A DNA stretch of 64,000 nucleotides, from positions 25,856,001 to 25,920,000 of the forward strand of contig NC_087245.1 in NCBI RefSeq assembly GCF_037042905.1, in the 5' to 3' direction. The notes below the pieces were generated by a model, which worked only from the letters and a program-made list of their open reading frames with translations, was not told the origin of the DNA and searched no databases. A program made the position numbers and the translations under genes. This DNA comes from Lytechinus pictus. Its lineage: Eukaryota. This document shows, piece after piece, positions 1 to 64,000 of this stretch. Numbering within the stretch: the first letter of the stretch is position 1; each line of letters opens with the position of its first letter.

Positions 1-493
1 TTTAAAGTTTCGCTTATTTTCACAAAACAGTGATATGCACAACTCGGTGACATGCAAATGAGACAGTCAATGATGGCCCTCACTCACTTTTTCTTTTGTT
101 GTTTATTGTTTGAATTCTACAAAATTTCATTTTTACAGATTTGACAATAAGGACTAACTTGACTGAACCATATAGTATTAAACAATGCTAATTCCACATG
201 TTCATGGAGGAATTGATTGTTGTTTCACTTGACAATGAGGAGAAAATTAGGATATTTCATATTTCTTACAATGAAATACAAAAGAAATTGTAAGTGGATG
301 ACGTCATTAGTCTCCTCATTTGCATACCGACCAGGATGTGCATATATAACTTTGTGTAAGTTTTGTGAATTTAAGCACAATTTTAAAATGCCATAACTCT
401 CTTATTTTACATTCGATTTTGATGAAATTTTCAGCGTTGTGCTAGTTTGATTTTTCTCTAGTATTCAAATCAACTTTTTGTTGGATTTGTCCT
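1..493. mobile_element. Non-autonomous TTAA-flanked DNA transposon (Kolobok-type MITE family K1), left end outside window
   Basis: Body aligns by eye with the reverse complement of the complete copy at 12831-13422; ends ...ttggatttgtcct followed by TTAA (494-497). Confidence 0.8.
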
Positions 494-497
494 TTAA

Positions 498-1365
498 TCA
501 CTTTTAAGTCACAATATAAAACATAGCTCAATATGATAACATTGGGCATCCATGTAGACCTAACCGTATAATAAAAGTTATGACAGTCAAATAAATTTGA
601 CTTTTAAACAAAGTTTAGTGGAGTCTTTTCTGTCTGTTCTCGTGTCTGTTCCACTTTCTTATTAGATGAGCACGGCGCTACATTAAAAAAGTAGTTTCAC
701 GTCAAACGTCTGATAACACGTTGGATTTGAAAACACATGCGCACACATTCTAACACGCGATCAATTTGGTTAAAACGTAAACTTAATTGCCGGTTCAGTT
801 TTGCGGATCTGCTCAGGGGTACATAAGTCATCATTTAATTGTTAGGTCAAGATGGCATCAAATTCTGCAAAGAAAAGAAAGGTGGATGCTGAAAATCGTG
901 TTTTCCATGAAGAATGGACAGACAAGTATGCATTAATTTTACTGCAATCGAGCACAAGGCCAATGTGTTGGCCTATCTAATTTGACTTCAAAAAATTGAT
1001 AGGCCTACTCCAATACAATATCTGTCTCAATTCCAGGTATGTGTTAAAATTGACATAGGTACAATCTACATTCCTTTTAACAAAGAACTACAATTTTGTT
1101 GTCATTACTATTGACTCTCGCTGTATTTTGAAATCTTTTCTAATTTTGCCTGTGTTCCATATGAAACTGTTATAAATGTTGGATTAAATTCTCCCAAAAT
1201 AAGTGCCAGATTGCACCAGCATGAGAGAGCATCTAGGACCCCAGCCGGAAGGGTCTTCGCGCTTCGCGCACAAAATTTTTTTTCTAAGTATCCACTTCAC
1301 CCTGGCCCTTTCAGGTTATTTCTAGTCTCAGCTGGCCCTTCAAAGAAAAAGTTTGAGAACCCCTG
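498..1365 (+). mobile_element. Internally deleted hAT (Charlie/Buster/SPIN-like) transposon, right part
   Basis: Right end ...aaagtttgagaacccctg followed by tactagag (Charlie-type nTCTAGAn-like target); contains a transposase N-terminal remnant at 852-980. Left end not seen. Confidence 0.65.
852..980 (+). pseudogene. Truncated hAT transposase N-terminus (GTF2IRD2/EPM2AIP1/SPIN-like)
   Basis: Hand translation MASNSAKKRKVDAENRVFHEEWTDKYALILLQSSTRPMCWPI*; the KKRKVDxExRVFxEEWTxKY...PxC pattern is the start of the BED-finger region of Charlie/SPIN-type transposases. Confidence 0.7.
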
Positions 1366-1391
1366 TACTAGAGGTTCGCCGCCGGCTCAGG

Positions 1392-1622
1392 GGGCATGCA
1401 TGAAAACGGGTGTCGCGTGAGAGAATTTTGCACACGAAAAGCAGATCTATAGGGCCTGTATCACAAAGCTTTGCAATGAATGTAGAACAGTTCATTATGA
1501 TTGATTCCATTGATTATAATGTACAATTACTCGTGAGAATCGAATGTACGTTTAATCGTTAATTTTTGTGTTAGGAGACCCTAATGTTACCGTTCCTGAG
1601 GTTTGCGAAAGGTGGCTATTAT
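1392..1622 (+). repeat. Dispersed ~240-bp direct repeat, copy 1 (copy 2 at ~5737-5980)
   Basis: Shared gcatgcatg...cgggtgtcgcg...gaattttgcacacgaaaagcagatct...ttgcgaaaggtggc in both copies. Confidence 0.7.
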
Positions 1623-1798
1623 CTCTAATACACATTTGCTATCACCAGATTTGTTCATTCTTGTTTCATACCTATTTGATATGGCCTGATGTCTTTGTTC
1701 TTGCTACACAATCATCAGCTACCATCCGATCTCTCGGGTCTTGATGAGGAACTTTGCCATATCTATTTATCCTTGTTAAGAGACTTTTACTACCATTA

Positions 1799-1945
1799 GG
1801 GGCCCGTTGTAAAAAGAGTTGCAATCAATCGCAACTCTAAAAATCACGCGCAACCTGATTTTCAACCAATCAACAGCGCGCATTTGGGACTTGCGATTGA
1901 TTTTGGGGCTTTCGTTTAAACGCACCTCTTTCTGCAATGGGCCCA
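1799..1945. mobile_element. Short palindromic MITE (PIF/Harbinger-like termini)
   Basis: Imperfect TIRs gggcccgttgtaaaaagag / ctctttctgcaatgggccc. Confidence 0.55.
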
Positions 1946-3610
1946 GACATGCTGTATTTGAAAAGGGGTTACCAACTGTAATTCATATCTGTATGATTAC
2001 TTGAAATAATTATTCCTGATTATCATATGACGAAAATCGAACAACAAAATACAAACCATATTCTTAACTGAAAAAAAATTATTTGCATGATCAGTAGGCA
2101 GAAAACTTATTAGAGATTGATTATTTTGACATTTTAAAGTTTAGTTTTCAACTTCGTATAGAGCACATTGCTTACATCTACAATTACGATTTGTTTTGAC
2201 TATTTGCGTGTGTGGGAGAATAGGGAACAAAGTATGCATATACTGACGAGGCACTGCATTTTAATTGACAGCGAGAAAAGACAAACTGCATTAGTTTCCT
2301 TTTCCAAGGAATAGATGAAGGACTTTCGAGCGAAATACCGTAATTTAAATTCTAAAATCATCTTGGCTTATCGTATAGTCAATGAAATTCCATGTATTTG
2401 TTGTTTTGGTAATCATATTTGAATTACCATATAGATTGACTAGTGAATGTCGAAGTTCCACTGACTTTCGTTTGCATCGGAGACGATTATCATATTCAAG
2501 TGAAGCCTAATTCACTCTTAAAGATCCAAACCCTCTTCAACTCCTTGGCACAATTATATAGATTTTGAAAATATGATGTATACCCAAGATAGAAAATGAT
2601 TATATCGAGGAAGACTTTGATGAATATTTGTCCTTGCTCGTTTTATTTTCCCATACGCCTATATGTCAACATCATTCATATAAATTCATTCTTCGAACCC
2701 TCAACATGCTCAATGAAAATATTTCAGCATTTGGCATACTTTGTATTGCCACATTTGCTTCTCATTATCTCTCGCTTTGCCCTCATTGGTGCCAAATAAT
2801 GGAATATGTTGCGTCATACACGAGTTAAAACATTCATCTCTTTCTAATATATATTTTATTAAATTCGCCCTAGAATATAATTAAACCTCATAATCATGTA
2901 AACCAAAATAAATTCAGAAGAAACGTATAAGGCTGAAGGAAGAATTGACGAGTATAACAATGTGAGGTTTATTTGACATTTTGCTTTTTCTAACAGTATG
3001 GATATATCAAATTTACAATATCCAAATTTATTTTGAGAGATAAATGAAGTCCTTACTTCATTTGCCTGCCTTTTGTAAACATTCCGAATGTGGTTCAGAT
3101 GGTGCATGTTCGATAATATCAACGTATTTTAAGAACACCGATAAAGTCAATCTTCTTTCTTTGAAAACTGAAATTCAATTCATGGTTTCATTACAACTCT
3201 TAAACTCTTTACGGTTTGAAAAAATTACTCTGATGTCTCAAATTTTATTTTATTGCCTCTTAAAGGCTTAAACAATATGGGACTCTTTTCATAGCACTGT
3301 AGCTTAATAAGTGCATGCAGTGCTTTATGTGAAAATGAACACTGAAATTTATATTATTTCATAAACTGATCATCATTTCGATTTTAATTTTCCTTTTCAT
3401 CAATAAATACTTTATCAACAAAATGAGTACTGTAAAACTTTAGAACGTTCTCATTTCCAAAAAGTAGTGACACATGATGAATACAGAATAGACTATAGCA
3501 ATCTAATAAAATGGTGCTTATTAGGTATACGATACAGAAATTCTAGCAAATTTATAATTTCAATCTAACAGACTTGTAATTAATATATAAACGTATGTCT
3601 ACATTATAGT

Positions 3611-3926
3611 TTCCGTGTTTACACGTGCATCGGCTTTTGGTTCAGAACCAATAGCCAATGCAGAATCGGCTTTTGGTTTATCTTGCACTGCGTTTACACG
3701 CTGTCATAACTCGCGGTGCATGAATCGGCTCGCGTGACAAAATCCTGAAATGATCCGCGCACCAACAATATACGTCATAACAAAGACAACGCTGGATCCG
3801 TGCGCTTACACCGATTCTGCACCGAGAGCCGATGCAAGTTAATCGCGTTTACACGCAACAAAAAAGCCGATTCTGCATCTGCTCGCGGTTCTGAACCGCG
3901 AGCCGATGCAGCGTGTAAACGCGGTA
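3611..3926. mobile_element. Palindromic MITE (PIF/Harbinger-like)
   Basis: Termini ccgtgtttacacg / cgtgtaaacgcgg; long internal inverted arms tgcagaatcggctttt / aaaagccgattctgca; repeated gtttacacg motif. Confidence 0.65.
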
Positions 3927-4391
3927 TTTCTTACATACATGTCAGGATGCAACGATTACAAATCAGGGTAAAAGACATACTTCATTGGGGAATCGACCTA
4001 TCAAATATTTGTCGGTGACTCTTTTGTGTAATTTACGAATAAATTTCACGAAAATTATCATTAATCAGTTTTTCCCATGAATCTCTGCCACATAAAAGAA
4101 GCAAAACTTTTTTTTTTTTAAGTACGGGGACAGAAGCCTTTAAGTGATTTGCAAAAATAAAACGTGCATAAATTAGCACTATAAGTAATTTGTATGTCGC
4201 ACAGTGTTAATATTGTCGATTTCAAAATTGTCAAGTACAGTGTTATCAACTGTTTCGTAGTAGTACACAGCATTTAAATTGTTTCCTCAAATTAAACAAC
4301 AATGGTTTATTCCTGGGCAGCTTTGTCCTATTTATTACATCTCCCTAGGTCTGATTCTGAACCACGTTGTTCATCCATAAGTTTTATTTTA

Positions 4392-4826
4392 AGGTCAAGT
4401 TCACCCCAGAAAAAAATATTGATTTGAATAAATAGAGAAAAATCGAACTAGCATAATGCTGGATATTTCATCAAAATCGGATGTAAAATAAGAAAGTAGT
4501 GACATTCTCAAGTTTTGCTTAATTTTCACAAAACAGTGATATGCACAACTCATTGACATGCAAGTAAGACAGTCGATGATGTCCCCCACTCACTACTTTT
4601 TTTCTTTCTTTTTTTTATTATATAATATTTTTACAGATTTGACAATAAGGGCCAACTTGACTGAACCATATAGTATTACAATAATGCTAATTCCACATGT
4701 TCAGGGAGGAATTAATCTTTGCTTCATTCCAAAATGAGAATATGTCATATTTCATATAATAAAATACAAAAGAAATAGTGAGTGGATGAGGTCATCAGTC
4801 TCCTCATTTGCACACCGTCCGGGATG
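4392..4826. mobile_element. Kolobok-type MITE family K1, right-truncated copy
   Basis: Starts aggtcaagttcacccc...; aligns with the copy at 1-493 and with the reverse complement of 12831-13422; stops after gtctcctcatttgcacac. Confidence 0.75.
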
Positions 4827-5105
4827 CGAAATCCCCGACCTTTCGTTGGAAGAACGCGAACGCCTATTTACGACGTTAGTTGATTTTAGAAGAGACTTTT
4901 GGGCCCGTCGTCTGGGTCTTAAAACTCTGTCCTGCAATGCAAATTGTGTGACATGAGATTTTTTTTTAGTTTCGCATCTGGAACGGAAACATTCAATTTG
5001 CGTTTCGTGTGCAAATTCTGGTTGCTACTATGGTAACAGCGATATATCCGATTTAGGACGACTTTCCAAATCCACATTTGGTTCCTCCCAGAGCTCGAGA
5101 GGCCG

Positions 5106-5404
5106 CCCGGGGGCCCACTTTCATTGAAGAGTGGATACCAGGCCCAACAACGCATAAAAATGGAAAAAGTGGGTAAGTACGTTACGTATAGGCCTATGTA
5201 ACGTTATAAAGGTGTCAAAAACGATGATTAAAATACTGAAAAAAGGGATATATTTCCAATACTTGTAGGGTTTCACAAGCCAAATAATTGTTAAAAGATG
5301 CATTTTCATAATCTGGAAAAGACTTGCTTCACTTGTTTAGGGTACTTTTCGAAACCCCATTGTCGTGCCTGGTATCCACTCATCAATTGAAGTGGTCCCC
5401 CCGG
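5106..5404. mobile_element. ~300-bp MITE with ~35-bp TIRs, superfamily not assigned
   Basis: cccgggggcccactttcattgaagagtggataccagg ... cctggtatccactcatcaattgaagtggtccccccgg. Confidence 0.75.
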
Positions 5405-5736
5405 AATTTGAATCGTGTGCTAGAGGCGTATCGTTTGTGTAGAAGGAGTGAACAAAAGAAACAAAAGAAACCCGCATGCAAACGTATTGCATACGCTGTG
5501 TACATATGCGAAATGGGTTCGGCTAGAGATCTGACCCATGGAATCAATTGCCAGTCATCCACCAATAATCCACATTAAATGCAATATCGATTCGATGGAC
5601 TGTAATGATCTATATCTAAGCCTTAATTTAGTAAGTTTTTCCTCACTCGATTTGTTTGAAAAACCACTTTCTTATCCATGTCATATTCTATTTTAGGTCC
5701 TGCATTTCGAATATCTCCAGCCATCAGTCGTAATAC

Positions 5737-5980
5737 ATGCATGTATGGCGCGCGGGTGTCGCGGGAAAGAATTTTGCACACGAAAAGCAGATCTGTAGGG
5801 CCTGTAACCCCCCTGTAACACAAATCTTAGCATTGATTGTAGAGCAGTTTTCTACGTTTGATTCTATTGACTATAATGTACAATCAATCTTAAAATCAAG
5901 TGTATGATTAAGCGTCAACTTTTGTGTTAGGGGACCCTAATATTAGCGTCCGTGATGATTGCGAAAGGTGGCAATCATTT
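5737..5980 (+). repeat. Dispersed ~240-bp direct repeat, copy 2
   Basis: Aligns with 1392-1622. Confidence 0.7.
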
Positions 5981-8578
5981 TTCCCACCGCAGTTGTGGAC
6001 AACTACATGAATATTCATGACTTTCGTCTTCGGAATAAGACTACGCATGCCGTTACGGTTTGTGGCCGTTCGCGTTGCATGCCATGCCATGATCGAATCA
6101 GCACCTTCAAATTGCCGGTACCCTGTAGCCTAGGCCATAGGCCTTAGATCTATATCTAGATCCAATTCTTAAACACTTTATCAAATTGCCATTAATTACA
6201 GGACAAAATGTTAGGCTAGGCTAAATAACTACTATAGGCTAGGGCATTAATTTTATATCAATTCTGGACCTATCTTATGCCTGCTGACGAGCTCCATTCA
6301 ATGAAATTCAGGTGTTACCCATTTTTAAATAAAAAACTGTATGACACTCCGTAATTAAAAAAAATTGAATGCATTTACATAGGCCTACAGCTGGGGTAAA
6401 TATGTTTCACCTTTTTTAAATGCAGTAGAGTATAAGGCTCAAGCAAGGCTGAACACAATTAGATATCACTGTAGAAGTCGTAGAAGTATAAGAGTAATAG
6501 ACAAGTATGTAGAATCAGAAGTGATTGTAAAACATTATTGTACGTATGTATATACCGAGTGGAAAGATTTTAAATATAACTTCCTTCGAGAATAGAGACG
6601 CCTTTCACTCAGTATTACTTATGATCTTGTGTTATGATATAGCCCGGTTAATTTCCCTTTCTCTTTTCCCTCGCCAGTTTCTGTCCATTTTATTTCCTCT
6701 CTTGCAATTTCTAATATTAGACTGTTTGTTACAGCTTGTATCAAATCCTTTCTTCCAGCTTGTATCAAATCCTTTCTTCACCTAACCTTTATCAGGAGAC
6801 AAACAAGGAACACAAACGATGATCCGTACCATGTAAAAATATTGTAATAACCTCAGATCGTGTTGCTACTATAGTCATCCTGCTTGTAATAAATCACATT
6901 TCATATTCGATTTGTATCGATACCGTACGTGTCTGCAGAGACAATTCCACCTAGAAGCAATAAAAACAGGAAAACATCGAGAATTTATATCGTATTACTA
7001 TTTCTGTAATTTCTTTATTCCTTTCCAGGTTAGTTGAATAATTCAAGTTTCAGTTTCACTGTATCCTTTTCACTCGCTTACCCACATCCACTGCTACTCT
7101 GAATCGATGATCGATGATGATTGCAAGCAGGTCACCATGAGATTGGACTTCGATTTTACTCTTATTGGTAGTTCTGTACATATTTGGCCAACAAAAATAA
7201 TGAGTTATCCCCATATTCGATGATAACAAGCTCATCGCTATTTTATTCATTAGCTTGGTTTATAATCAGTTTTGACATCAGATAGTAGAACGATCGATGA
7301 TGCTGAACCTTTTAGGGGAAATTCCCATCTTATTTTCTGACCTCTTAATTGGTATAGAGTCTTTTTATGAAAAGAGTCGTTTTAAAATTAGATAAGCTCG
7401 TAGAGCAAAAGGGACACGAACTCCCTGTAGCCGATCTGAAGCTTTGATAAATGTTCAATAATGCGAATAACATTTGGTTATCATCTAACATTTCAATCTG
7501 TCAAAAGTGTAGTGGCCGATAGTGAGTTTTTTTGGTCGATGTTTTTTTTCATGAAAATTGGAATTTCGCATTTTCCCATTCGAATACTTATCGCAAATTT
7601 AGTGATTGCGCATCAGAAAGATACATTCACAAACTATATCCTAAAGGTAAGCATATTACATGTTTCAGAAACGGTTTTAAATCAAAATCAAAGGGAAAAT
7701 GACACAAGTATTATTATTTTCGACGGGATCCCGACCAAAATAAATCGCAAATATCCACTACAAGACACTCATTTTTCATATAATGTTAACCATAAGACCT
7801 TAAGAATAACCACATATTCATTTAAACTGAAATTATGGTTTTCTTTTTTAAAGGGATTACCAAATTATAAAAGAGGTTTTAATATCTTTCTGGAAGACTA
7901 AAAGTTTTTAACGATTCGATTGTTGTATGCACCAGTGATCAGTATTACAGATAAAAGTTAAGAAATTTGTCACATATTTAATAAAAATCAATCTTAATCT
8001 AAGAAAATCCTCAAAAAAGCTTTCTCTATTAGCTTTAGCCAGGCTTTAATGAGTATATTTCGATATACATTAGGCAAATATATCCGAGTCATGGTTTCGT
8101 TCCTTACCTACAAAAGACATATCGCTATATGAATACTTTTATACCACTATGGTCATTAGGACGATCTACAGAATATAAGAAGATTCTAAACCGCAAGAGC
8201 AATGTATTTAAAAGGAACGACCTGTGTTTGTTATAAAAATCATACATTTTATATTTCAATTTTATTCACAGAGAACAAGCTTTCGGTGTATACCGTTTTT
8301 TTATACTTTGATGAAGATATTTGTAATTTCCATTCAATTAATTATGGCGGTCAAACATTCAAATTAATACAATTGTTTTTTTTCAAACGTTTGTTTAAAA
8401 TCATTCCCTTAATCACTTTCAAACTTGGCAGACTACAAAATAATACTCCCTATCATAACCTTTCCGAATATAGTTCCTGAAAACATAATTTCTTATTATC
8501 AATAAATGCGATCGTAATATTTATATTTTGGACATAAATTATCTCGGAGCAAGGCGTTTTGTAGATCGCTGATTATCA

Positions 8579-9153
8579 TTTTTGTCTCGCCCAAAAGAGG
8601 TGAAGGCGAGACTATTTAAGGGATTCAAATGTCATCCGTCGGTCGTCCATCCGTCACAAACATTATGACAGCTAGATTTAAGTCACTTTTCAACCAAATT
8701 TAGATTGTGGATGTACTAAGGGGACCTGCATGTTAAGGTGCAGTCGCAGGTCACATGATTAGGTCAAAGGTCATTTTTTAGGTTAACGTTAAATTTACAT
8801 GCACGACTCTCTTATGACACATAACTCCGCAACCGAAAGTCACTTTTCACCCAAACTTGGGCTGTAGAGGAACCTAGGAGACCTAAATGTGATGCTGCAG
8901 TCGGAGGTCATATGGTAAGATCAAAGGTCATTTTCAGGTCAATGTTCAAGTTTACGTCCAAGGCTTTCTTATGACACAAAATTCCGCAACCGTAAATAAT
9001 TGTCACACCCAAACTTGGCATGTAGAGGTACTTAGGAGACGTGCATGTGAAGCTACAGTCTGAGGTCACATGGTAAGGTCAAAGGTGATTTACAGGTCAA
9101 CGTTAAAGTTTACATGCAGTACTCTCTTATGACAGATAACTCCGCAACCATAT
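8579..9153 (+). mobile_element. Helentron-associated (HINE/DINE-like) element, 5' part with ~157-bp tandem repeats
   Basis: 5' end ttttgtctcgcc...ggcgagac hairpin, ccgtc microsatellite-like tract, then ~3.5 units (cttatgacac...ccgcaacc near 8810, 8968, 9126). 3' end uncertain; it may extend across the 9792-11405 insertion to ~11605. Confidence 0.6.
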
Positions 9154-9791
9154 AATTATGAGATATGACATTAAAAAAACTCTAAATCGCAGTGTTTTTT
9201 CTTAAGTGATGTTTAATATCTACTTTGTATTTCAAGTGTTCAAATAAAAAACAAGCTCAAAGTTAGAACCACATGGCACCCAGAGCAATATTTCATATCC
9301 CAAATTTACTGTGTCATATATGTCATATCTACTTAAAACTATATTGATTGTCATTGATTATCATTCAAAACATGTAAAAATATTTACCAAAACATCCCCA
9401 TAATAATAAGCAAATTTCCTTATATTATTCTTGTATGAAGTATAAAGACTAACAACTGCTGTGAATAATATGATTTGTAATACACCTCCATGTAATGGGT
9501 GCCGGGCAACATTTTGCACTTGAAAGAATATTAAAAACTAGACATAAATACCCAATGCAAAGTGGCTGAGGGATCACAATGTTTTGTGTTTCTTCAATTT
9601 TATGCAGGCTTTTTATTGTTACTGTTACATTCAGTATTCAATTTCCATAACAGGTTTTACTCACTCTTCTTAACAAAACATAATCAATGTTCTCGTACTT
9701 TTCCCCTCTAATTACTAAGTTCATTATGACACTATATCATGTAATGCTCTCACAGCTAGACTACAACTACAAACACTTTTCACCTTCACAC

Positions 9792-11405
9792 CAGTGGCGT
9801 AACAGGCGGGGGGCAGGGGGGCAAGTTGCCCCCCTGGCGAATTTCACCGGGAAAATAAAAGAAAAACGGGAAAAAGAACAAAAGGAGGGGAAAAGAAAGG
9901 GCAAGGGGAAGGAAAGGTGAAAAGGAAAGGAGGAAAAGGAAAGGGAAAGGGAAAAGTGAAAAGAAAACGAAGAAAAAACTTTTTTTTTAATGGAAAAAGA
10001 AGGAAAGCGGGAAAATGTACGAAAGAAGAACATTTGAGAAAGAACAATTCATTCCGAAATAGGCCTATGTAATGCAATAGCACGGTGGGAAATAAATTAA
10101 AAGATGACAAAATTGCAAATAATAGCGGGAAACGAAAGTAGAATGTAATTAATCAAAAGCTAAATTGGAAAACAAAGAAAAGGGACAAGAAAAACAAAAT
10201 AATAACACGACCGGGCTGCCGATGATTGAAATTAAAGAGCGGGAAGAAAGATGGACTGCAAACAGCATTGTGCTATAAGCTTGCTAAATTTTATGCAAAT
10301 AATCTACCGGGGCTTTGCCCCAGACCCCACGCAGTAGGGGCTCTTCATTTATAACCTTCAAATGGCTCTATAACGCCCCCCGTTCAATCACTGACATACA
10401 GGCGCGGGGGAGGGGGTCTTGGTTCCACACCCTAGAGGAAATAATAGGAGACAACGTATAATGAAAATAATGGAAACAATGAAATGTGTTATTTGCTTAA
10501 TATAATGGAAAAATATAATTAATTATTAATCACATAATTATAATTTAATTTCAATAGGCATTTTTTTCCAGCTTGCTTTGCATGCTGGCAACTTTTATAA
10601 ATTTTTCCCACATTGCTATGTTTTGCCCCCTCAAAATATTTGGTTCATTGCGTAACTTGGTTGAATAAATTTGTTGTGTAAAAGCTATATTCTGTATATG
10701 CCCGCGATTTGATTAAAATAGCGGCAATCTGCGAGGTTTAAATGGCTTTGATATCAAGAAGTTCCGGGGGCTCCGCCCCGGACCCTAAACGCACAGCACT
10801 GCGTATGGAAGGGTTGAGCCATGGCCCCAAAAAGTTCTACAAACAAGAACAAAGATAAGAACAAAGAACAAGATAAGCAAAGGAAAAGTGTAGAATATGA
10901 TTTTATTTACTGAATATAATGTAAAAAAAAATAGCTCAAAGTTAGATTCTCATGAAAAGGTGATTTTTTTCTCGCTCGCTTCGCTCGCTCGGGACTTATA
11001 TAAAGCAGCTTTTTAGCACATGTGCTTTACTGTGCCCCTCGTTTTTTTTTTTTTTTTTTTTTTACTCTTCACGCTACTGCCGCAAAGAATCCTGTTCACA
11101 GTGGCGTACAGACCACGAAAAAGGAAATCTAAAGAGAAGAGTGAAATATATTATTTATTGGATATCATGTCAAAATCTATCACAAAAATTGATTTTTGTA
11201 TAAAAAAGGTCAAAATTTTTGCTCGCTCGCTTCGCTCGCTCGCAACTTTTTTTTTAAAGATGAATTCTGCCTGATACGCAATATCTGGCCTTCTCAAAAT
11301 AGTCGCCTCATTACACTATTACGCCTGTTCATACCATGATATGACCGGGAAATTTTTGGCTCTTGCCCCCCCCCCCCCTGGCCACCGACCCCTGTTACGC
11401 CGCTG
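9792..11405. mobile_element. Non-autonomous hAT-type element (1.6 kb)
   Basis: TIRs cagtggcgtaacagg / cctgttacgccgctg (14/15); perfect 8-bp TSD cttcacac at 9784-9791 and 11406-11413. Confidence 0.85.
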
Positions 11406-12132
11406 CTTCACACGTGTAAAATATCAAAGCTATAATGCATATCAAATGGGTGTGAGTAGATGCAGGGAAAGTACATGCAGGTGAAAATGCAGACATATTT
11501 TTTGAAAAGGCCCTTTCCATAGTTTTAACAAATGTTATTTCATCCCAGTTATTTCGCAATGAACCTTTGAGACAATTGAGACAACATCGCTTATGCCTTA
11601 TTGTTACTAAATTTCCATTCGTTTAGTGGCAAACAGATTAAATTCGAAATGAGTCGGAGTATAACACACCCTGGATCATTCGTCCATTTTTTGTAGCTAA
11701 GATGATGTGTCGATCTAAAAATATGGTATTATGTCATTAAGGGGCGATTGAAGAAATTATTCAATGATTGACAGAAGAAGGTTAAAATAGTCTCTTTCAC
11801 TTCACACCCACTCTCCTCCTCTCGCCACCCCGCCCTCTCTCCCCCTCTTTCTTTCTTTCTTTTTCTCTCTCTCCTCTATTCCAGGAAAGGAAGAGCGCTC
11901 AATAGTAATGTGTACTCGTTAGTTACATGCACCAGAGGTCTTCAAACACACTTAAAACGCTTTATTTTGATCGGTCAAATCTATACCCTAACCACTTATT
12001 TCAACACATTTAAACATTTCTTTGTATAACTCTAGAGCGATTAAAACCCCCACACAATTGATGATCCTTATCGAGGAATTCTTCATATGAAAAATATCGA
12101 AAATGTGAATTAAAATACCCAAAAATGTTTTG

Positions 12133-13541
12133 AAACAAGTGGAACGCTTCTGGCAGTTCTGGCAATAACAACAGTGCTGACTTTGAAAACAGCTATTGAA
12201 TAATTATTCACAAAAAAACACTGATATGATAATAATATACTATGTCCATTGACCCAACATGACCTTTTACCATAAACTTGTGACTTAAGACTTTAAAGTA
12301 GATCCATAAACTTTCTGATGTCAATTCAGCGAATACCCACAACACAGCCAAAGTTTATTGACCTTAAATGACCTTTGATCTTCGACATGTGACCTGAAAC
12401 ACACACAAGATATTCAGGGATACATGGTTACTCTTATGTCTGAGCTTCATGCAGTAGATCCATAAACAGTTAAAGTTATGATGACAATTCCACCAATTCC
12501 CCCAACATTATCAAAGTTTGTTGACCCTAAATGAATTTTGACCTTGATCATGTGACCTGAAACTCGCACAGGATATTAAGGGATACATTATTACCTTTAT
12601 GTGTATTAAAGTTTCATGAACTAGGTCTATATACTTTTTTAAGTTATGACATTTAAAAAACTTAACCTTGGTTAAGATTTCGATATTGATTCACCCAACA
12701 TGGTCTAAGTTCATTGGCCCTAAATGACATTTGACCTCGGTCATGTGACCTTAAACTCAGGTAGGATGTTTACTAATACTTTATTACTTTTATGTTCAAG
12801 TTTCATGAACTAGGTCCATATACTTTTTAAAGGACAAGTCCACCCCAACAAAAAGATGATTTGAACAAATAGAGAAAAATCCAAAATGCATAACACTGAA
12901 AATTTCATCAAAATCGGATGTAAAATAGGAAATTTATGACATTTAAAAGTTTTGCTAAATTTCACAAAACAAATGCTCATCCTGGTCGGTATGCAAATGA
13001 GGAGACTGATGACGTCACGCACTCACTGTTTCTTTTTTATTCTATTATATGAAATATGTTAGTTTTCTCCCCATTGGAAAGTGAAATAAGTTTTCTTCCT
13101 TCATGAACATGGGGAATTACAAATGTTCTAACATTTTATTGTTCAGTAAAACTGGTCCTTATTGTCAAATCTGTAAAAATGGAAATATTGTATAATTCAA
13201 ACAATAAAAAACAAAAGAAATAGTGAGTGAGGGACATCATCGACTCTCTCATTTGCTTGTTGCCAAGTTGTGCATATAACTGTTTTGTGAAAAATAAGCG
13301 AAAATTTCAAATGTCATAACTTTCCTATTTTACATCCGATTTTTATGAAATTTTCAACGTTATTCTTGTTTGATTTTTCTCTATTGATTCAAATCAACAT
13401 TTTTCTGGGGTGGACTTGACCTTTAAGTTATGATGACATTTCAAAAACTTAATCTTGGTAAAGATTTCAATAGTGACGACGCCACCGTCATCGGAAAAGC
13501 GGCGCCTATAGTCTCGCTCTGCTATGCAGGCGAGACAAAAA
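12133..13541 (-). mobile_element. Helentron-associated (HINE-like) element with internal tandem repeats, interrupted by a K1 MITE
   Basis: Terminal hairpin gtctcgctctgctatgcaggcgagac followed by an A-run; degenerate ~155-190-bp internal units (tttcatgaactaggtc, tgacctgaaac); related fragment at ~15195-15680. Confidence 0.6.
12831..13422. mobile_element. Complete Kolobok-type MITE family K1
   Basis: TTAA at 12827-12830 and 13423-13426; TIRs aggacaagtccacccc / ggggtggacttgacct; removing it restores the host repeat unit tatactttttaagttatga seen intact at ~12630. Confidence 0.85.
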
Positions 13542-13558
13542 CCCCAAATCATACCTTT

Positions 13559-14682
13559 GAACTAAAGATGCTCGGCGGGTCGCGCGACCGAGCACATGTA
13601 TCCCCCGAACCGACCGCATCATCCATCATTGCGATATATAGAGCTCACACAGAAATTTGACAAATAAAGAAATAAATACAATTAACGTGACAACAATGAC
13701 CCTGCCCACATTTTGCCTGTGGGTACCAAATTTCATGACAATAACATGACGCAGCAGCGTGACTCTGCAGAGCCTAAAATATTGTCCAGTAGCAACTATT
13801 GGTGATTACAATTATAGAGTAATATGGATATATTTTGTAAACCTAACCCTAAGACCCCCCCCCCCCCTACCAAAAATGATAGGCATCTTCGCTATACCTT
13901 TTAATATTGCTTCTGTGTGCCAACTGCTATGACAAACTTTCTATATGGGAACAGCATGGTATTATCATACATGTACCTTGGAATGAAGTAAGCATGATTC
14001 ATTGGTTTGTCATAGTTATTGGTAACACTCACCTGGATTGTTACCATGACCCCCTCCCCACCAACTTTATTCGCTTTACCTTCTAAAATTGATTCTGTGT
14101 GCTGTTATGACAAACTGGAAAAAAAACAGAAGTTACAGGTTTTACCAAATTTTCCACAAAAATATGGTTACCAAGGCAATTATGTCTCCACACATACCAA
14201 AATCAATAGGCAGCTTTGCTTAATGGACCTTCATGCCACATTTGAAGATGATCGGAGAAGAAATGCAGCTGGTAGAGCGCTCACAAGTACATCTCTGCTA
14301 TTTCCACAAAAGCTCGTTACCATGGCAACGATGTCTCCGCCCACACCAAAATTAATAGGCGGCTTTGTTTTACCACAATGGACCTTCATGCCACATTCGA
14401 AGATGATCGGAGAAGAAATGCAGCTGGTAGAGCGCTCCCAAGGACATCTCTGCTATTTCCACAAAAACACTTGTTTCCATGACAACGATGTATCCGCCCT
14501 CACCAAAAACGATAGGCGGCTTTTCTATACCATACCCGTCCTTCATGCCAAATTTGTAGATTATCGGAGAAGAAATGCAGCTGGTAGAGCGCTCACAAGG
14601 AAATCTCTGCGGCGGCGGACGCGGTGGCGCGACGAGGCCAAATCCATAGTATCCTCCGAAATCTGTTCGGGGGATACAATAA
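13559..14682 (-). mobile_element. Helentron-associated (HINE/DINE-1-like) element
   Basis: Perfect 14-bp subterminal inverted repeats tgtatcccccgaac (13597-13610) / gttcgggggataca (14665-14678); stem-loop tgctcgg...ccgagca (13569-13594); ~156-bp tandem units (atcggagaagaaatgcagctggtagagcgctc near 14250, 14405, 14562). Confidence 0.75.
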
Positions 14683-15194
14683 TTACTTTGGCGTTTAGAC
14701 ATCTAAAACCCGTCAAGCGCTATTCGATTTAAAGAAATTCTATCCGCATTCTCTTTTTAGGACAGACCATCAATTTTGGTTTGTAGTTTGTAATGAGCCA
14801 AGTACGAAAGCAATACATATTACTAGTACCACAAGTCTTCTCACCCATGGCAACTCCCTATTAAAGCAAAATTAAACTTTAAAAATTAAGACAAGTAGTG
14901 TTTACGGAATTTGTCATATGTGACGTTGAATATGCGATATGATAATTACCATATAAAATTCTTTGTTTCAGTCCAAGTCCATCACACCCAAATTCAATCT
15001 GTTCCCATAGTAACTCTGTGAAGGGCTTCCAAGCAAATGGTATTATCAAGTTTATAAAATATATTTTCATGTTTCAGATATGGCAACCAGGAAACCCAGC
15101 CAAAGCATCCATACATTATATATTGCGTGTAAAAAAAACCGGTTTCGTAATAACATCGTAGTAGATTGACATGTATTTAAACAAATATAATCAT

Positions 15195-15680
15195 GTCCCA
15201 GTTTCATTAAAAAAAAGTTCATATACTTTTCAAGTTATGGAGACATTTGTAAAACCTTGACCCTGGTTAAGATTTTAATGTTGACCTTAATCATGTGACC
15301 GAAAACATGTGCGCAGCGATCCTGATTACACGATCCTGATCATCATTTTTATGAACTAGATTCATAAACTTTCAAAGTTATGATGACATTTCAATAACTG
15401 AACCTTGGGTAAAAAGTCAATGTTGATACCCCAAACACGGTCAAAGTTCATTGACCCTAGATTACCTTTGACCTTGGTAATCTAACATGAAACTCTTGCA
15501 AAATAATCAGTGATAGTTTATTATTCTTATGTCCAAGTTTCATGAAATAGGTTCATATACTTTCTACATTATGATGGTATTTCGAAACTTAACCTTGGTC
15601 AACATTTCAATGTTGGCGACGTCGCCGTTGAAAAAGCGGCGCCTATGGTTATAGTGTCGCTCTGCTATGCAAACGAGACA
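15195..15680 (-). mobile_element. Truncated copy of the 12133-13541 HINE-like family
   Basis: Same unit motifs and terminus (aaaagcggcgccta...cgctctgctatgca...gagaca). Confidence 0.6.
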
Positions 15681-16064
15681 CACACAAAACAGGTAAAGAG
15701 GTTAGGTGGAAAAAAGGAAATGAATAAAACAAGAGAGGAAAGGGAAAATAGCAATCAGAAACATTAATAGAGATATAATTAAATAGATGGAGGGGGATTC
15801 AGGTGATTGAAATGTAAGATATAGGATCAATAAAAACAGGAAAAGTAAGGGTAAGAGGAAAAAAACAGAGAGAGTAAACATAGTAAATGGGAAAGAAAAT
15901 AGAAAAGGGATAAGGAACAAGTTAGACTTGTTGACCACTGATATCACCAATATTCATGATATTGTTCTCGGTCCATAAGGACTTTCAATTGTATTCAAAA
16001 TAAAACAGAACATACATTTTTTATGTTATGTCGGGCTAAGCAGTGGCAATCTTCGTGTGATAAT

Positions 16065-16187
16065 CACTGGCGGATCCAGGGGGACACAGTGGGCACGTAC
16101 CCCCTCCCCTTTGAGAAGCAAAATTAAAATTTGTAATGTAAAAATGTCATTAAAACCGAGGTTTGGAAAATCCTGGATCCGCCCCTG
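16065..16187. mobile_element. 123-bp hAT-type MITE
   Basis: TIRs cactggcggatccagg / cctggatccgcccctg; TSD gtgataat / gtgatatt (7/8). Confidence 0.8.
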
Positions 16188-17843
16188 GTGATATTCTTTC
16201 AATTCTAAAATAGAACTTGTTTCTTAAGGGAAAGATGGTCCAATAATCAACCTTCCAGGCATAAATGTATAAATGATGAAAATCTATTAATCTTTAATGA
16301 GCACCTTCAGATTGATATCTTTGCTGCCGTGTTTTTCTTATTTCTCACGCCCTTTGCATTTTGAAAATCTTCAGTCGCAACGAACAGAAATTCAAAAGTC
16401 AGGCACAAAAAAATTATGAAAAACCGTATTTTGACGCCTGGATTTCAGATTATTGCACCTTAGAATACCCCATATATTGTAAGAATCACAAACACGAGAG
16501 AATTCGCTTGGCCTCTGTCCTATTTCATACTATCTGAGAGCTGCATCTCAATACTTCATGTTACTATGTGCACGTATGGACCTTCAAAATGAGATTGAAT
16601 TACGCATGAACACGAGATGGCGCTGCTATCTTTTTGAAAATGCTAACATTAGGTAGCATGCATGTTCATAATTTCTCGAGAGGTTTTTTGTCCAAATAAA
16701 TTAAAAACATACCTGGAATAACATTCGTAAAGAAATAGGAATGATGGATACATCAATATGCATGAATAATGCGAACTTTTATCAAAAGCGCAAAAGAGCG
16801 AATGATAGCTCCAAGCAAGTTTTAACTACGTGCATGCAAAGCCACTTTCTTATTGTTGTCTGCGATATGACTTATTTTCTTTTTATTTTTAGCCTCAAAG
16901 ATATCTATATCACCACAAAGCTGAATTTCTGTACTTTCTCACAATGTCACTCTTTATATGCGGCACCTTTTAATCGGGTCAAGATCACACTTTTCTTACC
17001 AAGGTACAAGACGAGATTTCAAAAATTTTGGAGTAGCATGAAATCTAGAGTTCTGATTGGCTGGATAAGGCTTCAAAGAACAAGCGCGGGTACTTTGATG
17101 AGATTACCACATGGGGAGTGTGACCTTGCCGTGATCCCAGCACTGGAACCGGTGAGTGTGTGGTCTCTTTGACCAATCGGAGTGCAGTATTCTTGTTTTC
17201 AAGCTGCTTAATGTACTTGACCAAAGAAAAGTGTGATCGTAACCCGATTATACCCATTCATGTTTTAAACCTACACCATCTTATTTTTTTCTTTCAAACT
17301 TGATTGATCAAAGTATAAATTACAATGTAAATCAAACAAATCAACAAGCTATTTACATGATTAAACAGAGCAGCACTTAAGTATGTATAAGTTTGTAGAG
17401 AAAGATAACCTATCATGGGTGTCGATCAGTATTCTTGGTTGGGGGGGGGATGATGATACAAAAGTTCTTGTGGATGGGGATCTTTCAACATTACCCCCAC
17501 TAAAATCACAAGTTAGGACATTTGGGAGTGATTGATATGCATGGTGTTCTTGGAAATTCCTTCATTGTTGTAGTGTACTGTACTTATATAATTTTTTTTT
17601 AAATTCAATTTGTGTTACAAGTTAGCCTATTCTAAAGTTAAACTCATACGAAAGAAAAAATGACAAAAATTATCTGGAACATGTACATAGTGATCTGTTG
17701 ATTGAGCATGATGTATACACAGGGGCATCGATCCATTTTTCAGATTGGGGGGGGGGCAAAATCATGAATCAACGTTCCAAAGACGCTCGATCATATAAAA
17801 CGAACAAACTCACCCACACACCCCTACACCCCCACACATAGGC

Positions 17844-17886
<43 letters not shown>

Positions 17887-17889
<3 letters not shown>

Positions 17890-18226
17890 AAGTTATACAT
17901 GTACAACAGCTTTGGCAACTCTTTTATTTTAAATATTGTAAAGAAATGAATGAAGAGAACAATGGTAGGCGTAGCTTAAATCAAGGTTCCCCAGAGCTAT
18001 CTACCCTTTGGAAAAATTGGTGATGCCGAAAAAATGTCTCTGCCGGGAATCGAACCCGGGCCCCCAGCTTTGAACGCCGGTGCCTTAACCACTAGACCAC
18101 AGAGACGGGTTAGTGGCTCGGGCGACCCCGATCCGATTGACCGTCAGATAGACAGATTTTCGACACTATACCAATTATAATTTCCTTTGTCGGGTGAAGG
18201 TGGGTTTTGAACAATGACAAGCCGCC
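17887..18226 (-). mobile_element. 340-bp cassette inserted in a (TA)n tract, carrying an internal tRNA-like gene
   Basis: Flanked on both sides by (TA)n (17850-17886, 18227-18252); no TIR or poly(A) tail evident; tRNA lies in the middle. Confidence 0.65.
18035..18106 (-). tRNA. 72-nt tRNA-like gene, anticodon TCA (would read UGA); Glu/Asp-like D and T arms; function unproven
   Basis: GTCTCTG TG GTCT AGTGGTTA AGGC A CCGGC GTTCAAA GCTGG GGGC CCGGG TTCGATT CCCGG CAGAGAC A: all four stems pair, A and B boxes intact, immediately followed by TTTTTT. Confidence 0.75.
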
Positions 18227-20554
18227 ATATATATATATATATATATATATATGAATCATGAGAAAGAGACACATATCTCAACCTCACCAACAATGCGAGC
18301 GCGAAGCGCGAGCTGAAATTTTTTAGTATGACATGAAAACAGGAAAAATGTACCTGTTTAGGTTTGCTTGTAGTAACTCATGAGGAGCATAGATGTATCG
18401 CACTAGAGAGCGAGCTAAAATTTCTTTATATTCTGACGTAAAAGCTTGATATTCTAAGCACTTTTGGTACCAATGATTAAGATGGGTATCTAGAAGAACA
18501 ATAGATGCGAGCGCAAAGCGTCAGCTGAAAATTTTAATATATCGATCTGGACAAAAATACAATTTAATGGACGCTTTTATTAAAGAACAAGATACATATC
18601 CAACAAAAGATTATTGCAAATCGAAGCGGGAGTTCTTTTGAGGTATAGAACTGAAAACGGGACATTCTATTCACCTATTTAATCATGAAAAGTATGGGGT
18701 TTTGGTACAGAAATTATGCGAGCGCGAAGCGCGAGCTGAAAATGATTATATTCCGATCTGAAAAGCAGACATTTTGAGCACGATTTTAGATCAAAATCGA
18801 GTTGGTATCTTAATCTCGCTTGCTGGTTTCAGTGTAGCATTACAATCTTATTTTATTTTTAGTTGCACATGCGGAATTATTTGGAGGGGGGCAAAACGAT
18901 ATGTTCCCCCCAAATATTTTCATTGGTGGGGCTATTACTCTAATAGCTATATGGTCATTCCTTAGACGATTTATCTTGCCACCCTTTCACTCCCGTTTGT
19001 TTTTCCACCCTTTTGAATTAATTGATTTATTAAAATTAATTCATTCACCACTGGTGGGATGGAACACCCTATCAACAAAAGTTGTTTTTCGTTGGGGTCC
19101 TTTTATGTCATGTGTTAAAAAATATCATATACATAAACATTTCATTCTTTTTCATCTTGAACTTCCACCCATCTGTTTAATAGTCCTGAAAAAGAATGTT
19201 TTCATTTAATAACAATATACACAAATTGCGAGGGAAACAAACTGATTGATGGCATACTATAATCATCACTATAATCATCATGATCAAACTTTTCATTTTT
19301 TCATCATCATTATTATAATTTTTCTACCCTAAATTATTGGGGGGGGGGTGATAATACAGGCCATCCCCCCACTTGAAATATTGGGGGGATATATCCCCCC
19401 CATCCCCCCCCCCCCCGTGATCGACACCCATGTAACCTATACCATTTTAAAGCATAGATGTTCAGTTTTTTATGATCTAAAAATCATTTGGGCTCAAACA
19501 AAATAAAGTGTAAAAATATCAACTTTTGTCGGGTGAAAATAATTATTATGTAGCATATTTTAGATCAAAAGTTTCACCTACATTACAAAGTCTTTAAATA
19601 AATTCAAACACATGACGTAAAAGAATGATGCTTTTCCTTTACAATGATACCAAAATCATGAAATTTGGTGTATATACAGAGCTGCAATGACCGAATTAAA
19701 AGAGGTGTTTTGGTCCGCATCAAGCTCATTAAATATGCAAAACCTCTGAAGTCATGAATATCACTTGGATAAAAGAAGCCACTTTTTTGGACCTGCCTAC
19801 TGACTGCCATGATCACGTGCAAATGTCCCATAATTGCGAATGGCCTGCCGCCAATCACAGCAGTCTTAGCACCCAAAGCATAATCCTACAATACAAGAGG
19901 AACTGAGATATACCCTTGCGCGATTGAATGAAATTGAAAGTAAAAGCATCGACCTATCTAACAATTGAGTTTTCGCAACCATGGCAACAGCTACGCAGAT
20001 GATTTTTTGAACGAATACTGTCAAACGCCCTTCACGCCATTTTGCGATTTTTCTTCAGCTCTGAAACGTCGGACAAAAGAAAATTATAAAGAATTCATTG
20101 TGACTTTATTTGCATTTTCATTGCATTCGTTACGTTGTAGGATTTATTCCGTGTCGCTGAGCGAAAAGACGCTATTTTTTAGGGGGCAGAGATTGCATAC
20201 ATATCTGAATATTAAAAAAAAAAAAAAAACAAGCAGATATTGTATTTTGATCGGGCAACCAATAAAATTTTCCAGAAAATTTGCAGAATTTAAGCTGTAA
20301 AACACATATTTCTTTCATGATCCTCCACATCATAACTGTTTTGGGGGCATAATTATAAGCTAGTAATGAATTGGAATAGTGATAGACGCATTTTAGGGGA
20401 TTTGTTAAAACTAAAAACAGGCTTAAAAAGCAGACATACATATACAACAAAATTACATCCATAGCACTCTTTGTATGTAATAAATCGAGGAGCTAATTCG
20501 TTTTCAATCAGAATTTAACACGCTGTATATAATATAATTATCGTGTGTCGTTGA

Positions 20555-20880
20555 TATTGTTATTATTATTATTGTTATTATTTTATTATTATTATTTTCA
20601 TCATTATTATTATTATCATTGTTTTCATTATCATTATTGTAACCGTTATGATCATTAATATTATGATTATCAATATCATGATTATTCTTTTAATTAGTTT
20701 TTTATATTGTTTGTTGCTGTCGCCGTTGTTATTATCACCGTCATTGTCAACATTATTATTCATTAACATTTTTATTGTTATCATTATAATCCATTATAAT
20801 CATCGTCATCATAGTTCATATCATTGATACGTTTTTTATCACTATCACCATGGTTAACATAATTGTCGTTATTATGCCGT
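20555..20880. repeat. Degenerate (ATT/ATC)n low-complexity tract
   Basis: Runs of att/atc/gtt triplets. Confidence 0.8.
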
Positions 20881-21173
20881 TCAGTTAGGGAAAGAGGAAA
20901 GAAAAACAAATCGTCACAGCATCCTTTATAGCGTGAGCTTGATGAATAAATCTCAAGTATTGTTGCTTTCACATACTCATCAACACAATTACATCAGGAG
21001 TCTAATGAGTGTCAGTTGAGTGCTTGGCGAATATGAAAATAAATAATGTGCAGTGGATAGGCCTCCAGCATACACTCAGCGTGTAAGAATGAAAACAACA
21101 AAATAGCCATCATTTCAAAACTGAAACATACGTTTATACCAAACTTTACATACTTCACTAAATAGTATACACT

Positions 21174-22931
21174 CAGTGGCGTTTCACCCGGAGCCATGTG
21201 GTAGACACCCCCCCCCCCCCCCCGAAGGATTTTCGCCCTGGAAATTCAAACACTCACCAAGAATAGAAATAGGGAGAGGGGGTGGGAAGAAAGGAAGGTA
21301 GAGAGAAGGGGAAGGGAGAGAAATGAATAGTAAAGGAGGAAGGAGAAAATATAACAGGGAAAAGAAGGAGAATAGGAAAGAATTTGATTGACATACATGT
21401 GAGAAAGAACAAAAACATCATGATGAGAGAGGGGGTGATTTAAACAGTGTCAAAATGGAATGTAAAGGGATGAATGGAGGGGAAAAGAAGAGCGACAGAA
21501 AGAAATAGGTAATATACAAGGTAGTGTGATATGAGCGCAGTCTGAGGGAAAGGTTAGAAGGTAAAGGGGGAAAAGAAATAAAAGAAACATTTGAAATGTT
21601 AACGGGCTGCTGAAGATTTGTTTCAATGAATATAAATTAAGAAGGAAAGAAAAGGAAGATTGAATGGCACGGCCGGATGGTAGAGAATGAAAAAAAAAAT
21701 GAGCTAGAATGGAAGTACAAAGAAAAATTCAAACGTCACAAAAAAAAAAAAAAAATTGAAAAGATGACTTGTCAGGACGACATAAAACATTATAAAGAAA
21801 CGAAGACAAGAAATAAATCAAAGAAGAAAACGCCATTGTGTATTGGGCTGACCGGGACGCGATTCTTTTTTTCGTCAGTACTCTTGCACCCGACGCTCCT
21901 GGATCGGACCCCCTTGGAGGAACACTACTTCTGTATCTGGCCAAGGGCTGGAAGGCCTACCTCTTTATATATGACGCTATATATTATGCAATACGCATCA
22001 AACTTTACGCTGGCCCAATTTAGAGTTTACAGTGGCTTGTCTCTAAATCCTCTGGCTGCGTCTGGCAGGGGAATTATACCCCTTTCATACTGCCCTCTTC
22101 ATTTTTCACCGGCGAACTTCGCCGGCGAACTTCTCCGCCTCGCATTCCTCACTTCCCCGGCGAAGAAAAAAATGTACCCTTTCGCACTGACGTTTCTTCC
22201 CCGGCGAAAGTCAACGGGCGATTGCAGAACAAACGAAAGAAAATTGTAAACATTACTTCTTACCTATTACAAAAAGGTATCAAAAAAATTAATTACAACA
22301 TATTTTGGAAGTATTACAATAAAAACAAACAATATCACCTTGTTTTTATATCTTAGCGCATTTTATACATGTAAAAAGTGCTTTTTAATAAATATTGTTA
22401 GTAAAAAAAAAAAAATGTTCGAGGGTATCTACTTGGCCATAGCATTCAGCTGAGCTTGCAACGATCGCGCGCGGAATCTCGGTGCAGGGGACTTCGGGAG
22501 AGGAAAAAATTGACATCTGACGTCATTAAAGAGGAGAAGTTCTCCGGTTTGCTTTCATACTGGCCTTTTCACCGGCGAACTTCGCCGGTGAAACAGTTTC
22601 GCCGGCGAAGTTCTCCACCTCTAGAGGTGGAGAAGTTCACCGGCGAACTTCACCGGTGAAGTTCTCCTGTGTACCTTTCATACTGGACACTTTCCCCTTC
22701 GCTGGCGAACTTCGAAACCTCGAAATGGCTCGAGAGACCGGATCTTTGAAACGGGCTCTACCCCTGCACCCAACAAGGAGCCCTAATGCCCCCCGCCCCC
22801 CCCCCCCCCCCCGGACCCTACTGGCATAGAGCTTCGCAGTGTGAGCTATGGTCACAATCACAGGATGATTCATGTTCACACCACTGAACTTGCTGACTCT
22901 CGTCCCCTCTTAACCCTGTGTTACGCCCCTG
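21174..22931. mobile_element. Non-autonomous hAT-type element with purine-rich interior
   Basis: Termini cagtggcgtttcac / gtgttacgcccctg; TSD tatacact (21166-21173) / tttacact (22932-22939). Confidence 0.7.
22077..22715. mobile_element. Nested Harbinger-like MITE fragment with palindromic ccggcgaacttcgccgg repeats
   Basis: Recurrent ctttcatactg and caccggcgaacttcgccgg motifs at ~22080-22140 and ~22550-22715; right terminus not seen. Confidence 0.5.
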
Positions 22932-23891
22932 TTTACACTCAATATGAACCATTCAACATTTCTACATTTCTATAAGAACTGTCATTGATGAATGGCACAT
23001 TTCACCATTGTTTCATAATGAAGTAGATATTAGACCATTATATAGCCATTCATTCGCGTAAATCAAAACTAAAGAAATCAATACTTGTCATGCTTGTGAT
23101 ATCGTGCAATGTTGCTAAAGATTGGTATCATGTTACAACTCTTTTTTTTCCATTGTATATGTATCAATCGTTTGTATTTATTAAACGTTTATATCTATAT
23201 AAATGTTTTCAATTCCTGTATTTCCTGGTGTCATTTGACCTTGTCTTTTTATCTCTATGTATTTTGCATGCTTATTCTTTTCGAAGATGATAGGTTTGTT
23301 TCGCTTTTACTTCCTCTTGGTCATGTTTATATGAAAGTGTAATCAGAACTAATTTTTTTTTAAATCACATCAAAGAGCGAGTTTTTTATAGGAACCTGTC
23401 GTATCAGCCTGGGTGAGCGTGAAGTACACTTCCTACCAATATAGAAAATCCAAATTCGAGCTCATGCTATAGATGTTCTTAAATAATAACACACTCAACC
23501 TCAATAGGTTGTACAGGGGAAAGCTGGCATATTATGCGATGATAATACAGAAGCAAAATCAAAAGGGTCCAAATTATTCCTTTTGTTTTTGCTGTGTTGA
23601 GTGTGTTCTTTCTCTTAAGCGTCACAACATGCACAAGGTACCAACAGAAAGTCAGGCATGTAGGTAGTCGAAGTAGGCCCTAAATGAAAATGAACCGGTT
23701 TTAAAGCTTTAAACTTTTATAACAACGTTTTTCAGCAAGTGGCTTCTTCTTTTTTTTTTTACTTTCCAGAGAAAGTTGACTCCTGTTTCGTCGACAACAT
23801 TCAGTTGGCAATATGTATAAGCTGAGTATACTTCTTAATTGGTCAGACAAAGTTTACTACTTTGGACAATGTTAATACCCCTCTTTACGTT

Positions 23892-24609
23892 TCATAAACG
23901 AGTATTGAAGGTGCATGGTCTATATAAGATGTTATCTACCATTATTTCTCCAGAACCACCATCTTCATCAAAGAATATATCATTCGTGTCATTTTGCTTT
24001 CCCTCCTCAATTGAAGGGACTGTATTATGACGGGATGATGAAGATGCCAGACATCCTTCTTCTTGCCCATGGTGCTCAAAGCTCATCCGACACTCGTCTG
24101 TCCTCGTCTCCATGTACAAATTATCATCAGACGTTTGGTAATGATGTCCTTCAATTGCAACTTTTTGATTTGGTTTCCTGCAGTTGTTTCCACTGGCAGT
24201 CTCTTGGGCCGCGCCATGAGCCTTCATATCGTGACTTTGGATGGCAACATCCATATCTTCTGGTAGAGATAGCCCACTGCAATCCTCCGGTATCATTCCG
24301 TCAACATTACGAGTCATCGCTAGGTCGGTTCGATCAGCGTTTGTCGGAAGACATGGGAGAGGGGGTAGACTAACATCACGACGGGCCCCGATGAAGGTTC
24401 CCAGTCTACTTGGTCTGTCAATACCATCCGTTGGCAAATCACCAATTGAATTGTAAACGTGATTAATGGGACCCTCTGCAGCATAACGAATAGTGTGTTG
24501 TTCCAGGTCTTGGAAAGGACCGGTTTCTTCTTGGATCATATCAGGGTCTAAGGTAAAGTAGTCTTGAGAGGTGGAAGCAGCTTGAGATCTCAGTAGAATC
24601 TGGTTTCTT
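23892..24609 (-). CDS. Gene 1 last exon: cytoplasmic tail
   Basis: Acceptor ttttcatctttag; 246-aa ORF frame; motifs YFTL, YNSI, YMET, LPPLP, C-terminal -TRL. Confidence 0.8.
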
Positions 24610-27600
24610 CTAAAGATGAAAAGATACGACATAAATCGATAACCGTAATAATATAGTGTCTTACATGTTTCGATCTAACCTCGTTCCTTTTTTCATGTAT
24701 TTCTTCACACGTTATCTACAATCACAGAATTTGATTTAACTTTTATGCATCAATTCTTAATCATTGACCTACCTTCAGCCGTGACACCTTAGTATTTTAA
24801 TGTATTTTGAGACGGGATGAATTTAAATTACTCTTTAACGATGAGACAATCCTGCCTTGTGAAATAACTTCCGCGTTTCGATTGCTGTGAATTTGCAAAT
24901 TCTTAATCCAGCGTTTGTTTTTGTTTAAATCATTAATTTCATGTTATAAAATTTATGGTGATTGATATTCAAGACTGCAACAAAATTTTATCTTCATGAT
25001 GATCATGTAAACGGCATCAAACTTGGATGTCAAAATATCAATTTCAATTTTTCATCCATTTACGCTGCAGTAATGAAATAAAAATGAACTTTTACGCGGT
25101 TATACTTACCGCCGAAGATGATACCATTTGGTGCCAAAGACTATCATCAAGATGACCAAAGCTGCCATGAAAACTGATGAGGTTATAGTTCTAATTTCTA
25201 GAGGTAAAATAGATATTTAAATCCAATCTGAAATATACGATTGTTGCTTAGAATCTGGAAATAAGTGTATCGTAACCATGCAGTGGCGTAATGAGCCAAA
25301 AACTTTGAGGGACCCAGATAATGGCCTATTAGGCCAAATTAATTTTTGTAATGCGAGCGAGCAAAACTTTCAACAATTTTATCACAAAAATCCAATTTGT
25401 GATAGATTTTTTACATAATATTCTAAAAATAATATATTTCACCCTTCTCTTTTTCCTTTCCTCTTTTTCACTTTTCTTTTCATGGGCGTTATGGTTGCTT
25501 GATAGAAGGTGTCAGCATTAAATTCTATTAAAGGAGAATCCAGCCTTGGCCATAAAATGTTGTGTTGGGAAGGAGAAAAATAAATTAAACAGAATGGTGA
25601 AAATTTGAAAGAAATCGGACAAGCAATAAGAAAGTTATAGCTGTTTTAAACTTGAGATCGCTAATACTATATGTATATTTCAAATTGGCAACTGGGTATG
25701 TATATTATGACAAGGGACAAGGACAACTTTCCCATAGGCCATGTACTTTATTATCAGGGATTTGTGGTTTTCTCCTAAGTACCCATTCCCCTGGGGCAGT
25801 AATCTAAATATAACCCAGGTAGTATATTGTTTTATGTCCTCATGAAAGAAAAATATGATTTGAAATAAAACTTTTAGGAAAAATGACATTTTAGCTATAA
25901 TATGTATTGGAGTACATGGAAGAGTAGTCCTTGCCTTACATCACTATGACATCCCATATGCGGCCAATTTGAAGTCTCCATGGGTGTAGTGATTACCAAT
26001 ATTTACAACTTTTAAAAATTCATAACTTTCTTTTTTTTGTCCAATATTGTTCAAACTTTCACCTATCAACTTGTCTCATTTTTCTTTTCTTTATAAAAAC
26101 AAGTTTTTATTTGGGTTGGATTCCCCTTTAACAATAACCAGTTAATATAGCGAGGGTATGTAATCAATAACTGTAGGAGGATCAGAAATATTGTTAAGAG
26201 TTCAGATAGAATAGTATATTCCAAAAATCAGAACTAATTGTATTTTATATGGAAAGGTAATTCGCATTTGTTTTGCTATATATATTAATTATAATCGCTA
26301 GAGGGTATTCATTTGTCTCGCAATCTACTATGGTCAACAAGGAAATTCGTGATCACTCTCGCAAAAAGTATTCACTAGCTTTCTAGGAAATTCGTGATCA
26401 CTCTCGCAAAAAGTGTTCACTAACTTACAAGTTCACGAGCTTTCGAGTGCCGCTGCAACTCTTTATCAAGTGACGAAAATTATGTGTGTGTATTTGAGTT
26501 TTGTCAGACGTGTAGGTGTATCAATCAGATATGATTATTTACGTCTGGGACCGACGAAAATTATCTGATAACGTAGTCTATTTATACCAATCCCCATGAC
26601 CGTACGCACGAACGCGGGAACAATAGGTGGGCACTGATCCGTTGTGTGATTGGTCGGGCGTTTCACCAATCAGTGCGTCGGTGTACGGTGCGGCCGGTGA
26701 TCCGTATATGCAAATAAGCCTGAGGTATATGCAAATACGCCGCGAGTCGGCAATATGCAAATAAGACAAAATTGGCGGGCTCGCTAGTTTTCCGTGGGTG
26801 GGTGTTGACTAGCTGAGCGGTCCCTCGATCGGGGCCGGGAACGATCGGGTCGGCGTGCACTGCCAGGTAAGGGGGTATTGTGCTGTCGGATGGTTCGCAT
26901 CCAGAAATCGGGGATGTCGATCCCGCTGTCTCTGTTGAAGTAGTTAGGACAAAGACGTATACTAATAGCCTCCTTAATCCTGCGTGTATACCAATGTCTC
27001 TCTTTGGCAACGCAATGTACACCCTCCCAATCTGGGTGGTGACCAATAGTATCATGCATAGGCTCATTTGCCTATAACCTATCAAAGTACCTGGCGGACA
27101 TCCTGTCCCCTCTCACTTACTGCTCAGAACACACGGTTTCCAACTCCAGTGAATTCGCTGAATTCACATCGGAGCAGACAATTAACGAACAAGAATCCAT
27201 GATCTCTTTTGATGTAGTCTCCTTCTTCACTAACGTACCGATAGAGGGCGCATGCAGTACGGCCCTGCAACGCATGCAATCCGACCCTACATTAGCAGAA
27301 CGTACCACACTTATGCCTGAACAAATAGCCGAACTCCTGGAGTTCGTCCTCAGATCCACATATTTTCTGTACAGAGGCTCTTTCTATGAGCAAACAGAAG
27401 GAGCAGCAATGGGTAGCCCAGTCTCAGCGGTTGTGGCTAACCTATATATGGAAGGTTTTGAACAGAACGCCTTGCCCAAGTGTCCTTCCACATGCCGCCC
27501 TCGGGTGTGGAAGAGATATGTCGATGACACTTTCATAATTGTAAATAGTTCTGAAACAGACAGCCTACTCGCATGCATGAATAGCCAGCAACCGTCCATC

Positions 27601-30600
27601 CAGTTCACTCTGGAGACTGAGCGAGGGAAATTAGCATTCCTTGACACGCTAGTCCAAAGACACGACGGCGGGAAACTCTCCACCTCTGTCTACCGCAAGC
27701 CCACTCATACAGACCAATACATACCTTATGATTCCCACCACGACATATCGGTCAAGAAGGGTCTTGTTAAATGCCTGTTCGACAGAGCAGCACGTATTAT
27801 AACTCACCCATCTGAACTCCCGAAAGAAAGAGCACACATACGTGGCGCCTTATACAGCAACGGCTACCCACGCCGTTTTATCGAGAACACTTTCAAGAAG
27901 AAACATCCGCCAAGGGATCAGAAGGTTTTCAAGACTTGCACAGTCTTGCCATACATAGATGGTCTTTCACCACAACTCAAACGCCGATTAGAAGGTCACG
28001 GTATCCGAACGGTTTTCTGCTGTGCTACGAATCACGTTCATGCCCCTGGCCCCGCGATATTGCGTAGTATGCTTCGGGTGCTGAGCCTTGCGATTCTGCT
28101 TCCGGGTACCTGAAACTGGCGATCGACACACGCTCTTCCAGTGGTTAGATTTTCCGCAGTTGTTACATGTAGTGCCATAGGCTGGGCATGCCTCACGTGG
28201 ACTGCGTGCACGTTTGCCACCACAATTTGGACATTTGTTACCATGGTTACTGCTAGATGTAGTCCTTTGTCGAACTACATGTACATCTACTGATGTTGGC
28301 TACATGTTGGTCCGAACTTGGGCAAGCTGCGCCATATGCATCTGGGATGCTTCAAATGTCCTGCTTAGTTCGAGAACTTGTGTGAGACTGAGGGTCTTGC
28401 CTTTACCCAATATGTCCTTCTGGAGCTCTGGATACCTTGTACCCGCTATAAATTGCTCGATGATTCGATCCTGAAGTTCAGTCTCATCTCGAAACTCGCA
28501 ATCATACGCCTGTAGCTTGAGACGTGATACAAAGTCATCTGTACTTTCCCTCTCTTCTGCGTATACTTTTGGAGAAATAGTCTAGCCACACAAAAATTAG
28601 CTCTAGGTTTCAGCTGTGTCTCAAACTTCTCCCAAACAATAACTGGGTTCTTGCGATCATTACCCTCCAGTCCCCACGAGTTGTAGAGCTTGATGCCTGT
28701 TGCACCGGTGAAAAGGAGGATATGGTCCACCTGCTTACCCACATCAATGTTCTTGACTGAGAAAAAGAGCTCACACTGTTGATAAAAGAGCTTTATTGCG
28801 CTAGCCCTATCAGGGTCATCCCAATCCATACGGGGTGTATAATCACTCATTGTTAAATCAGCAGTCAATATCACCACCAATAATAATGCAAACGTCAAAG
28901 TCACTTTTTACTCACAGGAAAGTCTGCATGTGGGACTGTAGTGAAAAAGCACCAGTGGAATCCAATGACAGTCTGCTATGAAATTGTCTCCAAAAAACAG
29001 TTCACAAATTATTCAAAGTTCCTCATTTTGCTCAGCGGGTTCTTGAATTAGCTGCCACCATGTTATGTGGGTTAGTTTGACTCTGATATAGACTGAAATG
29101 ACGACACGGATTGAGAATTGATATACAGTTCAGGTCCAGCCAGTCTGGTTGTTAATGTGTGTATGGAGTGCCAATATCACTGTCTCAATATGTATATGTG
29201 GGTGTGAAATGAACATAACATAACATATGACACAGTCCGCAATAATGAACCTATTTAGTAATATTTATTATACTTACTTGTTTGAATTTGTGAAGATGGT
29301 GTACTGATATGCGGTAGACTTTTCCCCTGATCTTCAGATAAGAATACTAAACATTTTGAAGACAGATATAATTTCAAATGGAATAAGGTTGTTTTGAAAG
29401 TTACAACTGCAAGTCAATGATATTTTTAACATCATTAAGAATGCTATACCATAGCGGCACGAAATCTACACTTAAAATGCACCGTTATCAGAAGTTTGAA
29501 ATGGTCCTAGATGTAAATAGATTATGAACTTGCTGTCATTTCTTTTGATGGAGAATTTTGTATATATTTACATTAAATATTGGAAAGCTATTGTGTCTCT
29601 TGGTCAGAAAAATAGATATGATGTAAATAAGCTGTTCTATCATAAAGAAAAAGTCCCTTTATCATCTTTCCGAAGAAAGTTTTAATGAAATCTTTATCAT
29701 CCATTTTATTGTAAACGGTTTGTTGCTCAACAGCTATCCAAAATAAAAAGGCAGATCGTTTAAATTAGAAGTGGCTACTTAAACATTAATAATTGTAATT
29801 ATTATGCAAAAGTTCTCTGTCGAGCAGTTTCATGACACATGGGTTAAGACGTATGTCCAAAAGCAATGATACTCAGCATGATTTTTCCTCAAGAAGCGTA
29901 ACCCATTAACTGCAAAAATAAGAGCAAGATACATGACAAGGTTGCTCCTAAACTAATCAAATAAGTTTTGAGTACACATAAAATTAATCCACTTAACAGT
30001 GCTTGATTAAGCTTACCATCAAAATTAGTATTAATATATTTGAGCCCTTTAATGTACTTTGTTAAAATATTTTTTGGGCAGTTGTTCAAATGGTGTTTTT
30101 TTTAATCAATCAGTGATAGACTCACTCCTATGTAGTGTAGTTGCACTTCTGCCAAGTTATTTTATTGTTTTTAGTTGAAATTTAACACCACTTTTATGAA
30201 GAGAACTTCGCTTTTGTGTTTTCTTAGTTTGTTCATACCGAGGATTTTTCGGGTTTTTTTTTATCTGGGTTTCATTACTATATATTTAAGCGTTCTCTTA
30301 CTTGAATTCATTACCTTTCAAATACCATTTATCCACCAGCACCTCGGTTGAATTTGAATATAGTCACTGGTTTAATATTTTTCTATTAATTTGAAAAAGA
30401 AAAACATTATTAATAGTAAAGTATGACGAATACCTGTCGTAGATTTAGGTGGTGGATTCGATGAAACAAGTATTGGTTTAGTTGTTTCTTTACTTGCTGG
30501 TGATGGTGCAATTGTTCCTGTTCCATCTGATGTGTTATAAAAAATAAAACGTGTTGCTCATGTCAACAGAAATAATGGTTCTCACAAAACGTTTCTGAAA

Positions 30601-31183
30601 AATGAAATTTTTTATTTTATCTTGGGTGTGGGAGGAGGGATCATCGAAATCATTTGTGTGAAGAAATATTTAGCACAATAACAATCAGAAAGTCAAGGTG
30701 GTCATTAATTATAAAGTTGCGACTGTTAGTACGATTTATATTATTAAAAAAGAGAACACAGATGTATTACCATCTTAAACCACCCCTAATTTTCATCGAC
30801 TGGTGGACTTGCCATTGTACGAAAGCGATCAATCATGTTTTAATTTATTTGGTTCTTACATGTGACGAAGCATGCTTGATACAGGGAAGATAAAATTTGA
30901 TCAGATTCCATTTGAAATATTCCTCTCGTCCAAGAATTTAAAGACACAGGGCCTTGGCCACATCGGATATAATCAATTGAAATCCAATTTTGCTTAATAG
31001 TTCTTAGTCTCTTGCCCAGGATGCAAACTTTTTTTCACATATTATTTTAATATAATTACACTAATAATAATAATGATGATGATGATGATGATGATGATGA
31101 CAATGATGATGATGATGATGACAATGATAATGATAATGATGATGATGATGATAATGATAATGATGATGATGATGATGATGACA

Positions 31184-31226
<43 letters not shown>

Positions 31227-31327
31227 CAATGATAATGATGATGATGATGACAATGATGATGATGACAATGATAATGATAATGATGATGATGATGATAATG
31301 ATAATGATGATGATGATGATGATGACA

Positions 31328-31370
<43 letters not shown>

Positions 31371-31477
31371 CAATGATGATGATGATGATGACAATGATAA
31401 TGATGATGATGATGACAATGATAATGATAATGATGATGATGATGATAATGATAATGAGGATGATGATGATGATGACA

Positions 31478-31508
<31 letters not shown>

Positions 31509-34319
31509 CGATGATGATGATGATGATTGCTGGATTTTAAGCACTTTGTGCCTGAGGATACAAATCGTTGCTATTATTACCCCAGCTTGAGCTATGCTGC
31601 CATATAGGCGCTGAAGCATTCCAGAAAATTCTTCCTATCGGGTACCCATTCGACTCACCTGGGTTGAGTGCTGTGGGTACATTTCTTGCTGAAGGTAAAC
31701 ACGTCATGGCTAGAATAATAACTCTCTTTAAGACATCTTTTTACAACATTGTCTCTAGCAATTAAGGGGCAAAATGATTCCAAAACGATCCTTAAAATGA
31801 TTCCAGTATACTTCTTAGCATTCGTGTCTTCTATAAATATAAAAATGCTAACGTGATTTTTTAAAGCTAAAATTGACAATGCATTTTCAATTGGTATATA
31901 AAAAGGCTAAAGGATCAAAGCTATCAATATATCAGCTGAAGCATGATTCCCATATTTATATACATATTTTGTTGTATATCCACCTAATCATGGCAAGAGC
32001 AAATGAAATACACATTTGAGTTTATTTTCATCTTCCAAAGATTAATATTTTCAACATTTTTATCGTCAAACACTGCTCTGTAATGAATAAAGTCCGAAAA
32101 GAATAATATTGAAAATACTGTATATAAAGCGTTATTAACCTGGTTTCTTAGCAGCTCGTAGCTGGATCCAGAATCCTGATTTGGTTGTGCTAAAATCAGT
32201 GGTAAAGATCATGGTGATTGAATTGGTAGATGATATGAAGTCTCGTGATTCTAGGACCTCATTCTCCCATAATCCTGTCCAGTCTCGCCATTTTGATCCT
32301 TGATTTGAAAAGCTATCAACACCATCGCATATGTACACGTGGTCGTGCCCGGTTTCGACATCGAATGATCTTACAATAACATCAATGACGTAGCCTTCAT
32401 GGGTTCGGATATCCCATAGACGATAGTAGTTGTTTGGGTAGTTTGACGGGTTATTCATTGACCTGATCGATATCGTTCCACCTTCATTTACTTCAGTTAT
32501 ATCTGGTGGAAAATGGAAATAAGAGCATGACATTGATCAAAGTGAGGAAACATGTTGCACGTTTTTACTTTCTAGCTCAATGATATATCTAGAACAAATT
32601 ATCGTCAGCTTTCTAGACATTATTGTAAGGTATTTACAAAGATACAATATGTCTTTTAATCATCTATCTATATATGTTATGTTTATCGTCACAGACAATA
32701 CAGAATAACCAGCTATGACAAGACAATAAGACCTCTTTGGAGTTTGTAATAACTCGTTATAAATAGTCATATCAAAAATAGATTCAAATTGGTAAATCGT
32801 TATTTTTATTAAAGCAATGTACCCAATTGAAATTCAAAGCATTAGCAATTTAGCTTTGTAAAAAGTATGCAAATGATTACCGATTTATTTACCTGACATA
32901 TTGGTACACGAGACGGTTACATTGAAATTCAGTTTCCTTTGGATTCGGGAAAATGTAACACTTATCCATGCTGAATTGCTTACTGATGTCACAACACTTG
33001 GTGAATCTGACCCACTGAAGCTTGCTAACCCAGTGTAAGTTAATGGGTCCTCAAAAAGCACACCAGCTCCATCTTTTTCAGTCCCTTCACCGATGCTCAT
33101 GAAAACATAGCCGGCTTCAAAATCAAAATCTGAAGTGGAGAATCTAATTCTATGGCGAGAAGTTGTGTTGAAAATCAAAACGAAGTTTTCTTCAACGTTC
33201 CCGTCTATATCAACTGATGAAATATTGTACTGCTCATCGCCTGTAAGCCAAACATAAGCTATGAAAGAAGAATGAAATAATTGTGGATATTAAAACATTC
33301 CCTATACACATACTGTATCAAGAATGAATTTTGTAGGAATACAAATTGATAGAAATGCACAGTGCGATATGAAATCTTTCTCTTATGAGAATTTCATCAA
33401 TTCTCCTCTAACGTCGAAAATATATGTCTTTCATACAATATATTCTGTTCATCCCAGCCAATACCACATTTTTACATTCATACTTCTTCCCTTTAACCAA
33501 CATTTTATAGCTCTTTCACAAATGGAAACCGACACAGAATACTGCAGGATTATATGATATTAAAAACTGCATCAACAACGCAAAATACACGCAAACATAT
33601 TAGACGTTGCTGCACTATGATGTGTAATACGAACGAGCTTAGTTGTCAAAAGTCTATACATCGTTAATATAAACCTTTTCAATTATATGTTTTTATTGCT
33701 TTACTCAATGTTCTATCCGTAAGATAGACACGGAAGATTCGTAACAGGGAGCAATCAAGTATCAATGTATTTGAACGCTATACACTCTTAAAATGTTGGG
33801 CATCATACTGTCCACACAACAATGGGTTTTAAAAAATATCCAACTCTGGGTAGTTTTTAACCAACACTGTGTAATTTTCACCCAAAGCACACATTATTGG
33901 TTTAAAACTACCCAGAATTTGATAAAGTTTTAACCAATTGTGGACAGTATGTTACCCAACATTTTTAAGAGTGTAGAAGGGAAATAAGAAATTCATAAAT
34001 TTCGCGGTGACATAGCGAATGGGGTAAATTAACGTGCAATACTAGTCTATTAAGTAATCTTCAATAATCAGATTTAGTTTGGTATGCCTAAAATGGATAT
34101 ATTACTCTTCCTTCGCAATGTTTATTAAATAGCATGTCTTTCGCACGAGGCAAACTTCCGACTATGTAAAACATACCAAGTTCTTTTATTATTTTTATTA
34201 GGAATTCAGGAGGTATACTTATTATTGTACTTACATGACCCTGCGCCACACATTTTAAGGAGAAGTATAAGACCCCAAAAACAATAGTTGCAAAAACTAA
34301 TTCCACGGACAGAAATCAT
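23892..34319 (-). CDS. Gene 1: type I membrane protein, signal peptide + 2 CUB-like domains + S/T/P stalk + TM + ~245-aa Tyr-containing tail (7 coding exons, 588 aa)
   Basis: Exons 34319-34235, 33258-32893, 32502-32140, 30526-30434, 29331-29278, 25197-25110, 24609-23892; all GT-AG, phases 1,1,1,1,1,2; 1767 nt with no internal stop. Confidence 0.8.
25110..25197 (-). CDS. Gene 1 transmembrane exon
   Basis: tacctctag|...|gtaagt; KIRTITSSVFMAALVILMIVFGTKWYHLRR; phase 1 to phase 2, matching the last exon. Confidence 0.8.
25281..25485. mobile_element. hAT-type MITE fragment
   Basis: Begins cagtggcgtaatgagcc; reverse complement resembles ~11120-11320. Confidence 0.55.
25532..26127. mobile_element. 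Kolobok-type MITE, family K2
   Basis: TTAA at 25528-25531 and 26128-26131; TIRs aggagaatccagcc / ggttggattcccct with degenerate longer arms. Confidence 0.8.
26341..27044 (-). mobile_element. Penelope-like element, 3' segment: GIY-YIG C-terminal part, 3' region and hammerhead-like motif
   Basis: Minus frame GHHPDWEGVHCVAKERHWYTRRIKEAISIRLCPNYFNRDSG matches the PLE endonuclease C-terminus; terminal 45-bp tandem duplication at 26341-26425. Confidence 0.8.
26436..26475 (-). ncRNA. Atypical minimal hammerhead-ribozyme-like motif of a Penelope terminal repeat
   Basis: Minus strand cTTGATAAa-GAGT-tgcagcggc-ACTC-GAAAgc: stem II and GAAA present, core deviates from CUGANGA. Confidence 0.45.
27041..28017 (+). 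mobile_element. Penelope-like element reverse transcriptase segment (uninterrupted frame, inverted relative to its 3' end)
   Basis: Open frame from PIVSCIGSFAYNLSKYL through SFDVVSFFTNVP, QTEGAAMGSPVS, RYVDDTF, FLD, VYRKPTHTDQY to GIRTVF. Confidence 0.9.
28018..29232 (-). mobile_element. Gypsy-type (Mag-like) LTR retrotransposon remnant: 5' LTR, PBS and degenerate gag
   Basis: LTR 29232-29061 (TGTCAT...ATAACA); PBS TGGTGGCAGC (29060-29051, complementary to a tRNA-Leu 3' end); gag MSDYTPRMDW...VWEKFE, frameshift near 28548, ESTDDFVSRL..., an in-frame stop, then CPNCGG...CPAYGTTCNNCGKSNHWKSVC zinc knuckles. Confidence 0.85.
29278..29331 (-). CDS. Gene 1 stalk exon 2
   Basis: ttatctgaag|...|gtaagt; 54 nt, DQGKSLPHISTPSSQIQT; phase 1-1. 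Confidence 0.65.
30434..30526 (-). CDS. Gene 1 stalk exon 1 (Pro/Ser/Thr-rich)
   Basis: acacatcag|...|gtattc; 93 nt, DGTGTIAPSPASKETTKPILVSSNPPPKSTT; phase 1-1. Confidence 0.7.
31065..31526. repeat. (GAT)n microsatellite with GAC/AAT variant units
   Basis: ~460 bp of gat triplets with recurring gacaat and gataat interruptions. Confidence 0.95.
31527..31720 (-). mobile_element. 5'-truncated SINE-like element whose 3' tail runs into the microsatellite
   Basis: Minus strand contains caacccaggtgagtcgaatgggtacc (resembles a conserved SINE central motif) and ends cacaaagtgcttaaaatccagc-aatcatcatc, like LINE-derived tails ending in short repeats. Confidence 0.55.
32140..32502 (-). CDS. Gene 1 CUB domain 2 exon
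   Basis: SMNNPSNYPNNYYRLWDI...FDVETGHDHVYICDG...SSTNSITMIFTTDFSTTKSGFWIQL follows the CUB consensus; 363 nt, phase 1-1. Confidence 0.9.
32893..33258 (-). CDS. Gene 1 divergent CUB-like domain 1 exon
   Basis: ttctttcatag|...|gtaaat; 366 nt, phase 1-1; RIRFSTSDFDFEAGYVFMSIGEG...SFSGSDSPSVVTSVSNSAWISVTF. Confidence 0.85.
33783..33973. mobile_element. 191-bp palindromic EnSpm/CACTA-type MITE (also at 49571-49761 and 59401-59591)
   Basis: TA|cactcttaaaa ... ttttaagagtg|TA with paired internal arms; present in intron 1 of all three paralogues. Confidence 0.8.
34235..34319 (-). CDS. Gene 1 signal-peptide exon
   Basis: gccATG context; MISVRGISFCNYCFWGLILLLKMCGAGS then gtaagt donor, phase 1; conserved in all three copies. 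Confidence 0.8.
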
Positions 34320-34779
34320 GGCTAACAACTCTGCCAGGCAATGTTTCCTAAATGACAATAGATACGGGGCTAAAACCTAAACATCAAGCTGGTTCTTGAT
34401 ATCCTGGTGAATAACAGAAGCGAGTGACGCAATATCTTTCGCTTTCATACATGATTGTCAAGCAAGTAATTATACCAGTATACTCTTACACAAGCAATTA
34501 TACCAGTACACGTTGTTATATTTAGTCTGAAGTAAGGTGGAAAGTGAGGAACGCAAAACAGATTGCCCTAAACTGATAGTTGACATTATTTTTAATATCA
34601 CCAACATCATTATTACTCTATACTATTACTAGTATCATTACTGTTGCAGTTTTTATTCTTAGTAACCGTCGCATCGTATCCAAACGTCATCACCTTGCCG
34701 AATGTTTTAGTATATTAGCACTTACACAGTGACGGACTTAACTAGCTTTGCTATTGACAGTTTCTGAAGGGTTAGCGTG

Positions 34780-35215
34780 TTCTCTCTTACCAAGACCTAA
34801 CTCTGAACATGGTTATATTATTTATGAAGGAGTATAGAATCCATCACTTAACAGACTTTGTTTAATTTTCCAAAAATTGAAAAAAGCTCCTTTTTTTCCC
34901 TGTCAGAGAAGGAGAACAAGTGAAAGAAAATCACGTGATAAGAAGAAGTTTGCTATTTTTTTCTCGCCACCAAAAACAGTCACGTTTAATGTTTAGGGAT
35001 AGCGAGAATACACACGCTGTCTAATGATGGCGCACTTCCTTGTTGTTAAATTCCGTACAGACCAGCTTTTGAATATGTTTTTTTTTCATCGAAGTAGCAT
35101 TTAAGCCAGGAAGCACCCATCACCTCAGGGAAACGATTTACCATCCTGACACCCTCTCTCTAAAGATAAATCAGCTACTGAACAATCAATAACAACGATT
35201 CACTTCCGGAATGTA
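34780..35215 (-). promoter_or_regulatory. Candidate 5' non-coding exon / promoter region (paralogous at ~50570-51005 and ~61430-62155)
   Basis: Minus-strand donor-like g|gtaaga near 34790 and acceptor tttag just upstream of the ATG in all copies; YY1-like gatggcg (~35026) and Ets-like cacttccgga (35201-35210) retained in the diverged copy C. Motif matches only. Confidence 0.3.
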
Positions 35216-37544
35216 TATTTAATGGATGGGTTCAAAATTTATTAGCATTTAATATTTTTTTAATCAATTTTAATGAAAAATATTTATGCTGTGTTTAATT
35301 GGTCGAGCATGAGCTGAATACAACCGTTAATGATATTTCGTTGTTTGGCAATTATGAAACCCTTCATTATTTTGGAATCCTTTGAAGTGATTCGTTGAAT
35401 TGTTCGAGTTAAAAGCAATCAGTAACTTTATCCTGGATTCAAAATCCAAATACTGATTCACCAGATAATTCATTCATTATGGCAATTCTTTAGATCAGAC
35501 TAGAATAGCCATCGCTTTAACAACCAAGTAGTCAGCAATTTATCAAGATATAAACGATGGCGTGATATGGGTACCATATACCATTTCGACTTTTCTCCGG
35601 CAGGTAAAGTCTCCATGTGTCGGATGTCGTCGTGCTGAGAGCACTTATGAAAGGCGAATGACAAGCCTCGATTATTGGTAACATCTTCAGATAGATAATA
35701 ATAACTTCAATTTTGTATAAAAAGGTTTGTAAAATCGTTATTTATACGACGGAGAGATACGGTTTACCTCTCATATCATAGATAATAATGCTTCATACTT
35801 TTTACAAAAATAATTCATGCATTTGACAGGTATATTATATTCTTTTTTATTAAATCACAAATTCAATTCTCGGGTACTTCAGCTTTTTTTCATTATGCAA
35901 CCTCTCTCCCTCTCATTCTCTCATCTCTCAATCGTTTCCTATCATATTTCTATGACACTCCCTTGCCATCTTCTCCCCCCCCCCCCACCTCCCTCCTCCC
36001 CCTCCCCCTCTCTCTCTCTTGCACTAATTCAGACATACAGTATATGGAACTGCTTTTGAAGACAATCATGACAATCAAATTGCTCAACGCTGAATATTGC
36101 TGTAAAGTCTATGACGCCCTCTTTCGTGATGCCTTAGAGGTAACTTCTGCAGATCCATACATGGTTTGAGGCAGCTGCCCCTCCCCCATTTTCAAACAAG
36201 GGAATTTTCTGTTGAATCTTGTTGTATTGTTTATCATCGTAATTTTTGTTGAATTCCCTTAAATATATATCCGATTGACTCTTCTGCACTCCTAAATGTT
36301 TACTAAATTTAAATTTATCTTTTCTCGCTCGCACATTTTCCCCATAAAATGCACCGTATCAACTCAGCCCCCGGTAGATATTTGCCTCATTATTCACCAC
36401 TAAATATAATAATCTAGTACAATGTAGTAAAATTTAGTACAAATAACAACTAAACGAGGAGGTCAATTTATGATAAATTGCAAAATTCTGACACATTTTG
36501 CAGTTACATATTCACAATTGCCGCGGTAGTAGGTTGCAGTTTTAAGGGTCGTTTCGAAGCAAAAACAAAATTGGCAAATTACAAACCAATAGAATCCACA
36601 GGCTTAGAAACAAATGTATACAATAACAGAAGTTCGATACATTTTCACCGTTTAAAAGTTGAGTATTTGGCTTCAGAAACACTCCTACCAGCCAGCCCGC
36701 TAGACAGCCTTTATTTCACTTTTAACGGGCCAGATGTCAGGCGTCATCTCCTCTGAGTGGAATTGTGAAAGACTGAAAGCAGTTGTTTGCATGTTGACAA
36801 ATTTTGAATATTTGCTCTCTTTTTTTTTTGTTACATTTATGAATACGAATGATATTAAACAATATGATAATAAAAAATATCATTATCTAAAGGAAGGATT
36901 TTAGTGCTTAAAAGCAAAGTATATAATTTATACCATATTTTGTAACTATTTGTATTTTCTGTACTTGGCTACCCTCCCCCACCTAAAATATTTGGGATGT
37001 ATCAACCACCACCCCCCCTTTCCCCCTTGTGATCGACAACCATGGTCGATAGCTGCGGATTTTGTAGATTTTAGGGGGGGAGTTTCAAAGCAGAATGGAA
37101 ATGCATTAAGAGAAGTTAGGGAGCTTTATCTGTGTTATGGGGAATAATTTTCGAGTTTCCAAAATGCAAAAATCAGCAAATAAAGGAGTCAAGATACAAC
37201 AAGGGTCCAAGCTGAATATATATTAAGTTTATCAGTCTCTAATAATAAAGTCCATTATGATTTTCTCTTTTTAGTAAGTATGTATTTTATTCATTCTATT
37301 TGAAAATACATATTGCAAAAAATAACAAATCCAATTAATTCATTGGGTGTTTATATGTAAATTCATTGTAATACAGCACTGTGAACAAAATAATGTGTAC
37401 CCTGATAGCACATGAAGAACTAGAACTACAAAAAATGAACAGGGAAATCATATTGAGATTTAATAACCGATACTCCTCGTCTAGGTTTGGAAGATATTCT
37501 AAGTACATATACTATATACTGATACTAAAAATATATGCAATATA

Positions 37545-37725
37545 CTACTGCAATACCAATACTTATACTACTACTAATTATGTTACTACTACTACTAGGT
37601 CTACTACTACTACCATAACTACCACTAATACGACTATACGACTGCTATAACTAATATTACTAAAACTACTAATAGTATTACCACTAATACCACCACAATA
37701 TAACTGCGTGTACTACCACTATTTT
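37545..37725. repeat. Degenerate (ACT)n tract (paralogous at ~53327-53507)
   Basis: act/acc/aat triplet runs. Confidence 0.75.
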
Positions 37726-38378
37726 GACATGTCTGCTATATATTGCTATTCCTACTGGTGAAAGTGTGGAATCAAAGTAATTACTGATATTTCAAATCAT
37801 TACTATTTTCTATTAATCACGACAATGACAAAAATTCAGTCACAACTAGTATTTGACATGATTTTAATGCTGGATATGTTGAATTCATCAAGTAATTTTG
37901 CATCCGAGGAACTACTATACTTCTTACACTACGAACCCTGTTAAGTATTTGAATATAATTTCTACTCCTGCTAAGATTATAGTCATACAGCGGTGCCCAA
38001 TCAAACTGGAAATTACTCATAGGTATACATTGTATACAAACGCACAAAGTGACACTTTGCATAAAACACACCCACACAATTATTTTGATGGAGAAATTTG
38101 CATAATGAAGAAGCTATAGATATCGTTGGGGTTTGGGGGAGGTTGAAAATGAAAATATTTCTAGCAAAATAACTGTACATGCTGAGTTAATATTCTAAAA
38201 TTAGATATCCAAATTTGTCATTCCCGATTGATCCAATTTTGTCCTCTGAACTATTCCCATCGTATCCCGAGCCGCATCGTGTAAATTTGCTCTCTCATGT
38301 GTGGGGTTAGAATTTCTGATCGAGATGGTATTACTCTCTCTTAATCTACTAGGGCCTACAGACATGGCAGAGGGATTC

Positions 38379-38852
38379 TTAATAGCGGTTAGAAGTGCCA
38401 GTGCTGTCGATGTTATAATAATGACTCGACAATTGCTCATCCTTTCCTCCGAAGCTTTTCATCGTCATCATAGAATTTTCGTAGGCATGGTAGGTGTGGG
38501 GAGATCCTTGCTGACTACTAGAAAGGGATGTATCCAAGTATGTATGATTGATATCTGTATAACCATCTCGACTGACTGGGGATTGTTCATCAGGTAGTTC
38601 TCCTCCCTTGTCTCTGTCTGGAACCATGTATCCAAACTCATCTACACGTTCATTATCAGGACCAGATGCTGGACAATTAGAGTCTCCCACAGGACTATGG
38701 GATGGAGCTAGAAGGTATTCAGGGATAGTTTCATACGGTCTACCAGGAAGAGAATCAGGTTCAGTGGAAGATTCTTGTACTCTTTCTCCCGTAGGTTCTT
38801 CGTCTTGCATGATGTGTAGTCTCTCTGACTCGGGACCCTTTGCCGAAATGTC
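38379..38852 (-). CDS. Gene 2 last exon: Tyr-rich cytoplasmic tail
   Basis: ctcttcttcttag|DISAKGPESERLHIMQDEE...; 10 tyrosines including YETI, YMVP, YTDI, YENS, YYNI. Confidence 0.8.
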   Translation of the reverse strand, partial: DISAKGPESERLHIMQDEEPTGERVQESSTEPDSLPGRPYETIPEYLLAPSHSPVGDSNCPASGPDNERVDEFGYMVPDRDKGGELPDEQSPVSRDGYTDINHTYLDTSLSSSQQGSPHTYHAYENSMMTMKSFGGKDEQLSSHYYNIDSTGTSNRY

Positions 38853-41800
38853 CTAAGAAGAAGAGTTATGGAAAACAAATATCCCGGGCAAATTGATAAA
38901 ATCACTAAATTCCTCGTAAAAATATTTGGTAAATATCGTCATCATAGATAGTGTGTTTCGTTGCGAAAACACGTAAACACAGACACGTGAACCAAATATA
39001 AAATTATGTAGCTTTTCTTTCTCGTTCAATTGTAGTCGGAGATAATGAAAGCATAAGAATAATTTGTGACTGATAAACATTACAGAACCAAGAAAAGATT
39101 AACAACAAATGTAATTATTCTCCTTAAACATCGATCTCTTTAATTTCGGGATTCCTTAATTAGCATTTATAAAATTTATTCGTTTCTTTCTTAAACAGTT
39201 AAATATTAATATGCCTAAATATTACCAAACTGCAGAGATTTATCAATACTTTCTCCATCAAAATATCTAGAACTTTTTAATTTTAAAGAATGAACTTCTG
39301 AATCGTATTAGCGCACGTTATGTATGACAGTCACAGTATCTTCGTTCTAATTTTTACCATACATGTTCCTTTCTAAAACATCAATAATAAAAAAAAATCG
39401 AAAAGCAATCAAATTACTGTCCAATTGTAAAAAAAAATGTTTCTTACCGTGTCATTACGCGCTGTCTGTTTCCGTCGTTTATATTTTAAGACCGTGCAGG
39501 TAAGAATGACCAGGAGCAAAATGGATGATGATATAATGGCTACCCACTTGAAAATAAGGGTGTCTAATAGTGGACCTAATGGGAAAAATAAATCAAGGAT
39601 TATTTATTGATAAGGTGAATGTCTGTTTACCAACAAAAGAACATCAAAAAGTACGTAATTGCTGACGCAATCAAGGTTGTTCACAGTTTTATCATATTTA
39701 GTGTTTCCATTCTACCGTATTCATCTTTATGTTAGTGAAATTCTAAATCCTCCATTCGCAATGCCGGATTTTCCTTTGACATCCTGACGAAGAAATTGAG
39801 GGGGCCCATTCAAATGAAGATCATAAACGTAAATGAATTTGAAATTGTAATATTGGTAATGGCACTGGAGGTGAGTCTATTTTGAAGCTAGAGAATGTAC
39901 TACAGACACCTGTCTGATCATTGCTAGTATATACCTCAATCTTGACTTTCATTTGGATTAAGAGTTTCTCTCCAAATTTTTTACCTAGATAGGAAGTGTC
40001 AAATGTAGATTAGTGTCCCAACGCTATAGAGTTTGATGAGTTACCATTAGATTGCATAACATACAAAAATGCATTCATTGGGAAGTGTAACGTACCCGTT
40101 GTAATTATATATGATGAGGTTGATGGAACAGGATCTTCGTGGGTTGTGCTCGCATTTGATGTTGTTGTTGTTGTTGCCACTGATGCTGCTGATGCTGTTG
40201 TTGCTGCTGCTACGTTTAAGAATAAAACATATTTTCATGCCAACAACAGATGATGTTCCTTACAAAACAAAAAAAATATTATGTATACTCTTGTTGTTAT
40301 TGTTGCTGTTTCAAATACTCATTAAACCTCAAATGAAAATTATTTTATCGTATGGTATATAATGAAAGTCGTCACTTGCCTTAATCGAATAAATATTTCA
40401 TTAACTTTAGTAGCCATCAACCTTTGATGTACACTTCTTACCCTCCGGATGATATACATTCCATGAAATAAAGAAGTACTGACGGTAAGTTATTTAATGT
40501 TCTTATTTACTTGACCTATAAATTTTTCATCGCGTAAGAAAGTCAGCCATTTATGTTATAAAGAAATTGGCTTGATGACAAAAATGCACATGGAAAAACA
40601 TAAGAGCATTGTAAATTGATTTCAACTCAAATTCAAATTTTCAAAACGATAGTCTGATTCGTCGTGCTTTTTGTTTAAAACACAAGACCCTGAAATGATT
40701 GTGTATCTCAATAGTGACAAATTTATAGCCAATCATTCAAAATCAGAGAAATTGATAACTGTTTGTGCAGAGTATCGGTGACGGGAAAATCTCAATTTAT
40801 GTAGTGTCCCATGTTTGAGGTGTAACGTTATTGTTTTAGTGGCCAAAACATGGGGTAGTATGTGCACAGCGGTTTGTAACCGAAAGGAAAAGGCGCTATA
40901 TCTTACGACCTTTGGGTGAGATTGGATTGAATAGTCTGATTCATCGTGCTTTATGCAATCACATAATAATATCACGACAATATTAGGAACCGATAATTAT
41001 CTGAGGGGATTCGACATTGGCTTTACAACGTCACCGTTTAACACTGCAAACATTCAAAACGTTTTTTTTTTATATGGTACTTGTTTACACAGAGTCTACA
41101 CAATTTTAGTGAGCTTTCCCAGGTAACAAGCCAACGTTGGCTCCACGTTGGAAACTTGAAAGTCGTTGGACGTTGGAAAAACTTGATGGATTAACGTTGA
41201 ATCGACGTTGGAAACTAGTTTGATGGAAAGATGATGGACAATCAACAATGACACGACGTTGCAACGTTGGAAACTTGTTAGTTGGAGAGTTGTTGGACAG
41301 TCGACAATGTCACAACGTTGGAAACACGTTTGATTGGATAGTTGTTGAACAGCCAGCAATGGCACAACGTTGGCAACGTTGGAAACTAGTTCGCTGGAAA
41401 GTTGTTGAACAACCGACAATGGCACAACGTTGACAAAGTTGGAAACTAGTTTGTTGGAGATTTGTTGGACAGTCGACAATGGCACAACGTTGGAGACTAG
41501 TAAGTTGGAGAGTTGTTGACAGCCAGCAAATGCACAACGTTGGCAACGTTGGAAACTAGTTTGCTGGAAAGTTGTTGAACAATCAACAATGACACGACGT
41601 TGGCAACGTTGGAAACTTGTTAGTTGGAGAGTTGTTGGACAGTCGACAATGGCAGAACGATGGAAACTAGTAGGTTGGAGATTAGTTGGATAGTCGACGA
41701 TGACACAAGGTTGGCAACGTTGGAAACTAGTTCGATGGAAAGTTGTTGAACAACCAACTATGGCACAACGTTGTCAAAGCTATAGAAACTAGTTCGATGG

Positions 41801-44800
41801 AGATTTGTTGGATAGTCGACGATGGCACAACGTTGGAAACTGGTAGATTGGAGATTAGTTAGATAGTATACAATGACACAATGTTGATAAAGCTGGAAAC
41901 TAGTTAGATGGAAAGTTGTTGAACAACTGACACTGGTACAACGTTGGAAACTGGTAGATTGGAGATCAGTAGGATAGTCGACGATGACACAACGTTGGCA
42001 ACGTTGGAAAGTTGTTGAACAACAGACAATGGCACAACATTGGAAACTAGTGTGTTGGAGATTTGTTGGACAGCCAACAACGTCACAACGTTGGAAACGC
42101 GTGTTTGATTGGATAGGTGTTGAACAGCCAACAAAGGCACAGCGTTGACTATACGTCGGAAACTACTAGTAGTTCGATGGAGAGTTGCTGAACAACCGAC
42201 AAAGGAACAACGTTGGAAACTATTTTCTTGGAGATTTGTTGGACAGTCGACAATGGCACAACGTTGGCAAAGTTGGAAACTAGTTTGATGGAGAGTTGTT
42301 GAACAACGGACAATGGCACAACGTGGAGCGTAATTGGAATAGTTTATTGGAGAGTTGTTGACAGTTAACATTGACACAATGTTGGAAACTATAGTTTGTT
42401 GGATATTTGTTTGACAGTCAACATAATATCCCGGCATAATATACCCAGTGTTGAGAACGTTAGAAACTGGTTCATTGAAGAATTGATAATGATATACAGA
42501 CGACTACTCGCATAATTTCCAATGGGGCCAAGGGGGGGGGGTCGATCAAGTAAGTTTGCTTGTCTATCCATGTCACCCTTGGTATATCCCCCAGCAATAA
42601 GGGGAAAATAAATCGAGAGAGAAGGAAAATAATGGGAAGGGAAAGAGGAACTAAAACTAAGTCTAAGGGGAAAACAAAAATAAAGATGGGGTAGAATAGA
42701 GAGGCTGCATGCACCGGGGGATGCAAATGTGTCGATTAATATAGAAAATAAAGGAGAAAAACAAGAAAAAAATGTAGTTCAAGACCAGAATTTCCAGAAA
42801 CGCCCTCGTCCTTTGCAGCTGGCTAGGCCTTTCACAGTAAGTACGAGATATGTCATAGCAGAAGCGGATCTAGAGGGGGGGTTGGGGGGGTTGCAACCCC
42901 CCCAAAAAAAAAATCCGGGGACCATTTTTTTAAATCTTATCTTTTTTAGATGCAAGAAAACGCCATTTTCACACACAGATTTTCAAAAATTTTCCCTACT
43001 GTGGGAGGGGGGACACCCCCCTCCCACACCCTCCCCCCTCGCTCGCTCCGCTCGCTTGGACTCGGTCGCTACGCTCCCTCGCATACCACCCCAACCCCCC
43101 CCCTTTATAAAAAGCTGGATCCGCCCCTGCATAGGCCTAACGTCACATAACTAGAAGAAATTGAAGAAGGAAATACAAGCATCAAATGTGCCTTTTTAAA
43201 AATACCATACTATTCTAATGCGCAAAATTAGTCGCGACGTCGGACTCCTTCTGTCATGTCTGTGTAGTCTGCTTCCTTCAATTTTGAACTTGAAGAATCT
43301 GGCAGAATTTGGACTGGATATTACAATTAAATTCCAGAATATCTAGTGATCTGGAACAGTACTTATAAGCTGCATATTTAGGACCTACAATCTACAGTGG
43401 AATTTTCTTTGCACTTGCAGATAATCGGTAACTGCAACCATTGATCCCCTCCGAAAGATCCCGGACTCCGGAGTCAGCTTCTGTGCGCGTACAGTCCGAC
43501 GCTATTATATTCGTGTAAGTAGTACTTAACACCAGTCACTGCACAGTATAACATATGGCAGTGTATCCTTTTAGTATTACCGGACACCTTTATTTCAGTG
43601 TTTTAAAAATGACAACTAGAGGAAATACAATCAAGAAATATTTGCACTTGCTATTCCAAAAATTATGAATATGATAAAATTATTTTATATTTAGGCCTAC
43701 CAACCGTTTTCTTTGCATCGCAATTGTCGCATACCCCTCCACGAAAAACAGTTATTTTCGCGCGCGACAAATTTCATCATGATTCCGGACGCGCGCCGGA
43801 CGGGTAAAGATATTCTTCATTATAATGATGTAAGAAAGAATTTGTGTGAATTTTTCTTCATATATCATATCATACATAAATTCTAAGCTTATGTTTTTTT
43901 TTTCACATCAAATCTGAGCAGATGTTGGTAATAAATTCGTGTTTGATAAATTTTATTTTGACTTCTTAGCTGCATGTTCCATGGCACTGTCCAATACTAT
44001 GCTCGTTTGTATCGTAACGCTCATCAAGTTTGATGAGCTGTCGATAGACGGCTCTAGTCACGGTAAACCTCACGCATGGTATACATCGAGTCTAGCCGTC
44101 GACGATTAACCACAATACACCACACTTCATCATTCGATCAAAGGAGCGGACGAGACTGATATTCGGCAAAATCAGGCCCATTTTTTCATCAGAAAATATA
44201 TCAATTGTTAATGCAAAACTACCTTATGATATTTTAATCATTTTCTGTCATTTTAGAGATAAATAAGGTAAAAGTTGGATTTTTTCGCCTTGTTTTAGCA
44301 ATCTTGTTCTATGTATTGCTCTGTGAAATTGAATTGCGGAAGTCTTACGGTACGAAATTGTTTTCGTACGCAGTACTATGCGCGTCCGGAATCATGATAG
44401 TGTCCGGTAATACAATACGTAACTATACTAACTAACCTCGTAATTAGCTTGTGTGAGTGACTAATACTAACCTCGCATTACGTGTGAGTGGGAACGAGTA
44501 TGCGATACCAAGGGCAAGGCAACAGTCATTGGGTGATTTCAATAATTTCAAGTACAGTGTTGAAATCTGGTGTTGTTGTTGTGACAACACCATACTTGAA
44601 TCAGGCTGGTGTTGAGATTGACCTCGGAAAATATGGTGTATTTCCGGCAGTTTGTGTTGAAGGCTGGTGTTGATTGTCATCTGCTGAACCCAACACTGCA
44701 CTGTGGCTGCATGGTGTTGATGATCTACATGCAATTTCCCCATTCAGCAACACCGACCCCCAGGGATTGGTGTTGATGAACTGTAGCTCACGAACAGGGG

Positions 44801-47800
44801 GTGAACACGACGAACCATCTCCGTAAAATTATCTTTTACATTTAAGATTAGAGCAAATCATTAGAGTTTTAATACATTTCAATGAAAAATAATATTACGC
44901 TTGGTGTTGGAGCTCAGTTCAGCGGCCCTTTCACACTCTCAACACCGTACACCGTACTTGAAATCACCCAATGACTTGCTACCTGGCATTCCTGCCTTAT
45001 TTATCATACGCTGCCTTGAATTGACCTGGTCGGTCCTGCCTGGCCTAGCCTGGACCGAGTGTTTTCCAACTGCAGTCAAACCTGTAGTTGCTATGTGAGG
45101 TATGCTACACTTGACGCTGATGAAATATCATTCAATAGTTATGGCACGAGCGAGACTAGGCAATGGCCATGCATATTGAGATATCAGTTGACTTCTATCT
45201 TAATCAAAAAGAGGCACTCTTTAGTTACAGTAGGCAGTAGCTACATTACTCTGAGTGAGGCCAAGCTACGCGACCTCCTTTTTAGATTTTGTAAGTACTG
45301 AGAGACTGCAATTACACATGTGAGTTTTTGTGATGATTACTGACGTTGCAATTGGCATTGCATACCGAGTCATTAAACAATTGTAGAAAGAAACAGATAT
45401 TGCAACTCGCAAGAAAATGTAATACATCTTAATTCTTATTACATATGCATATGTTTTTTTGGTATTAGTCTTGTTTGAGAAAAAGAGGATGTCAAAAAAG
45501 TTTGAATGCTACAAAGGCCTCAATAAATATCACACGTAATTCTCTTGATTCCTCTTAATTGTACAAGCATTGCTTTTTAGTGGGTCCCTCCATTTCCATC
45601 TTAATTTAATTTCTATTGAAAAATAGTATACTTATTCAAAACCTACAATGTGTTGCCCAAATTGTCTAAGTGTTTTTTTTTTTTTTTTTTTTTTTCACAA
45701 CATATGTATCATTATTTTCTTTTTTTTCAACGTATACAAATATTTATGTTTATATATGGTATACAATTCATGTATGTACAATTGATGGAAGTGAAATAAA
45801 TAAATTTGAATTTGAATTTGAATTATGTGAAGAGACTTGTAACAGAAAGAATGAAAAGAAATGAATAGCTGTAATAATAGTTGTAATGTTTTTTTATAGA
45901 ATCATGAACAGGTTACAGATGATGATGGCACAGTGTTGAAAACTGTTTGATGGAGATGGCGCATCGTTGGATTTGTTTAAAATTAGACCAACAAAGAATC
46001 AATGTTACAAGAACATTTAACCGATATTAGACAAACATTGAATCAACGTTTACGCCGACGTTGGACTAAGATTGGACTAAAGTTGAATCAACTTTCCATC
46101 AACATTGGACCAACATTATACCAACGTTGGATCAACGTCACCCAACGTTGGACCAACATTGGACCAACGCTGCCATACCTGCCTCATCTGGACAAAATGA
46201 TTATGCACTCATGAATATTCATTACATCAGTAAATGACCAAAATTTTAGGTAATATTGCTATAATAATGAGAGTATTTATGTTTATTCAATATTTCCACC
46301 ATGAAAAGTTTCAGAAAAGTATGTGGCTCCTTTACCATATCATTTATAATCAAAACATATTATTCTAAGTGAAATTTTCAAGGTTAAGTGTGGAAAATGA
46401 TATTAACTGTATTCTGCCAAGTATAGCAAAGTTGCTCTATATATAGGAGTCAATGACAGGATACAGTGGATAGGTGTAGGATGATAGGAATAGGATATAG
46501 GACTAGGATGTAGGATTTTAGGATAGGATAAGACATGATGATAAAGATTAGAGTGTAGAGTTGTAATGGTGGACTTCACCTTGAAACCAATTAATGTTTT
46601 GTTAATTACTGCCATACGTTGGAATAACGTTGGAGCAATGTTGGAGCAACGTTGTGACAACGTTGTAACAATGTTGGAGCAATGTTGCCAGACAACGTTG
46701 GAGCATTGTTGCTGGACAGCGTTGAACCAACGTTGTAAACATAGTTGGACTGACGATGTATGCACGTGCACGTCCATCGCTGCTTCAACGTTGCCCATCA
46801 ACGTTGCAGCAACGCTGTTATTGATGACTCAGCCGACATTATACCAACGTTGGAGCATTGATGGTGGACAACGTTGAACTGACGTTGGAGATGTTGTTGG
46901 TCTGACGATGTATGGACGTGCACTTCTATCGATGATGCAACGTTGCTTACCAACGTTGTAGCAATGTTGTATTTGACTATTTAGCCAACATTGGATCAAC
47001 GTTGCCAGACAACGTTGAAACATTGTTGCTGGACACCGTTGAACTGACGTTGGAAATGTTGTTGGTCTGACGATGTATGCGCGTGCACTTCTATCGATGA
47101 TGCAACGTTTGCCTGCCAACGTTGAGGCAACGTTGGGAAAAAATTTCCCAACGTTGATCCAACGTTGGTCCAACGCTGTATTGTTACCTGGGTTGTAATT
47201 TGCATTTGCTTTTCAATTGTGACAGAGTCGTTAAAAATTCCTTGATATGCGAATCTAGAGAAAATTTCGTTATGAACAACATATTTTCCATAATTCAGAT
47301 GGGTAATAATTATCATTGTTATATTCATCATTATGTATATAAACTACCTAAGTAATTGAGAGATACGATCGCTTGACACGAAATGGTATAAGAGCAAAAA
47401 CTTTGAATTATTCCATCAAACATGAAATATTGTATTTAATACCTTTCTTTTCGACAAACCATGCATTCCATCACTGCATTATAGTTGTTTTCTATATATG
47501 TATGCAACTAGTACAGCAAAAGCAAGTCATCGAAAATGGTGGTGGTATTAAACAGTTTGCTATTGAAAAGCAAACGTTTTACCGACATTCTAAACAAATA
47601 ACATGAATAAAGCTAAGTTTAACCCTAGACTTGATGAGGATTTTACTACACTTCTGTGGAATGTAATGTACCAATTAATTTATTAAAATAATCGTTTTTT
47701 TTCCTTTTCTTCTCATTTCACAACACAAGTATTCGTTTTACGATTTTTTCAGCAGGTTTAAAATAATTTCTACTCAGTGAATGAGTCGACAACTACACGC

Positions 47801-50107
47801 CATAAAGTTAACCAAGGGTTTACTAAACATAAGTATTAGAATACCATTTGTTATCTACATATATCATAAAATTTTAATTAGTATACATAAGCAAGAAACA
47901 TTGTCATTAACCTGGTTTCTTAGCAGCTCGTAATTGGATCCAGAACCCTGATTTTGTTGTGCTAAAATCAGTGGTAAAGATCATGGTGATTGAATTGGTA
48001 GATGATATGAAGTCTCGTGATTCTAGGACCTCATTCTCCCATAATCCTGTCCAATCGCGCCATTTTGATCCTTGATTTGAAAAGCTATCAACACCATCGC
48101 ATATGTACACGTGGTCGTGCCCGGTTTCGACATCGAATGATCTTACAATAACTTCAATGACGTAGCCTTCATGGGTTCGGATATCCCATAGACGATAGTA
48201 GTTGTTTGGGTAGTTTGACGGATTATTCATTGACCTGATCGATATCGTTCCACCTTCATTTACTTCAGTTATATCTGGTGGAAAATGGAAATAAGAACAT
48301 GACATTGATCAAAGTAAGGAAACATGTTGCACGTTTTTACTTTCTAGCTCAATGATATATCTAGAACAAATTATCGTCAGCTTTCTAGACATTAATGTAA
48401 GGTATTTACAAAGTTACAATATGTCTTTTAATCATCTATCTATATATGTTATGTTTATCGTCACAGACAAGACAGAATAACCAGCTATGACAAGACAATA
48501 AGACCTCTTTGGAGTTTGTAATAACTCGTTATAAATAGTCATATCAAAAATAGATTCAAATTGGTAAATCGTTATTTTTATTCAAGCAATGTACCCAATT
48601 GAAATTCAAAGCATTAGCAATTTAGCTTTGTAAAAAGTATGCAAATGATTACCGATTTATTTACCTGACATATTGGTACACGAGACGGTTACATTGAAAT
48701 TCAGTTTCCTTTGGATTCGGGAAAATGTAACACTTATCCATGCTGAATTGCTTACTGATGTCACAACACTTGGTGAATCTGACCCACTAAAGCTTGCTAA
48801 CCCAGTGTAAGTTAATGGGTCCTCAAAAAGCACACCAGCTCCATCTTTTTCAGTCCCTTCACCGATGCTCATGAAAACAAAGCCGGCTTCAAAATCAAAA
48901 TCTGAAGTGGAGAATCTAATTCTATGGCGAGAAGTTGTGTTGAAAATCAAAACGAAGTCTTCTTCAACTTTCCCGTCTATATCAACTGATGAAATATTGT
49001 ACTGCTCATCGCCTGTAAGCCAAACATTAGCTATGAAAGAAGAATGAAATAATTGTGGATATTAAAACATTCCCTATACACATACTGTATTAAGAATGAA
49101 TTTTGTAGGAATACAAATTGATAGAAATGCACAGTGCGATATGAAATCTTTCTCTTATGAGAACTCATCAATTCTCCTCTAACGTCGAAAATATCTGTCT
49201 TTCATACAATATATTCTGTTCATCCCAGCCAATACCACATTTTTACATTCATACTTCTTCCCTTTTACCAACATTTTATAGCTCTTTCACAGATGGAAAC
49301 CGACACAGAATACTGCAGGATTATCGTTATACTACAATTATATGATATTAAAAACTGCATCAACAACGCAAAATACACGCAAACATATTAGACGTTGCTG
49401 CACTATGATGTGTAATACGAACGAGCTTAGTTTTCAAGAGTCTATACATCGTTAATATAAACCTTTTCAATAATATGGTTTTATTGCTTTACTCTATGTT
49501 CTATCCGTAAGATAGACACGGAAGATTCGTAGCAGAGAGCAATCAAGTATCAATGTATTTGAACGCTATACACTCTTAAAATGTTGGGCATCATACTGTC
49601 CACACAACAATGGGTTAAAAAAAATATCCAACTCTGGGTAGTTTTTAACCAACATTGTGTAATTTTCACCCAAAGCACACATTATTGGTTTAAAACTACC
49701 CAGAATTGGATAAAGTTTTAACCAATTGTGGACAGTATGTTACCCAACATTTTTAAGAGTGTAGAAGGGAAATAAGAAATTCATAAATTTCGCGGTGACA
49801 TAGTGAATGGGGTAAATGAACGTGCAATACTAGTCTATTAAGTAATCTTCAATAATCAGATTTAGTTTGGTATGCCTAAAATGGATATATTACTCTTCCT
49901 TCGCAATGTTTATTAAATAGCATGTCTCTCACACGAGGCAAACTTCCGACTATGTAAAACATACCAAGTTCTTTTATTATTTTTATTAGGAATTCAGGAG
50001 GTATACTTATTATTGTACTTACATGACCCTGCGGCACACATTTTAAGGAGAAGCATAAGACCCCCAAAACAATAGATGCAAAAACTAATTCCACGGACAG
50101 AATTCAT
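38379..50107 (-). CDS. Gene 2: type I membrane protein, signal peptide + 2 CUB-like domains + Thr/Ala-rich stalk + TM + Tyr-rich tail (6 coding exons, 509 aa)
   Basis: Exons 50107-50023, 49030-48665, 48274-47912, 40209-40096, 39575-39448, 38852-38379; GT-AG, phases 1,1,1,1,0; 1530 nt with no internal stop. Confidence 0.8.
39448..39575 (-). CDS. Gene 2 transmembrane exon
   Basis: GPLLDTLIFKWVAIISSSILLLVILTCTVLKYKRRKQTARNDT; hydrophobic run plus basic stop-transfer; phase 1 to phase 0. Confidence 0.85.
40096..40209 (-). CDS. Gene 2 mucin-like stalk exon
   Basis: aaacgtag|AAATTASAASVATTTTTSNASTTHEDPVPSTSSYIITT|gtacgt; 114 nt, phase 1-1; the paralogous exon in gene 3 is also a multiple of 3 (138 nt). 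Confidence 0.75.
42859..43129. mobile_element. hAT-type MITE nested in the 41118-47192 element
   Basis: Termini cagaagcggatctag / ctggatccgcccctg, same terminal class as 16065-16187; TSD not clean. Confidence 0.65.
43574..44413. mobile_element. 840-bp TIR element, superfamily not assigned
   Basis: Perfect 14-bp TIRs gtattaccggacac / gtgtccggtaatac plus inner inverted pair atcatgattccggacgcgc (~43776) / gcgcgtccggaatcatgat (~44380). Confidence 0.75.
47912..48274 (-). CDS. Gene 2 CUB domain 2 exon
   Basis: One amino-acid difference from the gene 1 exon (VIEVIV vs VIDVIV). Confidence 0.9.
48665..49030 (-). CDS. Gene 2 divergent CUB-like domain 1 exon
   Basis: 366 nt, phase 1-1; four amino-acid differences from gene 1 seen by eye. 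Confidence 0.85.
50023..50107 (-). CDS. Gene 2 signal-peptide exon
   Basis: MNSVRGISFCIYCFGGLMLLLKMCAAGS then gtaagt, phase 1. Confidence 0.8.
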
Positions 50108-53100
50108 GGCTAACAACTCTGCCAGGCAATGTTTCCTAAATGACAGTAAATACGGGGCTAAACACTAAACATCAAGCTGGTTCTTGATATCCTGGTGAAT
50201 AACAGAAGCGAGTGACGCAATATCTTTCGCTTTCATACATGATTGTCAAGCAAGTAATTATACCAGTATACTCTTACGCAAGCAATTATACCAGTACACG
50301 TTGTTATATTTAGTCTGAAGTAAGGTGGAAAGTGGGGAACGCAAAACAGATTGCCTTAAACTGATAGTTGATATTATTTTCAATATCACCAACATCATTA
50401 TTACTCTATACTATTACTATTATCATTACTATTGCAGTTTTTATTCTTAGTAACCGTCGCGTCGTATCCAAACGTTATCACCTTGCCGAATGTTTTAGTA
50501 TATTAGCACGTACACAGTGACGGACTTAACTAGCTTTGCTATTGACAGTTTCTGAAGGGTTAGCGTGTTCTCTCTTACCAAGACCTAACTCTGAACATGG
50601 TTATATTATTTATGAAGGAGTATAGAATCCATCACTTAACAGACTTTGTTTAATTTTCCAAAAATTGAAAAAAGCTCCTTTTTTTCCCTGTCAGAGGAGG
50701 AGAACAATTGAAAGAAGATCACGTGATAAGAAGAAGTTTGCTATTTTTTTCTCGCCACCGAAAACAGTCACGTTTAATGTTTAGGGATAGCGAGAATACA
50801 CACGCTGTCTAATGATGGCGCACTTCCTTGTTGTTAAATTCCGTATAGACCAGCTTTTGAATATGTTTTTTTATTCCATCGAAGTAGCATTTAAGCCAGG
50901 AAGCACCCATCACCTCAGGGATACGATTTACCATCCTGACACTCTCTATAAAGAAAAATCAGCCACTGAACAATTAATAACAACGATTCACTTCCGGAAT
51001 GTATATTTAATCGATGGTTCAAAATTTATTAGCATTTAATTTTTTTTTAAATCAATTTTAATGAAAAATATCTATGCTGTGTTTAATTGGTCGAGCATGA
51101 GCTGAATACAATCGTTAATGATATTTCGTTGTTTGGCAATTATGAAACCCTTCATTATTTTGGAATCCTTTGAAGTGATTCGTTGAATTGTTCGAGTTAA
51201 AAGCAATCAGTAACTTTATCCTGGATTCAAAATCCAAATACTGATTCACCAGATAATTCATTCATTATGGCAATTCTTTAGATCAGACTAGAATAGCCAT
51301 CGCTTTAACAACCAAGTAGTCAGCAATTTATCAAGATATAAACGATGGCGTGATATGGGTACCATATACCATTTCGACTTTTCTCCGGCAGGTAAAGTCT
51401 CCATGTATCGGATGTCGTCGTGCTGGGAGCACTTATGCAAGGCGAATGACAAGCCTCGATTATTGGTAACATCTTCAGATAGATAATAATAACTTCAATT
51501 TCGTATAAAAAGGTTTGTAAAATCGTTATTTATACGACGGAGAGATACGGTTTACCTCTCATATCATAGATAATAATGCTTCATACTTTTTACAAAAATA
51601 ATTCATGCATTTGGCAGGTATATTATATTCTTTTTTATCAAATCACAAATTCAATTCTCGGGTACTTCAGCTTTTTTTCATTATGCAACCTCTCTCCCTC
51701 TCATTCTCTCATCTCTCAATCGTTTCCTATCATATTTCTATGACACTCCCTTGCCATATTCTCCCCCCCCCCACCTCCCTCCTCCCCCTCCCCCTCTCTC
51801 TCTCTTGCACTAATTCAGACATACAGTATATGGAACTGCTTTTGAAGACAATCATGACAATCAAATTGCTCAACGCTGAATATTGCTGTAAAGTCTATGA
51901 CGCCCTCTTTCGTGATGCTTTAGAGGTAACTTCTGCAGATCCATACATGGTTTTAGGCAGCTGCCCCTCGCCCATTTTCAAACAAGGGAATTTTCTGTTG
52001 AATCTTGTTGTATTGTTTATCATCGTAATTTTTGTTGAATTCCCTTAAATATATATCCGATTGACTCTTCTGCACTCCTAAATGTTTACTAAATTTAAAT
52101 TTATCTTTTCTCGCTCGCACATTTTCCCCATAAAATGCACCGTATCAACTCAGCCCCCGGTAGATATTTGCCTCATTATACACCACTAAATATAATAATC
52201 TAGTACAATCTAGTAAAATTTAGTACAAATAACAACTAAACGAGAAGGTCAATTTATGATAAATTACAAAATTCTGACACATTTTGCAGTCACATATTCA
52301 CAATTGCCGCAGTAGTAGGTTGCAGTTTTAAGGGTCGTTTCGAAGCAAAAACAAAATTGGCAAATTACAAACCAATAGAATCCACAGGCTTAGAAACAAA
52401 TGTATACAATAACAGAAGTTCGATACATTTTCACCGTTTAAAAGTTGAGTATTTGGCTTCAGAAACACTCCTACCAGCCAGCCCGCTAGCCAGCCTTTAT
52501 TTCACTTTTAACGGGCCAGATGTCAGGCGTCATCTCCTCTGAGTGGAATTGTGAAAGACTGAAAGCAGTTGTTTGCATGTTGACAAATTTTGAATATTTG
52601 CTCTCTTTTTTTTGTTACATTTATGAATACGAATGATATTAAACAATATGATAATAAAAAATATCATTATCTAAAGGAAGGATTTTAGTGCTTAAAAGCA
52701 AAGTTTATAATTTATACCATATTTTGTAACTATTTGTATTTTCTGTACTTGGCTACCCTCCCCCACCTAAAATATTTGGGATGTATCAACCACCACCCCC
52801 CTTTCCCCCTTGTGATCGACAACCATGGTCGATAGCTGCGGATTTTGTAGATTTTAGGGGGGGGTTTCAAAGCAGAATGGAAATGCATTAAGAGAAGTTA
52901 GGGAGCTTTATCTGTGTTATGGGGAATAATTTTCGAGTCTCCAAAATGCAAAAATCAGCAAATAAAGGGGTCAAGATACAACAAGGGTCCAAGCTGAATA
53001 AATATTAAGTTTATCAGTCTCTAATAATAAAATCCATTATGATTTTCTCTTTTTAGTAAGTATGTATTTTATTCATTCTATTTGAAAATACATATTGCAA

Positions 53101-56100
53101 AAAATAACAAATCCAATTAGTTCATTGGGTGTTTATATGTAAATTCATTGTAATACAGCACTGTGAACAAAATAATGTGTACCCTGATAACACATGAAGA
53201 ACTAGAACTACAAAAAATGAACAGGGAAATCAAATTGAGATTTAATAACCGATACTCCTCGTCTAGGTTTGGAAGATATTCTAAGTACATATACTATATA
53301 CTGATACTAAAAATATATGCAATATACTACTGCAATACCAATACGTATACTACTACTACTTATGTTACTACTACTACTAGGTCTACTACTACTACCATAA
53401 CTACCACTAATACGACTATACGACTGCTATTACTAATATTACTAAAACTACTAATAGTATTACCACTAATACCACCACAATATAACTGCGTGTACTATCA
53501 CTACTTTGACATGTCTGCAATATATTGCTATTCCTACTGGTGAAAGTGTGGAATCAAAGTAATTACTGATATTTCAAATCATTACTATTTTCTATTAATC
53601 ACGACAATGACAAAAATTCAATCACAACTAGTATTTGACATGATTTTAATGCTGGATATGTTAAATTCATCAAGTAATTTTGCATCCGAGGAACTACTAT
53701 ACTTCTTACAGTACGAACCCTGTTAAGTATTTGAATATAATTTCTACTCCTGCTAAGATTATAGTCCTACAGCGGTGCCCAATCATACTGGAAATTACTC
53801 ATAGGTATACATTGTATACAAACGCACAAAGTGACACTTTGCATAAAACACACCCACACAATTTTTATGATGGAGAAATTTGCATAATGAAGAAGCTATA
53901 GATATCGTTGGGGTTTTGGGGAGGTTTAAAATGAAAATATTTCTAGCAAAATAACTGTACATGTACATGCTGACTTAATTTACTAAAATTAGATATCCAA
54001 ATTCGTCGTTCCCGAATGATCAAATTTTGTCCTCTGAACTATTCCCATCATATCCCGAGCCGCATCGTATAAATTTGCTCTCTCATGTGTGGGGTTATAA
54101 TTTCTGATCGAGATGGTATTACTATCTCTTAATCTACTAGGGCCTACAGACATGGCAGAGGGATTCTTAATAGCGGTTAGAAGTGTCAGTGCTGTCAATG
54201 TTATAATAATGACTCGACAATTGCTCATCCTTTTCTCCGATGCTTTTCATCGTCATCATACAACTTTCGTAGGCATGGTAGGTGTGGGGAGATCCTTGCT
54301 GACTACTAGAAAGGGATGTATCCAAGTATGTATGATTGATATCTGTATAACCATCTCGACTGACTGGGGATCGTTCATCAGGTAGTTCTCCTCCCTTGTC
54401 TCTGTCTGGAATCATGTATCCAAACTCATCTACTCGTTCATTATCAGGACCAGATGCTGGCCAATTAGAGTCTCCCACAGGACTATGGGATGGAGCTAGA
54501 AGGTATTCAGGGATAGTTTCATACGGTCTACCAGGAAGAGAATCAGGTTCAGTGGAAGATTCTTGTATTCTTTCTCCCGTAGGTTCTTCGTATTGCATGT
54601 TGTGTAGTCTCTCTGACTCGGGACCCTTTGCCGAAATGTCCTAAGAAGAAGAGTTATGGAAAACAAATATCCCGGGCAAATTGATAAAATCACTAAATTC
54701 CTCCTAAAAATATTCGGTAAATATCGTCATCATATATAGTGTGTTTCGTTGCGAAAACATGTAAACACAGACACGTGAACCAAATATAAAATTATGTAGC
54801 TTTTCTTTCTCGTTCAATTGTAGTCGGAGATAATGAAAGCATAAGAATAATTTGTGACTGATAAACATTACAGAACCAAGGAAAGATTAACAACAAATGT
54901 AATTATTCTCCTTAAACATCGATCTCTTTAATTTCGGGATTCCTTAATTAGCATTTATAAAATTTATTCGTTTCTTTCTTAAACAGTTAAATATTAATAT
55001 GCCTAAATATTACCAAACTGCAGAGATTTATCAATACTTTCTCCATCAAAATATTTAGAACTTTTTAATTTTAAAGAATGAACTTCTGAATCGTATTAGC
55101 GCACGTTATGTATGACAGTCACAGTAGCTTCGTTCTAAGTTTTACCCTACATGTTCCTTTCTAAAACATCAAAAATAAAATCGAAAAGCAATCAAATAAC
55201 AACTGTCCTATTGTAAAAAATAAAAAAATGTATCTTACCGTGTCATTACGCGTTGTCTGTTTCCGTCGTTTATATTTTAGGACCGCGCAGGTAAGAATGA
55301 CCAGAAGCAAAGTGGACGATAATATAATGGTTCCCCACTTGAAAAAAAGGGCGTCTAATAGTAGACCTAATGGGAAAAAATAAATCAAGGATTATTTATT
55401 GATAAGGTGAATGTCTGTTTGTCAGCAAAAAGCATTTAAAAAATGTACAAAAATACTTATTAAAGCAATCAAGGTTGTTTACAGTTTTATCATGTTTAGT
55501 ATTTCCATTCTACCGTATTCATCTTTATGTTACTGAAATTCTAAAATCTCTATTCGCAATGCTAGATTTTCCTTCGACATCTTGACGGAAAAATTAAGGG
55601 GGCAGTCCATTCAAATAAAGATCATACACGTAAATGAATTTGAAATTGTAATGTTGATAATGGTACTGAGAGTAAGTTTATTTTGTTTTATTTAAGTTGG
55701 AGAATGTAATAAAGACACCTGACTGATCATTGCTAGTATATACCTCAATCTTGACTTTCATTGGATTAAGTGTTTCTTTCCAAATACTACACAACTTTCA
55801 TCTAGATCATGGAGATAAGAAGTGTCAAATGAAGATTAGTGTCCCAACGCTATAGAGTTTGATGAGGTATACCATTAGATTGCATAAAATACAAAAAATA
55901 CATTCATTGGAAAGTGTAACGTACCCGTTGTAATTATATATGATGAGGTTGATGAAACAGGATCTCCGTGGGTTGTGCTTGCATTTGATGTTGTTGTTGC
56001 TGCTGCTGCCGATGTTTTTGTTGTTGCTACTGCTAATGGTGATGTTGTTGTTATTGCTGCTGCTGGGTTTGGTTTAAGAATAAAACATATTTTCATGCCA

Positions 56101-56575
56101 ACAATAGATGATGGTCCTTCCAAAACAGATAAATGATTACATATACTCTTTATTGTCTTTATTGTTGTTGTTTCAAATACTCATTAAACCTCAAATAAAA
56201 ATTATTTATCGTGTGTAATATAATGGCAGCCGTCATAATATATATTTCATTAACTCTGGTAGCCATTAACCATTGGTGTACACTTTTTACCCTCGAAATG
56301 ATATACATTCAATGAAATAAAGAAGTACCGACGGTAAGTTATTCAATTTTCATATTTACAAAGGGACATTATATAATGATTTCAACTCAAACTTAAATTT
56401 TCTAAATAATAGTCTGATTCGTCGTGCCTTATTGCAGTCACATATTCATGTTTATATTTTCTTCTTTTGTTTAAAACAGAAGACCCTGAAATCTTTACGT
56501 ATCTCTATTATACATTAGGGACAAATTTATACACAAATAATATCGATAGTACTTGAGACAGCCAATCATTCAATA

Positions 56576-57752
56576 CACACAAAAAACTGAGGTGCTAAAT
56601 GTTCGGTGCTGAGTGAGATTCTACACTTGAAGTGCCAAAATCAGCACTTGAAGGGTTAACTTTTACAAGGAAACCGAAACGTGCTGAATATTTGAGTGCT
56701 GAAAACGAGTGCTAGACGAGAAAAAATAAAAATGTAGCACTTCAAATTGAGTGCTGACTGCAAAACGTGATCTGATTGGTTGCTTCGCAAAGCTGGGATC
56801 CGGATTTGCATACTCATGTCCTGATTTGTTCGCTCGCCGCTCGCTAGTGAGTTTGCTACACATGTTTCTTCGGGACCACCGTATACCCCTGGGGCAGGTC
56901 CGGCCTCGCGATCAGGCCGCGCCTGGCCTGGGCCTGATGAGGCATGGAATGCGCGCACCGTCTACGATCTATAGTGTGCACAAGACGTTGGTTCCGTCAC
57001 GGTGTAGTCAGAGGCAAAGCAAGGTAAGCATGCACTAAATATTTAAGTTCAGGTTTAAGTTAGAAGTATAATACAGACTACTTTCATAGTTTAGACTCTA
57101 GTCTAGAGTCTTGTCAAACTTAGAAGATGGGGTATCTTTGCTATAAATGCCATTTGATTATTCCAGGGCCTGTTGCAAAGTTGATCAGCCATCTACACAT
57201 GGCTCATGCGTTATTTGACATGCCCCATCTTCATTTGGTTTGTGGTCAAGGTGCATGTCCTTCATCATTTACCACTTTCAACTCGTACAGGAAACATTTA
57301 TTAAACCAACATCCACAAGATGAACCTGAACCTGAAGTTGTACAAGGTATGGATGGTCTAGTTGATGCTGATTTGGGTGTTGGTGTTGGTGAAATGCATA
57401 ATCCTGCATGAAAAATATTCTCATTTTGTTTTCATTCTGTCTCACATTATTGCACCTAAAGGGGTGTAAATTTAGCACTTAAAGATCCAATTTTAGCACT
57501 TTTAGGAGCTTGGATAGTGACTGCACTCGATGTGCTGGTTTAGCACTTGCATAAGGGTTGATCTGATAGCACCCAAAAGGGAGCTGAAGTTAGCACTTTA
57601 AGTGCACAACAATCAGCACCTTTCGGTGCTAGCAAAGTAGCCCGGGTGCAAGTGCTAAATCAGCACTTCGAGTGCAGTCACTATACAAGCTCCTAAAAAG
57701 TGCTAAAATTGAATCTTTAAGTGCTAATTTTAGCACTTTATTTTTTTGAGTG
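56576..57752 (+). mobile_element. Internally deleted EnSpm/CMC-type transposon
   Basis: TA|cacacaaaaaa ... tttttttgagtg|TA; many agcac/gtgct subterminal repeats; absent at the paralogous site (~40741, aatcattcaa-aa-tcaga). Confidence 0.85.
57127..57411 (+). pseudogene. Truncated transposase N-terminus with two C2H2 zinc fingers (94-aa ORF)
   Basis: CYKC...LISHLHMAH and CGQGAC...FTTFNSYRKHLLNQH; resembles the N-terminus of animal EnSpm-type transposases; upstream donor aag|gtaagc near 57024. Confidence 0.7.
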
Positions 57753-57898
57753 TATCAGACAAATTGATAACTGTTTGTGCAGAGTATCGGTGACGGGAAA
57801 ATACCTTTCTTAAAGTAAAATCAACGTTATCCATTGCTTAAAACAATAATTCCTTAAATATTTACGTCTAACCTCCAATATGTGAGGTATTCCTGATG

Positions 57899-58346
57899 TT
57901 ATTTTTGTTTTCTAGTTCCTGTATTTTTATATGAACGGTTTTAAAAATAAGGTAATAGAGAAAAGTGGTTGACGGACGGTAAAATGTTCATTATATCATG
58001 GGATTGCACTACGAGTTTAGGAACCGGTTATCATCCGTGGGAATTCGAAATGGGCTTTTAAAATTCTCATAGACTACATAATTTTGAGTCGGCTTCGTAT
58101 GTTGTCTTAGCATCTCTGGTATTTTTTATTTCTAGTTCCTGTATTTTTATATGAACGGTTTTAAAAATAAGGTAATAGAGAAAAGTGGTTGACGGACGGT
58201 AAAATGTTCATTATATCATGGGATTGCAATACAAGTTTAGGAACCGGTTATCATCCGTGGTAGTTCGAAATTGGCTTTACATCGTCACCGTGTAGCCCTG
58301 CTAACATTCAAAATGGGCTTTTAAAATTCTCAGAGACTACATAATT
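57899..58346 (+). repeat. ~220-bp tandem direct duplication
   Basis: tttctagttcctgtatttttatatgaacgg...gaaccggttatcatccgtgg at ~57909 and ~58129. Confidence 0.85.
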
Positions 58347-60358
58347 ATAATAATTCATTATGAATAGTCATATTAAAAATAGAATTAAATTGGTAAATCG
58401 TTATTTTTATGAAAACAATGTACCCAACTGAAATTCGGTGTATTAGCAATTTAGCTTTATAAAATATAATGCAAATGATTTTCGATATAATATCATTTAC
58501 CTGACATATTGGTACACGAGACGGTTACATCGAAATTCAGTTTCCTTTGCATTCGGTCAAATGTAATACTTATCCATGCTGAACTGCTTACTGATGTCAC
58601 AACACTTGGTAAATCTGATCCACTGAATCTTGCTAACTTAGTGTAAGTTGGTGGGTCATCAAAAAGCACACCAGCTCCATTTATTTCAGTCCCATCACCA
58701 ATGCTCATGAACACCGGTTTCAAAATCAAAATCTAAAATGGAGAATCTAATTCTATGGCGAGATATTGTGTTGAAAATCAAAACGAACTTTTCTTCAACG
58801 TTCCCGTCTATATCAAGTGATGAAATATTGTACTGCTCATCGCCAGTAAGCCAAACATAAGCTATGAAAGTAGAATGAAATAATTGTGGATATTAAAACA
58901 TTCCCTATACACATACTGTATTAAGAATGAATTTTGTAGGAATACAAATTAATAGAAATGCACAGTGCGATATGAAATCTTTCTCTTATGAGAACTCATC
59001 AATTCTCCTCGAACGTCGAAAATATATGTCTTTCATACAATATATTCTGTTCATCCCAGCCAATACCACATTTTTACATTCATACTTTTTCCCTTTTACC
59101 AACATTTTATAGCACTTTCACAGATGGAAACCGACACAGAATACTGCAGGATTATCGTTATACTACAATTATATGATATTAAAAACTGCATCAACAACGC
59201 AAAATACACGCAAACATAGTAGACGTTGCTGCACTATGATGTGTAATTCGAACGAGCTTAGTTTTCAAGAGTCTATACATCGTTAATATAAACCTTTTCA
59301 ATTATATGTTTTTATTGATTTACTCAATGTTCTATCCGTAAAATAGACACGCAAAATCGCAACAGGGAGCAATCAAGTATCAATGTATTTGAACGCCATA
59401 CACTCTTAAAATGTTGAGCAACATACTGTCCACACAACAATGTGTTTTAAAAAATATCAAACTCTGGGTAGTTTTTAACCAAGACTGTGTAGTTTTCACC
59501 CAAAGCACACATTATTGGTTTTAAACTACCCAGAATTGGATAAAGTTTTAACCAATTGTAGACAATATGTTGCCCAACATTTTTAAGAGTGTAGAAAGGA
59601 AATAAGACATTCATAAATTTCGCGGTGACATAGTGAATGGGGTAAATGAACGTGCAATACTAGTCTATTAAGTAATCTTCAATAATCAGATTTAGTTTGG
59701 TATGCCTAAAATGGATATATTACTCTTCCTTCGCAATATTTATTAAATAGCATGTCTTTGGCACGAGGCAAACTTCCGACTATGTAAAACATACCAAGTT
59801 GTTTTATTATTTTTATTAGGAATTCAGGAGGTATACTTATTATTGTACTTACATGACCCTGCGCCACACATTTTAAGGAGAAGTATAAGACCCCCAAAAC
59901 AATAGATGCAAAAACTAATTCCACGTTTAGAAATCATGGCTAACAACTCTGCTCGGCAAAAGTTTCCTAAATTGCAATAAAATAAATCTAACAACTAAAC
60001 ATCAAGCTGGTTCTTGATATCCTGGTGAATAACAGAAGCGAGTGACGCAGTATCTTTCGCTTTCATACATGATTGTTAAGCAAGAAATTATACCAGTTTA
60101 CTCATAAGCAAGTAATTATACCAGTATACACTTTGTTATTTTAAGTCTGAAGTAATGTCGAAAGTGAGGAACGTAGGCTACAACATATTGCTTTAAACTG
60201 ATATTATTTTCACTATCACCAACATCATATTACTCTCATTACTATTATTATCATCATTTAAAGTGTTGCAGTTTTTATTCGTAGTAGCCGTTGTGTCCAA
60301 ACGTTATCACTTTGCCAAATGTTATAGTATATTAGCTTTTACACAATGAGGGACTTAA

Positions 60359-61188
60359 AGGGATGGTCCAAACTGAAAATATTTATATCTGAATAAATAG
60401 AGTAAAGTTCACAGAGCAAAATGCTGAAAATTTCATCAAAATCGGATAACAAATAACGAAGTTATTGAAATTTAAAGTTTATCAATAATTTTTTAAGACA
60501 GCTATATGCACATGGTCATAAATATTCATTTGGTGGGCTGATGATGTCACATCCTCACTTTCCTTTTTCTTATGTTATTATATGAAATCTACTCGCCGAC
60601 TCAAGCCAGCAACTCCTCATCCAGCCTACTACTCAAGCTGTTTCTTCAATCTCATTAATCTCTTCTGGTTTACAGTCCTTTTCAGGACTATTTTCAAGAA
60701 AAGAATACTCTACTCTCAAATTTCCACTTTCTCGCCTATCCAATTCCTTTTCTTCTTCTTTCCACTGTTTCTATAACACTCCACTTGGTGTACCGTAAAC
60801 CACATCAGCGAAATCATAAATGTTTCATTTTTTTCATACATGTGTAAATGATGTGTCTCCATTATGATAAAATAGGTTGCAGCAACAAATAACTAATGCA
60901 CTTAATCAGTTGTCAATCCAATTGTTTTAGTTCTTGGTAGAGAATGTTTGAATAAACTCAATTTCATGTAATAAAAATACAAAAGAACAAGTGGGGATAT
61001 GACATCATCAGCCTACCTAATGAATCTTCGTAAAACATGACTAGAACTGTTTCACGGGAATAATGCAAATCTTTAAAATTCAATAACTATGTTATTTGTT
61101 ATCCGATTTTGATCAAATTTATCACATTTTCTTTGTCAATTTTGCTCTATTTATTGAGATATCAATATCTCCAGCCTGGACCATCCCT
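60359..61188. mobile_element. Kolobok-type MITE, family K3, with a nested 220-bp insert
   Basis: TIRs agggatggtcca / tggaccatccct; TTAA on both sides; copies A and B show the empty site ggacTTAActagcttt. Confidence 0.9.
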
Positions 61189-61192
61189 TTAA

Positions 61193-61805
61193 CTAGCTTT
61201 CCTATTGACAGTTTTCTGAAATGTTAGCGTGTTCTCTCTTACCCAGACTAACAGGGATAACGAGGGTACACACGCTGTCTAAAGGTGGCGCTCTTCCTTG
61301 TTAAGTTTGGTACAGACTTTTTTTTTTCTTTTTTTTTACATCGAAGTAGCATTTAAGCCAGGAAGCCCCATCACCTCAGGCCCCAGTGGTGAAGCCCCAT
61401 CACCACTAACTTTCCTATTGACATTTTTCTGAAGGGTAAGCGTGTTCTCTCTTACCCAGACATAACTCTGAACGTGGTTATATCATTAATGAGTATAGAA
61501 TCCGTCACTTAACAAAAAAAATTGAACTTCGTTTATTTTTTTCCATAATTGAAAAAACTTTTTTGTGCCCAGTCAGAGGAGGAGAACAAGTGAAAGAAGA
61601 TCACGTGATAAGAAGAAGTTTTTTGGTTTTTTTCTCGCCACTGAAAACCGTCACGTTCAATGTTCAAGGAAAGCGAGGATTAACACGCTGTCTAAAGATG
61701 GCGCCCTTCCTTGTTAATTTTGGTACAGACCACCACTTTTCTTTTCTTTTCTTTTTTTTACATCGAAGTAGCATTTTAACCAGGAAGCCCCATCACCTCA
61801 GGGAT
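61193..61805 (+). repeat. Partial tandem duplication of the candidate promoter/5' exon region in copy C
   Basis: ctttcctattgaca...gcgtgttctctcttacccagac and acacgctgtctaaag...aggaagccccatcacctcagg each occur twice; the first copy is internally deleted. Confidence 0.8.
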
Positions 61806-64000
61806 ACGATTTACCACCGTGAAAAGGATAAGATTTAAGATTTATTGATTTATTTCATTTCTTTTCTTTCCATTTTTCACATATAAATCAAAAATACATA
61901 AATACAAATACATAAATACAATTACAAACAAAAATGAACAAAAGTAAGGACCTTACATTTGCAAAAATTGGGTAATGTAAATTATACTAACAAAATACGA
62001 TACTTATATCATCATTTTATCAAACTAAACATTCTTAAAAGTATGAGTATTCGTGTGTATGTTAAAAAAAAGGGGTGACACCCCTGACACCCTCTCTCTA
62101 AAGATAAATCAGCTATTGAACAATCTATAACAACGATACACTTCCGGAATGTATATTAATGGATGGGTTCAAAATCTATTAGCATTAAGGATTTTTTTAA
62201 ATCAATTTTAATGAAAAAATATTTATGTTGGGTTTGATTGGTCGATCATGAGCTGAATACAATCGTGAATGATATTTCGTTGTTTGACAATGCATATGAA
62301 ACCCTTCATTTGGGATCCTTTGAAGTGATTCGTTGAATATTGTTCGAGTTAAAAGCAATGTCGTCGTGATGGGAGCACTTATGCATGGCGAACGACAAGA
62401 CTCGATTATTGGTAACATTTTAGATAGATAATAATAACTTCAATTTCGTATAAAAATGGTTGTAAAATCGTTAATTGCGTACGAGGAAGAGATACAGTGA
62501 ACCTCCCATATCATAGATGATAATTATGTTTTATAATTTTTACAAATATAATTCATGCATTTTGCAGGTAGACTATTTTGTTTTATTAAATCACAGATTC
62601 AATTCTCGTGTACTTCAGCTTTTTTTTTCATTACGCAACCTCTCTCCCTCTCATTCTCTCAATCGTCTTCCTATCATATTTCTATGACACTCCCTTGCCA
62701 TCTTCTCCCTCCCCCCCCCCCTCCCTCCTCCCCCCCCCCCCCTCTCTCTCTCTCTCTTTCTCTCTCTTGCGCTAATTCAGACATACAGTATGGAACTGCT
62801 TTTGAAGACAATCATGATAATCAAATTGCTCAACGCTGAATATTGCTGTGAAGTCTATGACGCCCTCTTTCGTGATGCTTTAGAAGTAACTTCTGCAGAT
62901 CCATACATGGTTTGAGGCAGCTGCCCCTACCCCCATTTTTAAACAAGGGGATGTTCTGTTGAATCGTATTGTATTGTTTATCATCGTCATTTTCGCTAAA
63001 ATCCCTTAATGATATAACCGATTGATTCTTCTGCACTCCAAAATGTTTACTAAATTTAAATTCATCCGTTTATGATATGCTCGCTCGCACATTTCCCCCA
63101 TAAAATACACCTTATCAACTCATCCCCCGGTAGATATTTGCCTCATTATACGCCACTAAATATAACAATCTTTTCTCATATCTCACTATGATCCATTGTT
63201 CTCAAAAATAATATTTTAGCTATAAAATCTAGTACAAATAAAAACTATATGAGGGGGTCAATTTATGATAAATACAGAATTCTGACATATTTCGTCAGTT
63301 ACTTATTCAAATGATATCTTCTTCATAATGATAAAAAAGGTCGTACACAGGAATTTTTTTCCATGGGGCAAGAATTTGGTTGTTTGTTTTGTGTGTGTTG
63401 TGTGTGTGTGTGCGATGAGTGACGGGAGAGACAGGGAAAGAAGGAAATAAGATGTTAGAATAAAAGTATTTTTGTAAGTGTAAAACTAATACTGATCCTA
63501 GGGATCCTGTACTTCCCCTTTGAAACAAAGAGGAGTGAGTGAAGATATAAGGAAAGTAAAATCTGAGAAATGATGGAATTTGGGCAGTTCCGTCTACTGT
63601 AAATTAAAATTTTTTGATTTTATTTACTTATAATCGTCAGAGGTAAGGTTTTTATCCAAATTAAATAAGTAACAAAACTAACAAACATACAATTTGAATA
63701 TAGAATGTAGTGCTGGTTGAAAAATCATATTCGGTAAATTATATTAAATTATTTTCGATATCGATATACAGACTATGGATAAGGCATAACGTTAACATAA
63801 TTTCTTTCTATTCACAAACAAATGTCATGAAAAAAAGGATAAACTTTCTGCGTTGTATTTCCTTGGTGGATGTAGATTCCATTTTATTCTGCAACCCATC
63901 CCTTTTTCACCTTCCCGCCTCCTACCTCCGCCCCCTCCCTCATCTCCCTCTCTCTCCCCCTAAAAAAAATTATTTTCTCTCTTTGTATATATAAATATAT

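What the first reader, a model, noticed from the sequence alone, without database searches (positions are those of the whole stretch)
17887..18226. Fully paired tRNA cloverleaf with a UGA-reading (UCA) anticodon carried in a TA-targeting cassette
Seen: 18106-18035 folds with 7/4/5/5-bp stems, has intact A and B boxes, loop GTTCAAA (anticodon TCA) and is followed immediately by T6. It sits mid-cassette (~120 bp upstream, ~150 bp downstream), not at the 5' end as in a typical SINE. Known: tRNA-Sec has a long variable arm and a 9/4 fold, which this lacks; its D and T arms resemble tRNA-Glu/Asp. Inference: either a mobile, Pol III-transcribed opal-suppressor-like tRNA or a tRNA-mimic used by a new mobile family. 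G at position 32 is atypical and may prevent decoding.
Basis: partly seen in the sequence, partly recalled or inferred. Interest (0 to 1): 0.75.

Follow-up and report, generated by a model that had tools for sequence, protein, structure and literature searches.

The report
tRNA-bearing mobile repeat in TA microsatellite
The stop-codon-reading "tRNA gene" is a real, fully paired cloverleaf, but it is one module of a very abundant repeat sitting in a TA microsatellite, which likely spreads with the enzymes of Penelope-like jumping genes and is probably not a working suppressor tRNA.

Summary
The cloverleaf is real: 72 nt, 21 of 21 stem pairs, TCA, G32, T6. It is not tRNA-Sec: it has a 7+5 fold, a 4-nt variable loop and A73. 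It belongs to a high-copy repeat: 8,297 contigs of one DNA run lie on it. The tRNA is nearly invariant among copies while the 5' flank varies, so TCA and G32 are the family majority. Other copies end inside the cassette or join head-to-head, which fits Penelope-like insertion better than a solo LTR. New here: the 5' flank is an old inverted copy of the tRNA's 3' half and downstream DNA (1 of 2,000 shuffles). The long RNA is predicted to fold into a rod that dismantles the cloverleaf. Best reading: a piece of a non-autonomous, ribozyme-less Penelope-type element whose tRNA fold serves the element rather than translation. No mature tRNA, tandem unit or autonomous partner was shown here. The scan noted this family before in the same genome, and similar ones in other genomes.

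The parts
17850..17885 (.). (TA)18 tract, left part of the target microsatellite
17886..18227 (-). 342-bp inserted piece of the repeat; the outer T and A may belong to the TA tract, so the TG...CA ends carry only one informative base each
   Evidence: high copy number
18107..18227 (-). 121-nt 5' flank: variable among copies; an inverted, diverged copy of the tRNA 3' half plus downstream DNA, including a second A-box-like motif on the + strand near 18108-18122
18035..18106 (-). tRNA-like cloverleaf, 72 nt, 7/4/5/5 stems, 4-nt variable loop, discriminator A; Gly/Glu/Asp/His structural group
18088..18099 (-). A box (D-arm region)
   Evidence: read from the sequence and the Rfam alignment; box consensus recalled
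18069..18075 (-). anticodon loop with G32 (18075) and TCA (18073-18071)
18046..18055 (-). B box (T loop)
   Evidence: read from the sequence and the Rfam alignment; box consensus recalled
18029..18034 (-). T6, Pol III terminator-like run directly after the discriminator
17968..18065 (-). 3' arm of the internal inverted repeat, predicted to pair with the 5' flank as a rod (best-matching core 18065-18015 with 18121-18176)
17886..17935 (-). about 50-nt AT-rich 3' end that some other copies lack (they meet TA runs at 17933-17937)
   Evidence: loose ends in run X23
18228..18251 (.). (TA)12 tract, right part of the target microsatellite

Best explanation
The cloverleaf is one module of a very abundant non-coding repeat, and this 342-bp copy is likely a truncated insertion made in a (TA)n tract by the nicking and reverse-transcribing enzyme of a Penelope-like retrotransposon. 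Steps: (1) shown: the repeat is high-copy, its tRNA module is nearly invariant, and copies have variable ends and head-to-head joints. (2) Inferred: the long RNA comes from read-through transcription, because Pol III started at the A/B boxes would stop at T6 after about 80-90 nt. (3) Predicted: the long RNA folds into a rod in which the 5' flank pairs with the T arm, acceptor strand and downstream DNA, while an RNA lacking the 5' flank folds as a cloverleaf. (4) Inferred: a Penelope-like RT/GIY-YIG protein nicks (TA)n and copies the RNA, often incompletely. (5) Inferred, weakest step: the tRNA fold is kept because host tRNA machinery (Pol III factors, RNase P/Z) acts on it for the element, most likely to set RNA ends where retrozymes use a hammerhead. 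Those enzymes do not read the anticodon (recalled), so the loop was free to drift to G32/TCA, probably from a Gly(TCC)-type loop.
For:: 8,297 contigs of DNA run X4 laid on the stretch; summed word depth about 0.9-1.0 million over the tRNA versus 30-65 for the eight X4 single pieces listed (the tool warns this is no copy number). One contig each from runs X11 and X9 spans the tRNA with 1 difference, at 18119, outside it. In X4, 0 of 72 tRNA sites versus 16 of 113 upstream sites show a variant at 3% depth or more among the 40 rows shown (Fisher p 0.0003; p 0.04 if all 3 hidden X4 variants lay in the tRNA). Variable ends: RNA reads that start at 17933 (54 reads) and 17937 (69 reads) follow TA runs. 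Head-to-head joints: 35 RNA reads turn from the + strand at 18199 into the tRNA-sense strand near 18050, and 6 of 15 listed X4 joints are on opposite strands, 3 of them far from the internal inverted-repeat register. RNA depth falls from 928 to 413 towards the tRNA-sense 5' side. Craig et al. 2021 (PMC8557442, passages) list (TA)n targets, 5' truncation, an adjacent inverted 5'-truncated copy and a 30-40-bp optional tail as marks of Naiad and other PLE insertions. Rod: -115.1 kcal/mol versus -98.1 with the cloverleaf enforced; 0 of 150 flank shuffles as stable; inverted repeat matched by 1 of 2,000 shuffles.
Against: No second full copy could be fetched: no genome is held and 10 collection scans gave no relative. 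Tandem units and the 404-409-bp unit length rest only on earlier AI notes. No autonomous partner was found; the PLE-like RT fragment in this window shares no sequence with the cassette. The lay tool masked both ends and dropped 28 loose ends, so the family's true termini were not seen. Head-to-head RNA reads could be library artefacts, and each X4 joint is one contig. The depth gradient may reflect flank divergence and a few expressed loci (A68G is in 47% of RNA reads but 0.5% of DNA depth). The rod shows no compensatory pair among the listed variants (7 keep, 5 break, 11 unpaired of 23) and no G-U bias (5 G-U versus 7 A-C mismatches), so it may be a relic of an inverted duplication. If the rod forms, it hides the cloverleaf (acceptor and T-stem probability 0.0), which argues against RNase P/Z cutting of the long RNA unless folding is kinetic. 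Against tRNA versus all flanks, the conservation contrast is not significant in the worst case (p 0.31).
Confidence: 0.55

Rival explanations
1. A solo LTR of a Helenus-type TRIM (non-autonomous LTR element with a tRNA-derived Pol III promoter in its LTR), inserted by a Gypsy integrase into a TA tract.
For: TG...CA ends; tRNA in mid-element followed by a T run, as in printed Helenus LTRs (PMC10886601 supplement parts 1 and 8); length 342 bp versus a longest Helenus LTR of 323 bp; Helenus copies were miscalled as suppressor tRNA genes in rust fungi; an AATAAA at 17928-17923.
Against: The outer T and A can belong to the TA tract; copies end inside the cassette and join head-to-head; the paper lists six animal phyla, none an echinoderm, and 0 of 4 cassette motifs occur in a Helenus LTR of its data file (the one hit is in an internal part); the AATAAA positions vary in 14-19% of depth.
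Confidence: 0.13
2. A tRNA-derived SINE with a 5' extension, mobilised by a LINE (CR1/L2/RTE) and landing in TA repeats.
For: Intact A and B boxes; 5'-side truncation and high copy number; sea-urchin tRNA SINEs with CR1/L2 partners are listed in PMC3747384 (table passage).
Against: T6 directly after the tRNA would end a Pol III transcript before the 149-nt body, and 121 nt lie upstream of the promoter; a fully paired cloverleaf is not needed for a SINE promoter (recalled). The SURF1 paper could not be read.
Confidence: 0.13
3. A MITE or foldback DNA transposon whose decayed terminal inverted repeats are the two arms of the rod, inserted at TA.
For: The inverted arms reach the cassette's outer base at 18226; TA flanks on both sides.
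Against: The other arm ends at 17968, 82 bp inside the cassette; the arms are only about 70% alike in their best 56 nt although the family is young; ends vary among copies.
Confidence: 0.07
4. A functional, mobile opal (UGA) suppressor tRNA, transcribed by Pol III, CCA-added, charged and used in read-through.
For: 21 of 21 pairs, intact boxes and terminator; the isolated pre-tRNA folds as a cloverleaf (acceptor 0.78, anticodon 0.89, T 0.76, D 0.15); TCA is the family majority.
Against: G32 in 0 of 85 comparable database tRNAs; no G73 or long variable arm for SerRS (PMC5330540 passages); U2-A71 and A36 where Gly identity uses C2-G71 and C36 in bacteria, yeast and archaea (PMC9976931 passage; higher-eukaryote determinants are stated there to be unknown); thousands of active suppressor genes would be expected to be harmful (inference); RNA reads lie equally on both strands (1,026 first and 995 second mates; e.g. 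302 versus 310 over the anticodon) with no start or stop peak.
Confidence: 0.04

Closest known systems
Penelope-like elements with (TA)n bias (Naiad, Neptune) and non-autonomous Chlamys families such as MRC1 (Craig et al. 2021, PMC8557442; passages read)
   Same: (TA)n target that hides any duplication, variable truncation, inverted 5'-truncated copy joined head-to-head, optional 30-50-bp end segment, no coding capacity
   Different: Carries a complete tRNA cloverleaf with A/B boxes and T6; no homology to an autonomous PLE was shown
Animal non-LTR retrozymes (Cervera and de la Pena 2020, PMC7229834, passages; Li, Clavereau and Pollet 2026, 10.64898/2026.07.22.740005, parts 1-3 of 5 read)
   Same: 150-450-bp non-coding unit, proposed PLE dependence, many monomeric copies
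   Different: No hammerhead (no Rfam ribozyme match, no exact core motif); a tRNA module instead; tandem arrangement and circular RNA not tested here
Helenus / TRIMp3 (Kojima 2024, PMC10886601; parts 1-4 of 6 and supplement parts 1, 8, 10 of 11 read)
   Same: tRNA-like sequence in the middle of a mobile unit, followed by a T run; miscalled as tRNA or suppressor genes
   Different: No second LTR, PBS or PPT here; ends vary among copies; microsatellite target
tRNA-derived SINE2 families of sea urchins (SURF1/SINE2-4c_SP and others; table of PMC3747384)
   Same: tRNA-derived A/B boxes, high copy number, about 300 bp
   Different: tRNA is internal and closed by T6; sequences could not be compared
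tRNA-Sec (PMC5330540; passages read)
   Same: UCA anticodon only
   Different: 12-bp acceptor+T stem, 4-nt variable loop, A73, multicopy

Membership tests
tRNA-Sec | 13-bp acceptor+T stem (9/4 in eukaryotes) | tested here: not met
   7+5 pairs; feature
tRNA-Sec | G73 discriminator | tested here: not met
   A
tRNA-Sec | long variable arm | tested here: not met
   4 nt
canonical cytosolic tRNA | cloverleaf, A/B boxes, T-run terminator | tested here: met
canonical cytosolic tRNA | pyrimidine at position 32 | tested here: not met
   G32; 52 T and 33 C, 0 purines among 85 database matches
canonical cytosolic tRNA | synthetase identity set (Gly: G1-C72, C2-G71, C35, C36, A73) | tested here: not met
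   G1-C72, C35 and A73 present; U2-A71 and A36 differ. Other isotypes not gone through one by one
canonical cytosolic tRNA | mature CCA-ended, charged RNA | not testable with these tools
   only a 150-nt paired RNA-seq run was laid
non-autonomous Penelope-like element | insertion in (TA)n | tested here: met
non-autonomous Penelope-like element | variable truncation and inverted 5'-truncated partner copy | tested here: met
   loose ends and opposite-strand joints; few loci, ends masked
non-autonomous Penelope-like element | partial or full tandem units (pLTR) | not testable with these tools
   single copy in the window; reported only in earlier notes
non-autonomous Penelope-like element | shared end with an autonomous PLE | tested here: inconclusive
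   no match to the one PLE-like fragment in the window; genome not held
non-LTR retrozyme | type I hammerhead in the unit | tested here: not met
   a part of the unit missing from this copy could not be examined
non-LTR retrozyme | monomeric or circular RNA | not testable with these tools
   one search shows no start or stop peaks
Helenus TRIM | TG...CA LTR with fixed ends | tested here: inconclusive
   TG...CA present but half supplied by the TA tract; other copies end internally
Helenus TRIM | two LTRs with PBS and PPT | tested here: not met
   absent at this locus; a solo LTR is not excluded
Helenus TRIM | 4-bp target duplication | tested here: inconclusive
   hidden in (TA)n
tRNA-derived SINE | tRNA head at the 5' end with Pol III read-through into the body | tested here: not met
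   121 nt upstream and T6 after the tRNA
tRNA-derived SINE | 3' tail shared with a LINE | not tested
   no repeat library or genome available

The most novel reading that the evidence does not exclude
A class of Penelope-dependent retroelements that replaces the hammerhead ribozyme with a whole tRNA: host RNase P/Z cut long read-through transcripts at the cloverleaf to release unit RNAs, and a built-in antisense arm switches the RNA into a protected rod that serves as the template for insertion into (TA)n.
Probability: 0.2. Interest if true: 0.75.

Novelty: new variant of a known kind. Interest (0 to 1): 0.4.

Why it matters
If the best reading holds, non-autonomous parasites of Penelope-like elements can carry a tRNA module where retrozymes carry a ribozyme. 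I did not find this described in 10 paper searches (open-licence library only, Repbase and Dfam not searched). It gives a direct test of what PLE RNAs need for processing. In practice, the family will inflate tRNA-SeC or suppressor counts in this genome's annotation. A working multicopy opal suppressor would be far more surprising but is unlikely.

Tried and rejected
Genome-wide copy analysis was not possible. Collection scans gave no relative: viral 5 scans, genome 4 scans, metagenome 1 scan. The 52 metagenome loci matched only over the T arm and acceptor motif and look like unrelated insect-type SINEs and microbial tRNAs (label recalled; part of that output was cut). L139-L142 were chance 19-21-mers. 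A protein search with a spurious reading frame across the tRNA found nothing. Rfam at E<=10 added only weak hits, most to the TA runs. The sigma-70 scan is irrelevant to an animal genome. One search was a self-comparison without information. Rod covariation and G-U bias tests were inconclusive. Of 24 runs listed, 4 were laid. Supplements of the bioRxiv preprint were not seen; they could list related families.

Full report
Observation. The window is AT-rich, repeat-laden animal DNA; earlier notes call the genome a sea urchin, which I did not test. ARAGORN finds one tRNA, 18106-18035 on the minus strand with anticodon TCA. Rfam scores it 60.9 bits as RF00005, the only match at gathering level in 64 kb. 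None of 30 shuffled windows gave a tRNA. All 21 stem pairs form, two as G-U; the loop carries G32, the variable loop has 4 nt, the discriminator is A and T6 follows. The cassette, 17886-18227, lies between the only two long TA runs of the window and has no second copy in it.

What the tRNA is not. It lacks the 13-bp acceptor+T stem, the long variable arm and G73 of tRNA-Sec (PMC5330540, passages); that paper also shows ARAGORN over-calls tRNA-Sec in animals. Among 85 database tRNA-like matches with the same D loop and T arm, the anticodons were Gly 36, Glu 31, Asp 9, His 7, Thr 1 and Ile 1. Position 32 was T in 52, C in 33 and never a purine. The best identity was 55 of 72, to a Gly-TCC gene, with Glu-TTC genes at 54. 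These are mostly microbial or viral records, not the host's own genes. The Gly determinants C2-G71 and C36 (PMC9976931, passage) are absent.

The family. No genome is held, so I used sequencing runs: 20 of 24 listed hold the stretch or part of it, and 4 were laid. In DNA run X4, 8,297 contigs lie on it. Summed word depth over the tRNA is about 0.9-1.0 million against 30-65 for single pieces; the tool says this is not a copy number, but it points to thousands of copies or more. One contig each from X11 and X9 spans the whole tRNA with a single difference, at 18119 in the flank. Of 117 variant rows, 40 were shown. X4 has 26 variants at 3% or more, 23 of them among those shown: none in the 72 tRNA sites, and 16 of 113 upstream sites affected (p 0.0003; 0.04 if the 3 hidden ones all lay in the tRNA; against all flanks 0.006 and 0.31). 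G32A is 0.3% of depth. A young burst explains this as well as function does.

Ends and joints. The tool masked both ends, so the family's termini were not seen. Inside, RNA reads of run X23 begin at 17933 (54 reads) and 17937 (69) directly after TA runs, and others end at 18004 in a (CT)n run. Thirty-five reads turn at 18199 into the tRNA-sense strand near 18050 (matched by eye), a head-to-head joint of two 5'-truncated copies. Six of 15 listed X4 joints are on opposite strands, 3 of them far from the internal repeat's register. RNA depth falls from 928 to 413 towards the tRNA-sense 5' side, with the caveats given under the best explanation. RNA reads lie equally on both strands with no start or stop peak, as expected for copies embedded in longer transcripts or an unstranded library. 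Craig et al. 2021 (PMC8557442, passages) give (TA)n targets, 5' truncation, an inverted 5'-truncated neighbour and an optional 30-40-bp tail as marks of Penelope-like insertions. Frangieh et al. 2024 (PMC11167929, passages) show a PLE enzyme cutting AT-rich DNA and starting reverse transcription inside the RNA. The TG...CA ends first suggested a Helenus solo LTR (PMC10886601), but the outer T and A can belong to the TA tract and the variable ends argue against it.

An internal inverted duplication. The 5' flank is an inverted copy of the tRNA's 3' half and downstream DNA: 70% over 56 nt, matched by 1 of 2,000 shuffles, and extendable under relaxed scoring to the cassette's outer base. The 342-nt RNA folds into a rod of -115.1 kcal/mol (z -5.07; 0 of 150 flank shuffles as stable), 17 kcal/mol better than with the cloverleaf enforced. 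In it the acceptor, D and T stems have probability 0.0, while a Pol III-sized pre-tRNA keeps them at 0.78, 0.15 and 0.76. The twin arm has lost its anticodon arm while the tRNA stayed fully paired, which suggests selection on the cloverleaf in the master lineage (inference). Whether the rod itself is selected is open: no compensatory pair appears among the listed variants and there is no G-U bias.

Mechanism. I commit to a non-autonomous Penelope-type element (0.55). Read-through transcripts supply the long RNA, since T6 would stop Pol III right after the tRNA. A PLE enzyme inserts truncated copies into (TA)n. The tRNA fold is used by host tRNA machinery for the element, most likely for end-setting, leaving the anticodon free to drift. 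High copy number, conservation and variable ends are shown; the rod is predicted; PLE mobilisation and the tRNA's role are inferred. Rivals: Helenus solo LTR 0.13, SINE 0.13, MITE/foldback 0.07, working opal suppressor 0.04.

Earlier notes. The scan's notes on this genome describe a 404-409-bp tRNA-bearing unit in TA tracts, in tandem and head-to-head, and similar elements in other genomes. They moved me from the solo-LTR idea to the PLE reading and gave me the Craig and retrozyme leads. A sequence look-up found no look-alike windows, so that they mean this same family is my inference from their description. I confirmed abundance, TA flanks and head-to-head joints, but not the unit length, the tandems or the TCC ancestor.

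Comparison and verdict. It works like a non-autonomous PLE derivative or retrozyme, but it fails the retrozyme's defining hammerhead test and PLE membership lacks a shown partner. I found no description of such a tRNA-bearing element in 10 searches of the open library; repeat databases could not be searched. Verdict: a new variant of a known kind, interest 0.4. The suppressor reading is unlikely. The reading in which a tRNA replaces the ribozyme has probability about 0.2 and would deserve 0.75.

Noticed in passing
window 27043-28113 (+): 356-aa open frame with an RVT_1 domain (E 1.6e-08) whose motifs look Penelope/Poseidon-like (label recalled); a truncated retroelement 9 kb from the cassette, with no shared sequence.
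   Followed up: partly
window 28446-28907 (-): 153-aa open frame that looks like a gag fragment of an LTR retrotransposon (recalled resemblance).
   Followed up: no
window about 32100-38900, 47900-54700 and 58500-63000: Segmental duplication at 15.8-kb spacing with a partial third copy, 91-100% alike, carrying CUB-domain exons.
   Followed up: partly
window 18293-18318, 18505-18535, 18716-18741: A 26-31-bp GC-rich motif recurs three times just right of the cassette; the TA tract may itself lie in an older repeat.
   Followed up: no
window 18039: Acceptor-stem variant A68G (keeps pairing as U-G) is in 47% of RNA reads but 0.5% of DNA depth, so a few loci dominate the RNA signal.
   Followed up: partly
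window 31073-31527, 41205-42361, 46692-47132, 8680-9149, 14151-14610: Long (ATG)n-type microsatellite and several 51-170-bp tandem arrays.
   Followed up: no
L071 and L107: Short contigs of two bacterial genome records carry what look like animal-type tRNA-Glu genes followed by (CA)n, probably host contamination.
   Followed up: no

Follow-up and report, generated by a model that had tools for sequence, protein, structure and literature searches.

Can one extracellular region be wired to two unrelated signaling tails in an invertebrate, as in the paired immune receptors of vertebrates? The question arises from a 64,000-nucleotide stretch of the Lytechinus pictus genome (NC_087245.1, positions 25,856,001 to 25,920,000; here called the window), for which an earlier note had proposed an undescribed family of paired CUB receptors. 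No description of such a CUB-receptor family was found in the literature searched.

Organization of the locus

The locus comprises three genes arranged head to tail within 36 kb, with all exons on the minus strand and GT-AG introns (Table 1). No further family members were detected by tblastn in the 30 kb above and the 20 kb below the window. Genes 1 and 2 had been claimed to splice into intact open reading frames, and indeed gene 1 yields 593 amino acids that match the RefSeq L. pictus model P0013 letter for letter, and gene 2 yields 509 amino acids without stops, identical to P0002. Both follow the order signal peptide, CUB, CUB, stalk, transmembrane segment (TM), and tail with Tyr motifs, and most likely encode non-catalytic type I surface receptors. 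A 24-nt candidate micro-exon in gene 1 (29506-29483) was dropped, as the 69-nt exon A2 instead fits P0013, and a search for a hidden stalk A copy inside the gene 2 intron found none. The AlphaFold model of P0002, based on a 10-row alignment, has a mean pLDDT of 40.

Table 1. Features of the locus (window positions)
Feature	Position	Strand	Remarks
Gene 1 tail A exon	23892..24609	-	~238 aa; 6 Tyr, of which P0009/P0012 keep 5
Gene 1 TM-A exon	25110..25197	-	phase-2 donor
Gene 1 stalk exon A2	29278..29346	-	69 nt, phase 1-1; shared with P0013; no junction among the listed reads
Gene 1 stalk exon A1	30434..30526	-	Ser/Thr/Pro-rich; homologues in B-tailed L. variegatus models
Gene 1 CUB2 exon	32140..32502	-	phase 1-1; family-invariant acidics E200, D204, D253
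Gene 1 CUB1 exon	32893..33258	-	phase 1-1; degenerate, variable, membrane-distal CUB
Gene 1 signal-peptide exon	34235..34319	-	ATG 34319, phase-1 donor; matches P0013
Gene 2 tail B exon and 3' UTR	37273..38852	-	coding part 38852-38379, stop 38379; contigs of X1, X2
Gene 2 TM-B exon	39448..39575	-	phase-0 donor
Gene 2 stalk B exon	40096..40209	-	Ala/Thr repeat-rich
Gene 2 CUB2 exon	47912..48274	-	355/363 nt same as gene 1
Gene 2 CUB1 exon	48665..49030	-	361/366 nt same as gene 1
Gene 2 signal-peptide exon	50023..50107	-	spliced model, P0002
Gene 3 stalk B, TM-B, tail B	54167..56062	-	56062-55925, 55366-55239, 54640-54167; frame open
Gene 3 CUB1 exon	58501..58861	-	frameshift from 5-nt gap near 58713
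Gene 3 signal-peptide exon	59853..59937	-	
Recent tract, copy 1	32140..39362		tail B, UTR, intergenic DNA, signal exon, CUB1, CUB2
Recent tract, copy 2	47912..55150		
Older homology	39363..40510		stalk B, TM-B, introns; versus 55151-56359

The two ectodomains proved as close as had been noted: the CUB exons differ at five residues, four in CUB1 and one in CUB2, and the signal exon adds five more. Substitutions between the two genes change the residue in 9/10 cases in the signal and CUB1 exons versus 1/8 in CUB2 (Fisher p 0.003), although the substitution counts are small. Beyond CUB2, the reported difference in exon structure was confirmed, the stalk of gene 1 being split over two exons and its TM intron lying in phase 2, against a single stalk exon and a TM intron in phase 0 in gene 2. 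The tails, as claimed, do not align, their A versus B score of 29 being reached by 277 of 300 shuffles. Common ancestry of tail A, tail B, and the tail of a distant paralogue (C1:14.31 Mb) was not supported, with scores matched by 50 to 207 of 300 shuffles. For the TM exons, scores within a class were matched by 0/1000 shuffles, and the four scores across classes by 76 to 150. The tail A exon has a single match in the genome.

Gene 3 is of the B type but broken. Its CUB2 exon is absent, its stalk acceptor at 56062 is intact, and no transcript of its stalk B/TM-B/tail B type was seen in the RNA runs examined. Between genes 2 and 3, tail B carries 11 replacement changes against 2 silent ones, a pattern that gives no sign of constraint between the two copies.

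CUB identity and transcription

Searches with the CUB profile PF00431 identified CUB2 (E 5.7e-11, 43.2 bits against a cut-off of 21.4). CUB1 remained below the cut-off (E 0.026, 15.3 bits), but its Atlas predicted model resembles CUB models in fold (TM 0.74-0.77). PF00431 was the only Pfam match on P0013, which carries no CDCP1-specific CUB profiles, LCCL, or F5/8 domains; judged by domain content, gene 1 would thus stand outside the CDCP1 and DCBLD orthologous families. The calcium-binding subset of CUB domains is marked by an acidic Glu/Asp/Asp triad. In CUB2, E200, D204, and D253 are invariant in an alignment of 10 rows, E200 and D253 align with acidic residues of C1s CUB1, and His occupies the position where Tyr usually precedes Asp. 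CUB1 lacks two of the three triad acidics.

A check of the splice junctions against RNA reads gave a partial answer: one spliced contig from run X2 connects CUB1 and CUB2 through to tail B, but no gene 1 junction was listed in the four runs. Tail B contigs were present in X1 and X2, and tail A was represented by low-depth stranded reads in X4 and X5, these being bulk runs of very low depth. Contig record 14 of X2 aligns to the gene 1 CUB1 exon with 3 differences, and the same run contains a second, different CUB1-CUB2-tail B combination with 15 differences in CUB2.

A recent recombination tract across the gene boundary

The two copies of a 7.2-kb tract have diverged by 2.0% (146 substitutions, 7213 bases aligned), and the adjoining older homology by 11.2% (126 substitutions, 1129 bases aligned). 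The tract spans the gene boundary, and homology stops 9 nt beyond the CUB2 donor, the introns after CUB2 in genes 1 and 2 being unrelated from the 10th base onward. Of the eight CUB2 differences between the two genes, four lie in the final 44 nt of this 363-nt exon (p 0.01), and the crossover point may lie just 5' of these. Most simply, a single unequal crossover close to the 3' end of CUB2 would have produced the tract, an origin that we prefer over conversion, and gene 2 would be a chimera that places the promoter and ectodomain of gene 1 on a B tail. The 98% ectodomain identity of the two genes is accordingly attributed to very recent recombination in this haplotype. As genes 1 and 2 have approximately 3 kb of upstream DNA in common at 2% divergence, common control of both is predicted.

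Probable exchange of ectodomain exons among relatives

Trees of 7 rows each gave incongruent groupings. CUB2 groups by genus, with a clade of A-type CUB2 rejected (AU p 1.6e-52), and the TM exon groups by tail class (support 96/94), with a Lytechinus clade rejected (p 0.029). CUB2 of the A-type model P0009 is 90% like that of the S. purpuratus B-like model P0010 versus 72% like that of gene 1, a cross-genus case made up of two predicted non-Lytechinus models, of which P0010 ends soon after the TM. Judging from this tree incongruence, ectodomain exchange is recurrent in the family and extends beyond the latest tract. Together, these comparisons support the view that two old, unrelated TM-plus-tail modules carry closely similar ectodomains, with a tree signature like that of vertebrate paired receptors.

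Tail A of gene 1 and that of P0009, from outside Lytechinus, share 40% identity over 246 columns, and five of six Tyr residues are kept (p 0.04 at 40% background). CUB is linked to TM-A and tail A in P0009 too, and three L. variegatus models join it to tail B. Tail B had 4 hits among 417 candidates and was not detected beyond Lytechinus. Protein searches brought up no L. variegatus protein with an A tail, and a search for tail A among longer proteins gave no hit (0/899 candidates), a blank that is weak since a true relative, P0009, exists. In the L. variegatus models P0004 and P0008, a homologue of stalk A1 is joined to TM-B and tail B, so this type of exon is not confined to tail A.

Other Lytechinus models carry CUB1 types merely 55-79% like that of the window; types only 55-60% alike coexist and are common to two species. 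Over the second half of CUB1, P0005 of L. pictus is 90% like P0007 of L. variegatus versus 74% like the window. Sharing of the ectodomain between tails is, on these comparisons, not fixed, and highly similar ectodomains hold for this haplotype only. Given the divergence of CUB1 elsewhere, the proposal that one ligand specificity drives two outputs would be at best haplotype-dependent.

Tyrosine motifs of the tails

The nine tails scanned contained no ITAM and no ITSM. Tail B ends in a permissive ITIM match, SHYYNI, which occurs in three of five B tails and 0/4 A tails; it fails the stricter consensus I/L/V-x-Y-x-x-I/L/V given in section 13 of PMC12582321. A hemITAM reading of DEFGY and DGYTDI was rejected, as both miss the three-acid xYxxL consensus in the same section (PMC12582321). 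Tail A carries YFTL, YNSI, NLYM, and a terminal DNILY (NxxY type), and tail B carries YETI, GYMxP (YxxP type), GY[TS]DI, HTYLD, and HYYN (YxN type), short motifs of a kind that arises by chance. Both tails exceed 150 aa, and no short adaptor-coupled partner was found. As read from the sequence, the hydrophobic stretches of TM-A and TM-B have no charged residue, and TM-B has a Lys at its outer edge. The family evolves like Siglec-5/14 and, lacking ITAM, a conserved ITIM, and a short adaptor-coupled partner, probably signals like the docking receptors CDCP1 and DCBLD.

Discussion

We think it somewhat more probable than an even chance that the locus houses a tandem receptor family in which old A and B modules are kept, ectodomain exons are exchanged, and the two tails recruit different adaptors. 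The receptors would most likely recognize non-self or cell surfaces, possibly with an immune function. TM-plus-tail modules A and B would be retained, and CUB1 types, CUB2, and stalk exons would form an exchangeable pool, passed between genes by repeated non-allelic recombination; such exchanges would remain in frame because all ectodomain exons are phase 1-1. The most recent exchange in this haplotype would have brought the upstream DNA of gene 1, together with its signal exon and two CUB exons, to a B tail, giving gene 2. The variable distal CUB1 may set specificity, and the constrained CUB2 may bind calcium through its acidic triad. Clustering by ligand would lead to phosphorylation of the disordered tail by a Src-family kinase, and the A and B tails would recruit different SH2/PTB adaptors through their Tyr motifs, with outputs that would be of different kinds, though not necessarily of opposite sign. 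The pairing of CUB1 types with tails would depend on the haplotype.

Alternatively, A and B may be ordinary diverged paralogues, such as adhesion or developmental scaffolds, in a recombination-prone array that homogenizes common exons, and gene 2 a recent chimera without a selected role, like its broken neighbor gene 3. The tract was not aimed at the ectodomain, because tail B, UTR, and intergenic DNA also lie within it, and such a neutral origin would also suit the damage already present in gene 3, the seemingly unconstrained tail B copies, and the very low expression observed. We nevertheless consider it unlikely, since both TM classes lasted across genera though CUB2 was overwritten, strongly diverged CUB1 types coexist in two species, and a second CUB1-CUB2-tail B combination is transcribed. 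Sea urchin alleles are expected to differ in the range of approximately 2%, and the uniform 2% over 7.2 kb would fit an assembly that joined two haplotypes in tandem, making one CUB-tail link unreal. This is very improbable in view of the unrelated introns after CUB2, and since both links are also documented in the spliced contig and the L. variegatus models for tail B and in P0009 for tail A, an artefact could alter copy number but neither link.

A classical pair, in which an inhibitory and an activating receptor on one cell bind a common ligand, appears quite improbable. The paired-receptor idea of the earlier note holds for linked genes, similar ectodomains in this haplotype, and an evolutionary signature like that described in PMC4042635 and PMC5701461 for Siglec-5/14 and Siglec-11/16; the common upstream DNA and the permissive ITIM match in tail B would also suit a classical pair. 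Against such a pair stand tails with neither ITAM, ITSM, nor conserved ITIM, both long and without a short-tailed member or intramembrane charge, and a CUB1 that is not common to the tails in other haplotypes. A broader proposal, which we regard as doubtful, is an echinoderm CUB paired-receptor system in which an ancient polymorphic CUB1 is shuffled between two unrelated phosphotyrosine tails, giving each individual its own ligand-output wiring, maintained by pathogens or by gamete or self recognition. This three-gene locus in a genetics species would provide a test bed for selected versus tolerated ectodomain homogenization; if neutral, it would still be a clean case of in-frame receptor chimeras from one crossover.

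Comparison with known systems

In the accounts of primate Siglec-5/14 and Siglec-11/16 in PMC4042635 and PMC5701461, ectodomain exons of adjacent genes are homogenized per species by recurrent conversion, TM and tail remain distinct, and fusion and null alleles segregate. The urchin family similarly combines adjacent genes, a homogenized ectodomain, and distinct TM and tail, but it is built on CUB instead of Ig domains, both partners have long, non-homologous Tyr tails, the ITIM-versus-DAP12 contrast is missing, and the distal domain also occurs as deeply diverged types. According to sections of PMC6029619 and PMC4395315, respectively, YxxP serves CRK/CRKL in DCBLD, and CDCP1 is phosphorylated by Src kinases. 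The urchin proteins resemble CDCP1 and DCBLD1/2 in having a CUB ectodomain, a single TM, and a non-catalytic tail with Tyr docking motifs; however, the domain sets differ and no tail homology was seen. CDCP1 and DCBLD were among the feature neighbors at 0.87, a lead only. We know of no CDCP1 or DCBLD genes that form tandem recombining pairs.

Among invertebrates, Botryllus FF/FcoR and Hydractinia Alr are likewise polymorphic clusters of single-pass receptors with Tyr motifs, for which intergenic recombination or exon shuffling is among the reported topics. These families are Ig-based, comprise dozens of genes with canonical ITIM/ITAM/hemITAM, and are tied to allorecognition, in contrast to three urchin genes with CUB domains and no canonical motif. 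The urchin locus also resembles Biomphalaria PTC2, in which, according to PMC7494358, genes for single-pass TM proteins are clustered, haplotypes diverge in structure and by gene-sized indels, and orthologues are highly polymorphic; PTC2 differs in being tied by association to parasite resistance. According to a review (PMC13358205), most paired receptors belong to the C-type lectin and Ig families. Under the broader proposal regarded above as doubtful, CUB would be a third paired-receptor scaffold besides these two, working without ITIM/ITAM adaptors. An urchin CUB family with the paired-receptor signature would show this logic arising on other scaffolds, without the adaptors of vertebrates.

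Results

Three CUB-receptor genes lie head to tail in the window, a sea urchin locus at G000:C1:25856001-25920000, all on the minus strand. Genes 1 and 2 form the intact spliced frames described in the earlier note, each matching a predicted RefSeq model (see table), which is no independent proof of splicing. Both encode a signal peptide, membrane-distal CUB1, CUB2, a Ser/Thr/Pro-rich stalk, a single hydrophobic stretch, and a long tail. The note's other structural points also stood: the CUB exons differ at 13 of 729 nt and at 5 residues (put there at about 5), tails A (gene 1) and B (genes 2 and 3) do not align (score reached in 277 of 300 shuffles), and the TM intron is phase 2 before tail A and phase 0 before tail B. 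In gene 3, CUB1 is frameshifted and CUB2 absent, with stalk, TM, and tail B open. Were its broken CUB1 exon skipped, the signal exon and stalk B could be spliced together with the frame kept (phases 1-1), and the product would be a CUB-less receptor; transcripts of gene 3 type were not seen in the RNA data examined. CUB domains of this family contain 0 to 2 cysteines each and so lack the usual disulphide pairs.

Features of the CUB-receptor cluster (window coordinates unless prefixed)
Feature	Position	Strand	Remarks
Gene 1	23892-34319	-	7 exons, 593 aa; identical to RefSeq model P0013
Gene 2	37273-50107	-	6 exons, 509 aa; letter-for-letter match to RefSeq Lytechinus pictus protein P0002
Gene 3	54167-59937	-	
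Gene 3 product, CUB1 skipped	59937-54167	-	
CUB domains	32893-33258, 32140-32502		
Repeat	32131-40510 / 47903-56359		
Retroelement remnants	26663-28907		gene 1, last stalk intron
Reverse-transcriptase frame	27043-28113	+	PF00078, E 1.6e-8
(ATG/ATC)n repeat	31073-31527		about 450 bases; intron 3' of gene 1 CUB2
CAACGTTG-core arrays	41205-42361, 46026-47132		either end of gene 2's 7.7-kb intron
Gene 3 intron insert	57039-57700		flanked by repeats
Short C2H2-like frame	57124-57411		no Pfam match
Distant paralogue	G000:C1:14310985-14318949		L003, L020, L022, L023

The retroelement remnants also contain minus-strand gag-like frames with no Pfam match. The degenerate tandem arrays in gene 2 are possibly the ends of a foldback-like element, and the stretch bearing them is missing from gene 3 along with CUB2.

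Four of eight RNA runs were compared with window 23300-40400, about 6% of the raw runs being sampled. In run X2, contig record 14 (2701 nt, depth 2) matches CUB1 with 3 differences and CUB2 with 15, passes through a middle of about 270 nt without a listed match, and continues into tail B and UTR with 5 differences, over a span with 42 sites that distinguish gene 2 from gene 3. It is a spliced CUB-CUB-tail B transcript from a different haplotype, and its CUB1 too resembles that of gene 1. Three X1 pieces show 0 differences to the gene 2 tail/UTR across 14 sites separating genes 2 and 3. No gene 1 joint is among the matches listed for the four low-depth runs over this interval. In X4, strand-consistent traces fell on the CUB bins, on stalk A with about 23 read letters, and on the tail A bin; X5 gave about 1090 read letters in the tail A bin with 0 in CUB bins, a pattern that would fit a divergent allele without proving one. 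Tails A and B appeared in separate runs, which does not favour co-expression, at a depth too low to rule it out.

The genome-wide tail searches suggested earlier found tail A at least once and tail B at least twice in 811.7 Mb, copy counts being lower bounds. One CUB1-CUB2 paralogue, a distant one, was also located, at C1:14.31 Mb (37% and 47%). Alongside the CUB1-CUB2 pair, this locus has one TM exon and its own Tyr-rich tail, the third type, of 339 aa; the short words DEFGY and HTYL recur in tail B, but the two align no better than chance. P0001 lacks a TM and has the CUB1-CUB2 pair twice, four CUB domains in all, reflecting either internal duplication or two adjacent genes fused by the predictor. 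The best ESM Atlas feature match of the gene 1 protein is a mostly molluscan CUB cluster of 431 aa (0.94, 187 shared features); similar receptors possibly occur in molluscs.

A CUB2 protein search yielded 10 proteins among 113 candidates. P0009 combines CUB, TM-A, and a tail A 40% identical to gene 1's, and P0010 (S. purpuratus) combines CUB with a TM resembling TM-B. In CUB2 the two agree at 90%, versus 72% and 66-67% to the window's CUB2. Trees were built from the 7 proteins with both CUB2 and TM, omitting P0001, P0003, P0005, and P0007 (no TM), gene 3, and the distant paralogue. For CUB2, sequences separate by genus (support 100/100), and grouping the A types together is rejected (AU p 1.6e-52). 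For TM, with 37 columns and long branches, they separate by class (96/94), and a grouping of the Lytechinus sequences is rejected (p 0.029). Ectodomain exchange between A and B genes appears to be recurrent, an argument carried by two non-Lytechinus models. Tail B proper was found in Lytechinus only, whereas for tail A beyond this genus P0009 is joined by a Logan cluster (P0012, P0014-P0017).

Discussion

The repeat behind the alike ectodomains starts in the stalk of one gene and reaches as far as CUB2 of its downstream neighbour, which rules out a whole-gene duplicate. One tier, from CUB2 through intergenic DNA to tail B, has 146 substitutions in 7213 bases (2.0%); the other, TM-B and stalk B, has 126 in 1129 (11.2%). 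The signal-CUB1 region of gene 3 is the odd copy at 127 of 169 variable sites. Gene 1/gene 2 homology ends 9 nt beyond the CUB2 donor, and 4 of 8 CUB2 differences fall in the final 44 nt (p 0.01). The simplest account would be a single unequal crossover of an A gene with a B gene just ahead of these 44 nt, gene 2 being the product that joined gene 1's upstream DNA and ectodomain to a B tail. Gene conversion over 7 kb within an older three-gene array fits these data too and is here indistinguishable from the crossover. Since every ectodomain exon is phase 1-1, exchanges between genes preserve frame.

Besides the window's own CUB1 type there are two others. One, 55-60% alike, occurs in the L. 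pictus model P0003 and the B-tailed L. variegatus models P0004 and P0006; the other, 74-79% alike, occurs in P0005 (L. pictus) and P0007 (L. variegatus), which over the compared half of CUB1 agree at 90%. CUB1 sharing between A and B genes is not fixed. A previous version of the gene 1 record, P0011, is 94% identical in TM and tail; P0005, ending in stalk-A-like sequence, may be its ectodomain. P0004 and P0008, both B genes of L. variegatus, contain the 'A' stalk exon. In the comparison of gene 1 with gene 2, replacements make up 9 of 10 substitutions in signal plus CUB1 (4 of 5 in CUB1 alone, p 0.03) versus 1 of 8 in CUB2 (p 0.003), an excess by which CUB1 looks like a variable recognition domain and CUB2 a constrained one. 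This polymorphism would point to a recognition role; a fertilisation or adhesion role is also possible.

Profile search found no Pfam domain in tail A or B, and tail B is unstructured in a low-confidence predicted model. Five of six tail A tyrosines are kept across genera, in YFTL, YNSI, NLYM, and terminal DNILY; all five B tails have YETI, GYMxP, GY[TS]DI, and HTYLD, and four have HYYN. PTB adaptors prefer NxxY and Grb2-type adaptors YxN. Conserved Tyr motifs of both tails would thus serve as SH2/PTB docking sites. YxxP is linked to CRK-type docking in an excerpt of PMC6029619.

The CUB-receptor family is real and, as far as searched, undescribed: no description was found in the full-text literature, also by gene and protein identifiers, in a search of main texts covering few subscription papers. 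The evolutionary case is good and the functional case putative. The earlier note proposed a paired-receptor family, and in its evolution this one resembles such receptors, but the defining activating member (ITAM, or charged TM with short tail) was looked for and not encountered. Because of this, and with shared ligand and opposite sign being putative, we do not class it as a paired-receptor system. Neither ITAM nor ITSM occurs in the 9 tails scanned, and a single permissive ITIM match occurs in 3 of 5 B tails; together with the docking motifs, this leads us to read both tails as most likely scaffolds with different partners, not an on/off pair. In such Tyr docking the urchin tails would resemble CDCP1/DCBLD, and in CUB2 grouping by genus and TM by class, the family resembles Siglec-11/16 and Siglec-5/14, for which excerpts of PMC4042635 and PMC5701461 report ectodomains following lineage versus TM following class.
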